Below, in pieces: positions 1 through 32,000 of a DNA stretch of 32,000 nt. This DNA is from Propionibacterium freudenreichii subsp. freudenreichii. Its GTDB lineage: Bacteria > Actinomycetota > Actinomycetes > Propionibacteriales > Propionibacteriaceae. The position numbers were made by a program, and so were the translations under genes. Location of the stretch: assembly GCF_000940845.1 (NCBI RefSeq), contig NZ_CP010341.1, positions 1,800,001-1,832,000 on the forward strand, in the 5' to 3' direction. The notes under the pieces are model-generated. The model searched no databases. It was not told where the DNA came from and was given only the letters and a program-made list of their open reading frames with translations. The number at the start of each line of letters is the position of its first letter. Position 1 is the first letter of the stretch.

Positions 1-56
1 CCGGCCCTGTGAGCCGCGCCGCCTGCCTCACCGGGGTCCCCCTCGGTTTGGCCCGG

Positions 57-1166
57 TCAAGCCCCGCTGGTGACCCACGCCTTGGTGACGGCCTCGCTGC
101 GCTTCACTGCGGGCGCTTCGGAGGTGACAGTGCCGACCAGCACGCGCCAGGTCCCCTGACTCGTGTCGATGTGTGGCGACGCGTCCGTTGGGCTCCAGAG
201 CACGTTGTCACCACTTTGCCGGCACGGCCCGGCCGCGCAGAGAAATATAGGGGAGTAGTTATCAGAACTGATATCAAGCGCGCCGTCCGCCTTCGCCCGG
301 TACTGAGATCCGTCATCGGTTTCAATCCAGATGGGCTCTGAACCCGAAGCCGATCCACCGGTCGCGACTGCAACATTCTTGTACCGGATAAAGGTCCGGG
401 GTTGCGCGTCGACACACAGGATGTTCACGCTGCCGGCGCCCGTGGAGGGCTCGAGCCAGCAGGCCTCCGCGCCCGTGACAAGGGCGGGCGAGCAGTCGAA
501 CGACTCAAGGATTGAGCCACTGGTCGTGCACTCGAGGGCGCTGGCCGCTGACGGGTCACCGCTGCGAACAGTGACTCCCGGATCGAGCTGCCCGTTTGCA
601 AGGAGTGGGGAAGCCGAGAGGATCTGGGTGCGCGCCACGGACGATGGAGACGGCGCGGCGGTGGGGCCCTGACTCGGCGAAGCGGGGGCGCTCGGGGCCG
701 ATGTCGCCGGATGTTGCGCCTGCAGGCTCTTGTCCTTGGCGGCGATCTCGTCGGCCGATGTGCTGAGGGACGCCGAACCGAAGGGGTTGGCGCTCTGCTT
801 GATCGTGAAGCTTGGCATGTCGGGGGCGGTGAGCGTATAGCCGCTACCGGAGCTGCGCGCGATGTGCGCTTGCCAGCCCTGTCCGGTGGTCTGGTTGGTG
901 ACCTGGGCCACGGTCGACTTGTCCACGTGGGCGATCACGGCCTCGTAGCTGACATCAATGGTCGCTGAGTTGCCGGCGCCGGTCGACGCACTGGGCGACG
1001 AGCCGCCTGCAGGCGTGGCCGAGGCTGAGGCCGCCGGGTTCACGGTTGTGCTGAACCTGTACGACGCACCCTCTGCGAGCATGCGTGCATTGCGAAAGGC
1101 GTTGCCGGCTAGGCCTCCGGCGATGATCAGGAGCAGCGCCAACACGACGATGAGGACTCGTTTCAT
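57..1166 (-). CDS. hypothetical exported/membrane-anchored protein (369 aa)
   Basis: ORF 57..1481 trimmed to the internal ATG at 1164-1166 (MKRVLIVVLALLLIIAGG..., N-terminal hydrophobic anchor). ATGA stop/start overlap with the upstream zinc-ribbon ORF. Ser/Ala/Pro-rich linkers followed by a Cys-containing C-terminal domain. No family recognised. Confidence 0.55.
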   Translation of the reverse strand: MKRVLIVVLALLLIIAGGLAGNAFRNARMLAEGASYRFSTTVNPAASASATPAGGSSPSASTGAGNSATIDVSYEAVIAHVDKSTVAQVTNQTTGQGWQAHIARSSGSGYTLTAPDMPSFTIKQSANPFGSASLSTSADEIAAKDKSLQAQHPATSAPSAPASPSQGPTAAPSPSSVARTQILSASPLLANGQLDPGVTVRSGDPSAASALECTTSGSILESFDCSPALVTGAEACWLEPSTGAGSVNILCVDAQPRTFIRYKNVAVATGGSASGSEPIWIETDDGSQYRAKADGALDISSDNYSPIFLCAAGPCRQSGDNVLWSPTDASPHIDTSQGTWRVLVGTVTSEAPAVKRSEAVTKAWVTSGA

Positions 1167-1492
1167 CACACCCACCCCCACAGGTATCCCGCGAAGAAGC
1201 TGACGGAGAAGAGGAGCACTGCACCCACCACCAGCAGGACGACTGCCCACGGCGTGACGGCCGCGGAACCGGCGGTTGCTTGCGGCGCACTGCCGGGAGC
1301 GGTGACCACGGCGGGCGCCTCCGCCCCATAGCCCTGGGCGGGCTGCCACAGGGGTTGGTTCCCCGGGGGCGTCGGCGAGGTGGGAGGCATGGTCGCCTCC
1401 GATGTCAGCGGGGCCACCGGCGTCCCACATTGCTGGCAGACGGTGGCGCCGGTGGGAAGAGGAGCACCGCAATTTCCGCAATAGAGCTGCAT
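1166..1492 (-). CDS. zinc-ribbon domain membrane protein (108 aa)
   Basis: ORF 1166..1546 trimmed to the ATG at 1490-1492 (MQLYCGNCGAPLPTGATVCQQCGTPV = CxxC-x11-CxxC zinc ribbon). Pro-rich linker and C-terminal hydrophobic helix (WAVVLLVVGAVLLFSVSFFAGYLW). TGA overlaps the ATG of the next gene. Confidence 0.6.
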   Translation of the reverse strand: MQLYCGNCGAPLPTGATVCQQCGTPVAPLTSEATMPPTSPTPPGNQPLWQPAQGYGAEAPAVVTAPGSAPQATAGSAAVTPWAVVLLVVGAVLLFSVSFFAGYLWGWV

Positions 1493-1549
1493 GACATGTT
1501 CCCTATCTGGTGCGCCGAGCAGGCAGAAACAGATGCTGGGCAGCAAGGG

Positions 1550-1572
1550 CAGGAACTCGCCTTGAATCGCTC
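1550..1572 (-). repeat. possible fifth, strongly decayed relic of the ychF 3' end (R5)
   Basis: Plus-strand ggaactc(gcc)ttgaatcgctcat aligns to copy R3 ggaactc(caccacga)ttcgatcgctcat. Shared 7-mer, 11/13 block including the 9-mer atcgctcat (= ATGAGCGAT on the minus strand), 5-nt gap. Same orientation as the other copies, about 60 nt upstream of the zinc-ribbon gene. Confidence 0.3.
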
Positions 1573-2177
1573 ATCTGCATTCGTCGCGCGGTCAGCGGTC
1601 CGCGCGTTCCTCTCGGGTGGGGGTGAGGAAGATCGAGAGAATAATATCGGAACTCATGGGTTCCTGTGGTCGGGGTCGGGACTCGTCCTTCCCCGTCGGC
1701 CCCACCGAGCCGACGGTACGTCTCCGCGCCATGTGAACGACTCGAGCCAATGGCATGCCCGTCTGCGGCGAACGCGGGGCCCGCAGAGTCTTCTGTCCCG
1801 TCTAGGCGACCAAGTGACGTTTGATTCCGACAACCTCGTCACGCAACGTCTGTAGCTCTGGTCGGTCACCGGTCACTCGAAGGATCTGCCGTCACAGGCC
1901 TTGGACGGACAGCCACACCCAAGCCCCGAGGTCACGCCAACCCGACAGCAACGAGTTCCCTCAGCCGCCAAATGACCCTCCCAGTTGACTCGCATTCCGC
2001 TAGGGCGGCTCAGCCGTGACGGATATCAGGGCACCAACTCCATCGGATGAGCAGTCGGCGGGACCACACAAGCATCCCGCCCGGACAGGGACGGACTGTC
2101 GTCGGCAGGTGACGTCTTATAGGACTGATGGCAGGCCAGCCCGTCGATTCGACCACGAATTGCCCTCACGCTTCGTC

Positions 2178-2735
2178 TCATGCTCCGGAGAGCCTTGCGT
2201 TCACGTCATCTCCCGACCATCCCATGGGGGGACTAGGAACATGCCAAAATGGCTTGGAATACATGTGCTTTCCATTGGTCAACTCCACGTCAGCACGAAA
2301 CATGTAGCCCACCATGGTGGAGTAGTCGAACGGTGGGACGCTCAGTGAAACCGCCCACGCTTCGCTAGTTCCCGACGCAAGGTTCACGGGATCCCCGAAG
2401 CCGGTTGGTGGCAAACCAGCTCTAGACAGTGTCGGAATGTCATTCACCGAACCCATGGCGGGTTCTTGAGTTGATTCGGAGGACTCCCCCACGAGCTCAA
2501 AGCCGAGCCGGGCGATCGCGATGGGAGCACCCTCGGTGGTTACGGTGACTGTCACGTAGGACCGAGTCGAAACGCTCTTCCCATCCCCCGCCGGAATCCC
2601 AACTGACTGTGACTGACAAGTGACATATTTCCGACGGCGATTCGTCCACCACTCCGCCAACCTCACCACAGCAAGAACGATCGAAATGATTAAGACCGCG
2701 AGCCCTATCCAGTTCACGGCGAGCGACGCACCCAC
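2178..2735 (-). CDS. hypothetical single-pass membrane protein (185 aa)
   Basis: GTG start at 2735 preceded by gagggggaaagcta (SD-like). N-terminal TM helix (WIGLAVLIISIVLAVVRLAEWW) followed by RRRK, then a beta-rich soluble domain. No family recognised. Lower-GC island DNA. Confidence 0.5.
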   Translation of the reverse strand: MGASLAVNWIGLAVLIISIVLAVVRLAEWWTNRRRKYVTCQSQSVGIPAGDGKSVSTRSYVTVTVTTEGAPIAIARLGFELVGESSESTQEPAMGSVNDIPTLSRAGLPPTGFGDPVNLASGTSEAWAVSLSVPPFDYSTMVGYMFRADVELTNGKHMYSKPFWHVPSPPMGWSGDDVNARLSGA

Positions 2736-2812
2736 TAGCTTTCCCCCTCACCCCAGGTTCCCGAACCAGATGTTGTTCCAGCCACCGGGGCCCGCGTCCC
2801 AGTAGCCATAGC

Positions 2813-2851
2813 TCAGACGTTGAACCGGAACTCCACCGCGTTCCGGCACAT
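2813..2851 (-). repeat. relic of the canonical ychF 3' end (R4), encodes MCRNAVEFRFNV*
   Basis: Minus strand reads atg tgc cgg aac gcg gtg gag ttc cgg ttc aac gtc tga. It shares ggtggagttccg (12 nt) and aacgtctg (8 nt) with the real ychF end, and gaactccaccgc (12 nt, plus strand) with copy R2. It lacks the 5-nt insertion present in R1-R3. Confidence 0.7.
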
Positions 2852-3031
2852 AGGTACATCTGAACACGGGGTTCACGTGCGCCCTCTCCCCACGGTCAGT
2901 GCTCGCTACTGATCAGGGGACACAGGCTCACCCTCGACGTGGGTCAGCCTGCTGGACGCCACGAAGGCGGTAGCGCGCCATCACGGCGGCAGGGAACCCG
3001 GCTGAGACGCCACATACTAGGGATCTGAAGA

Positions 3032-3059
3032 GGGCTCGACCATGCCAGCGGTCGGCCCC
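3032..3059 (-). terminator. possible stem-loop at the stop codon of the 667-aa ORF
   Basis: gggctcgacc (3032-3041) and ggtcggcccc (3050-3059) can form about 9 bp with one bulged T and an 8-nt loop. No U-tract. Weak call. Confidence 0.25.
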
Positions 3060-5005
3060 TATTCCTTCGCGAGCACGGCGTTATCCGTCAGGCAGAAGTC
3101 ATCGTTGATCTTGATGACCAGCGCAACGAGTAGGCGGAGCGCTGTTAGATACGTGTGGCGGTGAACGCGGTCGTCGTCACCGTCTGCCTGTGATCCATGG
3201 AGGTAGCGGTTGCGCAGGCTAGGTCCGTTGCTGAACTCCTTATCGTTAAGGAAGTAGTTGAAGTAGCTGACCTCCGCGGCGCTGAGCAGCGTTGATCGAT
3301 GCGCCAGCCATCCGGCGCTCACCATCTCGTCAATGGCTTTCTGGCCGGCCGCCGAGTGATGGAGACAGCTCGTCACCTCGCACTCCCAGAGTTCCTTGAG
3401 CACATGCAATTGTGGCGCGCTTGCAAACGCAATTCGGTCACGATCTCCGGTCAGGATGCCCTTCTCGACCAGGAAGTCGATGTTGCGCTGTTGGTACTCG
3501 TGGAACTGGTCGTAGGCGATGTCATTGGCGATGACCAAGTGGAGGAAGCTCTCTGCCTCCAGATCGCTGCTGATGTGCACCAATCCGGATTGGTCCGAGA
3601 AGAGCAGGTGCTGAATTCCTTGGATGTCTGCGTTGTTGGCAACGTAGGCGTACTTATCCACAACCTGACTCGGGATGTCGCCGTAGGAAAGCTGCCCCGA
3701 TGTGATTGTCAGCAGCTCCGGGTCAACCTCGCCGTAGTCGACATGCAGCGTGAACTGCTTGAGGACGCTCTCCATCTCTGAGAACAGATGGCGGCTCTTC
3801 TCAAGGTAGGTAGCGGTCGGGCTGGAGGCGCGGTACTTCAGCCCCTTGGCACCGAACTCCTGCTCAAGGTAGTCCGTGAAGAACCAAGCGATGACCAACT
3901 CGAGCTCTATACCTTCGGAGCTGAGGAAGCGCTCGTACATCAAGGTCTGGAGCAAGGACGCCTGGTCCTGGAGCCTGAACGCCGCCCCCGTCCGGTAGTC
4001 GCCCTTGCCCGGCGTACCCATGAACCGCTCGAAGACGCCAAGTTGCGCTCCGTAGGAAGGGAGTTCCAGGAGCATGTGGTCGTTGGCGAACTGGAACAGG
4101 TGAACGAAGTTATTCAGGATAGTCGGGTAGTCGAGGTTCTCCGTGAGCCAGGTTCGACTGTAGGAGTACTTGCCAACCATGCCGTCCAAAGACTTGACGA
4201 CCTCTTCGACCTGATCGGCCGAGATGCCCACTTCGCAGCCGGTCTTGATCCCCTCCGTGGACTCGAACATCTTCTTCGTGAGCGCATCTGCCTTGCGACG
4301 AGCCTTTAGCTTCAGTCGTGCATCGACGCCGGTGTTCTTGTCAGCTCGTGCGGATGCGATCAGCTTGACGAAGTTGAGGTTGGGCTCTTCCTCATCGAGG
4401 TAGCGGTCAAACAGGCCACGCTGATCCGCGGGAGTGAAGCTCTTCGGAAGATGGATTGGATCCCGCCCCTCGGACTGGAGGAACTTCCGCGCAAGCAGCT
4501 CAGCATTGCGCGGCCCAGCGAGTAGCAGGGCCCGAATCTCCTGGTCGTAGGCACGCACGAGTGCCTGGCATGAGAGCAGATCGTGCGGGTGGAAACTCTG
4601 CTCTTGAAGTGCAGCAAGCACGATCGAGTCAGTGCAGCGCTCGAAGACCTTGTTCTTTCCGAGGAGGTCGAGGACGTCTGTGCGGTACTGAAAGTCAACG
4701 TCCTGAACGAGCGTTGAGAAGGTGGCGTCAGTCACTTTGCCGAAAAACCTGCCGATGACTTTCCGGATCTCGGGGCCGTGCGCCAGAGGCGCGTCTCGCT
4801 CTGCTTCGGCCAGGTCCTTCGGGAGAACTTTGTGTTCTAGGAACAACGCGAGATGATGCAACTCAACGATGTCGTTTATGCCTTGATCGCCACGAGTAGC
4901 ATCGAATTCACGGACGAGCTCTAGGAGGCGGTCGGCCTGCCAGAAGGTTCCGTAGTCGCTGAGGCCGAAGAACTTCAGTCTCTTCTCTGGTCCGCTTTCC
5001 GACAC
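3059..5005 (-). CDS. large hypothetical protein with C-terminal HEPN-like RNxxxH motif (648 aa from GTG 5005; ORF open to 5062 = 667 aa)
   Basis: Long uninterrupted ORF in lower-GC DNA. GTG at 5003-5005 is preceded by gggagggagattcga (strong SD), so it is preferred over GTG 5062. C-terminus reads ...FSNGPSLRNRYLHGSQADGDDDRVHRHTYLTALRLLVALVIKI (R-N-x3-H followed by a helix). The remainder is helical with no recognised family. Confidence 0.65.
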   Translation of the reverse strand: MSESGPEKRLKFFGLSDYGTFWQADRLLELVREFDATRGDQGINDIVELHHLALFLEHKVLPKDLAEAERDAPLAHGPEIRKVIGRFFGKVTDATFSTLVQDVDFQYRTDVLDLLGKNKVFERCTDSIVLAALQEQSFHPHDLLSCQALVRAYDQEIRALLLAGPRNAELLARKFLQSEGRDPIHLPKSFTPADQRGLFDRYLDEEEPNLNFVKLIASARADKNTGVDARLKLKARRKADALTKKMFESTEGIKTGCEVGISADQVEEVVKSLDGMVGKYSYSRTWLTENLDYPTILNNFVHLFQFANDHMLLELPSYGAQLGVFERFMGTPGKGDYRTGAAFRLQDQASLLQTLMYERFLSSEGIELELVIAWFFTDYLEQEFGAKGLKYRASSPTATYLEKSRHLFSEMESVLKQFTLHVDYGEVDPELLTITSGQLSYGDIPSQVVDKYAYVANNADIQGIQHLLFSDQSGLVHISSDLEAESFLHLVIANDIAYDQFHEYQQRNIDFLVEKGILTGDRDRIAFASAPQLHVLKELWECEVTSCLHHSAAGQKAIDEMVSAGWLAHRSTLLSAAEVSYFNYFLNDKEFSNGPSLRNRYLHGSQADGDDDRVHRHTYLTALRLLVALVIKINDDFCLTDNAVLAKE

Positions 5006-5436
5006 TCGAATCTCCCTCCCGGTAGGCGTCACTCTATACAGTTCGGGGGCGCCTAGTGGCACGAATTTGAAGTTGTTGCCTGATCGTGCAGCAGTCCCCT
5101 TGGGCGGAGCCGTCGTCCACGTCGATCGTTGCGCCGGCTCCTCGTTCTGTCGTGGAAGCGAGCCGAACTAGCGGCGCATCACCCCGAGGCGGACACGACC
5201 TACGTCTCCATGGGCATAATCCCGCGCCCCATCGGGCTCCTCCCCACCGCGGAGCGGCGCACGACGGACGATGCACAACTACGCGGGTAGGTCCCTTGCA
5301 AAAGCGCCGGGCACTAGTCCTGACTCAACACTCGACAAGAATCATCAACGAATCTCACTAGTTATTGATGGGCCTACCCTGGTTTTTCGGACACTTGATG
5401 TGGCGGGGCCTGGTGGCCCTGGGGGAAGGTGTTGTC

Positions 5437-5742
5437 ATGAGCACGGGGAACGAGAAGACGCGGAGGCAGCGTCGCAAGTTCACGGCACAGTACCGCCATG
5501 AGGCGGCGAGGATGGTGATCGACTCGGGTCGCACGATCGCCGAGGTCGCCCAGGAACTGGGGCTGGGTCCCCAACTGTTGGGCAGGTGGGTGAAGGCAGA
5601 GAAGGAGACCATGACGCCGAGCACGTTGAGTCCGGATGAACGCGAGGAGTTGAAGCGGCTCCGCAAGGAGAACGCGGACCTGCGGATGGACAACGAGTTC
5701 TTGGGAAAAGCAGCGGCCTTCTTCGCTGCGAAGCATCAGTGA
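5437..5742 (+). CDS. IS3-family transposase OrfA (HTH, 101 aa)
   Basis: ATG 5437 after gggggaaggtgttgtc. MSTGNEKTRRQRRKFTAQYRHEAARMVIDSGRTIAEVAQELGLGPQLLGRWVKAEKE... is a typical IS3/IS911 OrfA with a leucine-zipper-like tail. Confidence 0.85.
   Translation: MSTGNEKTRRQRRKFTAQYRHEAARMVIDSGRTIAEVAQELGLGPQLLGRWVKAEKETMTPSTLSPDEREELKRLRKENADLRMDNEFLGKAAAFFAAKHQ
5703..5709 (+). promoter_or_regulatory. candidate programmed -1 ribosomal frameshift heptamer G_GGA_AAA (IS3 orfA to orfB)
   Basis: In the orfA frame the codons are ttg gga aaa gca, giving the X_XXY_YYZ pattern gggaaaa. The -1 frame is open from here into orfB (..LGKSSGLLRCEASVSEKYTLMQ..). Confidence 0.5.
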
Positions 5743-6360
5743 GTGAGAAGTACACGCTGATGCAGGCGGAGAAGGCTCGGTACCCGATTGCCCGGATGGC
5801 CCGCCTGTTGAAAGTGTCCACTTCCGGGTACTACGCGTGGGTTGCGGCCCAGCAGCGGGATGGGGATCATCTTCTCCCCAGCCTCCGGGCGCGTCGGCGC
5901 CTGGATGAGGCGGTGCGCCGCATATGGGTGGACTCCCGAAGCACGTACGGGTACCTGCGTGTGTGCGCCCAGCTTCGCCGTGAGGGGGTGGTGGTGGATC
6001 GTAAGACGGTGGCGGCCTTGATGCGCCGTCAGGGCCTTGCGGGCATCAGCCCGCGCCGGTTCCGTCCGGTGACGACGATACCGGGGACGCGCACGCATTC
6101 GATCCCTGACCGGGTCAAGCGACACTGGGACACGGGGCAGGTGGATCGCGTGTGGGTCACCGGCATCACCTACCTGAGGACGCGGGCCGGGTGGGTGTAC
6201 CTGTGCGCCATCAAGGACGCTTGCTCCCGGAAGGTCATCGCAACCGCCATGTCGACGACCATGACGACGGACCTCGTGGAGGAGGCGTTGCGTTCGGGCT
6301 CGCATTCTTCGCCCGAACGCGCCCAGGAAAGTGATCATCCATTCCGACCGTGGCACGCAA
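5739..6360 (+). pseudogene. IS3-family transposase OrfB, N-terminal part (frameshifted, truncated by IS30 insertion)
   Basis: YPIARMARLLKVSTSGYYAW... and ITYLRTRAGWVYLCAIKDACSRKVIA (HTH_21 and start of rve). The best-matching reading moves from frame 0 (..LVEEAL) to frame 2 (AFGLAFFARTRPGK*) to frame 1 (VIIHSDRGTQ) between about 6290 and 6333, implying two indels. Confidence 0.8.
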
Positions 6361-7857
6361 GGTGAATTCAACTGGTCGTCGCAACACCTTGACCGTGGAG
6401 GTGTTCAGCTGTGGCGACGAGGGACTGGGCCGCGAAGACGAGCGATGTGCCCGAGGGTGCGCGTCGGCAATGGCGTGCGGATCGGGCGTTGCGTCCGCCG
6501 ATGCGTTCGCCCGGGCGGCCTGAGCCCTCGCGGGCGGTGCAGCGGCAGTTCTGGCGTCTGATCGCGACGGGCATCACCTCAGCCGAAGCGGCTCTGAAGG
6601 TGGGCGTGTCTGTGCCGGTCGGGTCCCGTTGGTTTCGCCACGCTGGCGGCATGCCACCGATCTCACTTGCCGAGCCCAGCGGCCGTTACCTGTCCTTCGA
6701 GGAGCGTGAGGAGATCGCGCTCCTGCGCGCCAAGCAGGTCGGCGTGCGTGAGATCGCGCGCAGGATCGGCCGCGACCCGGGAACGATCTCCCGCGAACTG
6801 CGCCGCAACGCGGCCACGCGCAGCGGGAAGCAGGAGTACCGGGCGTTGGTAGCGCAATGGAAGGCTCAGCAGACAGCGAAGCGCCCGAAGACGGCGAAGC
6901 TCGCGACCAACGACCGGTTGCGTGAGTACGTTCAGGAGCGCCTCGCCGGAAACGTCTGTCGGCCTGACGGCAGCATCGTCGTGGGGCCGGAACCGCCGGC
7001 ATGGAAGGGGCTGAACAAACCTCACCGGCAGGACCGGCGGTGGGCGACCGCGTGGAGCCCGGAGCAGATCTCGCACCGGCTGAAGGTCGACTTCCCGGAT
7101 GATGAATCCATGCGCATCAGCCACGAGGCGATCTACCAGTCGCTGTTCATTGAGGGCCGTGGTGCGCTCAAACGCGAGCTCGTCACGTGCCTGCGCACCG
7201 GCCGCGCCCTCCGGCAGCCGCGGGCTCGAGCACAGAACCGCCCGCAAGGTCACGTCACCGCCGATGTCGTGTTCTCCGAACGGCCCGCAGCAGCCGCGGA
7301 CCGCGCCGTGCCCGGGCATTGGGAGGGCGACTTGATCATCGGCACGGGCCGGTCCGCGATCGGCACTCTCGTCGAACGCAAGAGCCGGTCGACCCTGCTG
7401 GTGCACCTGCCGAGGCTGGACGGGTGGGGCGAGGCGCCGCCGATCAAGAACGGGCCCGCGTTGGGCGGCTACGGCGCAGTCGCGATGAACGCCGCGCTCA
7501 TCGCGTCGATGATGAAGCTCCCCGAACAGCTCCGCAAGACGCTCACCTGGGACCGCGGCAAAGAACTCTCCGCGCACGCCCAGTTCGCGCTCGAGACGGG
7601 CACGAAGGTGTTCTTCGCCGACCCCCACTCGCCCTGGCAGAGGCCGACGAACGAGAACACCAACGGGTTGCTGCGGCAATACTTCCCGAAGGGCACCGAC
7701 CTCTCACGATGGTCCGCTGAAGACCTCGAAGCAGTCGCCCTCGCACTGAACAACCGACCCCGCAAGAGCCTCGACTGGAAGACCCCCGCCGAAGTATTCC
7801 AGGAGCAGTTACACTCGCTCCAACAACCCGGTGTTGCAACGACCGGTTGAACCCAGG
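6361..7857 (+). mobile_element. IS30-family insertion sequence (1497 bp) inserted in IS3 orfB
   Basis: Terminal inverted repeats ggtgaattcaactggtcgtcgcaacacc versus reverse complement of the right end cctgggttcaaccggtcgttgcaacacc. 3-bp direct duplication caa at 6358-6360 and 7858-7860. Removing 1500 nt restores HSDRGTQ|FTSEQMYE in frame. Confidence 0.9.
6501..7850 (+). CDS. IS30-family transposase (449 aa from ATG 6501; ORF opens at GTG 6411)
   Basis: N-terminal HTH (FWRLIATGITSAEAALKVGVS; REIARRIGRDPGTISRELRRN). DDE region with HWEGDLIIG, TLTWDRGKELS and NENTNGLLRQYFPKGTDL. The stop lies inside the right IR. Confidence 0.9.
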   Translation: MRSPGRPEPSRAVQRQFWRLIATGITSAEAALKVGVSVPVGSRWFRHAGGMPPISLAEPSGRYLSFEEREEIALLRAKQVGVREIARRIGRDPGTISRELRRNAATRSGKQEYRALVAQWKAQQTAKRPKTAKLATNDRLREYVQERLAGNVCRPDGSIVVGPEPPAWKGLNKPHRQDRRWATAWSPEQISHRLKVDFPDDESMRISHEAIYQSLFIEGRGALKRELVTCLRTGRALRQPRARAQNRPQGHVTADVVFSERPAAAADRAVPGHWEGDLIIGTGRSAIGTLVERKSRSTLLVHLPRLDGWGEAPPIKNGPALGGYGAVAMNAALIASMMKLPEQLRKTLTWDRGKELSAHAQFALETGTKVFFADPHSPWQRPTNENTNGLLRQYFPKGTDLSRWSAEDLEAVALALNNRPRKSLDWKTPAEVFQEQLHSLQQPGVATTG

Positions 7858-8148
7858 CAATTCACCTCCGAGCAGATGTATGAGTGCTGCCGGGAACTCC
7901 ACCTCGACCAGTCAATGGGACGCACCGGGGTGTGCTGGGACAATGCGATGATCGAATCCCAGTGGTCCGTGTTGAAGGCTGAGTTCTACGACCGCTACGA
8001 GTGGGACACCCCCCAGCAGGCCATTCAGGGCGTGGAGGAGTGGATCTACGACTTCTACAACACGAAGCGCCTCAACTCAGCGATCGGCTACCAGACCCCA
8101 GTCGAGTTCGAAGCCCAACACGCGGCAGCCCTGACACGGGCCGCCTGA
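7858..8148 (+). pseudogene. IS3-family transposase OrfB, C-terminal part
   Basis: (Q)FTSEQMYECCRELHLDQSMGRTGVCWDNAMIESQWSVLKAEF...KRLNSAIGYQTPVEFE is the rve-domain C-terminus. It continues 6331-6360 in frame once the IS30 is removed. Confidence 0.85.
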
Positions 8149-8184
8149 ACCAATCCAACCGTCCGAAACTTGCGGGTAACCCCA

Positions 8185-8743
8185 GGACCCGTTCCATGTG
8201 GTGGCGTTGGCCGGGGACAAGATGAACCAGACCCGGCAACGAGTGCAGCGGGAACTCACCGGCGGCCGGGGCCGCCGCGACGACCCGCTCTACAAGGCCC
8301 GCCGCCTCCTCCACACCGGTATCGGTCTGCTCACCGAAAGGCAGAACACTCATCTGGATGCGCTGTTCGCCACCGATGACCACGCCGAGGTCGAGATCAC
8401 CTGGAGCGTCTACCAGAACATCATCGCCGCCTACCGCAACCCCGACCGGACCGCAGGGAGGACGGCGTTGTCGAGGCTGATCGACGCGATCAAGACCGGC
8501 GTCCCGAAAGGGCTGGAGGAACTGGCCCAGCTGGGGCGGACCCTCCACAAGCGCCGCTCAGACATCCTGGCGTTCTTCGACCATCCGGGCACCTCGAACG
8601 GTCCAACGGAAGCGATCAACGGCCGTCTCGAGCACCTCCGCGGCATCGCGCTCGGGTTCCGGAACCTGGCCAACTACCGACTCAGGTCACTCCTCGAAGC
8701 CGGCGGCTTCAGACCCCTGCTCCACTCATTTCTGTGAAGAGCC
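8185..8743 (+). pseudogene. ISL3-family element remnant (3' third of transposase plus right IR)
   Basis: The reading frame from 8186 (DPFHVVALAGDKMNQTRQRVQ...GPTEAINGRLEHLRGIALGFRNLANYRLRSLLEAGGF) parallels residues DPFHVVQLAGD...GPTEALNGRLEHLRGSALGFRNL of the full ISL3 at 12750-14185. It ends in ttctgtgaagagcc (ISL3-type IR). The 5' two-thirds are missing, replaced by IS3. Confidence 0.85.
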
Positions 8744-8834
8744 CGATTCAATATCGCGATTGCGAGAGCCAGCGACCCGGCGGCGGCCCCGACGCGCAGC
8801 TTCCTTACCCGCGGGACCACGCCAGCCAAACCAA

Positions 8835-11810
8835 TCAGTTAGACAGGACCTGTTTGATCAGCGAAGCGATATCATCGCGGTGCACCTGATCGCGGAACGT
8901 CACATCGATATCTTCCGAGCTCATCGCCTCGAAGAACCGTTGCGCCGCCGTCATCCTGAGCTTCTCGCTCTCGCGGAGGTCGGAGCGCTTCTTGACGTCC
9001 TTCGTCTCGATGATGAAGTTTAGGGACAGACCGCCGTCCTCGCGTTTGAGCACGTACATGAAGTCCGGGCTCGTGGTTCCGCCGAAGTACATGGGGACCT
9101 TGATCGATCGGCGCGGGATCTTCCCGAAGACGATGACCGCGTCGAGCTTGGAGTCGCGGATCGTGTCATGCTCCTTCGGTGAGTCATACACAAACGCGTC
9201 GTACAGGAACTTGTCCGGAACGATAGCCTTTTCGTCGCGGAAGACGCCGATGTTGCCCTGCGTGATGCTCTCGAGCGGGGCACCATCTGCATCGGTGAGT
9301 TCCGTGCCGAGTACGAGCCCCTCGATCTTCGAGTACGTGAACCGCTCGAGGTAGTTACGCTCCATCCACTCCGTGAACCCAGCAACAAACTCATGCAGGG
9401 TCGCCTTGTTGAAGAAGTCGGCGGGGAGGCTCTTCTTCGCGTCGAGGCGGACGAGCCCCGCGTGGACACGATCGATCGGCAGTCCCGTCTGAGCACGGAC
9501 ACGCTTCAGCCAGTCGCCGTACGGCATCGTCTCGGTTGCGTTGAAGACCTTCTTCGTCTCCGTCCGAACCTCCAGGGACGAGCCCTCGTCAGCCTGCACG
9601 ACGACATCTTGCGCGAATCGACCGAACTCCTGCCGGTAGATATCAGCGCCCAGCACCTCGTCGATGCACTCATCGATCTCGCCGGCCGCGAGCTCGTCGA
9701 GGCGGAGGTAGTACTTGGCGTTCAGCGTCTCCCAGAGGTCCTTGAGCGCGGAGTACCGCTCGGAGCGAATGCCGACCTTAACCTTCTGATTTCCCTTCAC
9801 CACCTTGTCAGGCTTCAGGCCCGTCTTGTTGAACGCGGGGTAGGCAGCGAACAGGTCATCTTCGCGCCCCGGTACGACGTTCTTGTCGGGATCGACGAGC
9901 CCCTGCTGCAGGAGCTCGATGAAGAGTTCCGTCTCCGTCTTGCCGAGCTCGTCGGCGACCTTGGGCAGTAGCTCCTTCACCTTGGCTGGGCCCACGGCGA
10001 CGTCGGAGTTGATCTCGTCGACGAGAGACTCGGCGAACTTTTGCTCCGTGTAGTCGATGAGGTAGGTGAGGTAGAACTGCTCGCCCGCGAGACGAGTGCC
10101 CTTCGCGTCCACGGGCAACCGGAGGCCACGGCCCACCTCCTGGAGCTTCGAGATCTCCGACCCGGACGACCGGAGCTTGACGATCTGGAACACGTTCGGG
10201 TTGTCCCAGCCCTCACGGAGCGTCCACTTCGAGAACAGGAATCGACGAGTGTTCGGCGCACCGTTCGCCGTCTCGAAGGACAGCATCGCCTCCTTGTTGC
10301 GGAGGATGTCGTCGACCTCTCGCTGGATGGCCTCGTCGGTTGTGGAGTTGTCCGCGGAGAAGTATCCACCGTTCGCCGCCTCGACGTCAGCGAGCGACGC
10401 CCGCAGGTAGGCGACATACTCCTTCGCGACGGGCGAGGAGTCGCCCTCGCGCTTCTCGATCTCCGCGGTGAGCCGTGCAGCGAGGAGCTCCTCGAAGCGC
10501 TGCCTGAGGTGCCCTTTCGAACCGTCGCTGCCGCGATAGGACTCGATCGAGTCGATGAAGAACAGGGTGAGCGTCTTGACCCTGGACGAGCGGCGGAAGT
10601 TCTCCCACTCGGTCTCGAAGTGGTTGTCGAGTGCCTGCCGCATCATCAGGCTCTGATAGGTGTCGGAGTAGACCCGGGCCGAGAGGATGTCCCCTGTCCC
10701 CAGCGCCTGACCGTTGGACAGCGTGACGCCGGACTTGATCGTCGGGTTGTCGGTCCTACCGATCCCCTCGATTGTGATGCCCGCGAATGCGCGGTCCGCA
10801 ATGCCGAGGGACTCCCCCATATCGAAGGTGAGGGACTTCCCCGTGCCGATGTTCTGGAACGTCGCCTGCTTCGGCTTGCGCGCAGAGACGCTCGTGAGTT
10901 TCAGGCGCGTCGTATCGCTGCTGCTGTCCTGTGGGTACTGGACCTGGACGCCCTTGACCAACTGCTCGTTAAACGACTCGACGGCACCGAGGTTGAACAC
11001 GAGGTTGTTGTAGTCGGTCTTCCCCGTCTTGCCGAGCTCCGGGAACGTCGCGCCGAAGCGGAAGACCGCCAAGGGCCGGATCTCGTCGATGAGCGTCTGA
11101 TACGCCTTGTTGTCGCGTCGGAAGCGATGCGGCTCATCCATAATGACGATGGGGCGAGTCCCACGAAGCGCCTCGTAGGGGACACTGGTCGTGCCGAGCA
11201 CCGTCTGGTCGTAGTCGAACGCCATCGTCTTCTTCGACTGCAGCATGCCGTCGGTCATGAGGAGAGCGGAGATCCGACCAGGCGAGAGCCGCGAGCCGTG
11301 CACGAAGTTGACAACCGAGTTCGGCATCATCTTCCGCCCCTTCGATCGCTTCTGCGGATCGAGGACATCGAGGCGCAGCTCCATCTGCGGGCCGTACGCA
11401 TCAGCGAAGTACTGGCGTGCGTAGTCCGACCGGATGAACGCCTTCGCGCCTTCCTTGATCGGTGTCGAGGGCACGAGAAGGATAAACTTCGTGAAGCCGT
11501 AGAGGCGGTTCAGTTCGTACATGAGCTGCGTGTAGACCAGCGTTTTGCCGGTGCCGGTCTCCATCTTGGCGTCGACCCCGAGAACACCGTCATCTACGTG
11601 TCCCCGCCATGGACGAGGGATCGCAGCAATCCCGTCCACAACACCCGACTGGATCGCGTTGATGTTCTCGCGAAGCTGAGGATCCGCCGGGTCAAAGGCG
11701 ATGTTCGCCGCGGGCGGGGTACTGGTGTCGAACTCCACGTCCCTGAAGACGCGGGTCAGCGCATTCAGCGCACGCTGCTGATGTTCCAGAGTCTGAAGTC
11801 GGATCTGCAT
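8835..11810 (-). CDS. res: type III restriction enzyme Res subunit (SF2 helicase plus C-terminal PD-(D/E)xK nuclease), 991 aa
   Basis: Motif I KMETGTGKT. Motif II VIMDEPHRF (DEPH). C-terminal SPDFMYV...FIIETKDVKK nuclease-like motif. Starts 3 nt after the mod stop (tga ccc atg). Confidence 0.9.
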   Translation of the reverse strand: MQIRLQTLEHQQRALNALTRVFRDVEFDTSTPPAANIAFDPADPQLRENINAIQSGVVDGIAAIPRPWRGHVDDGVLGVDAKMETGTGKTLVYTQLMYELNRLYGFTKFILLVPSTPIKEGAKAFIRSDYARQYFADAYGPQMELRLDVLDPQKRSKGRKMMPNSVVNFVHGSRLSPGRISALLMTDGMLQSKKTMAFDYDQTVLGTTSVPYEALRGTRPIVIMDEPHRFRRDNKAYQTLIDEIRPLAVFRFGATFPELGKTGKTDYNNLVFNLGAVESFNEQLVKGVQVQYPQDSSSDTTRLKLTSVSARKPKQATFQNIGTGKSLTFDMGESLGIADRAFAGITIEGIGRTDNPTIKSGVTLSNGQALGTGDILSARVYSDTYQSLMMRQALDNHFETEWENFRRSSRVKTLTLFFIDSIESYRGSDGSKGHLRQRFEELLAARLTAEIEKREGDSSPVAKEYVAYLRASLADVEAANGGYFSADNSTTDEAIQREVDDILRNKEAMLSFETANGAPNTRRFLFSKWTLREGWDNPNVFQIVKLRSSGSEISKLQEVGRGLRLPVDAKGTRLAGEQFYLTYLIDYTEQKFAESLVDEINSDVAVGPAKVKELLPKVADELGKTETELFIELLQQGLVDPDKNVVPGREDDLFAAYPAFNKTGLKPDKVVKGNQKVKVGIRSERYSALKDLWETLNAKYYLRLDELAAGEIDECIDEVLGADIYRQEFGRFAQDVVVQADEGSSLEVRTETKKVFNATETMPYGDWLKRVRAQTGLPIDRVHAGLVRLDAKKSLPADFFNKATLHEFVAGFTEWMERNYLERFTYSKIEGLVLGTELTDADGAPLESITQGNIGVFRDEKAIVPDKFLYDAFVYDSPKEHDTIRDSKLDAVIVFGKIPRRSIKVPMYFGGTTSPDFMYVLKREDGGLSLNFIIETKDVKKRSDLRESEKLRMTAAQRFFEAMSSEDIDVTFRDQVHRDDIASLIKQVLSN

Positions 11811-11813
11811 GGG

Positions 11814-12749
11814 TCAGTACCGCTCGATCACCGAGACGGTCTGCCCCGACCGAAGCGACGTGAGATTCTGCTTCAGCTCGTGCATGACCGAGAACGGCAC
11901 CGAGTACCCGAAGACGACGAGACGCTTCAGATCGAGCTCACCGGCCTCGAGCTTGGCCACGAGCGCCATCACGTCGTCGCTGTCGAGTCCCGACTCGATG
12001 ACGTAAGCGGAGTCCTCGCAAACCTTCAGCTTGTAGTCATCGAGCCCCACGTCGTTCACCTCAGGCGTCAGGCCGAAACCGTCCTGAACGAGCCAAGTAG
12101 AAAGCGCGACCTGGTCTCCCGGCGTCCCGTGGGACGCAAACTTCGACACGAAATCGCCAGCAAACATCACGCCGTCCTCATTAGGATCGAAGGCCTGAAG
12201 CTGATCGAGCGTCTTCTCACTCGGCTTCTCGAGACGGAATAGACGGAAGCCGTAGTCGATCGTAGCGTTCGACTGATTCTGAATCTGTTCCGCTGAAGCC
12301 TGGATCCGCATCCGGCCAAGCTGGTCGATGGTATCGAATCCTGCCGTCGCCGCTTTCGTGCCGGGCGCTACCTTCTCCGGCCACTGGACTGCAATGTGGC
12401 GACGTGTCCCCGCGTCCTCAGCATTCAACTGCATCACCGCATGAGCGGTCGTTGCCGACCCTGAGAAAAAGTCGAGAACCAGCGCGTCGTCGGGCGCGAA
12501 CGAAACCAAGTACTTAATCAACGGGACAGGCTTCGGATATGGGAAGGGGCAACCCATCTCGGCAAGCGCGTTTCCCGCTGTCTCGACCGTCCCCAGATTC
12601 ATGAGCACGGTCAGAATGTGCTGTTGGTCCGCACGCCGGATCTTGACGTTGTCGATGGCTCCCGTGTTCGTGAGTTCGAAGACCGTGTCCTGCCCCTTGG
12701 AATCAACAACCGGGGCATACTCGCCAGCAATGAAGCTCCGCAGCAAAGC
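11814..12749 (-). pseudogene. mod: type III DNA methyltransferase Mod, C-terminal part (split by ISL3)
   Basis: ..LLRSFIAGEY...PYPKPVPLIKYLVSFAPDDALVLDFFSGSATTAHAVMQLN (AdoMet motif I FxGxG). Joins 14186..15213 in frame after removing the IS and one TSD copy (1028 + 928 nt = 652 codons). Confidence 0.88.
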
Positions 12750-14185
12750 GGCTCTTCACGATTGAGGGTGTAGTTGGGGTCTGAATCCTCCGGCCTCGAG
12801 GAGACTGCGGGCAATGTAGTTCGTCAGGTTTCGGAAGCCCAAGGCTGAGCCGCGCAGGTGTTCCAGTCGGCCATTGAGGGCTTCTGTCGGGCCGTTGGAG
12901 GTGTGGGGGCGCTCGAAGTAGGCCAGGACGTCTGTGGCGCGCCGCTTGAGGGTGCGCCCCAGGGTGATGATCTCAGCGAGGGCGGCGGGAACGCCGCGGC
13001 TGATGACCTCGATGACGTGGGCCAGCTGGGCTCGCCCGGCCTTGGGGTCGGGATCGCGGTAGGCGGCCACGATCTTCTGGTAGATGCCCCAGGTGGCTTC
13101 CACCCCGACGTGAGCGTCCTGGGCGAAGACGCCCTCCAGGCGGGTGCGTTGCTTGTCTGTGAGGAGATCCATCCCGGTGTGCAGGGTCTTGCGCACCCCG
13201 TACAGGGGATCCCCGGACCGGCCTCGATGTCCGGTGGTGTCTTGCTGGACGCGCTGGCGGCAGTGGTCCAGGGCATCGCCGGCGAGCTGGACGACGTGGA
13301 AGGGATCCATGACCTCCACCGCGTCGGGGAGTTCTTCCTTCGCTGCGGTCTTGAACCCGGTGAAGCCGTCCATGGCGACCACCTCAATCCGGTCGCGCCA
13401 CGCAGGGTCTTGCTGGCTGAGCCACTCCTTGAAGGCCTTCTTGGAGCGGCCCTCCACCATGTCCAACAACCTGGCAGGACCCCTTCCCTCGCGCAGCGGG
13501 GTGAGGTCGATGATCACGGTGACGAACTTGTCGCCCCTGCGCGTGTGCCGCCACACGTGCTCGTCCACCCCGATCGTGGTCACACCCTCGAAGCGATGCT
13601 CATCGTTGATGAGGACCCTGCGTCCCTCCTCCAGGACGGAGGTGTTGGCGCAGTCCCAGGACACGCCCAGACCCTCAGCGACCCGGGCGACGGTGAGGTG
13701 TTGGACGACGATGCCCGCCACGGGCCCAACGCAGTCCGCCCCGGGACAGTTTCGAGCGCGGCTGGGCCGCCCCAGTGGTGTCCTGCCTCCACACACGCCC
13801 ACACCCCGAACAGCGGTAGCGACGCACTCGCACCACCAGTGTCACCGGTCTCCAGCCCGAGGGCTCGTGGGCGAGGCGACGGACCACGGTGTCGCGGGGG
13901 ATCCCTTCGCACCCACACTCGCGACACCACCGGTCATCGTCCACCACCCGGCAGGCCACCTCGCAGCGATCCGGGAGGACTCTCTGGCCCACCACCACGA
14001 GGCCGAGGTCATCCAGGCGGGCGAACGTGGTCAGATCGGGGGCAGCAAAGGTAGCGTGGGACACGTCGGGGTCTTTCAGATGGGCAGCGTAGGAACTCCC
14101 ATCATCGGAAGACCCCGACCCTCACACCCACCCCGACACGCCAGCCAGACTCAACCCCCCGCTACACCCCGGATCGCGAAGAGCC
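12750..14185 (-). mobile_element. ISL3-family insertion sequence (1436 bp) inside mod
   Basis: IRs ggctcttcacgattgagggtgtagttgggg (12750->) versus reverse complement of the other end ggctcttcgcgatccggggtgtagcgggggg. Perfect 8-bp target duplication agcaaagc at 12742-12749 and 14186-14193. Confidence 0.92.
12756..14064 (-). pseudogene. ISL3-family transposase, frameshifted
   Basis: The N-terminal zinc-finger part (13675..14064: ...CRECGCEG...YRCSGCGRVWRQD...SRGGLRWA) and the DDE part (12756..13802: ..VAGIVVQHLTVARVAEGLGVSWD...) are in different frames. The switch is near tgggcccgtggcggg (about 13735-13750). Confidence 0.85.
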
Positions 14186-15213
14186 AGCAAAGCACCGTTG
14201 GCCCAGCCGGTCCGTGCCGTCACTCGGTTGATGAGCTTTCCTCCCGCGATAACCAAGTCCACGTCGTAGTTGGGAAACTTGTCGGTTCTCGCGGGGATAA
14301 TCCCTTCGTCGAAGCCAGCTGGAAACCCGGGTTCCAGGACGATCTCGGAGACAGGGTTCTTGGGACCATTCTTGACGACCGAGTTGCGGATCTCGTCGTT
14401 GAACAGCTTGCTCTCGTCGGACAGGTTCGGGTCCTTGACTCCGGCGATGAACATGTCTGGCACACGCTTCGCATACATGTGCACGTACTCGTGATTGATC
14501 TTGACTGTCGCCTGGTTGTCAAGATTCCCATCGGTCCGCCACGCGAAACTCGCGACGAAATTCTGTTCGCCGAACACCTCATCGCACAGCGCCTTGAGAT
14601 TCGCCTGCTCGTTGTCATCGATGCTGATGAAGATGATGCCGTCGTCAGCGAGCAATTCTTTCGCAAGCTCGAGTCGGGGATACATGAAGGTAAGCCACGC
14701 CGAATGCGACGACTTGCCTTGGAGCGCCATCACCCGCTCGGCCTCGTCCTCGTCAAGACCCACCTTTTCGACCAGGTCCTTCGCCGTGAAGCCGAAGTCG
14801 TCGACGTAGACGAACCCATCGGAACCCGTGTTGTACGGCGGATCGATGTAGATGCACTTGACCTGGCCCGCGTACGACCCCAGTAGGTGCTTGAGCGCAT
14901 CCAAGTTGTCACCGACGATGTACAGATTTTCCGACTCAGCGTTCGCCGCCTCAGCGTTGTGCTCGAGGTCAGGGACCATGACCGTCTCGGTCCGCGTCGA
15001 GGTCAGGTACTTGGCGTAGGACTTCCCGAGGAACTTGAGCTCGTAGCCTTCCCTCGTCATCGAAACGTCCGCGGAACTCAGCGCCTCCTGAAGGCGGTCG
15101 AGCCTGAAGCCGCCATCCTTGTCGAAGTACTCCGGCAAGACCGAGCGGAGGCGTGCCAGCTCAAAGTCGTTCGGCTTCGTGGTCTCGTTCGCTTCGTGCG
15201 CGTCCCTGATCAC
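14186..15213 (-). pseudogene. mod: type III DNA methyltransferase Mod, N-terminal part (split by ISL3)
   Basis: GTG start 15213 overlapping the TGA of mini-ORF R3. Catalytic motif IV CIYIDPPYNTGSDGF. The ORF track reading (14122..15213) runs on into the ISL3 IR. Confidence 0.88.
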
Positions 15214-15269
15214 TTCTTACCCCCAGACGTAATTCCCGTACGGAACTCCACCACGATTCGATCGCTCAT
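15210..15269 (-). repeat. ychF 3'-end copy R3 = 19-codon mini-ORF MSDRIVVEFRTGITSGGKK*
   Basis: 39/45 identity to ychF 17122-17166 over the core. Its ATG overlaps the TGA of the 312-aa ORF (ATGA). Its TGA overlaps the GTG of mod (GTGA). Confidence 0.85.
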
Positions 15270-16204
15270 AGTCCGAAATACTCCTTAAATCTCTGCCACA
15301 AGCTGCGATCTTCAGCACCTTCGCCGTGAGGCGCTGCCTGAACGAACTGCACGAAATAGGGCGTGCCGAGTATCACTCGACTCACGAAAGCTTCGCGGTT
15401 GGTCGACGCCGGCCCCCAGTTGAGGTAACTAACTTCAGCACCATCACCGGAGGTCGGGCAGTCGTGTACATCCAGACACATGAACGCAATTTCAACGTTC
15501 TGCTCACGAGAGTCGCTTAGAAGGTTTCTCGCCGCCAGGGCATAGTAGGGATCTCGCAACCAGCGTTCGTCACTATCCTCGCGCTCCTCCCCCAGCATCT
15601 TCGCTCTGAGGAGTTCGAACAGGTGCTCCGTTTGCGATCCACCCCGCCAGTCGGAAACGCTCCCGCCAAGCACCGTCTTAAGCTGACCTTCTGCCGTGCC
15701 GCTGAGCACCACCCAAGTTACGGATTGCGCTTCGTGCACGGGAAGGGTGTCTGGGATCTCAATCAGCCAAAGCCCAAGCCTGGGCGCATCCTCGAGCTCG
15801 TGCGGTTCTCTGAAATCATCATGGGTTCGGATGGCGAAACGGGTTGCTCCTCGGAAGTGATAATCGCGCCCCGGCTCGAACGCGGCACCGCGTTGAGCCG
15901 CAAGTGAGTGCGCTGTCACGTCGGCGAGAACCTCGGGCGCGACCGCGAGGAGCTGACTACGATCGGTGCGGTCGGATACTACGTTCGACTTCACTCCAGC
16001 TTCAAGAGCCCCGCTCACGATGAGACCACCCACGACACCAGCTGGAGAGACAGCGCCGACCCCTTTGGTCTTCGTGCTCGCGCTGTACGAGTGATCGGCG
16101 ATCGTGTGCCTACCAGCGATTAGCGCATCGGCAACCTTGTTTAGCCCTACGTAAAAAGCTCGCGACTGATCAAAGGACGGAGCACCCTCCATGTCGAGTC
16201 TCAT
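15266..16204 (-). CDS. hypothetical protein (312 aa), no recognised family
   Basis: ATG 16204 overlaps the TGA of mini-ORF R2 and is preceded by ctggggggaagaa (SD-like). Gly/Ala-rich hydrophobic stretch GVGAVSPAGVVGGLIVSGALEAGV near the N-terminus. Lower-GC island DNA. Confidence 0.6.
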   Translation of the reverse strand: MRLDMEGAPSFDQSRAFYVGLNKVADALIAGRHTIADHSYSASTKTKGVGAVSPAGVVGGLIVSGALEAGVKSNVVSDRTDRSQLLAVAPEVLADVTAHSLAAQRGAAFEPGRDYHFRGATRFAIRTHDDFREPHELEDAPRLGLWLIEIPDTLPVHEAQSVTWVVLSGTAEGQLKTVLGGSVSDWRGGSQTEHLFELLRAKMLGEEREDSDERWLRDPYYALAARNLLSDSREQNVEIAFMCLDVHDCPTSGDGAEVSYLNWGPASTNREAFVSRVILGTPYFVQFVQAAPHGEGAEDRSLWQRFKEYFGL

Positions 16205-16260
16205 TTCTTCCCCCCAGAGGGTATTCCGCTACAGAACTCCACCGCTTCACGCTTCGTCAT
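16201..16260 (-). repeat. ychF 3'-end copy R2 = 19-codon mini-ORF MTKREAVEFCSGIPSGGKK*
   Basis: 36/45 identity to ychF 17122-17166 over the core. Its TGA overlaps the ATG of the 312-aa ORF (ATGA). Its ATG lies within the last 14 nt of the 292-aa ORF. Confidence 0.85.
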
Positions 16261-17125
16261 CAGGATTACTCAGCCCCCCGGCCTCGGTTCCGATGGACCG
16301 GTCCGAGTGCGCAAGCCTAAGTTGTCCGTCGACGAACTGAGCGATTCGTCGATCGAATCGCTCACCGTGCTTGACCTCACGTCCACCAAAATAGTCTCCG
16401 GACTTGTCTCGCCAGACGAAGGCTTCTGAGAGTCCGTTCTGATAGATCTTCAACAACTGCGGGACGCCGCCGACTGTGCGGACATCGGCGTTATCAATCA
16501 GCCGCTGAAGCACCTGGAGGGGTTCCCAGTCGAGATTCGCCCTCCGCGCCTGCTCGGCTGCCTCCGGATGACCACTGAGCGGACGCGGTGCATTCTTCTC
16601 GTTGAGAATCTGGTAAAGATTCGCCCTAGCTTCCTGGCTAGCGTCACCTGCGAAATAAACCCCGTATGCAGTCGATTCATTCAAGTCACTAATAGACTTC
16701 ATCACCAACTCACCGCGACTGTCGTAACTATACGAGTACGCTTCAAACCGGAGGCGACGCCAAGACCACCCGAATAGCACGACATCGAGGTCCGGAACAT
16801 TAGCCGTCATTTGGCCCCAGGGAAGATCTCCGACGTCTTGACGGCTATCCGCATACAGGTCTCGCAGCTTGTTGGCGAGATATCGAATGTCAGTGCGCCC
16901 GATTTCATTGCCATCAAGTAGCAAGCACGCGTTCATCGCCTGAAGCACGAATGCATACGCCGTTGTTGCGTGTCCTGACATCGCTATTGCAGTCGCCGGA
17001 CGGGGAAGCGGGACAAGCTTGGGGCAACGGTCCCAGCTCTCACCACCGCTCAGTCGAGAGTCACTCACCGCGACCAATTCGCCGAGGGTCGCGTTCCTAC
17101 GAACCCACAACGCAACGAGTGTCAC
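16247..17125 (-). CDS. putative Ntn-hydrolase, HslV/proteasome-beta-like N-terminal domain with about 100-aa C-terminal extension (292 aa)
   Basis: GTG 17125 overlaps the ychF TGA (aagaaGTGAcactc). N-terminus M-TLVALWVRRNATLGELVAVSDSRLSGGESWDRCPKLVPL resembles E. coli HslV [23 protein letters not shown]...KKVRRL (recalled from memory). Thr follows Met, with an Asp about 20 and a Lys about 34 residues later. VYFAGDASQEARANLYQIL is comparable to AIGSGGPYAQAAARALL. Confidence 0.55.
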   Translation of the reverse strand: MTLVALWVRRNATLGELVAVSDSRLSGGESWDRCPKLVPLPRPATAIAMSGHATTAYAFVLQAMNACLLLDGNEIGRTDIRYLANKLRDLYADSRQDVGDLPWGQMTANVPDLDVVLFGWSWRRLRFEAYSYSYDSRGELVMKSISDLNESTAYGVYFAGDASQEARANLYQILNEKNAPRPLSGHPEAAEQARRANLDWEPLQVLQRLIDNADVRTVGGVPQLLKIYQNGLSEAFVWRDKSGDYFGGREVKHGERFDRRIAQFVDGQLRLAHSDRSIGTEAGGLSNPDDEA

Positions 17126-18213
17126 TTCTTGCCGCCAGACGTTAGTCCACTACGGAACTCCACCACGTCCCCGTCCTGCATCACGTATTCCTTGCCCTCA
17201 AGGCGCACGCGACCGGCCGCCTGGGCCTCCTTCATGCCGCCGTACTCGACCAGCTCGTTGAAGCTGACCACCTCGGCCTTGATGAAGCCCTTCTCGAAGT
17301 CGGTGTGGATCACGCCGGCCGCCTGCGGGGCGGTCCAACCCTTGTGGATGGTCCAGGCGCGCGATTCCTTCTCGCCGGCGGTCAGGAAGCTCTGTAGGCC
17401 CAGCGTGTCGTAACCCACCCGCGCCAACTGGTTCAGGCCGGGCTCCTCCACGCCGGTATCGGCGAGGAACTCCGCGGCCTCCTCGTCGCTCATCTCCACC
17501 AGTTCGGACTCGAACTTCGCGTCGAGGAAGATCGCCTCGGCGGGCGCCACGAGCTTGCGGGTGCGGTCCAACAGGTCGGCGTCGGCCAGCTGGTCCTGAT
17601 CGCAGTTGAACACATAGATGTAGGGCTTGGCGGTGAGCAGCCACAGGTCGTGCAACGGCTCGGGATCCAGCCCGGCCTGGAAGATGCCGGTGCCGGCGGC
17701 GAGCGTCTCATAGGCCTTGCGGTAGACCTCCGCCTTGGGTCGCGTCTCCTTGCGGATCGCGGCCTCCTTCTCCACCTTGGGCAGCACCTTCTCCAGGGTC
17801 TGCAGGTCAGCCAGCACCAGCTCGGTGGTGATGGTGTCAAGGTCGGAACCGGGATTCACCTGCCCGTCCACATGGGTCACGTCCACATCGGTGAACATCC
17901 GGGTGACCTGGCAGATCGCATCGGCCTCGCGGATATTGGCGAGGAAGGCGTTGCCCATCCCCTCACCCTGCGAGGCGCCCTTCACGATGCCGGCGATGTC
18001 CACGAAGGTCACCGTGGCCGGCACGAGCTTGGCCGAGTCGAACATCTTGCCCAGCACGTCCAGGCGTCCGTCGGGCACGCCGACCACGCCCACATTCGGC
18101 TCGATCGTCGCGAACGGGTAGTTCGCGGCAAGGGCGTCGTTGCGGGTCAGCGCGTTGAACAGGGTCGATTTGCCGGCGTTGGGGAGGCCGACGATTCCAA
18201 TGGTGAGTGCCAC
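17122..18213 (-). CDS. ychF: redox-regulated ATPase YchF (363 aa) with non-canonical C-terminus
   Basis: MALTIGIVGLPNAGKSTLFNALT (P-loop), TGS-like C-terminal domain. Ends ...YVMQDGDVVEFRSGLTSGGKK* rather than the usual ...F(R/L)FNV*. GTG start at 18213. Confidence 0.95.
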   Translation of the reverse strand: MALTIGIVGLPNAGKSTLFNALTRNDALAANYPFATIEPNVGVVGVPDGRLDVLGKMFDSAKLVPATVTFVDIAGIVKGASQGEGMGNAFLANIREADAICQVTRMFTDVDVTHVDGQVNPGSDLDTITTELVLADLQTLEKVLPKVEKEAAIRKETRPKAEVYRKAYETLAAGTGIFQAGLDPEPLHDLWLLTAKPYIYVFNCDQDQLADADLLDRTRKLVAPAEAIFLDAKFESELVEMSDEEAAEFLADTGVEEPGLNQLARVGYDTLGLQSFLTAGEKESRAWTIHKGWTAPQAAGVIHTDFEKGFIKAEVVSFNELVEYGGMKEAQAAGRVRLEGKEYVMQDGDVVEFRSGLTSGGKK

Positions 18214-18220
18214 AACTGGC

Positions 18221-18226
18221 TAGGTT
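18221..18226 (-). promoter_or_regulatory. possible -10 hexamer TAACCT (TANNNT) 8 nt upstream of the ychF GTG (short-leader or leaderless transcript?)
   Basis: Minus strand reads ggTAACCTagccagttGTG. No SD is evident before the GTG. Inference only. Confidence 0.25.
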
Positions 18227-18228
18227 AC

Positions 18229-18330
18229 CGTCGACCCGTTCCAACCGCCCGCAGCCACCGGCCGTCGACCCGTTCCAACCGCCCGCAGCCACCGGCCGTC
18301 GACCCGTTCCAACCGCCCGCAGCCACCGGC
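18229..18330. repeat. perfect 3 x 34-bp tandem repeat (gtcgacccgttccaaccgcccgcagccaccggcc)
   Basis: Copies at 18229-18262, 18263-18296 and 18297-18330 are identical. Intergenic between the ychF start (18213) and the aminopeptidase stop (18376). The unit is not a multiple of 3. Confidence 0.95.
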
Positions 18331-18375
18331 CGCCGAGCGCGTCCACCCCTGCCCCGAACGCCGCCAATCGCAGGC

Positions 18376-19647
18376 TCAGGCCCCCATCCAGTAGGCCTCC
18401 AGTGCCCTGCTCAGCAACTGCGGATCCTGGCTGCCACACATCTCGCGAGTCGAGTGCATCGACAGGATCGGCACGCCGACGTCCACGGTGGGGATGCCCA
18501 ACCGGGTGGCGGTGATCGGCCCGATCGTCGTGCCGCAGGGCACGTCGTTGTTCGACACGAACGACTGGTGCACCACTCCGGCCGCCTCACACGCCCGCAG
18601 CCACAACGAGGCGGTCACCGAGTCGGTGGCATAGCGCTGCTTGGCGTTCACCTTCAGCGCCGGGCCCTGGTTCATCAGCGGACGCACCACGGGGTCGTAC
18701 TTGGACACATGGTTGGGGTTGACGCTGTGGGCTGCGTCGGCCGAGATGCACGAGCTGCGCGCCAACATCGCCTGATAGGCATCACCGCCCACCTCGAGTC
18801 CGGCCGCGATCCTGGTGAGCGCGTCGGACAGCAGCGGCCCGGCCGCACCGCTGGTGGTGGACGACCCCACCTCCTCGTGGTCGAAGGCCGAGAAGACGAC
18901 GACGTCATGGGGTGACTTCACCCGCAGCAGCGCCAACAGCCCGGGGAACACCGACGAGAGGTTGTCCAGCCTGCTGGACGCGAAGAACTCGCTCTGGTTG
19001 CCGAACAGTGCCGGCTCCTGGGTCGGATATGCGTACACATCGGCAAACCCGAATTCGGTGGGCAGAATGCCGGCCTGCCCACACAACAGCTCGATCACAT
19101 CGGGCTCGCTGCCCAGGCCATAGGAGGGCATCAGCTCATACTGCTGATCCACGGTGAGCGCCTGGTTCACCGAGCGGTCCAGGTGGGGCGCCAGCTGGCT
19201 GACGCGCATGATCGGCGCGGTGCGCACCAGGTGGTTCTCACCGGTTCGGGTGGTGATGCGTCCGGCCAGCCCGAGCTCACGGTCGAGCCAGCTGTTGATC
19301 AACGGACCGCCGTAGACCTCCATGTTGAGCTGCTGCCACCCGGCATTGTCGTAGACCGGCTCGGGCTTGAGCTTCAGCGCCGGCGAATCCGTGTGCACGC
19401 CCACGATGCGGAACCCGGTGGTGGGCTCGACGCGTTCGGGGGCGATCCAGGCCACGACGGCGCCGCCACGCACGAAATAGCGGCGTCCCGCGACACCGGT
19501 CCAGGGCAATTTCTCGTCCATCGCCTCGAAACCGGCCCGATCGAGCAGCGCCGACATGGTCTCGGCGGCGTGATAGCTGGTGGGGCTGCTGGAGATGAAC
19601 TGGGCAAAGGCGGTCATGAATTCGCTGGGGTCGGCCATGGTTGCCAT
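18376..19647 (-). CDS. M18-family (aspartyl) aminopeptidase
   Basis: HTDSPALKLKP, FDHEEVGSSTTSGA, ISADAAHSVNPNH and LSMHSTREM motifs. Start placed at ATG 19647 (MATMADPSEF); GTG 19668 and ATG 19638 are alternatives. Confidence 0.9.
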   Translation of the reverse strand: MATMADPSEFMTAFAQFISSSPTSYHAAETMSALLDRAGFEAMDEKLPWTGVAGRRYFVRGGAVVAWIAPERVEPTTGFRIVGVHTDSPALKLKPEPVYDNAGWQQLNMEVYGGPLINSWLDRELGLAGRITTRTGENHLVRTAPIMRVSQLAPHLDRSVNQALTVDQQYELMPSYGLGSEPDVIELLCGQAGILPTEFGFADVYAYPTQEPALFGNQSEFFASSRLDNLSSVFPGLLALLRVKSPHDVVVFSAFDHEEVGSSTTSGAAGPLLSDALTRIAAGLEVGGDAYQAMLARSSCISADAAHSVNPNHVSKYDPVVRPLMNQGPALKVNAKQRYATDSVTASLWLRACEAAGVVHQSFVSNNDVPCGTTIGPITATRLGIPTVDVGVPILSMHSTREMCGSQDPQLLSRALEAYWMGA

Positions 19648-19796
19648 TGAACCAGCGCACCCGGTCACGAACCAGTTCGCGTGACACGTCGTACACGCGG
19701 AGTCGGCGACGGCTCCCCCGCTCCCGGCAAAGGTCCAGCGCCCGGACGAAGGACGGCGTGCCCGGAAATGTCACAGGGCTGGGCAAGGATGGGCCC

Positions 19797-21146
19797 ATGA
19801 GTATCTCCACCGTGGTGATCGCCGTGCTGCTGCTGGCCGTGGGCCTGGCCATCGGCTTCTTCGTCGGTGCCCTGCACACGCGGGCCCGGGACATCGGACG
19901 CTCCGGCGAATTGGCCGGTGCCGTGGCCCAACGCGATGCCCTGCAGGCGCAGTTGGAGCGCACGCAGGCCGATCGCGAGGCGATGTCGCGGGAATTCCAG
20001 CGGCTGTCGGGCGAGGCGATGCAGCGGCAGACCCTGGCGGTGAACCAGACCGCCGGGGAGCGCCTGGCCGAGACGAAGCTGCTCATGGAGCCGGTGGCCA
20101 AGAGCCTCCACGAGATGAATGACCGCCTGCTGCAGGTGGAGCGGGCCCGTGCCCAGGGCGCCGCCGACCTGGCCCAGCAGGTGGCCAGCGTGCGCCACAG
20201 CAATGAGACGCTGCGCCGCGAGACCGAGGCGCTCGTGACGGCCCTGCGCAAGCCCCAGGTGCGGGGTGCCTGGGGCGAGACCCAGCTCAAGCGCACCGTG
20301 GAGATCGCCGGACTGGTGGACCGGGTGGACTTCGACACCCAGGTGGCCACCGAGACCGCAGACGGCGGACTCCGCCCGGACATGAGGGTGAACCTGGCCG
20401 ATGGCAAGGTGATCTTCGTCGATTCGAAGGCGCCGCTGGGCAACTTCATCGACGCCTTCCAGACCGACGACCCCGATCAGCGCACCCGCCTGCTCGACGC
20501 GTATGTGGCCAATGTGATCACCCACATCAACCAACTCGGCGCCAAGAACTACTGGCGCCTGGACGCGGGCAGCCCCGAGATGGTGATCCTCTTCCTGCCC
20601 AGTGACGCCCTGCTCCAGGTGGCGCTGGACCAGCGTCCCGACCTGCACGAGTACGCGGCCCGCCACGGCATCTTCCTGTCATCGCCGTCGATCCTGATTC
20701 CGATGCTGAGGGCCGTGCAGCACGGGTGGAAGCAGGCAGCCTTCGCCGAATCCGCCCAGCAGGTGGCAACGCTGGGTCGCGAGCTCTATGAGCGCCTGTC
20801 CACCATGGGCTCCCACATGGACAAGCTGGGTCGTTCGCTGGGCGGTGCCGTGAAGGCCTACAACGAAACCGTCGGGTCCCTGGAGCAGCGCGTGTTCGTG
20901 ACGGCCCGCAAGTTCGGTGAACTGCAGCTTGCCGACGACGAGCTGTCCTCACCACGGGCCGCCGAGACGAGTCCGCGGGTGCTCACCGCTCCCGAGTTGG
21001 TGGACGACACGGCCGCACTCGAAGCCGCCCCACCCGACCCGGCCACGGCTGGCCCGGGGTCGCCCGCTACGCCCGCCTCAGCTGCGTCGCACGGCGTGGC
21101 CGGCCCGGCGCTCACGCAACTCGGGCGGCAGGGCGAAGCTCAGTGA
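19797..21146 (+). CDS. rmuC: DNA recombination protein RmuC (449 aa)
   Basis: ATG 19797 ([24 protein letters not shown] anchor). Long coiled-coil. C-terminal nuclease-like core [21 protein letters not shown]...ILFLPSD. The upstream 52 codons of the ORF track are Arg/Ser-rich and non-coding-like. Confidence 0.9.
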
Positions 21147-22067
21147 TTCCTCCACGAGGCGCTCCTCGTCGGCGCGGGGATATCCCAACTGCGCCAGCCG
21201 GGCGATCACCCCGTCCACCAGTTCCTCGGGCACCGAGGCGCCGCTGGTGACGCCCACCGTGTTGACGCCGTCGAACCAGTCCGGATCGATCTCGTCGGCA
21301 TTGTCCACGCGTCGGGCCTGCTTGGCGCCGGCCTCACGGGCCACCTCCACCAGGCGCACCGAATTGGACGAGTTCTGCGAGCCCACCACGATCACCAGGT
21401 CGGAGTGCTTGGCAATGAGCTTCACCGCCGATTGCCGGTTCTGGGTGGCGTAGCAGATGTCATCGCTCGGCGGGTCGAGCAGATTCGGGAAGCGCTCACG
21501 CAGCCGCTCAACGGTGGCCCGCGTCTCATCGACGCTCAGCGTGGTCTGGGTGAGCCACGCCAGCGGCTGGTTGCGATCCAGCTCGAGCGCATCGACGTCC
21601 TCGGGGGTCTGCAGCAGCGTGATGTCGTCGGGCGCCTCGCCGGTGGTGCCCTCGACCTCCTCGTGCCCCTCATGGCCGATCAGCACGATCGGCACCCCAT
21701 CCTTCGCGAAGCGCTTCGCCTCGTGGTGCACCTTGGTGACCAACGGGCAGGTGGCGTCGATGGTGCGCAGCCCGCGGCGCGCCGCCTCCTCGCGCACCGC
21801 CGGGGAGACCCCGTGCGCCGAGAAGATCACCAGCGCACCGGCCGGCACCTCATCGAGCTCATCCACGAAGATCGCGCCCTGCTGTTCCAGGGTCTCCACC
21901 ACATGGCGGTTGTGCACGATCTGCTTGCGCACATAGACCGGCGCCCCGTACACGGCCAGCGCCCGCTGCACCGTGACCACGGCACGATCGACGCCGGCGC
22001 AATAACCTCGCGGAGCCGCCACCACCACGTGCTTGGCGGGACGATCGGTGCTGCCCTCTTGCGTCAT
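21078..22067 (-). CDS. ispH: 4-hydroxy-3-methylbut-2-enyl diphosphate reductase IspH (329 aa)
   Basis: [53 protein letters not shown] and GSQNSSNS motifs. Start at ATG 22067 ([17 protein letters not shown]), giving the usual length. Confidence 0.93.
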
Positions 22068-22110
22068 GGCGTCCAGTGTATGGGCGCACCCAGCGACTAG
22101 CGTGGTGGTC

Positions 22111-23484
22111 ATGTCGCAGCCCGCCAGCCCCACGCCGCACTCGGGGCCCCCGTCGCCGCAGGGCGCCCGCACCTCCGGTCCTGCCCAACCGGCGTCGGCA
22201 GCCGCGTCGGCTTCCGCTGCGCCGGCGACGAAGCCGGGCCAGACCCCCCAGACCGCCGAGCGGTTGAGCACCGTCGTCGGGTGGGTCAAGGGTTGGGTGG
22301 AGCGCATGAACACCATCTGGGTGGAGGCCCAGGTGATCGAATTGCGACGCCGCGCCGGCGCCTATATGCACTTCCTCACCCTGCGTGACACGAGCTCCGA
22401 GGTGTCGGCCCAGGTCACTGCCACGACGGCGGTGCTCGACCAGGCCGGGCCCCTGACCGAGGGCACCACCGTGCTGGCCAAGGTGCGGCCCCGCGTGTGG
22501 AACAAGACCGCCCGCCTCAGCTTCGAATGCTTCGAGCTGCGCATTGCCGGCGAGGGCCAGCTGCTTGCCGAGCTCGAGAAACTCAAGCGCAAGCTCCAGG
22601 CCGAGGGCCTGTTCAGCCCCGCCCGCAAGAAGCCGCTCCCGATGATCCCGCGGCTCATCGGACTGATCACCGGCGCCGATTCAGCCGCCGAACGCGATGT
22701 GCTCACCAACACCCAACGACGCTGGCCCTCGGCACGATTCCGCGTGCGCCACGCCCTGGTGCAGGGCCCCAGCTCGGTGGCCGATGTCACGGCCGCGCTG
22801 GCCGAGCTCGACGCCGACCCGCAGGTTGACCTGATCGTCATTGCCCGCGGTGGTGGTTCCCTGGAGAACCTGCTGCCGTTCAGCGACGAGGGGCTCGTGC
22901 GTGCGGTCGCCGCCGCCTCGACGCCCGTGGTGAGCGCCATCGGTCACGAACCGGACACGCCGATCCTCGACCTGGTGGCCGACCTACGGGCGTCGACCCC
23001 CACCGACGCCGCCAAGCGCATCGTGCCCGATGCCGCCGAGGAGCGTCACGCCGTGGCCCAGCTGGTGGCCCGGGCGCGCACGGCGATCATCGCCCGCGTC
23101 AGCAACGCCCAGGCAGAACTCAACCAGCTGGTCTCGCGTCCCGTGCTCTCCGATCCGTCCGCTGCCCTGTCGGGCCACACCGAGCAGCTCGAGATGATGC
23201 GCTTCCGCCTCGACACCGCCATCGATCGGCTGCTCGACCACGAACGCACCGATGTGGCCCATGCCGTGCAGCGCATCCGGGCCATGTCGCCCAAGGCGAC
23301 CCTGGAGCGCGGCTACGCCATCGTGGCCGATGCGGACAATGCCTCGGTCACCTCAGTGACCCAGACCGAGCCGGGTGACCAGCTGATGGTCTTCCTGTCG
23401 GACGGACGCCTGGTGGTGGAGGTTGACGACACACTTCCGGGTGGTTCGGGGCCCGCAGGTGCCGACGACCCGCCCGCACGATGA
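22111..23484 (+). CDS. xseA: exodeoxyribonuclease VII large subunit XseA (457 aa)
   Basis: OB-fold N-terminus ([25 protein letters not shown]), [40 protein letters not shown]. Start at ATG 22111. Confidence 0.92.
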
Positions 23485-23531
23485 CCCCATTGCCCCACCC
23501 ACGACCCGACACTTCCAAGGAAAGGACTGCC

Positions 23532-23774
23532 ATGGCAGCCGACGAACAGCCCGAACTGAGCTACGAGCAGGCCCGCGCCGAGTTGGCCGATGTGGTGACA
23601 AAGCTGGAGTCCGGCGGGGTTCCGCTGGCCGATTCCATGCAGCTGTGGCAGCGCGGCGAGAAGCTCGCACGCATCTGCCAGGGCTGGTTGGACGCGGCCA
23701 GGGCGACGATCGACAAGGCGCGCCAAGCTGACCAGGCGGCCTCCGATGCCGGCGAAATCGCCGACGACGAATAG
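23532..23774 (+). CDS. xseB: exodeoxyribonuclease VII small subunit XseB (80 aa)
   Basis: LSYEQARAELADVVTKLESGGVPLADSMQLWQRGEKLARICQGWLD. ATG 23532 is preceded by aaggaaagga. An alternative ATG at 23481 (ATGA overlap with xseA) gives 97 aa, but those codons have low third-position GC. Confidence 0.85.
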   Translation: MAADEQPELSYEQARAELADVVTKLESGGVPLADSMQLWQRGEKLARICQGWLDAARATIDKARQADQAASDAGEIADDE

Positions 23775-23810
23775 CGGCGCCCGGGGTCAAGCCCACCCGA
23801 CGGGTGCCGC
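23774..23810. terminator. stem-loop between convergent xseB and the hemolysin-III gene
   Basis: gcggcgcccg (23774-23783) pairs with cgggtgccgc (23801-23810): 10 bp including one G-U, 17-nt loop with further internal pairing. No U-tract. Confidence 0.35.
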
Positions 23811-23818
23811 GCGGCGGC

Positions 23819-24556
23819 TCAGCCGGCCGCCAGCCAGATGGAGACAAGGTGGCAGGCTGCCCCCACGACGGTGCCGGCATGGAAGATCTCGTGGAAGCCG
23901 AACCAGCGCGGTGACGGATTGGGCCACTTGAACGCGTACACCACCGCCCCCACGGTGTAACACAATCCGCCGGCGATCAGCCAGATGACGACGCCCGGGC
24001 CGCCGGCGCGCCAGAACTGCGGGATCCAGAACACGGCGGCCCACCCCATCGCGATGTACAGGCCCGTGTACAGGATGCGAGGCGCCCCCATCCACAGGTT
24101 GCGGCAGGCCACCTCGACGGCGGCGCAGGCCCACACGATGCACAGCAGCGTCACCCGCGATGCGCCGTGGAGCATCAGCACCGCCAGCGGCGTATAGGTG
24201 CCCGCGATGAAGATCGCGATGTTCGAGTGGTCGAAGCGGCGCAGCATCCCCGAGATCCGGGGGCTCCAGTGGCCGCGGTGGTAGATCGCCGAGTTGCCGA
24301 ACAGCATCAGGGCCGTGACCAGGTAGATCGCCTCGGCGAGGCGTCCCGACCAGCTGGCGGTGTGCACTATCAGCGCCAGGATCGCCAGGAAGATCAGTGG
24401 GGTCATCCCGGCGTGCAGCCAGCCGCGCATCTTCGGCTTGGCCGGTGTGGCCGCTGCGGTGTCCGAACGCTCGGCACCGGCGGGGTGACCCGCGCCATCG
24501 GTGGACGGACGCGCGGTCCGGCGCCGCGTGGCTGAACCCTGACGCTGCGACCCCAT
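23819..24556 (-). CDS. hemolysin III / PAQR-family membrane protein (245 aa)
   Basis: Multi-pass membrane protein with SAIYH, FDHSNIAIFIAGTYTP and HEIFHAGTV motifs. Start at ATG 24556 (MGSQRQG...). Confidence 0.85.
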   Translation of the reverse strand: MGSQRQGSATRRRTARPSTDGAGHPAGAERSDTAAATPAKPKMRGWLHAGMTPLIFLAILALIVHTASWSGRLAEAIYLVTALMLFGNSAIYHRGHWSPRISGMLRRFDHSNIAIFIAGTYTPLAVLMLHGASRVTLLCIVWACAAVEVACRNLWMGAPRILYTGLYIAMGWAAVFWIPQFWRAGGPGVVIWLIAGGLCYTVGAVVYAFKWPNPSPRWFGFHEIFHAGTVVGAACHLVSIWLAAG

Positions 24557-24561
24557 CACGT

Positions 24562-24581
24562 AACCTACGCTACCGTAGGTT
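24562..24581. promoter_or_regulatory. 20-bp palindrome AACCTACG-ctac-CGTAGGTT (operator or 5'-UTR hairpin candidate)
   Basis: Perfect 8-bp arms separated by 4 nt, 6 nt upstream of the hemolysin-III start, in the divergent intergenic region shared with uppS. Locally AT-richer than the surroundings. Confidence 0.35.
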
Positions 24582-24754
24582 TTGCGTCGGCGAGTCCGCG
24601 ATCGCGGTATTCCGCGCGGGATCCGTGGTGGGGACGCCCCTCCATCAGACGAGGGTCGTAGCGCCCGCCCGACATCGGGAACCCTGGTCGTGGCCACCGG
24701 CCCGTCGGCCGCTTCTGCCGGTGGGCGACTGGTGCGGGCGGATAGGCTGCCACC

Positions 24755-25564
24755 ATGGTGCACCACGAAGGGGCGAGCGAAACGTGGGACCGCCTCTCAC
24801 CTACCCGCCTGATCTATTCCACCTATGAAACACGTCTGCGTGCCGGGCTCGATCCGCGCGAGATGCCACGCCATGTGGCGGTGCTCGCCGACGGGAACCG
24901 ACGCTGGGCGCGCACCAATGCGCCCGGCCAGCCGCTTGAGGTGGGCTACAAGGCCGGCGCCGACAAGTTGCGCGAATTCGTGGGCTGGTGCGACGAGGTG
25001 GGCATCGGCGTGGTCACGCTGTGGGTGTTGTCCACCGAGAACCTGCAACGCTCCGGGCCCGACGAACTACTGCCCCTCATGGGCGTGATCGATCGGCTCA
25101 CCCGCGACCTGGCCGCCGTGCCCGACTACCGCGTGCAGCCGATGGGCGACCTCGACCTGTTGCCCGAATCGCTGGCGACCACCCTGCGCGAGGCCGCGCT
25201 GGAGACCATCGACAACACGGGTATCCACATCAACATCGCCGTCGCCTATGGCGGACGCCACGAACTGCGCGATGCGGTGCGCTCCCTGCTGGCCGCCGAA
25301 GCCGCGAAGGGAACCACCCTCGAGGAACTGTCCCGCACCCTGGACCCGAACCAGATCGCCGACCACCTGTACACCAAGGGCCAGCCCGACCCGGACCTAC
25401 TGATCCGCACCTCGGGCGAGCAGCGGCTCAGCGGCTTCCTGCCCTGGCAGAGCGCCCATTCCGAGCTGTACTTCTGCGAGGCCCTGTGGCCCGATTTCCG
25501 CAAGATCGACTTCTATCGCGCGCTGCGCTCCTACCAGCAGCGCGAACGACGCTTCGGGAAGTAG
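24755..25564 (+). CDS. uppS: isoprenyl transferase (undecaprenyl/decaprenyl diphosphate synthase family), 269 aa
   Basis: MPRHVAVLADGNRRWA, VTLWVLSTENLQRS, LIRTSGEQRLSGFLPWQSAHSELYF. Confidence 0.92.
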   Translation: MVHHEGASETWDRLSPTRLIYSTYETRLRAGLDPREMPRHVAVLADGNRRWARTNAPGQPLEVGYKAGADKLREFVGWCDEVGIGVVTLWVLSTENLQRSGPDELLPLMGVIDRLTRDLAAVPDYRVQPMGDLDLLPESLATTLREAALETIDNTGIHINIAVAYGGRHELRDAVRSLLAAEAAKGTTLEELSRTLDPNQIADHLYTKGQPDPDLLIRTSGEQRLSGFLPWQSAHSELYFCEALWPDFRKIDFYRALRSYQQRERRFGK

Positions 25565-25576
25565 CGTCCGGGCCGC

Positions 25577-26095
25577 TCAGGCGTCGAAGTCGATGACATG
25601 TCCGGCGACGATGTCGCCGGGGCGGTAGGCGCGGAACCTGGTGAGCACCACGGCGGTGTCGCCGTCGAGCATGATCGGTGGCTCGCCGAGCAGGTCGAGG
25701 AAGACCCGGCTGGTCCACAGGGCCAGGTGGGCGTCGCGCCACTGCTCGATCGTGGGGAATCCCTCGGTTTCGGCGTGCGCCACGTCGACCTGCGCGAAGG
25801 GCAATACCTGCACCCGCGCAATGCGCATGATTGCGACGGGCGCCTCGTCGGAGTCGACCACCAGCTCGTAGCCGCCGCGCTCTGCCAGCGGATCGCGTCC
25901 CTCGCGTTCGAACTCGGCCAGCAGGCTGCTGGTGCCGGTCTTGGTGCCGGCCATCAGCGCGGTGAGCAGGATGTCACGCAGCTCTCCGGGCAGGCCGAAT
26001 TCGGCCCTTGGCAGCTCGCGCCACGCGAAGGGCGGCTTGTCCTGGGCAACCGGGGCAGCATCCTCGCCGGTCGGGGCGCGATGGGGAAGATCCAT
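25577..26095 (-). CDS. ASCH domain-containing protein (172 aa)
   Basis: Start at ATG 26095 (MDLPHRAP...). AEFGLPGELRDILLTALMAGTKTGTSSLL...VVLTRFRAYRPGDIVAGHVIDFDA. Paralogous to the C-terminal domain of the upstream ORF. Confidence 0.75.
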   Translation of the reverse strand: MDLPHRAPTGEDAAPVAQDKPPFAWRELPRAEFGLPGELRDILLTALMAGTKTGTSSLLAEFEREGRDPLAERGGYELVVDSDEAPVAIMRIARVQVLPFAQVDVAHAETEGFPTIEQWRDAHLALWTSRVFLDLLGEPPIMLDGDTAVVLTRFRAYRPGDIVAGHVIDFDA

Positions 26096-26132
26096 GGGAT
26101 TCCTTTCGATGGACGAAGGCGTCGGCGAGCCC

Positions 26133-28817
26133 TCAGGCCCCGGGGACGTCGGAGAAGTCGACCACATGCCCGGCCACGACGTCGCCGGGGCGGTAGGTGC
26201 GGAATCCGAGCAGCACGATGGGGGTGTCATCGCCCAGCTCCAGGGTGGGCTCACCGAGCTTGGCGCGGAAGTCGTCGCTGTTCCAGAACTCCTCGTGTGC
26301 AGTGCGCCACTGGGCGGCGGTGGTGAAGCCGCGCCCATCGCGTGCCGCATGGGCCTGGTCGACGTCGGCGAGCGGCACGGTCGCCACGCTGTTGATGCGG
26401 ATCAGGGCGACGGGCTGGTTGAGCGAGTCGACGACCACCTCATAGTTGCCGAGCTCGTCGCCCGGGTCGAGGTCATGGCGCCGGTAGCCGTCGAGCGGCT
26501 CCGACGTGGCGGTCTTGGTGCCGTCGAGGACGGCGGCCACCAGGGCATCGCGCTGGTCTCCGGGGAACCCGAATTCCGCAGTCCGCAGGGTGCGCCATTC
26601 GAAGCGCGGCTTGTCGGTGGCGACGTGCGACATCACGCGCATCCCGTCGGTGGCGGGCCCGTGGTCATGGCCCGGCGCGCCGTGGGCTCGATCGCCGGGT
26701 CCGTGGTCGTGGGCGGGGCGTGTGCCCTTCCGGCGGCCGTCGGCCGGCAGGCTTGCCCGCACGACGCGTCGCCACAGGGGGTCGCGCAGGCGGGTGAAGT
26801 CGGTCACCGGGTCGAAGCAGGTCTCGTCGCGGCAGATGTAGGCGGTGGGGGCGCCGTCGATGTCGTGACGCTGCGCGAAGAGTTCCCCGAAGCCGGGCGC
26901 GTCGGGAGTGCCGAGGGCCGCGACGGTGCCCTCGGGCGCCAACCGCCACACCGCGCGGGCCAGCAGGCCCATGGGCCGCGACTCGGGGTCGACGATCGCC
27001 ACCTGGGCGCGTCCCATGCCGGCGGTCGCCTGCGCGTCGATGGCCAATTGCGTCAGCCCCCAGCCCGACGCCAGGGGCGTCTGCTCGAGCACCTGCCACA
27101 GGCCGGGTTCGGCACGGCGGGCGCGGTCGGCCCAGTCCCGATTGCCGGTGAGGCCGGCCACCACCTGCAGGGCGGTGACCATGATGCTCGTGGCCGAGGG
27201 ACCGCCCTCGTCGGCCAGTTGCCGGGCCCGGGTGAACAGTGCCTCGTCGTGTTGGGCGTCGAAGAATCCGCCGTCGTCGGCGCCGAACAGCTCGACGCCA
27301 CGGCCGAGCACGGTCACGGCACGGTCCAGCAGCTCGGTGTCACCGGTGGCACCGGCAAGGCGAGCGGCACCCAGCGCGAAGCCGGCGTAGTCCTCCAGCA
27401 CAGCGGGTGCGGGACCCGCCACGCCGGCCAGGGAGCTGCGCGCCGCGTGGTCGGTGTCGAAGTGGTGCACGCTCCACAGGTAGTCGAGCACGGAGCGTGC
27501 CATGGTGAGCCACTCGGGTTCACCGAAGACCATCGCCGCCGAGGTGAGCGAGTCGGCCAGCAGCCCGTTCCAGCCGGCCACCACCTTGTCGTCGCGGGCG
27601 GGGGCGGGACGCTCGGCGCGCACCTCGCGCAGCTCGCCAAGGATCCGCTTGAGCCGGTCGGGGTCCGGGTCGCCGTGCAGGCGCAGCGTCGAGCTGTGGT
27701 CAGGCATCGTGCCCTTGGGCGTCAGGTGGAAGACCGCCTGGGCGAACAGTGCGTCCCGCCGGTTGAACACGGCCTCCACCTGGTGGGGCGTCCACAGGTA
27801 GAAGGCCCCCTCGACCCGCTGGCCGTCGGCGTCCAGGGAATCGGCGTCCTGGCCGGAGGCGAAGGCCGTGCCGGCATCGGTGGTGATCGCCATCTCGCGC
27901 GAGAGCCATCCGACGATGCCGCGGATCGCCAGTTCGAAGTGTTCGCGCAGGTCGCCGGTCTCGGGCCCGGTACGTCGCCAGGCCCGGGTGAGCGTGCCCA
28001 GCAGCAGGGCGTTGTCGTCGAGCATCTTCTCGAAGTGCGGGACGGCCCATGCCGCGTCGACCGCATAGCGGTGGAAGCCGCCACCGACGATGTCGTGGAT
28101 GCCGCCGCGCACGATGTGCTCCAGGCTCAGCTGCACGGCCCCGATCTGGTGCGGTTCACCGGTGACCATGAGGGCATCCAGGCTGGCCGGCTGCGGGAAC
28201 TTGGGGGCGGTGCCGAAGCCGCCGTTGTCGGGGTCGACGAGCGCCAGCGCGCCGGCCAGCAGTTCATCGGCGGCCGGGGGCTCGCCGGTCTGGTCCCCCG
28301 CCGGGTCGGCGACGGACGCCTGGTCGGCGAGTTGGGAGGCGATATGGGCACCGGATTCGACGACCTCGTCGCGCCGTTCGGCCCATGCCCGGGCAAGCGT
28401 CTGGCAGACCTGCAGGAAGCTTGGTTGGCCGTCGCGGGCCTGCGAAGGGAAATAGGTGCCGGCGAAGAAGGGCTCTCCATCGGGCGTGCAGAACACCGTC
28501 ATCGGCCAGCCGCCCTGGCCGGTCAATGCCTGGGTGGCGTTCATGAACACCTGGTCGACGTCGGGACGCTCCTCGCGGTCGACCGCGATCGCCACGAAAT
28601 TGTCGTTGACGAACTGGGCCACCTGCGGATCACGGAAGCTCTCCTGGGCCATCACATGGCACCAGTGGCAGGAGGCGTATCCGACGGACAGCAGCACGGG
28701 CAGTTGTCGACGGCGGGCCTCTGCGAGCGCCCGGGGCCCCCAGGGCCACCAGTCGATCAGATCATCGGCATGCCCTCGGAGATAGGGCGAGCTCTCAGCG
28801 ACGAGACGGTTGGCCAT
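26133..28817 (-). CDS. thioredoxin-domain protein (DUF255/YyaL, six-hairpin glycosidase-like middle) fused to a C-terminal ASCH domain, 894 aa
   Basis: N-terminus SPYLRGHADDLIDWWPWGPRALAEARRRQLPVLLSVGYASCHWCHVM...GGWPMTVFCTPDGEPFFAGTYFP. His/Gly/Pro linker HDHGPGDRAHGAPGHDHGP. ASCH-like tail AEFGFPGDQRDALVAAVLDGTKTATSEPL...RTYRPGDVVAGHVVDFSD in the same frame with no stop. Confidence 0.85.
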   Translation of the reverse strand: MANRLVAESSPYLRGHADDLIDWWPWGPRALAEARRRQLPVLLSVGYASCHWCHVMAQESFRDPQVAQFVNDNFVAIAVDREERPDVDQVFMNATQALTGQGGWPMTVFCTPDGEPFFAGTYFPSQARDGQPSFLQVCQTLARAWAERRDEVVESGAHIASQLADQASVADPAGDQTGEPPAADELLAGALALVDPDNGGFGTAPKFPQPASLDALMVTGEPHQIGAVQLSLEHIVRGGIHDIVGGGFHRYAVDAAWAVPHFEKMLDDNALLLGTLTRAWRRTGPETGDLREHFELAIRGIVGWLSREMAITTDAGTAFASGQDADSLDADGQRVEGAFYLWTPHQVEAVFNRRDALFAQAVFHLTPKGTMPDHSSTLRLHGDPDPDRLKRILGELREVRAERPAPARDDKVVAGWNGLLADSLTSAAMVFGEPEWLTMARSVLDYLWSVHHFDTDHAARSSLAGVAGPAPAVLEDYAGFALGAARLAGATGDTELLDRAVTVLGRGVELFGADDGGFFDAQHDEALFTRARQLADEGGPSATSIMVTALQVVAGLTGNRDWADRARRAEPGLWQVLEQTPLASGWGLTQLAIDAQATAGMGRAQVAIVDPESRPMGLLARAVWRLAPEGTVAALGTPDAPGFGELFAQRHDIDGAPTAYICRDETCFDPVTDFTRLRDPLWRRVVRASLPADGRRKGTRPAHDHGPGDRAHGAPGHDHGPATDGMRVMSHVATDKPRFEWRTLRTAEFGFPGDQRDALVAAVLDGTKTATSEPLDGYRRHDLDPGDELGNYEVVVDSLNQPVALIRINSVATVPLADVDQAHAARDGRGFTTAAQWRTAHEEFWNSDDFRAKLGEPTLELGDDTPIVLLGFRTYRPGDVVAGHVVDFSDVPGA

Positions 28818-28840
28818 ACGCCAATCCTATTGGCGGTCTG

Positions 28841-28877
28841 GATGATGGGGCACCAATCCCCCCGGCGCCCCATCATC
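28841..28877. terminator. stem-loop downstream of mca (gatgatggggc / gccccatcatc arms)
   Basis: Perfect 11-bp arms at 28841-28851 and 28867-28877 with a 15-nt loop. Lies between the mca stop and the YyaL start. Confidence 0.4.
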
Positions 28878-28888
28878 GGTCAGTCCAC

Positions 28889-28938
28889 TTCCGCAGGACG
28901 TCGGATGATCCACTCCCGCAGGGAGTCAGATGATCCAC
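28889..28938. repeat. 2 x 25-bp tandem direct repeat spanning the mca stop codon
   Basis: 28889-28913 ttccgcaggacgtcggatgatccac and 28914-28938 tcccgcagggagtcagatgatccac (21/25 identical). A partial third copy gtccac lies at 28883-28888. Confidence 0.8.
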
Positions 28939-29852
28939 GTATCGGACGGGTCCGGTGCCTTGGTGCCGGGGCGCAACCCGTCGAACAGGTCGTTCTCAGG
29001 CACGAAGGTGGGCACGCGGCTGTAGACCAGCTGGAAGTCCTCGGTGGGCCAGACCTTGCGCTGGATGTCCAGCGGCACGGCGAACCAGAAGCCGTGCGGG
29101 TCGATCTGGGACTCGTGGGCACGCAGGGCGTCGTCGCGCCGGGCGAAGAAGTCCCCACAGGGCACCCGCGTGGTGATGCGCTGCTCGTAGTCGCGGTTCT
29201 CCCACTCGGCGAGGCGCTCCGAATAGGGGGAATCCATTCCCCGTTCGTGCATTGCGGCGTCGAGGGCCGCATAGCGCAACCGGTGGAAGCTCATCTGGTA
29301 GTACAGCTTGCTCACCTGCCAGGGCTCGCCGTACTCGGGCAGCACCTCGGGATCGGCCGCCTGGCGGAACGCCGCCACCGACACGCGGTGGCACTGGATG
29401 TGGTCGGGGTGGGGATAGCCGCCGTTCTCGTCATAGGTGGTCATCACCTGCGGCTTGAATTCGCGGATGATCTTCACCAACGGCGCGGCTGCCACCTCCG
29501 GGTCGAGCGTGGCGAAGGAGCCCGGCGGCAGCGGGTCGGGCGGGTCGCCCTCGGGCAACCCCGAGTCGATGTATCCCAGGCTGCGCTGCTCCACACCGAG
29601 GATCTCGCGGGCGTGCGCCATCTCCGAACGCCTGATCTCGGGCATGTGGTCCCACACCTCGGGGCGGTCCATCGCCGGGTTGAGCACACTGCCGCGCTCG
29701 CCACCAGTACATGTGGCCACCATCACCCGCACGCCCTCATGGACGTACTTCAGGGTGGTGGCCGCGCCCTTGCTCGACTCGTCGTCGGGATGGGCATGCA
29801 CATGGAGAAGTCGCAGACCCGCGTTGGACGGGTCGCTGGTGGGCACTGACAT
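28926..29852 (-). CDS. mca: PIG-L family deacetylase, mycothiol S-conjugate amidase (Mca)-like, 308 aa
   Basis: LRLLHVHAHPDDESSKGAATTLKYVHEGVRVMVATCTGGERGSVLNP...GGYPHPDHIQCH. Start at ATG 29852 (MSVPTSDP); ATG 29867 is an alternative. Confidence 0.85.
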   Translation of the reverse strand: MSVPTSDPSNAGLRLLHVHAHPDDESSKGAATTLKYVHEGVRVMVATCTGGERGSVLNPAMDRPEVWDHMPEIRRSEMAHAREILGVEQRSLGYIDSGLPEGDPPDPLPPGSFATLDPEVAAAPLVKIIREFKPQVMTTYDENGGYPHPDHIQCHRVSVAAFRQAADPEVLPEYGEPWQVSKLYYQMSFHRLRYAALDAAMHERGMDSPYSERLAEWENRDYEQRITTRVPCGDFFARRDDALRAHESQIDPHGFWFAVPLDIQRKVWPTEDFQLVYSRVPTFVPENDLFDGLRPGTKAPDPSDTWII

Positions 29853-29946
29853 GCCCCTAGTCTGCACAGCCCCTCAACACCGGCAGCACCCACCTCGCCA
29901 CGCGACGGCGTCAGCCATGGCCGCCCCGCCTCGATAGGATGGAGCA

Positions 29947-30450
29947 ATGAGTGACAAGCAGACGATCTGGATGACGCAGGATGCGTATACCAAGCTCCAG
30001 GAGGAGCTTGACTACCTCAAGGGCGAGGGACGCAGTCTGATCGCCAAGAAGATCGGGGCCGCCAAGGCTGAGGGCGATCTGTCCGAGAACGGCGGCTACC
30101 ACGCGGCCCGCGAGGAACAGGGCCAGCAGGAACTGCGGATCCGCCAGCTCGAACAGATGCTGCAGCATGCCGAGGTCGGCGAGCCACAGGGCGCTCCCGA
30201 CGAGGTGACCGCCGGCAGCACCGTGACCGTCGCCTACGACGGCGACCCCGATGACACCGACGTCTTCCTGCTCGGCAGCCGCGAGATGATGGGCGTGGAC
30301 AAGTCGGTGGACACCCAGGTGTTCAGCCCGCAGTCGCCCCTCGGCGCGGCCGTGCTGGGCAGGAGCGCCGGCGACACCGTCGAATACCAGGCACCGAACG
30401 GCCGCGAGGTGTCGGTGAAGATCATGAAGGTCGAATCGTTCGCAAAGTGA
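29947..30450 (+). CDS. greA: transcription elongation factor GreA (167 aa)
   Basis: WMTQDAYTKLQEELDYLKGEGRSLIAKKIGAAKAEGDLSENGGYHAAREEQGQQELRIRQLEQML. SD ggatggag before the ATG. Confidence 0.95.
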   Translation: MSDKQTIWMTQDAYTKLQEELDYLKGEGRSLIAKKIGAAKAEGDLSENGGYHAAREEQGQQELRIRQLEQMLQHAEVGEPQGAPDEVTAGSTVTVAYDGDPDDTDVFLLGSREMMGVDKSVDTQVFSPQSPLGAAVLGRSAGDTVEYQAPNGREVSVKIMKVESFAK

Positions 30451-30536
30451 TCTGACCTCCGTGGCCCGGTGCTTGCCATAGGCTCACACCGACACGGTTA
30501 TTTCACGCTTCAATCATCCGAACAAGGAGTTTTGTC

Positions 30537-30971
30537 ATGGGAATTGCCCACTTTGCAGCGCGTTCGCTGTTCGCCACCGTCTTCGTGCGTCGCGGCTGTG
30601 CCGTGTTCCAGAATGCCGATCAGATGGCCGGCGTCACGGACGACCTGCTCGACAAGGTGCCCGCGCCGGTGCGCGACATCCTGCCCGATGTGTCCGCAGT
30701 GACCCTCACCAAGCTGCAGGGCGGCACGATGACCGCCGCCGGCGTCGCACTGGCCCTGGGCATCGCTCCCCGGCTGGCATCCCTGGTGCTGGCCGCGCAG
30801 ATGGTGCCCACCACCTACATGGGCCACCCCTTCTGGAAGTACGAGGGCGGCGACAAGGTGAACCAGCAGATCCACTTCGAGAAGAACCTCTCGCTCACCG
30901 GCGGACTGCTCGTCACCGCGCTGGGTGGCGCGAAGAAGGCCAAGAAGGCGAAGAAGGCCAAGAAGGCCTGA
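30537..30971 (+). CDS. DoxX-family membrane protein with C-terminal (KKA)n tail, 144 aa
   Basis: aaggag SD 9 nt upstream. Hydrophobic segments with HPFW...HFEKNLSLTGGLL typical of DoxX. Tail GGAKKAKKAKKAKKA. Confidence 0.75.
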   Translation: MGIAHFAARSLFATVFVRRGCAVFQNADQMAGVTDDLLDKVPAPVRDILPDVSAVTLTKLQGGTMTAAGVALALGIAPRLASLVLAAQMVPTTYMGHPFWKYEGGDKVNQQIHFEKNLSLTGGLLVTALGGAKKAKKAKKAKKA

Positions 30972-30993
30972 GCCCTCGCTGAACCACGCGATC

Positions 30994-31041
30994 GATGATG
31001 AGGGGCCCCGGACACCATGGTGTCCGGGGCCCCTCATCATC
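30994..31041. terminator. 48-bp perfect palindrome, bidirectional terminator candidate
   Basis: gatgatgaggggccccggacacc-at-ggtgtccggggcccctcatcatc with 23-nt arms. Lies between the convergent DoxX gene (stop 30971) and the minus-strand gene (stop 31087). No U-tract. Confidence 0.6.
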
Positions 31042-31086
31042 CTGTCACGTCATCATCTGCCACGCGCCACATCGGGATCCAGTGGC

Positions 31087-32000
31087 TCAGTCCTTCCAGA
31101 CCTCCCACCACTGCTTCCCCGCGCCGGAGTCCCGGGTGGCCCCCGCGTCGGGGCTGGTTGCCGAACCATCGTCGCGGCGCACCGAGATGCGTCCGACGAA
31201 GGCATTGAGGTCGAGGCGCCCCGCGCCATTGCCGGCCACGAATTCGTCGAGCCCGGCACCGTCGTCGGGCCAGCTCACGCCACCCAGGCGCGCCGAGGCG
31301 GTGATGGTCACATTGGCGGTGGGGGTGAGGGCCACGTTCAGGTTCCCGGTCTCCACCTTCACCCTGCTGCGGCCGCCGCGGAAATCGCCATGGATGCTGG
31401 CACCGCCGGCCTGCACGAGCATGTCGGACACGCGCGTGACATCGCGCAGCTCGGTGAGCCCGCCGGTCACCCGCACGGTGTCGAGATAGGGCACGCCGGC
31501 GGTGTTGAGGCTGCCTCCGGTGAGTTCGACGCTGACCTCGATCTGGGTGTTCACCCGCACGATGAGCGGCTCCCCCAGCCCGATCCGACGCAGGTCCTCA
31601 CGGCTGCGCGGGATCCTGCCGAGCCCGAACCCCCTGGACGACGACTTCGGCTCGTCCTCGCTGATCACTTCGAGCAGGTCGCCGCGACGGCGCAGCGAGT
31701 GGGGCCCCTCGACGGCCACGGTGGCGATGGTCTGGTCGCCGAGCACCCGCACGCGGCGTCCGGTGACCCGCACCTGCACGGCCGTGACGCCGTGGCTGCC
31801 CGACGGCTCACGTGGCCCCTGCGCCGGCTCGCTGCGGTTGCCCGCCTGTTCGGCGTGGGCCTCCTGGTGCGAGCCGGCGTCGGGCGTCCCATCGACGGCT
31901 TCGGTGTGGTCGTAGGCGGCCTCCTCCGGAGGCTGGCTCGGCGACGGGGCCGGTGCCAGGGCCTTGATGCGGCGGGCCGCCTCAGCGGTGCCGATGGCGC
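31087..32000 (-). CDS. hypothetical beta-strand-rich protein, 5'-partial (runs off the window)
   Basis: The track ORF 31087..31779 starts at an internal GTG. I checked every codon of this frame from 31780 to 32000 and found no stop. The upstream part is a Pro/Ala/Glu-rich linker. The C-terminal region has repeated G-x-hydrophobic beta-like segments (DUF4097/LiaF-like guess only). Confidence 0.5.
   Translation of the reverse strand, partial: AIGTAEAARRIKALAPAPSPSQPPEEAAYDHTEAVDGTPDAGSHQEAHAEQAGNRSEPAQGPREPSGSHGVTAVQVRVTGRRVRVLGDQTIATVAVEGPHSLRRRGDLLEVISEDEPKSSSRGFGLGRIPRSREDLRRIGLGEPLIVRVNTQIEVSVELTGGSLNTAGVPYLDTVRVTGGLTELRDVTRVSDMLVQAGGASIHGDFRGGRSRVKVETGNLNVALTPTANVTITASARLGGVSWPDDGAGLDEFVAGNGAGRLDLNAFVGRISVRRDDGSATSPDAGATRDSGAGKQWWEVWKD

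Follow-up and report, generated by a model that had tools for sequence, protein, structure and literature searches.

The window analysed here is a 32,000-nucleotide stretch of the Propionibacterium freudenreichii subsp. freudenreichii chromosome (NZ_CP010341.1:1800001-1832000), in which ychF is followed by an array of genes lying between copies of its 3' end. Every cargo gene of the array is on the ychF strand, and the gaps between genes are -4, 42 and 52 nt. The features discussed below are listed in the direction in which ychF is read:

17122-18213, minus strand: ychF, 363 aa, with Pfam MMR_HSR1 and YchF-GTPase_C domains
17122-17184, minus strand: attL, with a B arm from ychF, the core GGTGGAGTTCCG and a P' arm TAGTGGACTAACGTCTGGCGGCAAGAAGTGA from the element
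2826-17152, minus strand: the 14,327-bp insertion in its entirety, a three-module composite delimited by comparison with strain L188
16247-17125, minus strand: gene of module 1, 292 aa, predicted proteasome-beta/Ntn-hydrolase-like fold
16201-16262, minus strand: internal junction 1, with a short core-proximal left arm, core and full P' arm; PWM score 60.3
15266-16204, minus strand: gene of module 2, 312 aa, with homologues directly after ychF elsewhere
15210-15271, minus strand: internal junction 2, core and P' arm; PWM score 75.3
11814-15213, minus strand: mod, type III R-M methyltransferase (PADLOC MTase_III, 1.6e-104 and 1.3e-49)
8835-11810, minus strand: res, type III restriction enzyme, 991 aa (PADLOC REase_III, 1.2e-252)
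5365-8737, plus strand: IS nest (Pfam DDE_Tnp_ISL3, HTH_Tnp_1, rve, rve_3, HTH_38)
8198-8737, plus strand: ISL3 transposase fragment in the IS nest
5365-6365 and 7831-8148, plus strand: IS3-family orfA/orfB, interrupted by an IS30-family element
6411-7850, plus strand: IS30-family element within the IS3-family orfA/orfB
3059-5062, minus strand: candidate defence gene, 667 aa (PADLOC PDC-S56, PDLC05039, 1.5e-246)
2813-2862, minus strand: attR, with a P arm CAGATGTA...CGGAACGCGGTG from the element, the core GAGTTCCG and the original ychF end GTTCAACGTCTGA

Met1-Thr2 is near-invariant among homologues of the 292-aa protein of module 1, and the AlphaFold model of this protein (pLDDT 88.5) aligns with the Mycobacterium tuberculosis proteasome beta subunit in Foldseek (E 2e-9, TM 0.51/0.64). 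The protein is thus predicted to be Ntn-hydrolase-like, and the label 'protease-like', used for one gene in a preliminary description of the region, is reasonable for it. The 312-aa protein of module 2 has no match in Pfam, PADLOC or PDB folds. In module 3, an ISL3 insertion at 12750-14184, with a 9-bp target duplication and a transposase identified by Pfam, splits mod, which is intact (651 aa) in loci L169 and L170. A HEPN-like protein had also been named among the content, a label that was not confirmed; the 667-aa protein matches the PADLOC candidate PDC-S56, and its cluster (at least 90% identity) spans Kocuria, Corynebacterium and Tessaracoccus. The cargo consists mostly of anti-phage genes, and the array is a defence island. 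Other elements of the preliminary description hold: the module genes are co-oriented with ychF, and G+C drops inside the region, to 0.57-0.61 in the cargo segments of the island (~0.68-0.70 in IS-rich stretches) against 0.65-0.72 beyond ychF. The window contains no tRNA gene and, as had been noted, no serine or tyrosine recombinase was found in it; tblastn searches with four members of the large serine recombinase (LSR) family discussed below returned neither an LSR nor an LSR fragment, even at E<=10.

A single insertion into the ychF core

The boundaries of the island were defined by comparison with L188, a strain of the same species in which ychF is uninterrupted and the site is empty. Positions 1-11061 of L188 correspond to window positions 28281-17153 with at least 99.5% identity, and positions 11043-13886 to window positions 2844-1 with 99.9% identity; the two sequences are collinear throughout, with the exception of window positions 2826-17152, and the flanks outside the core are 99.5-99.9% identical. 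Both breakpoints between the empty and the occupied site fall inside a shared core of 17-19 nt, which forms an imperfect repeat. The core octamer GAGTTCCG of attL lies at 17153-17160, with homology to L188 stopping at 17153, and the right flank of attR is identical to the empty site. This comparison shows that 2826-17152 is a single insertion into the ychF core GGTGGAGTTCCG, giving a hybrid attL and attR at a short, specific attB without a long target duplication.

Insertion changes the C-terminus of YchF. The last nine codons (SGLTSGGKK) are inserted DNA replacing the canonical FNV, and the ending ...EFRFNV becomes ...EFRSGLTSGGKK; the reading frame stays open, at 363 aa with a swapped tail. 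The canonical 357-aa YchF is also present within P. freudenreichii, and a short canonical-type tail (354-355 aligned residues) is found in 69 of 78 relatives, ending in EFRFNV in most and in FNN, FSS, FNI or FNL-type sequences in some. When both strands of the window were scanned with a PWM for the alternative tail, built from 15 copies, exactly three 45-nt copies were found, all on the ychF strand, at 17122-17166 (score 70.8), 16201-16245 (60.3) and 15210-15254 (75.3). No further match scored 5 or more on either strand, and there were no off-context matches in 1.56 Mb of related loci. A fourth copy is the displaced canonical tail at 2813-2833, made up of the core GAGTTCCG (2826-2833) and GTTCAACGTCTGA. 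Four to five tail copies had been proposed for the region; the three alternative tails and the displaced canonical one account for four, but the fifth, near 1572 (GAGTTCCTG at 1550-1558), lies in sequence 99.9% identical to the empty-site strain. The 185-aa gene (2178-2735), previously regarded as a further module, likewise lies in L188-identical sequence outside the island, which therefore ends at 2826 and not at 1550. The core-to-core lengths of the three remaining modules, 921, 991 and 12,415 nt, agree with the earlier estimates of 0.9, 1.0 and 12.4 kb.

Within P. freudenreichii, the interval between ychF and the zinc-ribbon gene exists in at least six states: empty, the array of the window, a GmrSD island, a DUF4238/DUF7380 island, an island with TIR-TPR and type I R-M genes, and an element of more than 10 kb with an LSR. 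All of the breakpoints lie in the ychF core. The preliminary description had put forward a comparison of related genomes as a test of its view, and the view withstands it: the interval is polymorphic, with alternative occupants of one site. An origin of the repeats without any mobile element, in which the end of ychF was duplicated locally or copied by gene conversion in a vertically inherited interval, would be in keeping with the retrieved same-species contigs that carry this exact ychF, all of which have the same array. We give this explanation practically no weight: it is contradicted by the empty site in the same species, with flanks 99.9% identical, and at least four other occupants share the core, the G+C of the island is low, its cargo proteins are at least 90% identical across orders, and the alternative tail is common to several families. 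The uniformity of these contigs does mean that there is no sign of present cassette turnover in this lineage.

Architecture of the attachment sites

Consensus sequences were derived from 46 x-B', 35 B-P' and 59 B-B' sites. The reconstructed attP has a conserved span of ~54 bp with dyad symmetry, TT.CG.....GA..AAC[A/G]TC being present on both arms, while attB consists of ~44 bp with imperfect dyad symmetry formed by the last codons of ychF. A spacing of 9 nt separates the distal motif AACGTCTG from the core in P', against 4 nt in B', which amounts to a 5-bp shift; on the left arm GATG is at -27 in P versus -22 in B, with weaker support for the B arm. Serine integrases make a 2-bp staggered cut at a central dinucleotide; in the ychF sites the symmetry centre would be the GGTG just 5' of GAGTTC, and the crossover is likely to fall within the core. 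That the distal motif of attP lies 5 bp further from the core than that of attB is a rule known from LI/A118-type integrase structures, and the architecture of the sites, as far as their sequences indicate, fits serine integrases.

The P' sites are closely linked to the genes that follow them. A same-strand ORF begins within 60 nt at all 48 sites examined, and its start codon overlaps the tail stop at 20 of them. In the window, the stop codon of ychF and the start codon of the 292-aa gene share the terminal GTGA of attL; the tail stop shares ATGA with the 312-aa gene's start at internal junction 1, and GTGA with that of mod at internal junction 2. The P arm of attR has a PWM score of 18.4, compared with 4.2 for the 99.9th percentile of the null distribution. 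The internal junctions keep only ~17 nt of left arm and have P-arm scores of -24.2 (junction 1) and -9.3 (junction 2); since the distal P-arm motif is absent from both, they are not complete attP sites. This motif is likewise absent from most single-gene cassette junctions in other loci.

Promoterless, co-oriented and mostly single-gene modules with a conserved repeat between them, one expression signal and no recombinase in the array are features shared with integrons and CALINs, and a resemblance to integron cassettes had been pointed out previously. This resemblance holds for function only, and an integron mechanism is not supported. The three repeats fold no better than shuffled sequences on either strand (z -0.16 to +1.59), and neither IntI, attI and Pc nor attC sites able to form hairpins are present; what is repeated is the end of a protein gene, a coding, double-stranded serine-integrase half-site with the dyad symmetry of attB and attP. 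No tyrosine integrase is present in the window or the inspected ychF-linked islands, where the co-occurring enzyme is an LSR. An integron-like platform, with a tyrosine integrase supplied from elsewhere acting on folded single-stranded attC-like sites, is in our judgement extremely improbable.

Recurrence of the modules and the associated recombinase

The tail EFR[TS]GLTSG[GS]KK was found in 9 of 78 sampled actinobacterial species loci, and in addition in Frigoribacterium and Rothia. It marks insertions in Cutibacterium, Tessaracoccus, Kocuria, Trueperella, Rothia and others, with displaced canonical tails downstream of the alternative tails, on the same strand in every case. Homologues of the 292-aa gene adjoin ychF in Frigoribacterium and Rothia, and another lies between att copies on a metagenome contig without ychF (L084); those of the 312-aa gene directly follow ychF in Cryobacterium and Scardovia. 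The 292-aa module measures 921 nt from att to att both in the window, where it is first in rank, and in Rothia locus L082, where it is second, and its homology to L082 and L084 ends at internal junction 1. Homology to L165 ends at internal junction 2, and in Cryobacterium the 312-aa module recurs beside ychF at another rank, again with homology ending at the repeats. In L082, two single-gene modules lie between ychF and an LSR-type element; from the att copy onwards, this third module shares 85% identity with the LSR element found in L001. Tandem arrays like that of the window are present in L008, L011, L022, L082 and L117. The preliminary view that modules are bounded by the repeats is therefore upheld between genera as well, and the ychF 3' end is a widely used, barely described insertion hotspot in Actinobacteria. 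Between genera, the cassettes have diverged (67-75% at nucleotide level) to a degree similar to that of ychF (72-75%), which indicates that cassette transfers are old or rare.

Modules might also be shuffled by homologous recombination, with ychF and the 45-nt P' repeats serving as portable homology after DNA uptake, so that mini-cassettes would need no site-specific enzyme. Between genomes, P' copies can share 80-89% identity over 46 nt, and ychF is a long conserved anchor. We consider this explanation unlikely: breakpoints occur at the core and are not spread through ychF, and the association with an LSR is strong. Furthermore, identity between the repeats of a single array is no higher than 65-87% and perfect matches are short, which would make them a poor RecA substrate.

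As the window has no LSR, the link to a recombinase rests on its relatives. LSR genes in related ychF islands encode proteins of 510-524 aa with Resolvase and Recombinase domains and a Cys-rich zinc-ribbon motif, which can be aligned over their full length to actinophage serine integrases, their best annotated matches, with ~31% identity. An LSR was identified by Pfam in L001, L054 and L118, is a pseudogene in L011 and truncated in L081; the same-species element of L199/L201 carries one together with ORFs of 783-896 aa. In 55 of 80 metagenome loci found with this LSR, the contig, which is often short, also bears ychF or an att of the ychF-tail type (34 of 43 at an LSR identity of at least 60%, 21 of 37 below 60%). 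The alternative tail co-occurs with one LSR clade, and catalysis of the insertion by this LSR appears probable; the array of the window, where the gene is absent, is a recombinase-less derivative. Among the related loci inspected, genes with Phage_integrase or Phage_int_SAM domains were seen only in L166, a locus without ychF.

The res and mod genes of the window share 85% nucleotide identity (88% amino acid identity for Res) with those of L125, in which the LSR adjoins attR, and 87.6% nucleotide identity with those of L118, in which the LSR gene directly follows res. Similarity to both extends as far as the res stop codon and gives way there to the ISL3 fragment. By its position, the IS nest seems to occupy the place expected for the LSR gene, and the LSR of the third module was probably lost where the nest now sits. 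Tandem att-bounded modules without a recombinase are the signature of CIMEs in streptococci, which the array matches, and accretion of ICE, IME or CIME-type elements at the ychF 3' end through a tyrosine recombinase might be envisaged. This is very unlikely, given that neither tyrosine recombinase nor conjugation genes are present in the window or the inspected ychF-linked islands, and that intact relatives carry an LSR.

Assembly of the array and its relation to known systems

The mapped ends of the insertion, the polymorphism of the site, its association with an LSR and the recurrence of cassettes bounded by repeats lead us to conclude with high confidence that the region is an SCC-type composite genomic island, built and integrated by an LSR at the ~44-bp attB of ychF. 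The mechanism, which the preliminary description had left unknown, is now assigned to the serine-integrase type through the LSRs of relatives, and its proposal of SCC-like serial site-specific integration is supported by the associated LSR, the conserved frame and the tandem recombinase-less modules. The closest analogues are SCC/SCCmec and pseudo-SCC elements at rlmH (orfX) of staphylococci, together with the Enterococcus cassette chromosome (PMC6222049). As in SCC, LSR insertion takes place in the 3' end of a housekeeping gene with its reading frame kept, the integration site is directly repeated between tandem elements, modules without a recombinase occur that rely on supply in trans, and the cargo is of accessory and defence type; in the window, three P' copies and attR delimit three modules, each without an LSR. 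The island nevertheless differs from SCC in its target, ychF and not rlmH, in its Actinomycetota hosts, and in an LSR clade that is nearest, among annotated matches, to actinophage integrases (~31% identity). It also rewrites the C-terminal tail of a host protein, its att arm gives the first cargo gene a ribosome-binding context and an overlapping start codon, and a module may consist of one gene of 0.9-1.0 kb accompanied by a half att site. In its working the region is SCC-like, without being a member of that family.

A 2024 study names ychF as a newly established site at which pipolins encoding LSRs integrate in Actinomycetota (Mateo-Caceres et al., NAR 2024, PMC11551731). These pipolins resemble the window island in target, phylum, recombinase class and their role as a reservoir of defence genes; in the passages of the study that were consulted, att anatomy, alternative YchF tails, tandem arrays and recombinase-less cassettes were not found. 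No match to a family-B DNA polymerase, the primer-independent form of which (piPolB) is the mark of pipolins, was obtained among the island proteins scanned (the 292-aa, 312-aa and PDC-S56 proteins against Pfam and PADLOC, Mod and Res against PADLOC, the IS ORFs against Pfam), and the element is therefore not a pipolin. The ychF LSRs and their sites are also similar to the actinophage serine integrases phiC31 and Bxb1, which share Resolvase and Recombinase domains and a Cys-rich zinc ribbon, and an attB of ~44 bp and attP of ~54 bp with imperfect dyad symmetry and a 5-bp motif shift; the window, however, contains no phage genes, and no directionality factor was found. Serine integrases of the canonical kind are known to join attP to attB and to act on no other pair. 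From such enzymes neither tandem stacking nor half-site junctions would be expected, and this rule alone does not explain stacking or cassette-level mobility.

In the model we propose, recombination would occur in the core GGTGGAGTTCCG, where the incoming P' arm would complete the ychF frame with the new tail SGLTSGGKK. Besides this tail, the arm has a run rich in purines that resembles a Shine-Dalgarno sequence, and a stop codon that overlaps the first cargo start codon, a layout that suggests that the cargo is expressed through read-through from ychF and translational coupling to it. The canonical ychF tail now lies 14.3 kb away, behind the P arm of the element. The 292-aa cassette, the 312-aa cassette and a mosaic module with mod-res and PDC-S56 follow in this order, each starting with its own P' copy. 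The modules were probably stacked in earlier hosts, through successive recombination events at the core they share, and the stack most likely entered, or persisted in, the lineage as a single unit bounded by attL and attR. Single-gene cassettes with a half att site that also serves as a signal for translational coupling do not seem to have been described.

The mini-cassettes may have been mobilised in trans. Alternatively, the single-gene modules could be deletion derivatives of full LSR elements, from which the region between the end of the first gene and the core of the next element was removed, by the LSR at a pseudo-site or by some other deletion, and which later became passengers of larger arrays. 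We regard this as the less probable course, though one to be taken seriously: the internal junctions have only ~17 nt of left arm and no P-arm motif, the 292-aa gene of L081 is fused to a truncated LSR (residues 1-217), and turnover within the species is not seen. Against it, the same 921-nt att-to-att module has different ranks and neighbours across genera, and the two modules ahead of a conserved LSR-type element in L082 are more easily derived by insertion at the core than by repeated precise deletions.

Under the model of LSR-driven assembly, the LSR gene of the third module, expected right after res, would have been lost to the IS nest, leaving the array immobile unless an LSR is provided in trans. 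The array is decaying, with mod split by ISL3 and the 292-aa gene frameshifted in sister strains, and it looks here like an inherited, decaying fossil and not an active platform.

The ychF end, its copies and the empty site

The YchF protein of the window is an exact match to a known P. freudenreichii protein (AJQ91317.1/WP_044636283.1), and its C-terminal tail is unusual. A short canonical-type tail occurs in 69 of 78 related actinobacterial loci, mostly ...DGDVVEFRFNV, with FNN-, FSS-, FNI- and FNL-type variants. Two further copies of the 45-nt sequence that encodes this tail (GTGGTGGAGTTCCGTAGTGGACTAACGTCTGGCGGCAAGAAGTGA on the gene strand) lie downstream; with a position weight matrix (PWM) constructed from 15 alternative tails, the window copies scored 70.8, 60.3 and 75.3, and neither strand of the window held another copy with a score above 5. 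When applied to 1.56 Mb of related loci, this matrix matched only ychF ends and cassette boundaries, all of them on the ychF strand. Every alternative-tail copy terminates in GTGA or ATGA, whose GTG or ATG serves as start codon for the gene that follows. G+C content is 0.57-0.61 over most of the cargo, approximately 0.68-0.70 over the IS elements and 0.65-0.72 beyond ychF.

Features of the ychF-linked array in the window
17122-18213, minus strand: ychF, product ending ...DGDVVEFRSGLTSGGKK
16247-17125: 292-aa gene (module 1), starting inside a tail copy
16201-16245: second copy of the 45-nt tail sequence
15266-16204: 312-aa gene (module 2), starting inside a tail copy
15210-15254: third copy of the 45-nt tail sequence
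15213: start of mod (module 3), inside a tail copy
8737-5365: IS nest, an ISL3 transposase fragment followed by an IS3 element interrupted by an IS30 element
2813-2862: fourth, differing copy (attR, the hybrid site at the far end), with the shared core GAGTTCCG and then GTTCAACGTCTGA, the canonical FNV-stop

A 34-nt tandem repeat (18228-18336; 3.2 copies, 98% matches) separates the M18 aminopeptidase gene from the start of ychF. The gap between these genes is 95, 129 or 163 nt across P. freudenreichii contigs, that is, it varies in 34-nt steps, and assembly breaks are frequent at this repeat in the species.

Comparison with L188 (CP120880.1), a P. freudenreichii genome whose YchF has 357 aa, defines the extent of the island. 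The alignment consists of two blocks, L188 1-11061 with window 28281-17153 and L188 11043-13886 with window 2844-1, the latter at 99.9% identity; window 2826-17152 (14,327 bp) is therefore one insertion into the ychF core, with the junction repeats GGGACGTGGTGGAGTTCCG and GGAACGCGGTGGAGTTCCG at its ends. The preliminary description had counted four to five ychF-tail copies and extended the array down to 1550. Four of the copies are real; the proposed fifth, at 1572, matches only in GAGTTCC and an upstream ATGCAG, has a spacing that suits neither arm type and lies in the flank kept at the empty site, and it was rejected as a module boundary. As the 185-aa gene (2178-2735) and the zinc-ribbon gene, both formerly taken for modules, lie in this same flank, they are not modules either, and the island ends at 2826. 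The 185-aa gene, just beyond attR, has a low G+C content of about 0.60; its product gave no match in Pfam and PADLOC scans and clusters at ≥90% identity only with P. freudenreichii or metagenome sequences. It is found at the empty site and may represent older foreign DNA, though without att evidence.

When compared between strains, as had been proposed, the interval from ychF to the zinc-ribbon gene carries different DNA at the same core, with breakpoints within the ychF tail: homology to the empty site breaks there in every alternative occupant (L189, L190, L193 and L194-L202).

Alternative occupants of the ychF site in P. freudenreichii loci (locus; inserted element; YchF tail)
L194-L198; 4.65-kb GmrSD island; EFKFAPVTPGKS
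L199-L202; >10-kb element with a terminase-like gene, a small resolvase and a reverse-oriented large serine recombinase (LSR); EFRFGKA
L189; TIR-TPR and type I R-M island; canonical residues in other codons
L190, L193; DUF4238 and DUF7380/EMARD island; canonical residues in other codons

All retrieved P. freudenreichii strains with an exactly matching YchF carry the same array, and vary only in an ISL3 insertion in mod and in frameshifts of the 292-aa gene. At least four YchF C-termini occur in the species among L188-L202 (RFNV, RSGLTSGGKK, KFAPVTPGKS and RFGKA, leaving out 356- and 360-aa forms), each paired with a different inserted element.

Att-site anatomy and the class of recombinase

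Sorting of 153 distinct sites by their ychF-side (attB; B, B') and element-side (attP; P, P') arms gave 59 B-B', 35 B-P', 46 x-B' and 13 x-P' sites. Most x-B' sites have the left arm cAGATGTT-n13-CGGAAnnCGGTG in common, and the P arm of the window attR scores 18.4, against a null 99.9th percentile of 4.2. When joined, the P and P' arms give a conserved span of approximately 54 bp with dyad symmetry, in which TT.CG.....GA..AAC[A/G]TC is found on both sides of a centre at the GGTG just 5' of GAGTTC. Between the core and the distal motif AACGTCTG there are 9 nt in P' and 4 nt in canonical B'; the left-arm GATG is at -27 in P and at -22 in B. Serine-integrase sites are known to carry the distal motif 5 bp farther from the centre in attP than in attB, a hallmark seen in integrase-DNA structures of the LI/A118 type. 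The repeats do not fold into attC-like hairpins better than shuffled sequence, which argues against an attC-like substrate, and the integron mechanism considered earlier is rejected. No tRNA or tmRNA att site lies in the window.

Three other approaches to the sites were abandoned. The LSR C-terminus (V-E/D-W-R-stop) as the P arm was unsupported by alignment of L001, L054 and L011; counting loose 12-mer cores to measure strand asymmetry gave excess background matches in high-GC coding DNA and was replaced by 17-mer and PWM scans; and a B-arm PWM for calling internal left arms ychF-like was uninformative because the model was too strict.

Alternative YchF tails were called within the 78 loci in Cutibacterium namnetense, C. 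porci, Tessaracoccus, Propioniferax, Friedmanniella, Parenemella, Trueperella, Citricoccus and Kocuria, and outside this set in Frigoribacterium and Rothia. Three alternative-tail islands (L001, L054 and, as a pseudogene, L011) encode a protein of 510-518 aa with mutual identities of 71-90%. The L054 protein and a related 524-aa protein from L118 have Resolvase and Recombinase domains, and the former can be aligned over its full length to annotated serine integrases of actinophages (~31% identity). A metagenome scan with the LSR as query returned 80 loci, and ychF or a ychF-tail att site was present on the LSR contig in 34 of 43 loci at ≥60% identity and in 21 of 37 more distant ones. The LSR gene is either co-oriented with ychF, at times immediately past the tail (L095, L098-L100, L102), or reverse-oriented and adjoining attR (L123, L125, L128, L133 and others). 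From these sequence comparisons, the enzyme class behind the ychF-tail islands is identified as large serine recombinase. The SCC-like reading of the preliminary description is thus supported, now with a named enzyme class, and its observation that the window encodes no recombinase is borne out for this class, as LSR remnants were not detected there even at E≤10.

Single-gene cassettes and module 3

The internal junctions of the window, like other single-gene cassette junctions, keep only ~17 nt of left arm; without the distal P-arm motif, these are half sites. B-P', x-P', P-P', P-B' and x-B' junctions all occur across arrays, and the large element is proximal to the small cassettes in L011 and distal to them in the window and in L082 (Rothia). 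In L026 (Parenemella), part of the ychF 3' end, with the canonical tail, is present in duplicate (17354-17425; ≥59 nt identical) 6.3 kb downstream of the alternative-tailed ychF, together with two more P-arm/canonical-tail copies (15439 and 17946); a duplicated intact attB-like site is unexpected on simple integration alone. Duplicated B' half-sites stand back to back, 18-23 nt apart (GAGTTCCGGTTCAACGTGTAG-TTCCGGTTCAACCTCTGG), in L044 (13565-13600, 14374-14410) and L166 (6671-6710), and resemble scars left by nested rounds of integration and excision at one site.

Homologues of the 292-aa protein (73-78% identity) occupy the second rank in ychF-linked co-oriented arrays of Frigoribacterium, after GmrSD, and of Rothia kristinae, after a DUF6414 gene; a third lies between att copies on metagenome contig L084, which lacks ychF. 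Nucleotide homology of the window to L082 and L084 begins at an att copy and breaks off at the following one, and module 1 measures 921 nt from att to att in both the window and L082. Homologues of the 312-aa protein immediately follow ychF in Cryobacterium and Scardovia, and homology of this module between the window and Cryobacterium again extends from att to att. The third module of L082 matches the LSR element of L001 at 85% identity, beginning exactly at an att copy; compared with L001, Rothia thus carries a further two single-gene modules after ychF and before this element. A zinc-ribbon cassette is common to L011 and L022. A same-strand ORF begins within 60 nt of the P' site in all 48 cases examined, with overlapping stop and start codons in 20. 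Cargo would be expressed by read-through from ychF, in line with these ORFs directly after P' sites; scans from ychF to mod found no sigma-70 promoter-like sites, and no terminators on the gene strand, both being weak evidence in an actinobacterium.

Classical serine integrases are known to recombine only attP with attB, a rule that accounts for neither tandem stacking nor the movement of half-site cassettes. One of two possible explanations is that LSRs of the ychF clade would accept mixed sites, a tolerance reported for the SCC Ccr enzymes and for transposon-type LSRs. The small modules could instead be deletion remnants carried as passengers, a reading that we regard as possible, though short of probable. 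A more tentative and rather unlikely proposal is that the ychF-tail repeats are the serine-recombinase counterpart of an integron, in which a half-att site doubles as a translation-coupling signal. Under this integron-counterpart proposal, the half-att unit may comprise the core and P' arm (~48 nt), single promoterless defence genes may enter, stack up and be exchanged in trans downstream of a constitutive housekeeping gene, and a common cassette pool may extend across Propionibacteriales, Micrococcales, Bifidobacteriales and Actinomycetales. If serine integrases do move half-att single-gene cassettes, the strategy would resemble that of integrons but rely on another enzyme.

Module 3 has mosaic homology. 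The window res and distal mod share 85% nucleotide identity with L125, where the LSR gene adjoins attR, and the last 482 nt of res share 87.6% identity with L118, where the LSR gene starts ~130 nt past res; similarity to both stops at the res stop codon (8835). From this alignment we infer that the LSR of module 3 was lost at the IS nest after res. For the right part of the module, which comprises PDC-S56 and the P arm, L125 offers no equivalent, and module 3 was therefore probably fused from two former elements. As no cryptic att copy was found upstream of PDC-S56 or elsewhere in the window (no PWM match ≥5), we infer this split only from the mosaic homology and the IS nest. The array in the window strain, an IS-ridden composite without an LSR, is probably inert.

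ISL3 copies recur in these arrays. One splits the type III mod gene (12750-14184, with a 9-bp target duplication) and is present in L171 and absent from L169 and L170, which are otherwise 99.99-100% identical. An ISL3 element or fragment also lies exactly at the expected LSR position in two independent arrays, after res in the window (8198-8737; compare L118) and after a SMODS gene in L082 (17510-18817; compare L001); this may reflect coincidence or an ISL3 target preference. A third copy adjoins attR in P. freudenreichii L190 and L193 (about 14860-16208).

Relation to known systems and cargo proteins

The nearest analogue of the window array is the SCC/pseudo-SCC composite island at rlmH. Features in common are an LSR, targeting of a housekeeping gene at its 3' end with the reading frame kept, and tandem repeat-bounded modules, some of them recombinase-less. 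The array is not an SCC member, since target, hosts and LSR clade differ. ychF has been named as a new integration site of LSR-encoding pipolins in Actinomycetota (2024; PMC11551731). The DNA polymerase B family is absent from the Pfam and PADLOC matches of the window proteins scanned, and the window element is thus not a pipolin. Within the literature searched, the ychF site has only a one-line mention, and we found no account of att anatomy, alternative YchF tails, within-species polymorphism or half-att single-gene cassettes. Evidence of insertion at the site was present in about 20 of 78 sampled actinobacterial species loci. The assignment to LSRs would name a mechanism for a defence-gene hotspot that is highly polymorphic within a dairy species, where mobile elements rewrite the C-terminus of a universally conserved GTPase in at least four ways. 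The concrete attB/attP pair (~44 and ~54 bp) and the serine-integrase clade are candidate genome-engineering tools for high-GC Gram-positives.

PADLOC assigns mod and res to a type III R-M system and the 667-aa protein to the candidate PDC-S56. Clusters at ≥90% identity for res (8835-11810) and PDC-S56 (3059-5062) include Cutibacterium granulosum, Brevibacterium aurantiacum, Corynebacterium, Kocuria, Glutamicibacter and Blastococcus; they span several actinobacterial orders, with cheese and skin organisms among them, which points to recent inter-order movement of the module 3 cargo. The corresponding clusters of the 292-aa and 312-aa proteins contain P. freudenreichii only. The 312-aa protein had no match in Pfam, PADLOC or the fold search. 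The 292-aa protein is confidently predicted to adopt a proteasome-beta/Ntn-hydrolase fold, with a near-invariant Met1-Thr2; the Thr codon comes immediately after the start codon, which itself lies within the att site, and the gene is frameshifted in several sister strains (151- or 233-aa calls). Elsewhere in the window, a 177-nt direct repeat (25586-25762 and 26154-26330; 71% identity) corresponds to paralogous ASCH domains, one at the C-terminus of an 894-aa thioredoxin-domain protein and the other in a neighbouring 172-aa ASCH gene.

Follow-up and report, generated by a model that had tools for sequence, protein, structure and literature searches.

The stretch of DNA analysed here, referred to as the window (32,000 nucleotides), comes from Propionibacterium freudenreichii, and the YchF it encodes is 99-100% identical to YchF of that species. 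Membership of the YchF/OLA1 family is evident from a G domain (MMR_HSR1, Pfam E = 6.8e-22) joined to a C-terminal YchF/TGS domain (YchF-GTPase_C, E = 2.5e-37), with 1jal, 2dby and 2ohf as homologues in the PDB. As the second of these matches spans profile positions 1-82 of 84, the departure from the family is confined to the extreme end of the protein, where the last nine residues of the live protein are SGLTSGGKK. The AF2 model of this YchF is poor (mean pLDDT 57), and residues 358-363 of the tail score below 50. The derived tail belongs to a 46-nt sequence present in three copies, at 17122-17167 (R1), 16201-16246 (R2) and 15210-15255 (R3), whose core is common to a fourth site, R4. The DNA between these repeats has a GC content of 56-63%, in comparison to 65-72% in the flanks (Table 1).

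Table 1. Features of the ychF region of the window; the att and arm assignments are those of the preferred reading
Feature	Position	Strand	Content or basis
R4, proposed attR	2813..2863	-	P arm, spacer and native ychF end
R4 native ychF end, GTTCCG-GTTCA-ACGTCTGA	2813-2831	-	
R4 spacer, GCGGTGGA	2832-2839	-	putative crossover GT at 2835-2836
R4 P arm, CAGATGT-N10-CGGAAC	2840-2863	-	probably element-derived
PDC-S56 candidate defence gene, 667 aa	3059..5062	-	PADLOC PDLC05039, E = 1.5e-246; last island gene before attR
IS debris	5365..8737	+	where intact elements have the large serine recombinase (LSR) and backbone
IS3-like fragment	about 5365..6365	+	translation reading only
IS30-type transposase	6411..7850	+	Pfam on the same genes in L081, L082
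ISL3 fragment	8198..8737	+	Pfam on the same genes in L081, L082
res, Type III restriction enzyme, 991 aa	8835..11810	-	PADLOC REase_III, E = 1e-252
mod, Type III restriction-modification, split by ISL3	11814..15213	-	Pfam N6_N4_Mtase, T3RM_EcoP15I_C; PADLOC MTase_III
ISL3 transposase ORF inside mod	12756..13802		
R3, proposed internal junction	15210..15278	-	spacer GTGGTGGA at 15247-15254; intact P' arm, whose GTG starts mod
Cargo gene B, 312 aa	15266..16204	-	
R2, proposed internal junction	16201..16269	-	degenerate left arm; partly decayed P' arm
Cargo gene A, 292 aa	16247..17125	-	GTG start overlaps ychF stop (GTGA)
R1, proposed attL	17122..17190	-	B arm, spacer and P' arm
R1 P' arm, GTTCCG-N10-ACGTCTGG...AAGAAGTGA	17122-17158	-	probably element-borne
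R1 spacer, GTGGTGGA, 8 nt	17159-17166	-	
R1 B arm	17167-17190	-	
ychF, 363 aa	17122..18213	-	Pfam MMR_HSR1, YchF-GTPase_C

Directly downstream of ychF lie two short genes, A and B. Most homologues of the gene A product among the 150 matches listed (363 with E <= 0.001) begin their alignment at the first residue of both proteins, and the GTG inside AAGAAGTGA is therefore a real start. At R2, the spacer GCGGTGGA (16238-16245) is followed by a P' arm that ends in AAGAAATGA, whose ATG starts gene B. The product of gene B has 25 homologues in a large protein database. In two of the three contexts examined, the gene directly follows ychF (Cryobacterium, locus L100, and Scardovia, L102), and in the third, in Rothia (L101), it lies 3.3 kb beyond an FRFNV relic. 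No significant fold match in the PDB was obtained with its AF2 model (pLDDT 74), and neither genes A and B nor a 185-aa ORF gave a match in Pfam, NCBIfam or PADLOC. In other strains mod is intact (651 aa); the ISL3 insertion occurs only in some strains, and the same IS is found in L083. Searches of the window for remnants of an LSR, relaxase, polymerase, MobC, HTH_17 protein or ArdA returned none (best tblastn E = 0.25). Between ychF and res, no promoter-like or minus-strand terminator-like sites were found, which is weak evidence.

The canonical ychF end at R4

According to the original prediction, a canonical YchF C-terminus survives about 14 kb from the live gene, and R4 reads exactly as claimed. 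On the minus strand from 2851 to 2813, the codons running from ATG TGC CGG to AAC GTC TGA translate to MCRNAVEFRFNV and a stop, and the canonical end GGTGGAGTTCCGGTTCAACGTCTGA (VEFRFNV and stop) is exact at 2813..2837. The 25-nt consensus of this end, GGTGGAGTTCCGNTTCAACGTNTRR, has a single match in the window, at 2813-2837 on the minus strand with 0 mismatches, and 100 shuffles gave 0 matches with up to 3 mismatches allowed. R4 is also the sole match in the window to a degenerate codon-level pattern of the canonical end. With the 46-nt tail in three copies and the exact VEFRFNV match at R4 alone, the division into three derived ends (R1, R2 and R3) and one canonical end stands as proposed. 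A mechanically called ORF of 120 aa (2497..2859) covers the relic in a different frame.

The alignment of R1 with R4 put forward in that prediction is likewise exact. R1 reads GAGTTCCG-TAGTGGACT-AACGTCTG and R4 reads GAGTTCCG-GTTC-AACGTCTG, leaving 9 nt in one and 4 nt in the other between shared blocks. The 5-nt difference is thus real, but its explanation as an insertion mutation in the live gene did not hold up as well; it is better read as an offset between attP and attB half-sites that is built into a mobile element. Beyond R4, below position 2812, the window sequence starts gctatggctactgggacgcggg. Neither blastn nor tblastx of window positions 1-3060 against all fetched loci detected synteny beyond the relic, and two metagenome scans, one with the predicted empty junction and one with the sequence just below R4, gave 0 matches.

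YchF ends across Actinobacteria and within the species

Among 80 actinobacterial YchF loci, two were incomplete, leaving 78 complete ends. Fifty-eight of these end in EFRFNV, one in EFKFNV and 10 in close variants, and nine carry an extended tail. EF(R/K)FNV is therefore the end of 59/78 proteins, and the Haemophilus influenzae YchF (PDB 1jal) aligns as ...DGDVMHFRF, in agreement with the canonical end given in the original prediction. The extended tails occur in Cutibacterium, Tessaracoccus, Propioniferax, Friedmanniella, Parenemella, Trueperella, Citricoccus and Kocuria, scattered over the Propionibacteriaceae, Actinomycetaceae and Micrococcaceae; they are also present in 31 of 120 YchF database homologues. 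Of 16 tails, 13 use TCT for their serine, a codon that makes up 1.1% of serine codons in the core genes of the window, although this statistic overstates independence because the tails are related by descent. The GGN codons beside this serine codon vary freely in their third positions. Taken from codon usage, the bias points to a constraint on a motif at the DNA level.

Within P. freudenreichii, YchF proteins are identical up to ...DGDVVEF, bar isolated substitutions, and then diverge into at least nine tails besides that of the window, including RFNV, RFAV, RHAT, RFGKA, RHS, RSGLASR and three tails of 10 residues. The commonest allele, found on 44 contigs, is 357 aa long and ends in RFNV; CEG92899.1, CEH04844.1 and CEI46608.1 are examples of it. 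As the tail varies between strains and RFNV is commonest, the derived tail is strain-specific and the canonical tail ancestral. Had close relatives shared the derived tail, the displacement proposed for R4 would have been in doubt; instead, the commonest allele is identical as far as ...DGDVVEF and then continues RFNV.

Seven further genomes combine an extended-tail live ychF with a canonical VEF(R/K)FNV relic, situated 2.3-16 kb downstream of it: Tessaracoccus (L008), Propioniferax (L011), Parenemella (L026), Trueperella bernardiae (L030), Corynebacterium heidelbergense (L091), a Jonesiaceae bacterium (L097) and Calidifontibacter (L098). This recurrence answers the concern that the relic might be part of a different gene family. 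Taken together, the tails of relatives, the recurrent relics and the foreign nature of the intervening DNA support the proposal that R4 is the original ychF end, displaced when an island entered. In these related genomes, the island DNA is mostly co-directional with ychF and carries mainly defence genes (Type I, II and III restriction-modification, ATPases), and the start codon of the first cargo gene, GTG or ATG, often overlaps the ychF stop. In addition, many loci with a canonical live end terminate in rare codons (AGA TTT AAT) and have one to four native-looking FRFNV relics downstream without the LSR described below, so other element families share the site.

Proposed attachment-site anatomy and the association with LSR elements

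When the left arm of the relic (P) is joined to the right arm of the derived tail (P'), an attP of ~54 bp is reconstructed as CAGAYGT-N10-CGGAAC-[GYGGTGGA]-GTTCCG-N10-ACGTCTG. When the P arm is compared with the reverse-complemented P' arm, 18/24, 19/24 and 14/24 positions agree in three LSR-bearing elements and 13/24 in the window, where the inner CGGAAC/GTTCCG of R4 P and R1 P' agree at 6/6 positions and the outer CAGATGT/ACGTCTG at 6/7. The reconstruction thus has the form of an LSR attP site, an imperfect dyad of ~50 bp. In the right half-site, P' reads GTTCCG-N10-ACGTCTG and B' reads GTTCCG-N5-ACGTCTG in 8/8 pairs. The same displacement is found in the model of the Listeria A118-type integrase, in which the distal motif for the zinc-ribbon domain (ZD) lies 5 bp nearer the centre in attB (Rutherford et al., 2013; PMC3783163). 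In the left half of attB, the distal motif is not convincing at attB spacing. Given the 5-bp offset between attP and attB, R1 is therefore assigned as attL, R4 as attR, and R2 and R3 as internal junctions. Since five is not a multiple of three, the reading frame changes and the native stop is read through as ACG-TCT-G.

All 23 listed sites have the dinucleotide GT at spacer positions 4-5, as would fit a shared central dinucleotide, and natural differences between the attL and attR arms confine the putative crossover to the stretch from spacer position 4 through GTT. This GT is codon-constrained in live genes, yet it is also kept in non-coding relics. The left arms are less uniform: in small islands that lack an LSR, they match the P arm at only 4/24 (L030), 5/24 (L011) and 9/24 (L008) positions, and the left arms of R2 and R3 likewise barely resemble the conserved P arm. 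At R2, at R3 and in these small islands, the cargo genes run up to the spacer or stop no more than 15 nt short of it.

The ychF islands of Cutibacterium namnetense and Kocuria rhizophila encode LSRs of 510-518 aa that are 74% identical to each other; YchF of Cutibacterium and Kocuria is only about 65-78% identical to that of the window. When five LSR homologues were picked independently of ychF, four were found a few genes downstream of an extended-tail ychF (in C. heidelbergense, Trueperella pyogenes, a Jonesiaceae bacterium and Calidifontibacter), while the fifth, from Schaalia (61% identity), is not at ychF. The LSR, of which WP_285119318.1 is one family member, is present in the related islands L001, L054, L091, L092, L097 and L098, L011 (Propioniferax) has it as a pseudogene, and no homologue was detected in the canonical-tail loci among the 80 genome loci. 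In one P. freudenreichii strain, an LSR (MDK9661420.1) follows ychF with a ...TGLTSGGKK tail (MDK9661416.1) by four protein-accession numbers on the same contig. The window itself holds no LSR homologue, and the agent is therefore inferred from relatives. An exact-pattern scan of viral contigs for the derived tail, as a free attP, gave 0 matches, and tblastn of the LSR against plasmid and phage collections returned only matches of <=33% identity.

After the LSR, intact elements encode ArdA, a relaxase, a NikA/MobC-like protein, DUF3223, a protein of ~1000 aa and an HTH_17 protein, followed by the relic. The ~1000-aa protein contains exonuclease and family-B polymerase motifs (FDTEF, D.D.QS.YP, K...NS.YGKLAQ and TTDGF) and is known by these motifs alone, having no sequence match in Pfam, NCBIfam or the PDB. 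Judged by the motifs, the intact relatives L091, L097 and L098 would fit a description as pipolins, and for Actinomycetota a published survey lists ychF among the sites at which LSR pipolins integrate (Mateo-Caceres et al., Nucleic Acids Res 2024; PMC11551731). The window island sits at this site, has cargo homologous to that of an LSR element at ychF and retains only cargo and junctions: no primer-independent PolB (piPolB), the gene by which pipolins are defined, was detected in it, the best tblastn hit with the polymerase-like protein of L091 having E = 0.59.

The cargo itself ties the window to these elements. The window res is 95.6% identical in amino acids and 92.5% in nucleotides to cargo of the C. 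heidelbergense element (L091), and window positions 14567-15255, covering R3 and the start of mod, are 86.6% identical to L091 positions 4994-5682, R3 being homologous to the attL tail of that element. In contrast, the two ychF genes are only 69.8% identical. Homology ends at the res stop codon, where L091 has the LSR and the window an ISL3 fragment. Together with the GC contrast, the difference between res and ychF identity establishes that the DNA between the repeats is foreign.

Origin of the island and relation to known systems

The best explanation of the locus is a 14.3-kb composite island, 2840-17158, between R4 and R1. Building on the directly observed repeats, canonical and derived ends and their distribution, LSR association and cargo homology, we consider it probable (about 0.78) that R4 is the attR and R1 the attL of an island assembled from LSR-family elements inserted in the last codons of ychF. 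In the proposed mechanism, the LSR of an actinobacterial element family would cross over inside GTG-GTG-GAG (Val-Val-Glu) of ychF, and the right half of each element's attP (P') would serve as a substitute gene end, ...GTTCCG-N10-ACGTCTGG-GGNGGNAAGAAG-TGA. After integration, ychF would run into the P' arm and end as ...SGLTSGGKK in a purine-rich stretch of the element, and the native end (FNV and stop) would remain beyond the island as a relic without function; the last nine residues of the window YchF are accordingly encoded by element DNA. The 5-nt difference would follow from LSR geometry, with the distal recognition motif lying 5 bp further out in attP half-sites. The tail would also supply purine-rich sequence for ribosome binding together with a start codon that overlaps the stop of ychF, and the first cargo gene would thereby be translationally coupled to, and probably co-expressed with, the housekeeping gene.

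R2 and R3 would have been left by tandem accretion of three units, namely gene A, gene B, and the Type III restriction-modification system with what followed it. The LSR, relaxase, PolB-like polymerase and HTH_17 protein were presumably lost in the window strain, with IS elements now in their place; with the recombinase and the mobilisation and replication backbone gone, the island would be a fixed remnant. To our knowledge, canonical serine integrases recombine attP only with attB, and not with attL or attR. Under this rule, tandem attP-like junctions need either relaxed partner choice or assembly before integration. Relaxed partner choice has been reported for SCC recombinases.

Judged by defining genes, the island belongs neither to the LSR pipolins nor to the staphylococcal SCC elements, its two closest known counterparts, and the most fitting description is a decayed remnant of LSR elements that target ychF, built up by accretion. 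The observation holds, and the event is of a recognised type at a published site; novelty seems to lie in the att model and its 5-bp offset, in the rewritten tail with its coupling role and in the number of different tails found in a single species. A more speculative extension, which we regard as doubtful, is that the 3' end of ychF in Actinobacteria works much like an integron, collecting cassettes at serine-integrase sites. Short, often single-gene units would be captured serially, each with its own copy of the tail, a ribosome-binding stretch and an overlapping start, and expressed by read-through and translational coupling from ychF. The LSRs of elements that reside in the cell or pass through it would move them in trans, although their left arms are hardly conserved. 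Candidate units are gene A (921 bp), gene B (991 bp), a zinc-ribbon gene unit of 730 bp in Propioniferax and the repeat arrays of four to five copies in Demequina and a Microbacteriaceae MAG.

The att junctions could also be real and the island the product of another process, either a different recombinase, such as a tyrosine integrase supplied in trans, or repeated exchange at a hotspot, whether homologous or illegitimate, with LSR pipolins only one occupant among several. We consider this unlikely. The absence of the LSR from the window would be accounted for, as would the poorly conserved left arms of R2, R3 and the small LSR-less islands, the canonical-end loci in which relics, sometimes in arrays, accompany rare-codon live ends without this LSR, and the tyrosine integrase near the relic in L101. 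However, extended-tail P' arms go specifically with this LSR family, the cargo end of an LSR element is nearly identical to R3, mod and res, and the N10 and N5 half-sites and palindromic attP fit serine integrases.

An origin in place, by a 5-nt frameshifting insertion and a small segmental duplication of the 3' end without any mobile element, is highly improbable and already contradicted by the distribution data. A single 5-nt indel does align the two ends, and a longer duplicated fragment of the ychF 3' end is found in L026, but the tail is shared with distant genera and absent from sister strains of the species, which keep FRFNV, the intervening 14.3 kb is foreign in composition and 92.5% identical to Corynebacterium DNA, and the tail is repeated before each cargo unit. 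The notion that SGLTSGGKK is the normal YchF end of the lineage, with the FRFNV at 2813 a chance match or part of another gene such as the 120-aa ORF spanning it in another frame, is refuted by the commonest allele of the species, the exact 25-nt match with 0/100 shuffles and the relic pattern in seven other genomes.

Other mechanisms were considered separately. Tn7-like, Xer/dif-type and integron mechanisms were rejected, as the corresponding genes or sites are absent, and so was a target-site duplication by transposition, in view of the palindromic attP and of attL and attR left arms that are unlike each other all the way to the spacer.

If R1 and R4 are indeed attL and attR of LSR-family elements, the hypervariable last residues of a universally conserved ATPase within one species are explained, as the occupant of the site writes the tail. 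The att model (attP ~54 bp, attB ~44 bp, crossover GT) is precise and testable and would apply to a family of actinobacterial serine integrases for which only the target gene had been known. Furthermore, the end of ychF offers a practical marker for defence islands in Actinobacteria, including dairy Propionibacterium, in which restriction systems limit genetic manipulation and phage sensitivity matters. With its recombination half-site, ribosome-binding site and overlapping start in one stretch, the tail may represent a way to take over housekeeping expression for cargo.

Several known systems resemble this arrangement in part. Integrons share short, promoterless, co-directional cassettes between recombination sites behind an upstream promoter. 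They differ in having an IntI tyrosine integrase, attI and folded attC, whereas the sites here are double-stranded and of serine-integrase type; no tyrosine integrase was found among the scanned island ORFs, and the repeats are copies of the ychF end rather than attC. In the Firmicutes, ICESt1 and ICESt3 of Streptococcus thermophilus, together with CIMEs, accrete at the 3' end of fda by means of a tyrosine integrase, a likeness that extends to integration at a gene 3' end and to tandem att-flanked units without an integrase of their own. We know of no description of protein-tail rewriting of this kind in these elements.

Phage serine-integrase sites also have an imperfectly palindromic attP of ~50 bp and an attB about 10 bp shorter, and in those of the Listeria A118 type the ZD motif likewise lies 5 bp nearer the centre in attB, and the central dinucleotide is common to both sites (PMC3783163). 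Unlike the Listeria site, only the right half-site pair shows the shift clearly here, and the putative motifs lie 3-4 bp further out; moreover, actinophage integrases share only about 32% identity with the LSR of the ychF elements. Pipolins with an LSR at ychF are alike in target gene, phylum, recombinase type and defence cargo, and, lacking the polymerase and the LSR, the window could represent a remnant of one at best. The sections of the pipolin report drawn on here name the site from gene context and give no att anatomy, replaced YchF tail or relic (PMC11551731).

In organisation, the SCCmec, SCC and psi-SCC elements offer a likeness in many respects (described in part in PMC12648241). They integrate by an LSR at the 3' end of a housekeeping gene, rlmH/orfX, whose reading frame is preserved by last codons that the element supplies, and direct repeats of the gene end mark the units. 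Composite tandem islands, pseudo-elements without a recombinase and frequent restriction-modification cargo are further features in common. The host phylum and the target gene differ, with ychF here in place of rlmH, and with the NCBIfam models of CcrB, CcrA and CcrC the related LSR reaches 57, 38 and 24 bits, far short of the cut-offs of 900, 700 and 900. A further difference, as read from the sequence, is that the tail at ychF lengthens the protein by six residues and would couple the first cargo gene to it translationally.

YchF tails and recoded ychF ends

The YchF alleles of P. freudenreichii (P0417-P0429) carry at least 10 different C-terminal tails, including FKFAPVTPGKS, FRHS and FRFGKA, on an otherwise near-identical protein. 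Such variety within one species suggests that the ychF site has had several distinct occupants. At five of the other loci compared, the live ychF gene has a canonical end written in the codons AGA TTT AAT, which are rare for high-GC hosts, and the relics downstream of these ends, that is, the displaced copies of the canonical end, have the host-like codons CGC TTC AAC. Other element families seem to put a synonymous copy in place of the ychF end. In L018, one of these five loci, as well as in L028, L049 and L076, the repeat of the ychF end runs tens of nucleotides beyond the stop codon.

Demequina mangrovi and one Microbacteriaceae MAG each have an array of canonical ends (...RN.VEFRFNV*) on the downstream side of ychF. 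These arrays comprise four to five copies, which are spaced at intervals of 0.6-2.9 kb and have conserved left flanks (…CGGCTACGGAAC…). No large serine recombinase (LSR) of the family linked to ychF islands was found within 10 kb of these two arrays.

Positions of ychF ends, ychF junctions and other features in the window and in the loci compared
Feature	Locus	Position	Remarks
Canonical live ychF end in AGA TTT AAT	L041	11086	
Canonical live ychF end in AGA TTT AAT	L009, L018, L003, L019	11074 in each	
Canonical ychF-end copies	L044 (Demequina mangrovi)	11086, 11719, 13585, 14394	
Canonical ychF-end copies	L069 (Microbacteriaceae MAG)	1065, 2091, 3318, 4210, 7061	
Longer duplicated ychF 3' fragment	L026 (Parenemella)	17300-17425	
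ychF junction	L098 (Calidifontibacter)	9955-10001	
ychF junction	L100 (Cryobacterium)	7963-8004	
Second tail-like junction	L100 (Cryobacterium)	9483-9530	degenerate (VEFWDGIASAAQGKK..)
185-aa ORF	window	2178..2735	predicted N-terminal membrane segment
34-nt tandem repeat, three copies	window	18228-18348	CCGTCGACCCGTTCCAACCGCCCGCAGCCACCGG
Two diverged direct repeats	window	25586-26624	71% identical, ~570 bp apart
Perfect 48-bp palindrome	window	30994-31041	GATGATGAGGGGCCCCGGACACCA and its own reverse complement

Junctions in related Actinomycetota

In Parenemella, the sequence downstream of the duplicated ychF 3' fragment is identical to that downstream of the relic at 15459, and a third relic lies at 17966. 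The LSR gene of Calidifontibacter directly follows ychF with no intervening cargo, and the YchF tail is shortened to VEFRTGLTSKK*. The relic at this locus has rare codons (GTTTAGATTTAAC), as if the end had already been rewritten by an earlier element. In Cryobacterium, YchF ends in ...FRFQVTSSTQK*, with a GTGA overlap with the homologue of gene B, the second cargo gene of the window island, and the second tail-like junction follows the next gene.

Other features of the window

Directly outside attR, the probable right junction of the window island, which includes the relic, about 0.8 kb of DNA (2001-2812) has a GC content of only ~60%. No family match was found for this segment, including its 185-aa ORF, and it may represent older foreign DNA. 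The 34-nt tandem repeats are located in the short gap between the start of ychF and the M18 aminopeptidase gene. The diverged direct repeats are ASCH-domain coding sequence, one forming a separate gene and the other the C-terminus of a thioredoxin-domain protein, and two mechanically called ORFs with identical N-termini originate in opposite directions from the palindrome.

Likeness to a eukaryotic YchF homologue

The plant Obg-like ATPase 1 (PDB 5ee0_A), a eukaryotic YchF homologue, naturally ends in ...FKFNVSGGGKK, and this C-terminus aligns without gaps to the last 11 residues of the window YchF. The likeness may be a coincidence, or it may hint that the protein tolerates a short extension of Gly and Lys at its end.

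What the first reader, a model, noticed from the sequence alone, without database searches (positions are those of the whole stretch)
15210..17181. Three direct copies of the ychF 3' end, each a 19-codon mini-ORF whose stop overlaps the next gene's start
Read on the minus strand, the last 60 nt of ychF (17181->17122) are ATG CAG GAC GGG GAC GTG GTG GAG TTC CGT AGT GGA CTA ACG TCT GGC GGC AAG AAG TGA = MQDGDVVEFRSGLTSGGKK*. The same unit recurs twice downstream in the same orientation. Copy R2 (16260->16201) is ATG ACG AAG CGT GAA GCG GTG GAG TTC TGT AGC GGA ATA CCC TCT GGG GGG AAG AAA TGA = MTKREAVEFCSGIPSGGKK*. Copy R3 (15269->15210) is ATG AGC GAT CGA ATC GTG GTG GAG TTC CGT ACG GGA ATT ACG TCT GGG GGT AAG AAG TGA = MSDRIVVEFRTGITSGGKK*. 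Hand-counted identity to ychF over the 45-nt core is 36/45 and 39/45. Both copies keep an ATG, exactly 19 sense codons and a TGA. Many differences are conservative or synonymous (S->T, L->I, GGC GGC -> GGG GGT). That is expected for diverged genuine ychF ends or for sequences kept translatable, not for random decay. In all three units the TGA overlaps the start codon of the following gene: aagaaGTGAcactc (292-aa ORF), aagaaATGAgactc (312-aa ORF), aagaaGTGAtcagg (mod). The 312-aa ORF stop overlaps the ATG of R3 (ctATGAgc). The ATG of R2 lies in the last 14 nt of the 292-aa ORF. The result is an unbroken chain of stop/start overlaps: ychF -> 292 aa -> mini-ORF -> 312 aa -> mini-ORF -> mod -> (3-nt gap) res. 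In the relics GGC GGC has become GGG GGG or GGG GGT, a G-rich SD-like tract 4-5 nt before the start. I infer that island genes are transcribed from, and translationally coupled to, a housekeeping gene, with the displaced ychF tails reused as coupling leader ORFs.
Basis: partly seen in the sequence, partly recalled or inferred. Interest (0 to 1): 0.9.

Follow-up and report, generated by a model that had tools for sequence, protein, structure and literature searches.

The report
Mobile-element junction repeats after ychF
The three repeats are junction sites left by mobile defence-gene modules stacked one after another in the last codons of the housekeeping gene ychF, apparently by a serine recombinase; each module brings a substitute gene end and its own ribosome-binding site, which makes this a recognisable kind of genomic island with an unusual cassette-like layout.

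Summary
In detail: three 60-nt direct repeats lie at the stated coordinates with the stated identities. They are not copies of the native ychF end. The window is Propionibacterium freudenreichii carrying a 14.3-kb low-GC island (2842-17152) in the ychF 3' end. Conspecific genomes have the empty site. The true ychF end (VEFRFNV*) lies displaced at 2836-2811. The shared 45 nt has the anatomy of the element-side arm (P') of a large-serine-recombinase (LSR) attachment site. P' is the inverted repeat of the arm at the distal junction. Its outer motif AACNTCT sits 5 bp further out than in the native ychF arm, which is the published LSR attP/attB rule. Intact relatives carry an LSR gene right behind such an arm. 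The same arm ends ychF in about 45 Actinomycetota species. It also separates defence modules that recur in different orders in different genera. So R1 is attL, and R2 and R3 are internal junctions of a tandem accretion. P' ends in SD-N5-(A/G)TGA, so read-through and coupling from ychF is plausible but untested. The 19-codon "leader ORFs" look mostly incidental. It is a new variant of a known kind, comparable to SCC elements.

The parts
17122..18213 (-). ychF (363-aa allele). Its last 10 codons (R-SGLTSGGKK*) are supplied by the inserted DNA.
   Evidence: Pfam MMR_HSR1 + YchF-GTPase_C. P. freudenreichii has both 363-aa and 357-aa (native) alleles.
17122..17191 (-). R1 = attL. It joins the ychF-derived B arm, the central GT (17163-17162) and the element P' arm (GGAGTTCCGTAGTGGACTAACGTCT), followed by SD GGCGG, AAGAA and a GTG start overlapping TGA.
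   Evidence: Collinearity with the empty-site genome ends at 17153.
16247..17125 (-). Cassette 1: a 292-aa proteasome-beta-like Ntn hydrolase with a conserved M-T-L N-terminus.
   Evidence: Homologues also lie behind ychF in Frigoribacterium, Rothia and Mycolicibacterium.
16201..16260 (-). R2 = internal junction. The 3' end of cassette 1 (weakly ychF-like left arm) is joined to the P' arm that heads the 312-aa gene.
15266..16204 (-). Cassette 2: a 312-aa protein of unknown fold.
   Evidence: Homologues lie directly behind ychF in Scardovia and Cryobacterium.
15210..15269 (-). R3 = internal junction. The end of cassette 2 is joined to the P' arm that heads type III mod (..GTGATCAGGGA).
   Evidence: The same P' arm plus mod directly follows ychF in Corynebacterium L026, L062, L079 and L080. 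The window and L016 diverge right after GAGTTCCGTA.
8835..15213 (-). Type III restriction-modification module. It comprises mod N-part 14185-15213, an ISL3 IS at 12750-14184, mod C-part 11814-12749 and res 8835-11810.
   Evidence: Pfam. IS boundaries come from comparison with L001 and L011. Mod is 88-91% and res 92-96% aa identical to Corynebacterium elements, against 65% for YchF.
5365..8737 (+). IS debris: an IS3-family element (5365-6365 and 7831-8148) interrupted by an IS30-like gene (6411-7850), plus an ISL3 fragment at 8198-8737. This is where intact relatives carry the recombinase and mobilisation genes.
   Evidence: tblastn finds no LSR or relaxase remnant in the window.
3059..5062 (-). 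667-aa candidate defence gene (PADLOC PDC-S56).
   Evidence: E = 1.5e-246.
2811..2866 (-). R4 = attR. The element P arm (..CAGATGTACCTATGTGCCGGAACGCGG), the central GT and the displaced native ychF end (GGAGTTCCGGTTCAACGTCTGA = VEFRFNV*) form an imperfect palindrome.
   Evidence: P-arm p = 0.0006; z = -2.8, with a 5-nt bulge on the P side only.
2842..17152 (.). The inserted island (about 14.3 kb, 58-63% GC against 67-72% in the flanks). It is bounded by the direct repeat GGTGGAGTTCCG.
   Evidence: Composition. Empty site in CP120880.1 and CP191348.1.

Best explanation
The repeats are recombination-junction (att) sites of a family of integrative elements that target the last codons of ychF in Actinomycetota. 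These elements most likely use a large serine recombinase (LSR).

Shown: in this P. freudenreichii window a 14.3-kb island is inserted at GG|TG-GAGTTCCG. R1 is attL, made of a ychF B arm joined to an element P' arm. The displaced native end at 2836-2811 is attR, made of an element P arm joined to the native B' arm. R2 and R3 are internal junctions. In each, a P' arm heads the next cargo module (the 312-aa gene, then type III mod-res) and is joined to the tail of the previous module. The island is therefore a tandem accretion of P'-headed defence modules.

The P' arm does three jobs in about 45 nt. Its inner motif (GAGTTCCG) and outer motif (AACNTCT) are the inferred recombinase-binding elements. 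It keeps ychF open, replacing ...R-FNV* with ...R-SGLTSGGKK*. It ends in GGNGG-AAGAA-(A/G)TGA, which is an SD plus a start codon overlapping the stop.

Inferred: cargo is expressed by read-through and re-initiation from ychF or from the preceding module. The recombinase and mobilisation genes seen in intact relatives were lost here, probably during IS activity. The small modules were added or reshuffled by recombination at the unit. Whether that step is recombinase-mediated in trans or driven by homology is not resolved.
For: Insertion. Conspecific complete genomes are collinear with window 18268-17153 and then 2841-1 at 99.9% identity. The two segments overlap in ACGTGGTGGAGTTCCG, so this is the empty attB. 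The island has low GC.

Site anatomy.
- The reverse complement of the distal left arm matches the P' weight matrix at p <= 0.001 in the window, L022, L033 (two sites), L042, L045 and L074.
- In C. meridianum the distal P arm and the pre-LSR P' arm are 20/30 identical as inverted repeats.
- The outer motif AACNTCT sits at positions 19-25 in P' and at 14-20 in the native B' arm.
- The window's attR folds as a long imperfect hairpin (z = -2.8) with a 5-nt bulge on the P side only.
- This 5-bp shift is the published LSR attP/attB rule (PMC3783163).
- The central GT is kept in 37 of 40 units that are not part of ychF.

Recombinase.
- One LSR family (1376 hits, Actinomycetota) recurs in ychF islands of Pauljensenia, Propionibacteriaceae, Frigoribacterium, Blastococcus and Corynebacterium.
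- In C. meridianum and C. heidelbergense the order is ychF-mod-res-[P' arm]-LSR-relaxase...HTH_17-[P+B'].
- Another P. freudenreichii strain has an LSR island at the same site.
- LSR pipolins were reported to integrate at ychF in Actinomycetota (PMC11551731).

Modularity.
- The unit ends a YchF-type reading frame in 48 of 56 pattern matches, spread over about 45 species.
- Multi-unit arrays, all in direct orientation, occur in 13 loci.
- The GmrSD cassette (1936 bp) sits between ychF and HsdM in L027 and between the 312-aa gene and HsdM in L016, whereas HsdM directly follows ychF in L064, L023 and L035. In every case the right arm travels with the downstream gene.
- Cargo is dominated by restriction-modification and defence genes.

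Expression.
- In 34 of 52 assessable units an ORF of at least 100 codons starts at the NTGA overlap.
- The 292-aa family has a nearly invariant M-T-L N-terminus.
- No minus-strand terminator-like or promoter-like site was found between ychF and res.
Against: No recombinase gene is present in the window's island, nor in most fully visible islands. Activity here is therefore historical or supplied in trans. The left arms of R2 and R3 are poor half-sites (P-like p = 0.11-0.13; B-like p = 0.007 and 0.07). Canonical LSR chemistry (attP x attB only) does not readily explain how P'-headed modules are added next to an existing attL. The ychF-side B arm shows only weak symmetry with B' (11/30). No excised attP form was recovered: the attP pattern gave 0 hits in viral contigs and one uninformative hit in metagenomes, and the plasmid search gave nothing relevant. 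No recombination or expression data exist. The promoter and terminator scan is a weak consensus test.
Confidence: 0.75

Rival explanations
1. One reading: R2 and R3 are displaced genuine ychF tails kept as translated 19-codon leader ORFs, whose stop/start overlaps relay ribosomes from gene to gene.
For: Both frames are open, start with ATG and end in TGA overlapping the next start. The 312-aa stop overlaps the ATG of R3. The same 19-codon ATGA...GTGA frame follows the 312-aa homologue in Cryobacterium although only 35/60 nt are identical. The left arm of R2 is weakly ychF-like (p = 0.007). Several internal units elsewhere keep M-x-D-x-D-V-V-E-F-like codons.
Against: The conserved 45 nt is not ychF sequence but the element's P' arm, and the native tail is FNV*. 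The ATG of R2 is part of CCTGATGAC at the 3' end of the 292-aa ORF, and the same string follows the Rothia homologue. Other arrays show the frame fused to the upstream ORF (GmrSD; L055 177 aa; L063 164 aa), lacking a start codon (L030) or frameshifted (L054). Fixed spacing of recombinase motifs explains the absence of indels. P' carries its own SD, so no leader is needed.
Confidence: 0.15
2. No dedicated recombinase is involved. ychF is simply a recombination hotspot, and the 45-nt unit is a portable homology patch. Islands and cassettes are exchanged by RecA-dependent or homology-facilitated recombination after gene transfer, with the conserved ychF gene as anchor.
For: Most islands, including this one, lack a recombinase. 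Internal left arms are not good half-sites. mod-res is 88-96% identical across orders, and ychF could serve as the flanking anchor. Canonical LSR rules do not predict insertion next to attL.
Against: This model does not explain several findings: the inverted-repeat relation of the P and P' arms, the 5-bp offset of the outer motif, the conserved central GT in non-coding contexts, or an LSR gene sitting about 25 nt behind a P' arm in intact elements. Junctions are precise in species whose ychF sequences differ. It may still account for reshuffling of the internal cassettes.
Confidence: 0.2
3. An integron-like system: cassettes captured by a tyrosine integrase through folded attC-like sites.
For: The layout is a direct array of mostly single, co-oriented, promoterless-looking genes separated by a conserved ~45-60-nt element, downstream of one expressed gene.
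Against: No tyrosine recombinase domain was found in the island ORFs that were scanned. None appears among the 25 commonest Pfam families of 140 neighbouring ORFs. The R2 and R3 single strands do not fold better than shuffles (z = +0.2 to +1.5). The associated recombinase is a serine enzyme.
Confidence: 0.02
4. A chance resemblance or a generic genome-wide repeat.
For: None beyond the short length of the units.
Against: Shuffles give 0 expected matches. In a scan of one genome for each of 185,579 species, the 53 stretches found are all Actinomycetota. In them, 48 of 56 matches end a YchF-type reading frame, 7 are internal copies and 1 is cut by the locus edge.
Confidence: 0.01

Closest known systems
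SCC elements (SCCmec, psiSCC, composite islands) at the 3' end of rlmH/orfX in staphylococci (from my own knowledge, not checked in the papers library)
   Same: Large-serine-recombinase elements insert in the last codons of a conserved housekeeping gene. The element supplies replacement terminal codons, so the gene stays intact. Successive elements, many without recombinase genes, pile up as arrays separated by short direct repeats. The cargo is accessory or defence-type.
   Different: The host phylum, target gene (ychF) and recombinase lineage differ; relatedness to Ccr was not tested. Here modules can be as small as one gene (about 0.45-2 kb). The element arm also carries an SD and a start codon overlapping the target gene's stop, which is not a described SCC feature as far as I know.
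Phage-type LSR attachment sites (A118/LI, Bxb1, phiC31; Rutherford et al. 2013, PMC3783163)
   Same: The sites are about 50 bp, imperfectly palindromic around a central dinucleotide, with inner and outer motifs. The outer (ZD) motif is 5 bp closer to the centre in attB than in attP, as seen here for B' against P' and P.
   Different: Only the B' side of attB obeys the rule clearly, and the ychF-side B arm is ambiguous. Arrays of hybrid sites are not expected from strict attP x attB directionality. Nothing has been tested biochemically.
Pipolins with LSRs integrated at ychF in Actinomycetota (Mateo-Caceres et al. 2024, PMC11551731)
   Same: The phylum, target gene and recombinase class are the same, and the cargo is rich in defence genes. 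This is the only prior mention of ychF as an integration site that I found.
   Different: No piPolB (family-B polymerase) was seen in the window or in the two intact Corynebacterium elements, where precomputed Pfam shows DNA_pol_A or nothing. The passages of the paper that I read (section 17 and the concluding remark) do not describe the att arms, the substitute C-terminus or the cassette arrays.
Integron cassette arrays
   Same: They work alike: a direct array of co-oriented, apparently promoterless genes, each with a conserved recombination-site element, downstream of one promoter.
   Different: There is no IntI tyrosine recombinase and no folding attC. The site heads each cassette rather than trailing it. 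The 'platform' is a housekeeping gene.
Accretion of ICE, IME and CIME elements at 3' ends of genes in streptococci (from my own knowledge)
   Same: Tandem accretion by site-specific recombination gives arrays with internal att sites, in which recombinase-less elements can be mobilised in cis or in trans.
   Different: Those systems mostly use tyrosine integrases and multi-kb elements. No coupling adaptor in the att arm has been described.

Membership tests
LSR (large serine recombinase) attachment sites | attP is an imperfect inverted repeat around a central dinucleotide. | tested here: met
   The reverse complement of the P arm matches the P' matrix at p <= 0.001 in 7 loci including the window, plus L077 at p = 0.0024. 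L079 shows 20/30 identity. The central GT is present in 37/40 units.
LSR (large serine recombinase) attachment sites | The outer (ZD) motif is 5 bp closer to the centre in attB half-sites than in attP half-sites. | tested here: met
   AACNTCT is at positions 19-25 in P' and 14-20 in B'. The window attR fold has a 5-nt bulge on the P side only. The rule is taken from PMC3783163. The ychF-side B arm is inconclusive.
LSR (large serine recombinase) attachment sites | A cognate LSR gene lies within the element, next to an att arm. | tested here: not met
   No Resolvase or Recombinase domain and no tblastn remnant was found in the window island. The feature is met in relatives: L079, L080, L088, L036 and L059, plus a decayed copy in L074.
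LSR (large serine recombinase) attachment sites | A precise empty attB exists in related genomes. | tested here: met
   CP120880.1 and CP191348.1 join window 17153 to 2841 across the shared core.
LSR (large serine recombinase) attachment sites | Recombinase-dependent recombination occurs at the central dinucleotide. | not testable with these tools
   This needs in vitro or in vivo assays.
SCC-like composite islands | Insertion in the 3' codons of a housekeeping gene, with the reading frame restored by the element. | tested here: met
   YchF ...VEFR-FNV* becomes ...VEFR-SGLTSGGKK*. The species has 357-aa and 363-aa alleles.
SCC-like composite islands | Arrays of elements separated by direct att repeats, including recombinase-less elements. 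| tested here: met
   The window has four sites. Arrays of 2-4 units per locus occur in 13 loci; two of those loci are from one Brachybacterium chromosome and together hold 5 units.
SCC-like composite islands | A Ccr-clade recombinase and staphylococcal rlmH as target. | tested here: not met
   The target is ychF in Actinomycetota. Relatedness of the LSR to Ccr was not examined.
Integrons | An IntI tyrosine recombinase next to the array. | tested here: not met
   No tyrosine-recombinase domain in the 20 window ORFs scanned, which include every large island ORF. None among the top-25 families of 140 neighbouring ORFs.
Integrons | attC sites that fold as single-stranded hairpins. | tested here: not met
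   R2 and R3, on either strand, fold no better than shuffles (z = +0.2 to +1.5).
Pipolins | A primer-independent family-B DNA polymerase (piPolB). | tested here: not met
   No polymerase domain in the scanned window island ORFs. The Corynebacterium relatives show DNA_pol_A or no Pfam hit.
Translationally coupled leader ORFs | A start codon and an intact short frame conserved across homologous sites. | tested here: inconclusive
   The frame is kept after the 312-aa gene in Cryobacterium. In other arrays it is absent, fused or frameshifted.
Translationally coupled leader ORFs | Translation of the short ORF is required for downstream expression. | not testable with these tools
   This needs ribosome profiling or reporter mutants.

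The most novel reading that the evidence does not exclude
The element-side att arm has evolved into a portable 45-nt 'docking and expression adaptor'. It would combine a recombinase half-site, a surrogate YchF C-terminus and an SD plus overlapping start. This would turn the end of ychF into an integron-like platform, driven by a serine recombinase acting in trans, across Actinomycetota. Single defence genes (Ntn hydrolase, GmrSD, HEPN, methyltransferases and others) would be captured, stacked, reshuffled between genera and expressed by translational coupling to a housekeeping gene.
Probability: 0.3. Interest if true: 0.75.

Novelty: new variant of a known kind. Interest (0 to 1): 0.55.

Why it matters
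The work defines, down to the base, a widespread and so far barely described integration site in Actinomycetota: the ychF 3' end, with its core, central dinucleotide, P/P' and B' arms, and an associated LSR family of more than 1000 members. This allows island boundaries to be called automatically. It predicts new attB/attP pairs for serine-integrase genome engineering in high-GC Gram-positives, including the dairy and probiotic species P. freudenreichii and Corynebacterium. It also flags a pool of uncharacterised candidate defence genes that so far are found almost only behind ychF. If the att arm really acts as an expression adaptor and the small modules are mobilised individually, this would be a serine-recombinase analogue of the integron. 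That is directly testable with the sites and enzymes named here.

Tried and rejected
- tRNA target: there are no tRNA or tmRNA genes in the window.
- Tyrosine integrase or integron: no such domain was found, and the units do not fold.
- Generic repeat: rejected by shuffles and by the scan of species-representative genomes.
- Excised or plasmid attP form: an attP-type pattern gave 0 hits in viral contigs and one uninformative 2.4-kb metagenome contig. An LSR protein search of plasmids gave only a distant Mycobacterium hit.
- Recombinase remnants in the window: tblastn with LSR, relaxase, MobC and the other genes of the Corynebacterium elements found only mod and res.
- 312-aa protein: no Pfam or PADLOC hit and no significant PDB fold match.
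- P. freudenreichii LSR P0171: its look-up failed. The LSR island was reached through a YchF allele instead.
- A 7-8-7 tyrosine-recombinase core reading of the distal palindrome was dropped in favour of the longer LSR-type architecture.
- A protein-level explanation for conservation of the tail was considered. The DNA motif AACNTCT is kept while the peptide changes (RSGLTSGGKK, RIGSTSAGAK, RFQVTSSTQK, RFGTTSTSKSKV). This favours constraint at the DNA level, although retention of a hydrophobic residue where native V stood may also matter.

Full report
**1. Observation**

- R1 (17181-17122), R2 (16260-16201) and R3 (15269-15210) each run ATG, 19 sense codons, TGA.
- The last 45 nt are 36/45 (R1-R2) and 39/45 (R1-R3) identical. 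The first 15 nt match at only 8/15 and 7/15.
- The repeat finder groups them as one three-copy direct family with spacings of 921 and 991 nt.
- A degenerate 45-mer hits R1 and R3, with 0 matches expected from shuffles.
- The ORF map confirms the chain ychF (17122-18213), 292 aa (16247-17125), 312 aa (15266-16204), mod and res, with the described NTGA overlaps.

Two facts were missed.
- The core GTGGAGTTCCG occurs a fourth time at 2836-2826. There it continues GTTCAACGTCTGA, giving VEFRFNV*, the canonical YchF C-terminus.
- mod is split by an ISL3-family insertion sequence at 12750-14184. Its terminal repeats are GGCTCTTC.../...GAAGAGCC and its 8-bp target duplication is GCTTTGCT. The IS is absent from two other assemblies that carry the same array.

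**2. It is an insertion in ychF**

The organism is Propionibacterium freudenreichii. Its YchF exists as 363-aa and 357-aa alleles.
- The region from about 1500 to 17100 is 58-63% GC, against 67-72% on either side.
- Two complete P. freudenreichii genomes with the 357-aa allele align at 99.9% with window 18268-17153 and then directly with window 2841-1. The two segments overlap in ACGTGGTGGAGTTCCG.
- Window 2842-17152 (14.3 kb) is therefore an island inserted in the last codons of ychF, bounded by the direct repeat GGTGGAGTTCCG.
- The sequence after that core in R1 (TAGTGGACTAACGTCTGGCGGCAAGAAGTGA, encoding SGLTSGGKK*) belongs to the island, not to ychF.
- Other P. freudenreichii genomes carry different islands at the same nucleotide: a TIR-TPR island, a DUF4238 island, a HEPN + FRG island, and a HEPN + type III RM + recombinase island.

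**3. Content of the island**

Behind ychF the island holds, in order:
- A 292-aa protein whose AlphaFold model (pLDDT 87.8) matches proteasome beta subunits (Foldseek E about 1e-9 to 1e-10). Its family has a nearly invariant M-T-L N-terminus, consistent with an Ntn hydrolase using Thr after Met removal.
- A 312-aa protein with no family or fold match.
- A type III mod/res pair.
- Nested IS3/IS30 and ISL3 debris.
- A 667-aa PADLOC candidate defence protein, PDC-S56.

No recombinase of any class was found.

**4. The unit elsewhere**

A scan of one genome for each of 185,579 species, using a degenerate form of the tail, returned 53 stretches. All are Actinomycetota: Actinomyces, Schaalia, Pauljensenia, Kocuria, Rothia, Microbacterium, Brevibacterium, Brachybacterium, Corynebacterium, Gordonia, Nocardiopsis, Streptomyces, Propionibacteriaceae and others.
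- In 48 of 56 matches the unit ends a reading frame with the YchF C-terminal sequence...EGKDYVMxDGDVVEFR[ST]GL[TA]SGGKK*. Of the rest, 7 are internal copies and 1 is cut by the edge of the locus.
- A profile search then found further copies downstream. All are in direct orientation and form arrays of 2-4 units per locus in 13 loci. Two of those loci come from one Brachybacterium chromosome and together hold 5 units.
- Downstream ORFs are dominated by restriction-modification and other defence families: N6_N4 and N6 methylases, HsdS, GmrSD, McrBC, type III res, OLD-TOPRIM, ApeA-HEPN and a C5 methylase.
- Native-type remnants (xVEFRFNV* with a left arm that is not ychF) mark distal island ends in at least 15 loci.

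**5. Modularity**

The same module occurs in different contexts, and the right arm of the unit always travels with the gene downstream of it.
- The GmrSD cassette is 1936 bp from unit to unit, with the arm ...GGTAGGAAGTGACAGAATCAC. It directly follows ychF in Enemella and Rothia (L027, L051), and the same arm and downstream leader directly follow ychF in Mobilicoccus, Tessaracoccus and Brevibacterium (L034, L039, L069). It follows the 312-aa gene in L016 and a 177-aa gene in Brachybacterium.
- HsdM, with the arm ...GGAGGAAAGAAGTGAAGACGG, directly follows ychF in L064, L023 and L035, but follows GmrSD in L016 and L027.
- The window and L016 share ychF-292-312. They diverge immediately after GAGTTCCGTA of R3, into mod in the window and GmrSD in L016.
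- The mod arm (..AAGAAGTGATCAGGGA) directly follows ychF in Corynebacterium.
- All five distant homologues examined lie right behind ychF. For the 292-aa protein these are in Frigoribacterium, Rothia and Mycolicibacterium. For the 312-aa protein they are in Cryobacterium and Scardovia.
- Window mod and res are 88-96% identical in protein to those of two Corynebacterium species, whereas YchF is 65% identical. This indicates recent inter-order transfer.

**6. Anatomy of the unit points to a large serine recombinase (LSR)**

All units were aligned on the centre GG|TG.
- The right arms of tail-type units give the consensus GGAGTTCCGtAgcGGaCTaAC.TCTGG. The native right arms give GGAGTTC(C/A)GGTTcAAcGTcTgA.
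- Both share the inner motif GAGTTCCG and the outer motif AACNTCT. The outer motif lies at positions 19-25 in the element arm (P') and at 14-20 in the native arm (B'), a 5-bp shift.
- The left arms of distal junctions, when reverse-complemented, match the P' matrix at p <= 0.001 in the window, L022, L033 (two sites), L042, L045 and L074, and at p = 0.0024 in L077. The element's site P+P' is therefore an imperfect palindrome of about 50 bp.
- The window's own distal site folds as a long imperfect hairpin (z = -2.8; 1 of 200 shuffles folds as well). It has a 5-nt bulge on the P side only, which shows the same offset within one sequence.
- The published rule for LSR sites is that the zinc-ribbon-domain motif lies 5 bp closer to the centre in attB than in attP (Rutherford et al. 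2013, PMC3783163).
- The central dinucleotide GT is kept in 37 of 40 units that are not part of ychF, while positions further left vary.
- R2 and R3 do not fold, which argues against attC-like sites.

**7. The recombinase**

- An LSR (Resolvase + Recombinase domains) lies in the ychF islands of two Pauljensenia genomes.
- Homologues or remnants lie in islands of a Propionibacteriaceae MAG, Blastococcus and Frigoribacterium. In Frigoribacterium a decayed copy abuts the distal site of a compact 3.6-kb island, ychF-GmrSD-292-LSR'.
- The family has 1376 database members at E < 1e-30, and those that carry an organism name are from Actinomycetota.
- In C. meridianum and C. heidelbergense the order is ychF(B+P')-mod-res-[x+P']-LSR-(ArdA)-relaxase-(MobC)-...-HTH_17-[P+B']. 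The LSR start codon lies about 25 nt behind its P' arm. The distal P arm is the inverted repeat of that P' arm (20/30 identity). This is an integrative mobilisable element with a mod-res module stacked between it and ychF.
- A P. freudenreichii strain has ychF-HEPN-mod-res-...-LSR at the same site.
- The only literature link I found states that LSR-encoding pipolins integrate at ychF in Actinomycetota. The passages I read give no description of the sites (PMC11551731).
- The P. freudenreichii genome paper notes the type III system and an IS disrupting its methylase in a sub-population. ychF does not occur in its main text (PMC5644110).

**8. Interpretation**

- R1 is attL (B+P').
- The site at 2866-2811 is attR (P+B').
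- R2 and R3 are internal junctions, each with a well-preserved P' arm that heads the next module.
- Their left arms are poor half-sites. R2 is weakly ychF-like (p = 0.007). R3 is not significant (p = 0.07), although its Cryobacterium counterpart has a P-like GGAAC.

How P'-headed modules come to sit next to an existing attL is the unresolved step. Canonical LSR directionality (attP x attB only) does not predict it. There are three options:
- Recombinase action on non-canonical site pairs.
- Integration into regenerated pseudo-attB sites. Sites with a B-like left arm joined to B' do exist, for example in L042, L058, L033 and L045.
- Homology-driven recombination using the 45-nt unit, with or without ychF as anchor.

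I regard the att-site and accretion reading as well supported. The LSR assignment is probable. The route of internal cassette shuffling is open.

**9. Expression**

- P' ends in TCT-GGNGG-AAGAA-(A/G)TGA, which is an SD-like tract about 6 nt before a start codon that overlaps the stop.
- In 34 of 52 assessable units an ORF of at least 100 codons begins exactly there. The search pattern itself enforced RTGA, so only the ORF continuation is informative.
- These ORFs include recognisable genes (mod, HsdM, a C5 methylase) and the Ntn hydrolase, whose conserved Thr2 fixes its start.
- In many arrays the upstream cassette ORF reads through the unit to its TGA, giving direct stop/start overlap. Examples are GmrSD, which ends ...GIDGDVVEFRSGLTSGGKK*, the L055 177-aa ORF and the L063 164-aa ORF.
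- In the window there is no terminator-like or promoter-like consensus on the coding strand between ychF and res (a weak test).
- Read-through from ychF, with coupling or re-initiation at each P', is therefore a reasonable inference.
- The 19-codon frames of R2 and R3 look largely like by-products of site geometry and of the preceding gene's last codons. Their preservation in Cryobacterium keeps a minor role possible.

**10. Verdict**

The feature is an LSR-type integration hotspot with tandemly accreted defence modules. It is closest in logic to SCC composite islands at rlmH. It differs in its unusually small cassettes and in an att arm that doubles as a surrogate gene end and ribosome-binding site. 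I rate it a new variant of a known kind, of moderate interest.

Noticed in passing
window 12750-14184: A 1.43-kb ISL3-family IS (ends GGCTCTTC.../...GAAGAGCC, 8-bp target duplication GCTTTGCT) splits the type III mod gene. It is absent from GCA_900000125.1 and GCA_030235365.1. This matches the published note of a transposase disrupting a type III methylase in a P. freudenreichii JS15 sub-population (PMC5644110).
   Followed up: yes
window 5365-8737: Nested insertion sequences: IS3-family orfA/orfB (5365-6365, continued at 7831-8148) interrupted by an IS30-like transposase gene (6411-7850), plus an ISL3 transposase fragment (8198-8737). They lie where intact related elements carry the recombinase and relaxase genes.
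   Followed up: partly
window 3059-5062 (-): A 667-aa ORF matches the PADLOC candidate defence family PDC-S56 (E = 1.5e-246). It has no Pfam hit and no P'-type unit upstream.
   Followed up: partly
window 18228-18348: A 34-nt tandem repeat (about 3.6 copies, CCGTCGACCCGTTCCAACCGCCCGCAGCCACCGG) lies immediately upstream of the ychF start. From the offset of the alignment blocks, the window appears to have two more copies than CP120880.1. It is a variable repeat in the putative ychF promoter or leader region.
   Followed up: partly
window 16247-17125 (-); L074, L075, L077: The 292-aa protein has a proteasome-beta/Ntn-hydrolase fold with a conserved Thr2. It has no Pfam or PADLOC family. Every homologue whose context was examined lies just downstream of ychF, so it is a candidate new defence or accessory gene.
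   Followed up: partly
window 15266-16204 (-); L085, L086: The 312-aa protein (25 homologues found) has no significant structural match. It lies directly behind ychF in Scardovia wiggsiae and Cryobacterium.
   Followed up: partly
L083:7046-7075, L084:7046-7075; also L032, L038, L048, L052, L057: A second class of element arm re-encodes the native FRFNV* with different, AT-richer codons (GTTGAATTCAGGTTTAATGT...). It is followed by other islands (TIR-TPR, DUF4238 and others). More than one element family appears to use the same ychF nucleotide.
   Followed up: no
L025:2472-2514: A hybrid junction in a Gordonia MAG. ychF keeps FRFNV* (TAG stop) and is followed 12 nt later by ...GAAGAAGTGA and the same 263-aa cassette that follows a tail-type junction in Kocuria.
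   Followed up: no
window 17167-17191 (-) and ychF ends in L021-L073: The ychF-side (B) arm carries ACGT (from the Y-V-M codons) at the P-type rather than the B-type spacing. attL might therefore resemble attP, and attR might resemble attB. This would bear on how arrays grow, but it is pure speculation from a 4-nt motif.
   Followed up: no
window 25586-26624: Two pairs of about 71%-identical direct repeats (177 nt and 119 nt), spaced about 570 nt apart, lie within coding sequence far from the finding. They probably reflect an internal domain duplication.
   Followed up: no

Follow-up and report, generated by a model that had tools for sequence, protein, structure and literature searches.

The window (the whole 32,000-nt stretch of Propionibacterium freudenreichii subsp. 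freudenreichii DNA that was analyzed) contains a gene for a very divergent Ntn hydrolase of the proteasome-beta/HslV type, which lacks a propeptide and retains the full catalytic set. The gene is a promoterless one-gene cassette lying between copies of the 3′ end of ychF (Table 1). It is an accessory gene with a foreign base composition, and its genomic associations make the product a credible, though unproven, candidate defense protease of a novel type. The label "protease" is kept here for convenience and is uncertain because proteasome relatives include a ligase (connectase).

Table 1. Features of the protease cassette and its surroundings, in window coordinates
Feature	Position	Strand	Evidence or remark
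ychF, ribosome-associated ATPase, insertion target	17122..18213	-	Pfam YchF-GTPase_C, MMR_HSR1
Repeat copy 1, final 46 nt of ychF (…VVEFRSGLTSGGKK*)	17122..17167	-	Closing GTGA contains protease start
Protease ORF, 292 aa, stand-alone proteasome-beta-like Ntn hydrolase	16247..17125	-	ORF list, AF2, Foldseek, relatives
Canonical proteasome-type alpha-beta-beta-alpha core, residues 1-240 (S1-S10, H1-H4)	16406..17125	-	AF2 order, hhalign, Foldseek
Thr, codon 2, predicted N-terminal nucleophile after Met removal	17120..17122	-	T in 214/215 aligned members
Asp, codon 22, equivalent to proteasome Asp17	17060..17062	-	225/225
Lys, codon 36, equivalent to proteasome Lys33	17018..17020	-	226/228; aligned to K33 (HMMER, hhalign)
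Gly, codon 51, equivalent to oxyanion-hole Gly47	16973..16975	-	238/239; aligned to G47 (hhalign)
Asp, codon 161, in G-D-A; Ser129 position of G-S-G	16643..16645	-	D in 213/236
H3/H4 insertion, residues 177-200, poorly conserved	16526..16597	-	Helices 163-176, 189-195, 201-211 in AF2 model; gapped, variable columns
C-terminal extension, residues 241-292	16250..16405	-	AF2 extra strands 243-246, 261-265, 268-272
Repeat copy 2, right after protease stop	16201..16246	-	Closing ATGA contains start of 312-aa gene
312-aa orphan protein, next cassette	15266..16204	-	Independent of protease
Repeat copy 3	15210..15255	-	Closing GTGA contains type III mod gene start
Partial repeat, core GGTGGAGTTCCG then GTTCAACGTCTGA	2826..2845	-	Repeat search, core search

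Gene and predicted product

The protease gene is a real open reading frame on the minus strand, at the position given in a preliminary description of this DNA, and has a 292-aa product. That description had also claimed a product opening with Met-Thr, and Thr is indeed residue 2, straight after the start codon. The start codon overlaps the ychF stop in the form GTGA. The initiator is GTG (17125-17123) and not ATG; it shares bases with the TGA of ychF (17124-17122), and the protease gene itself stops at TGA. Most database sequences of the family (190 of 239) begin with MT. The N-terminally extended annotations appear to be mis-called, because M, V or L sits directly before the conserved Thr. 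Methionine aminopeptidase has a known specificity for small second residues, and removal of Met1 is therefore predicted.

A proteasome-type fold

The AF2 model (pLDDT 87, pTM 0.85) has the element order S1-S4, H1, H2, S5-S8, H3, H4, S9, S10, extending to about residue 240. The structure prediction and Foldseek search proposed in the preliminary description matched >1000 proteasome chains, with 1054 PDB matches at E <= 1e-3. The best 50 are proteasome subunits throughout (E 7e-9 to 9e-8, probability 1.0, target TM 0.54-0.68), led by Mycobacterium tuberculosis PrcB (3krd_R, E 7e-9, TM 0.62). Identity in the top matches is 15-20%, and 15-16% to PrcB; alignments span ~235-280 columns (mostly 235-258) against targets of ~190-250 residues.

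Profile comparison agrees with the model. Comparing the family with a five-sequence proteasome/HslV alignment in hhalign gave E=3.6e-4; the match spans residues 16-174 and keeps the catalytic columns aligned. Pfam searches with the protease returned no match at E<=10, including to PF00227, the model that the preliminary description had singled out; 2 of 43 family members do match PF00227 (best E 1.1e-4). NCBIfam and PHROG searches with the protease gave no match. A HMMER profile search of PDB found a weak proteasome beta match (8ysx_F, E=1.9). Designed helical repeats from the PDB profile search were judged spurious, and a nucleosidase from phmmer against PDB was a chance match. The resemblance to proteasome/HslV enzymes is far beyond chance, and the earlier assignment to HslV/proteasome-beta-type Ntn hydrolases is borne out by AF2, Foldseek, hhalign (E=3.6e-4), and the conserved catalytic set.

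A specific likeness to HslV (ClpQ) did not hold up. The two share a propeptide-free bacterial M-T start, and the N-terminal ~70 residues align as had been proposed. However, hhalign against Escherichia coli HslV alone (sequence checked against PDB) covered that same N-terminal stretch without significance (E=0.11, probability 0.5%). The protease has no HslV-model match in NCBIfam and no hslU or other AAA+ gene adjoining it in the window or in ~16 further contexts. It is 292 aa long compared with 176 aa for HslV, and in structure it matches 20S beta subunits best. The HslV gene belongs to a conserved housekeeping operon; the protease gene is a rare, horizontally moved cassette. HslV orthology was rejected.

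The closest characterized enzymes in structure, the 20S beta subunits (M. tuberculosis PrcB, Thermoplasma acidophilum PsmB; PF00227, MEROPS T1), have the same alpha-beta-beta-alpha sandwich and S1-S10/H1-H4 order. Equivalents of Thr1, Asp17, Lys33, and Gly47 are present, as are the "DSR" motif and the "GG" before S9. The protease differs in having no propeptide, in carrying Asp for Ser129, in the lack of a conserved Asp166/Ser169 pair, and in its H3/H4 insertion and a ~50-aa C-terminal extension that replaces H5. Its gene is also mobile and accessory, and no genes for an alpha subunit, a Pup system, or an ATPase lie nearby.

Catalytic residues and added segments

Conservation was counted from an hmmalign alignment of 240 family members (Table 1). 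T2, D22, and K36, put forward earlier as the Thr1/Asp17/Lys33 set, are near-invariant in this alignment, and D22 aligns to D17 of 8ysx_F by HMMER and to E17 of the T. acidophilum beta subunit by hhalign. A pseudo-enzyme reading was rejected on the invariance of the catalytic residues. The earlier parallel between FAGDAS and GSGG is right, since hhalign sets G160-D161-A162 on G128-S129-G130, and D161 is a family-specific substitution. The classical Ser129/Asp166/Ser169 network, which orients the Thr1 amine, is not conserved in the family. The Asp166 and Ser169 positions correspond to V215 and V/I218 in an approximate manual register on the GG motif (V218-G219-G220), outside the hhalign span. 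Because Ser129 is replaced by Asp and the Asp166/Ser169 pair is not conserved, the chemistry could differ from that of the proteasome.

About 100 C-terminal residues had been described as without counterpart in HslV. The extension is genuine but measures only ~50 aa, to which the ~25-aa H3/H4 insertion is added; residues ~200-240 form part of the canonical fold (H4/S9/S10), as judged from Foldseek alignment lengths relative to target lengths. Within the extension, residues 241-275 have predicted structure and a conserved sequence (GGR...ERFDRR...SD), with G248, R249, and E255 kept in >95% of family members. The last ~15 residues are disordered, and AF2 pLDDT falls below 50 at the end. A scan of the 10 longest relatives for domain fusions found only helical tails and an SDR fragment on one protein, which is probably an assembly or frameshift artifact.

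A cassette array in ychF

Copies of the 46-nt 3′ end of ychF bound the protease gene, which indicates a tandem cassette array inserted site-specifically into ychF. Repeat copy 2 forms the downstream boundary of the one-gene protease cassette. In the partial repeat, GTTCAACGTCTGA encodes VEFRFNV*, the canonical YchF end. This partial repeat thus represents the original tail of ychF, displaced to the distal end of a ~14.3-kb island; a low-GC block spans the same stretch, and GC is 0.565-0.60 at the protease island compared with 0.67-0.70 in the flanks. Repeats of the ychF tail also flank the protease gene in Frigoribacterium and Rothia. No promoter-like or terminator-like site was found on the minus strand between cassettes, and ychF is the probable source of cassette transcription. 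The translational coupling to ychF proposed earlier stands as far as the start/stop overlap is concerned, but the overlap is a by-product of insertion, each cassette of the array starting within one of the tail repeats. The protease gene sits in a hotspot beside a type III restriction-modification (R-M) system, in agreement with the earlier description.

The next cassette encodes a 312-aa orphan protein that had been suggested as a functional partner of the protease. It has no family match in Pfam, NCBIfam, PADLOC, or PHROGs, its AF2 model has a pLDDT of 72, and its best Foldseek E value is 0.045 with no PDB fold match. The pairing fails because each gene occurs without the other elsewhere. 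The 312-aa gene lies directly behind ychF without the protease in Cryobacterium and Scardovia, and also without it in an integrase island of Rothia koreensis; the protease lacks the 312-aa gene in every context other than this window. A two-gene system was rejected in favor of independent cassettes. All-versus-all BLAST of ORFs within 4 kb of the gene at 13 loci recovered only ychF and the protease as recurring genes, with no conserved partner, and no AAA+ or HslU neighbor was present in the window or in ~16 annotated contexts. The protease is thus stand-alone, with neither an AAA+ partner nor a conserved partner in the compared loci.

Distribution and genomic context

Searches identified 92 close relatives and ~912 clustered relatives of the protease. 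The family is patchy over Actinobacteria, Proteobacteria, and Myxococcota and occurs on chromosomes and conjugative plasmids. The majority of close relatives are in Actinobacteria, and others occur in Vibrio, Burkholderia, Klebsiella, E. coli, and Agrobacterium; plasmid-borne copies were found in Klebsiella, Agrobacterium, and Rhodococcus. Patterns for close relatives matched only 5 loci among 185,579 species representatives, together with 16 metagenome loci, and found no relative in 50,697 phage genomes and IMG/VR contigs. Of 5426 complete E. coli genomes, 128 (2.4%) carry a distant family member, of the HHJ51_RS17190 locus type, inside an integrase/IS island. The Corallococcus copy is in an integrase/excisionase island, where adjacent ~290-aa ORFs were tested as paralogs of the protease and are not. 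In Frigoribacterium, the protease and a small serine recombinase (Resolvase domain) share a 1.75-kb cassette, and this recombinase is a candidate for the enzyme that builds the array.

Recognized defense genes were present in about half of the contexts, a raw share from a convenience sample. Besides the window, protease contexts include one with GmrSD, one with a type III R-M system and SMODS, one with TIR, ApeA, and GmrSD, and one with a KAP NTPase and TIR. Eco57I and DUF4365 occur together in another, and PDC-S15/FRG and LeoA dynamin-like GTPases in others, while neighbors in metagenomes include mad3, mad8, mREase_II, and AriA. Three contexts have no defense or mobility genes: Paenarthrobacter (HSP20, DnaJ, MerR), a metagenome locus (aconitase), and Microbacterium. 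The preliminary description knew of no defense system built around a stand-alone HslV-like peptidase, and none built on a proteasome homolog was found in defense databases or searchable papers. A PADLOC-DB 2.0 search with the protease gave no match at E<=10, and a literature search on proteasome homologs in phage defense found nothing relevant.

Relationship to cataloged proteasome homologs

Fuchs, Alva & Lupas (2021) cataloged 22 uncharacterized proteasome-homolog families (PMC8665760). One of these, the Distant Actinobacterial proteasome Homolog (DAH, representative WP_085249540.1), is enriched in Actinobacteria and extends into Proteobacteria. Its catalytic triad is intact, and its added C-terminal part resembles no known structure; the gammaproteobacterial GPH is its neighbor in the cluster map, and no informative genomic context was reported (PMC8665760). 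The family studied here mirrors DAH in taxonomy, catalytic set, and C-terminal addition when compared by description. The DAH representative was absent from 20 cluster look-ups. On that descriptive comparison, the protease family (~900 clusters) is probably DAH, and the fold-level idea is probably not new because such families, DAH included, are already in the catalog (PMC8665760). Unlike DAH as published, the gene described here is a ychF-targeted cassette, and it is frequently beside defense genes.

BPH and Anbu are, like the protease, stand-alone proteasome-like proteins without a dedicated unfoldase. No sequence relationship to them was detectable in any search, and the extensions differ. 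BPH and Anbu are described as vertically inherited in defined operons or lineages (PMC5777263, PMC5666114).

Proposed role and alternatives

A defense role is plausible by genomic association. The best explanation of the locus is a predicted active threonine Ntn hydrolase that would serve as a single-gene conflict or anti-phage effector, a reading based on genomic association whose prospects we regard as evenly balanced. In the mechanism envisaged, the protease gene would be co-transcribed with ychF and its translation would start in the duplicated ychF tail. Methionine aminopeptidase would expose Thr1, and the enzyme would then act in the cytoplasm by cutting peptide bonds. It might be kept silent by assembly or by the C-terminal extension, until a phage or mobile-element cue let it cleave a specific host or invader protein. 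Such a scheme would be functionally analogous to Lit, a protease encoded by a single gene on the mobile e14 element of E. coli, which does no harm until a phage product sets off the cleavage of an essential host factor. The likeness is confined to the proposed mechanism, as Lit is a zinc metalloprotease whose fold is unrelated to the proteasome. As a whole, this version, a single-gene immune effector in an integron-like ychF 3′ array in which a phage or plasmid cue leads to target cleavage and abortive infection, is tentative, and we would give it only a modest chance of being correct.

An accessory proteostasis or stress protease is an unlikely alternative reading of the same locus. Such an enzyme would be self-compartmentalizing and ATPase-independent like BPH and Anbu and would clear damaged or unfolded proteins; its gene would be a passenger of variable islands, with no role in phage conflict. 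Many of the new proteasome homologs may clear unstructured proteins without dedicated partners (PMC8665760), the Paenarthrobacter copy adjoins MerR, HSP20, and DnaJ genes, and expression is probably coupled to ychF, a stress-linked ribosome-associated ATPase. The very patchy distribution (5 loci among 185,579 species representatives by close-relative patterns, 2.4% of E. coli genomes), foreign GC content, cassette and plasmid lifestyle, and recognized defense genes in roughly half of the contexts of a convenience sample argue against this role.

The same fold might instead carry out other chemistry, as a connectase-like peptide ligase or transpeptidase, or as an amidohydrolase acting on a signaling molecule or cell-wall peptide. 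Connectase is a monomeric Thr1 proteasome homolog that ligates proteins, and the H3/H4 insertion and C-terminal extension of the protease are at sites that may prevent ring stacking (PMC8665760); the family also has Asp for Ser129 and lacks the Asp166/Ser169 pair. However, Thr1, Asp17, Lys33, Gly47, and the substrate-strand region (DSR..GG) are kept as in peptidases, and the model lacks the connectase signature (an S3-S4 helical insertion with loss of H1/H2), as it has helices at 53-69 and 80-96. We consider this possibility less probable again.

Lower still we place service to the mobile element itself, either as a counter-defense factor degrading host immune proteins or as an addiction or exclusion toxin that stabilizes the cassette. 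Integrase/excisionase islands in Corallococcus and E. coli, the small serine recombinase in the 1.75-kb Frigoribacterium cassette, and presence on conjugative plasmids would all fit a selfish function. It is harder to reconcile with the failure of close-relative patterns to find a relative in 50,697 phage genomes or IMG/VR contigs, the lack of a recurring antitoxin-like small neighbor at 13 loci, and the many chromosomal loci amid bona fide host defense genes.

It is highly improbable that the protease joins the host 20S proteasome as an alternative catalytic subunit and alters its specificity, as in an immunoproteasome. In favor of this reading, actinobacterial PrcB chains give the best structural matches, and close relatives are mostly actinobacterial. 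Against it, identity to PrcB is only 15-16%, the protease has no propeptide and carries the H3/H4 insertion at the ring-ring contact, and family members are found in Vibrio, Burkholderia, Klebsiella, E. coli, and Agrobacterium, which are not known to have 20S proteasomes.

Implications

The array of ychF-tail repeats neatly illustrates how cassettes accumulate site-specifically within a protein-coding gene of Actinobacteria. Threonine proteases of the proteasome type are familiar as housekeeping machines for degradation, and among dozens of divergent bacterial homolog families only HslV, BPH, Anbu, and connectase are known to have a function or an informative context. The locus described here gives one such family a context, as a mobile promoterless cassette found repeatedly in defense islands and on conjugative plasmids. 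If the conflict-effector reading is true, no earlier anti-phage system would have been built on the proteasome fold, and an orphan proteasome-homolog family would gain its first function. A defense protease of this kind would add a new catalytic fold to bacterial immunity, and if the protease does not act in defense, the roles of orphan proteasome homologs would still be narrowed.

Fold and catalytic core of the protease

Fold and catalytic core place the protease in the proteasome-like superfamily. It had no match in Pfam, PADLOC, NCBIfam (E <= 10), or PHROGs, and all 92 of its close relatives are annotated as "hypothetical." Profile searching across 1.84 billion cluster representatives recovered 912 clusters at E <= 1e-3, of which 607 reach E <= 1e-10. 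An AlphaFold2 model built from 43 relatives was confident (pLDDT 87.3, pTM 0.85) and yielded 1054 Foldseek matches in the PDB at E <= 1e-3. The best 50 are proteasome subunits without exception, with M. tuberculosis PrcB at the top (3krd_R; target TM 0.62, E 7e-9, probability 1.0). A search of BFVD with this model gave weaker matches only, to uncharacterized phage proteins.

Evidence from sequence is weaker than that from structure, yet it is in register. Pfam PF00227 was matched directly by 2 of the 43 relatives (best E 1.1e-4) and not by the protease itself. A profile search of the PDB placed LVvaSDSRlsGG..PK..amSG on a proteasome beta subunit (residues 12-63; E 1.9), with D22 on D17 and K36 on K33. 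Alignment of the family to five proteasome/HslV sequences using hhalign (E 3.6e-4, residues 16-174) paired G51 with G47, G119-W-S with the G-G-I-D strand, and G160-D161-A162 with G128-S129-G130. Within this set, the sequences for HslV of E. coli and the beta subunit of T. acidophilum were verified against the PDB, and A. fulgidus beta was taken from a PDB alignment; the remaining two are human beta5 and M. tuberculosis PrcB.

Putative catalytic residues were counted in 240 family sequences and are essentially invariant (T2, 214/215; D22, 225/225; K36, 226/228; G51, 238/239). The preliminary description's proteasome-beta-type Ntn hydrolase is borne out by Foldseek, hhalign, and this conserved Thr/Asp/Lys/Gly set, and we hold the joint assignment of fold and enzyme with high confidence. 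Its narrower label, HslV, is rejected: no sequence model matched, the hhalign comparison gave E 0.11, HslU is absent, and size and lifestyle differ. The likeness to HslV would lie in activation. An MT start occurs in 190 of 239 sequences, and M, V, or L directly precedes the conserved Thr wherever the annotation shows an N-terminal extension, a pattern that points to wrongly assigned starts and not to propeptides. Methionine aminopeptidase prefers small second residues; for this reason, and with no propeptide in the family, Met1 removal alone should activate the protease. The family departs from classical 20S beta subunits in a conserved Asp (D161) at the Ser129 position and in an Asp166/Ser169 pair that is not conserved, the latter by a manual register on the conserved V/I218-G219-G220 motif (hhalign covered residues 16-174).

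Secondary structure elements of the model are E4-10, E15-21, E37-39, E45-51, H53-69, H80-96, E113-121, and E126-134 in the N-terminal half, followed by E140-144, E157-159, H163-176, (H189-195), H201-211, E223-228, and E233-240. This order matches T. acidophilum beta (S1-S4, H1, H2, S5-S8, H3, H4, S9, S10). Judged from Foldseek alignments of ~235-280 columns (mostly 235-258) against targets of 190-250 residues, modeled residues ~200-240, which hold the conserved P202 and a [VI]GGxPQ motif, are the ordinary end of the proteasome fold. The supposed extra C-terminal domain of 100 aa thus shrinks to an extension at ~241-275 (three short strands; G248, R249, and E255 nearly invariant) and a disordered tail from ~275 onward. 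H3 and H4 are separated by the other real addition, a variable insertion (~177-200).

A survey by Fuchs, Alva, and Lupas (2021; PMC8665760) lists 22 uncharacterized families of proteasome homologs. Among them, DAH (Distant Actinobacterial proteasome Homolog) is over-represented in Actinobacteria, extends to Proteobacteria, and carries a further C-terminal part that matches no known structure; the gammaproteobacterial GPH adjoins it in their cluster map. The protease family is found in Actinobacteria, including Rhodococcus, and in Corallococcus, Burkholderia, Vibrio, Pseudoalteromonas, Marinomonas, and Halomonas. This distribution matches the taxonomy they describe for DAH and GPH. The authors found no genomic context suggestive of function for these families, and papers citing theirs have added no function.

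Tandem cassettes in ychF

The gene identified as ychF (Pfam YchF-GTPase_C and MMR_HSR1) is followed by a ~14.3-kb island with a local GC content of 0.565-0.60, versus 0.67-0.70 in flanking core genes. Copies of the 46-nt ychF tail (78-87% identity; core GGTGGAGTTCCG) all end in AAGAA(G/A)TGA, and the next gene starts at the (G/A)TG. The protease start GTG (17125-17123) accordingly overlaps the ychF stop TGA (17124-17122) as GTGA. Since the repeats supply start codons, this overlap is a property of the insertion mechanism and not, as the "translational coupling" proposed earlier implied, a functional tie to YchF.

Canonical YchF ends in ...VEFRFNV*, as in Scardovia, and the original tail is kept at the far end of the island. 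Because of the cassette insertions, present-day YchF in the window (17122-17163) ends in ...VEFRSGLTSGGKK; substitute tails in other genomes include ...RIGSTSAGAK and ...RFGTTSTSKSKV. Judging by the tail copies at boundaries and the displaced ...VEFRFNV, the island consists of tandem cassettes accreted into the ychF codons VVEFR, each with a substitute tail. The order in Frigoribacterium is ychF, GmrSD, the protease with a small serine recombinase, and a remnant VEFRFNN*; in Rothia kristinae, ychF-tail repeats bracket DUF6414 and the protease. Mycolicibacterium, Cryobacterium, and a metagenome contig have a like design. Such cassette arrays are tandem, promoterless, and integron-like, arise by site-specific insertion into the ychF gene, and are seen in five or more actinobacterial genera.

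Coordinates of the protease gene, ychF-tail repeats, and neighboring features
Feature	Position	Strand	Remark
Protease ORF	16247-17125	-	292 aa
Repeat copy 1	17122-17167		last 46 nt of ychF
Repeat copy 2	16201-16246		begins directly after protease stop codon
Repeat copy 3	15210-15255
Partial fourth copy	2826-2845		continues as GTTCAACGTCTGA, coding ...VEFRFNV*
312-aa ORF	15266-16204	-	downstream of protease gene
Type III mod, N-terminal part	14122-15213	-	split by ISL3 transposase
Type III mod, C-terminal part	11814-12746	-
ISL3 transposase ORFs	12756-13802 and 13675-14064		inside mod
Type III res	8835-11810	-	downstream, same strand as protease
Truncated IS3-type ORF	5739-6365		HTH_21 + rve
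IS30-type transposase	6411-7850
ISL3 fragment	8198-8737
Repeats, L001 (Frigoribacterium)	6089-6134 / 7959-8004 / 9704
Repeats, locus L002	6984-7029 / 8880-8925
Repeats, locus L005	7942 / 11672 / 12341
Repeats, locus L022	6962 / 8482
Repeats, L026 (metagenome contig)	3153

No promoter-like or terminator-like site was found between cassettes on the coding strand of the window, which makes read-through from ychF with re-initiation in the repeat the likely route of expression; the protease would then be co-transcribed with ychF. In Actinomycetota, pipolins with serine recombinases reportedly integrate at ychF (PMC11551731). The protease cassette of Frigoribacterium sp. Leaf263 (L001 7959-9715) is only ~1.75 kb and carries a convergent 282-aa Resolvase-domain serine recombinase overlapping the protease 3' end, a candidate for the enzyme that moves cassettes of this kind.

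The 312-aa gene is itself a recurrent ychF cassette. It occurs without the protease in Cryobacterium, overlapping the ychF stop, and in Scardovia wiggsiae, after ychF, and lies within an integrase island in Rothia koreensis. These occurrences rule out the partnership with the protease that had been suggested. The protein has no family match, and its AF2 model (pLDDT 72; long low-confidence beta-hairpin at residues 34-75) resembles nothing in the PDB.

The adjoining type III R-M system is probably inactive because mod is split by an ISL3 insertion, whose transposase is apparently frameshifted itself. IS remnants are piled up at 5739-8737 within the island, and two large ORFs near them (3059-5062, 667 aa; 57-1481, 474 aa) have no family match. 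A 34-nt unit (CCGTCGACCCGTTCCAACCGCCCGCAGCCACCGG) is present in three tandem copies at 18228-18348, directly upstream of the ychF start and reaching as far as the M18 aminopeptidase gene's end.

Genomic neighborhoods of relatives

About 16 independent contexts were examined, and no AAA+ ATPase adjoins the protease gene in any of them. When the ORFs lying within 4 kb at 13 loci were all compared with one another by BLAST, no recurring partner emerged; only ychF and the protease gene recur. Recognized defense genes near the protease include type III R-M (the window), GmrSD with a 4-bp overlap (Frigoribacterium), type III R-M and SMODS (R. kristinae, where DUF6414, not a recognized defense gene itself, is directly upstream), HNH and VapBC (Mycolicibacterium), PLD, NucA, ApeA, TIR, and GmrSD (Saccharothrix), KAP NTPase, TIR, and AAA_22 (Phytohabitans), Eco57I and DUF4365 (Actinokineospora), PDC-S15/FRG (an Actinomycetota MAG, L011), and mad3, mad8, mREase_II, AriA, and HipA (metagenomes). 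The adjoining FRG-domain gene of L011 (11290-12048, -) matches PDC-S15, a candidate single-gene system in PADLOC (E 5e-54), and sits inside a ~4-kb low-GC islet. On a Klebsiella pneumoniae IncFIB plasmid (NZ_CP054968.1; L042 2963-7834), a family member with 32% identity immediately follows a gene for a GTPase and one for a LeoA/HP0731 dynamin-like GTPase, a pair resembling a described dynamin-type defense system.

Integrase and excisionase (Corallococcus), mobile-element marks (an Agrobacterium plasmid), or AlpA, integrase, IS5, and ypjA (E. coli) adjoin the gene without known defense genes. Neither defense nor mobility genes were found beside it in Paenarthrobacter, Microbacterium, or one metagenome locus. 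No relative was found in phage genomes, or in IMG/VR with close-relative patterns. Of 5426 complete E. coli genomes, 128 carry a distant member (~27% identity), in copies >=99% identical to one another within the AlpA/integrase/IS5/ypjA island. On the chromosome of E. coli SCU-482 (L045 12001-12768), the annotated CDS of 191 aa is shorter than the matched stretch, so the member may be truncated in that genome. The protease is thus a stand-alone, accessory, mobile gene with frequent defense neighbors.

Proposed role and significance

A conflict or anti-phage role is speculative: assembly or the C-terminal extension would gate the protease until a trigger appears. We regard a defense role as possible, though less likely than not. 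Its rivals, which are not mutually exclusive, are an accessory protease of proteostasis, ligase or amidase chemistry in place of the presumed peptidase chemistry, and a function serving the mobile element. A further rival, an alternative 20S subunit, is very unlikely.

The finding is a real, well-founded lead. Compared with the picture of an HslV that carries a 100-aa extra domain and acts together with the 312-aa gene, it is more modest, and in one respect more interesting: an orphan proteasome-homolog family gains a mobile, defense-island context, which it was previously reported to lack.
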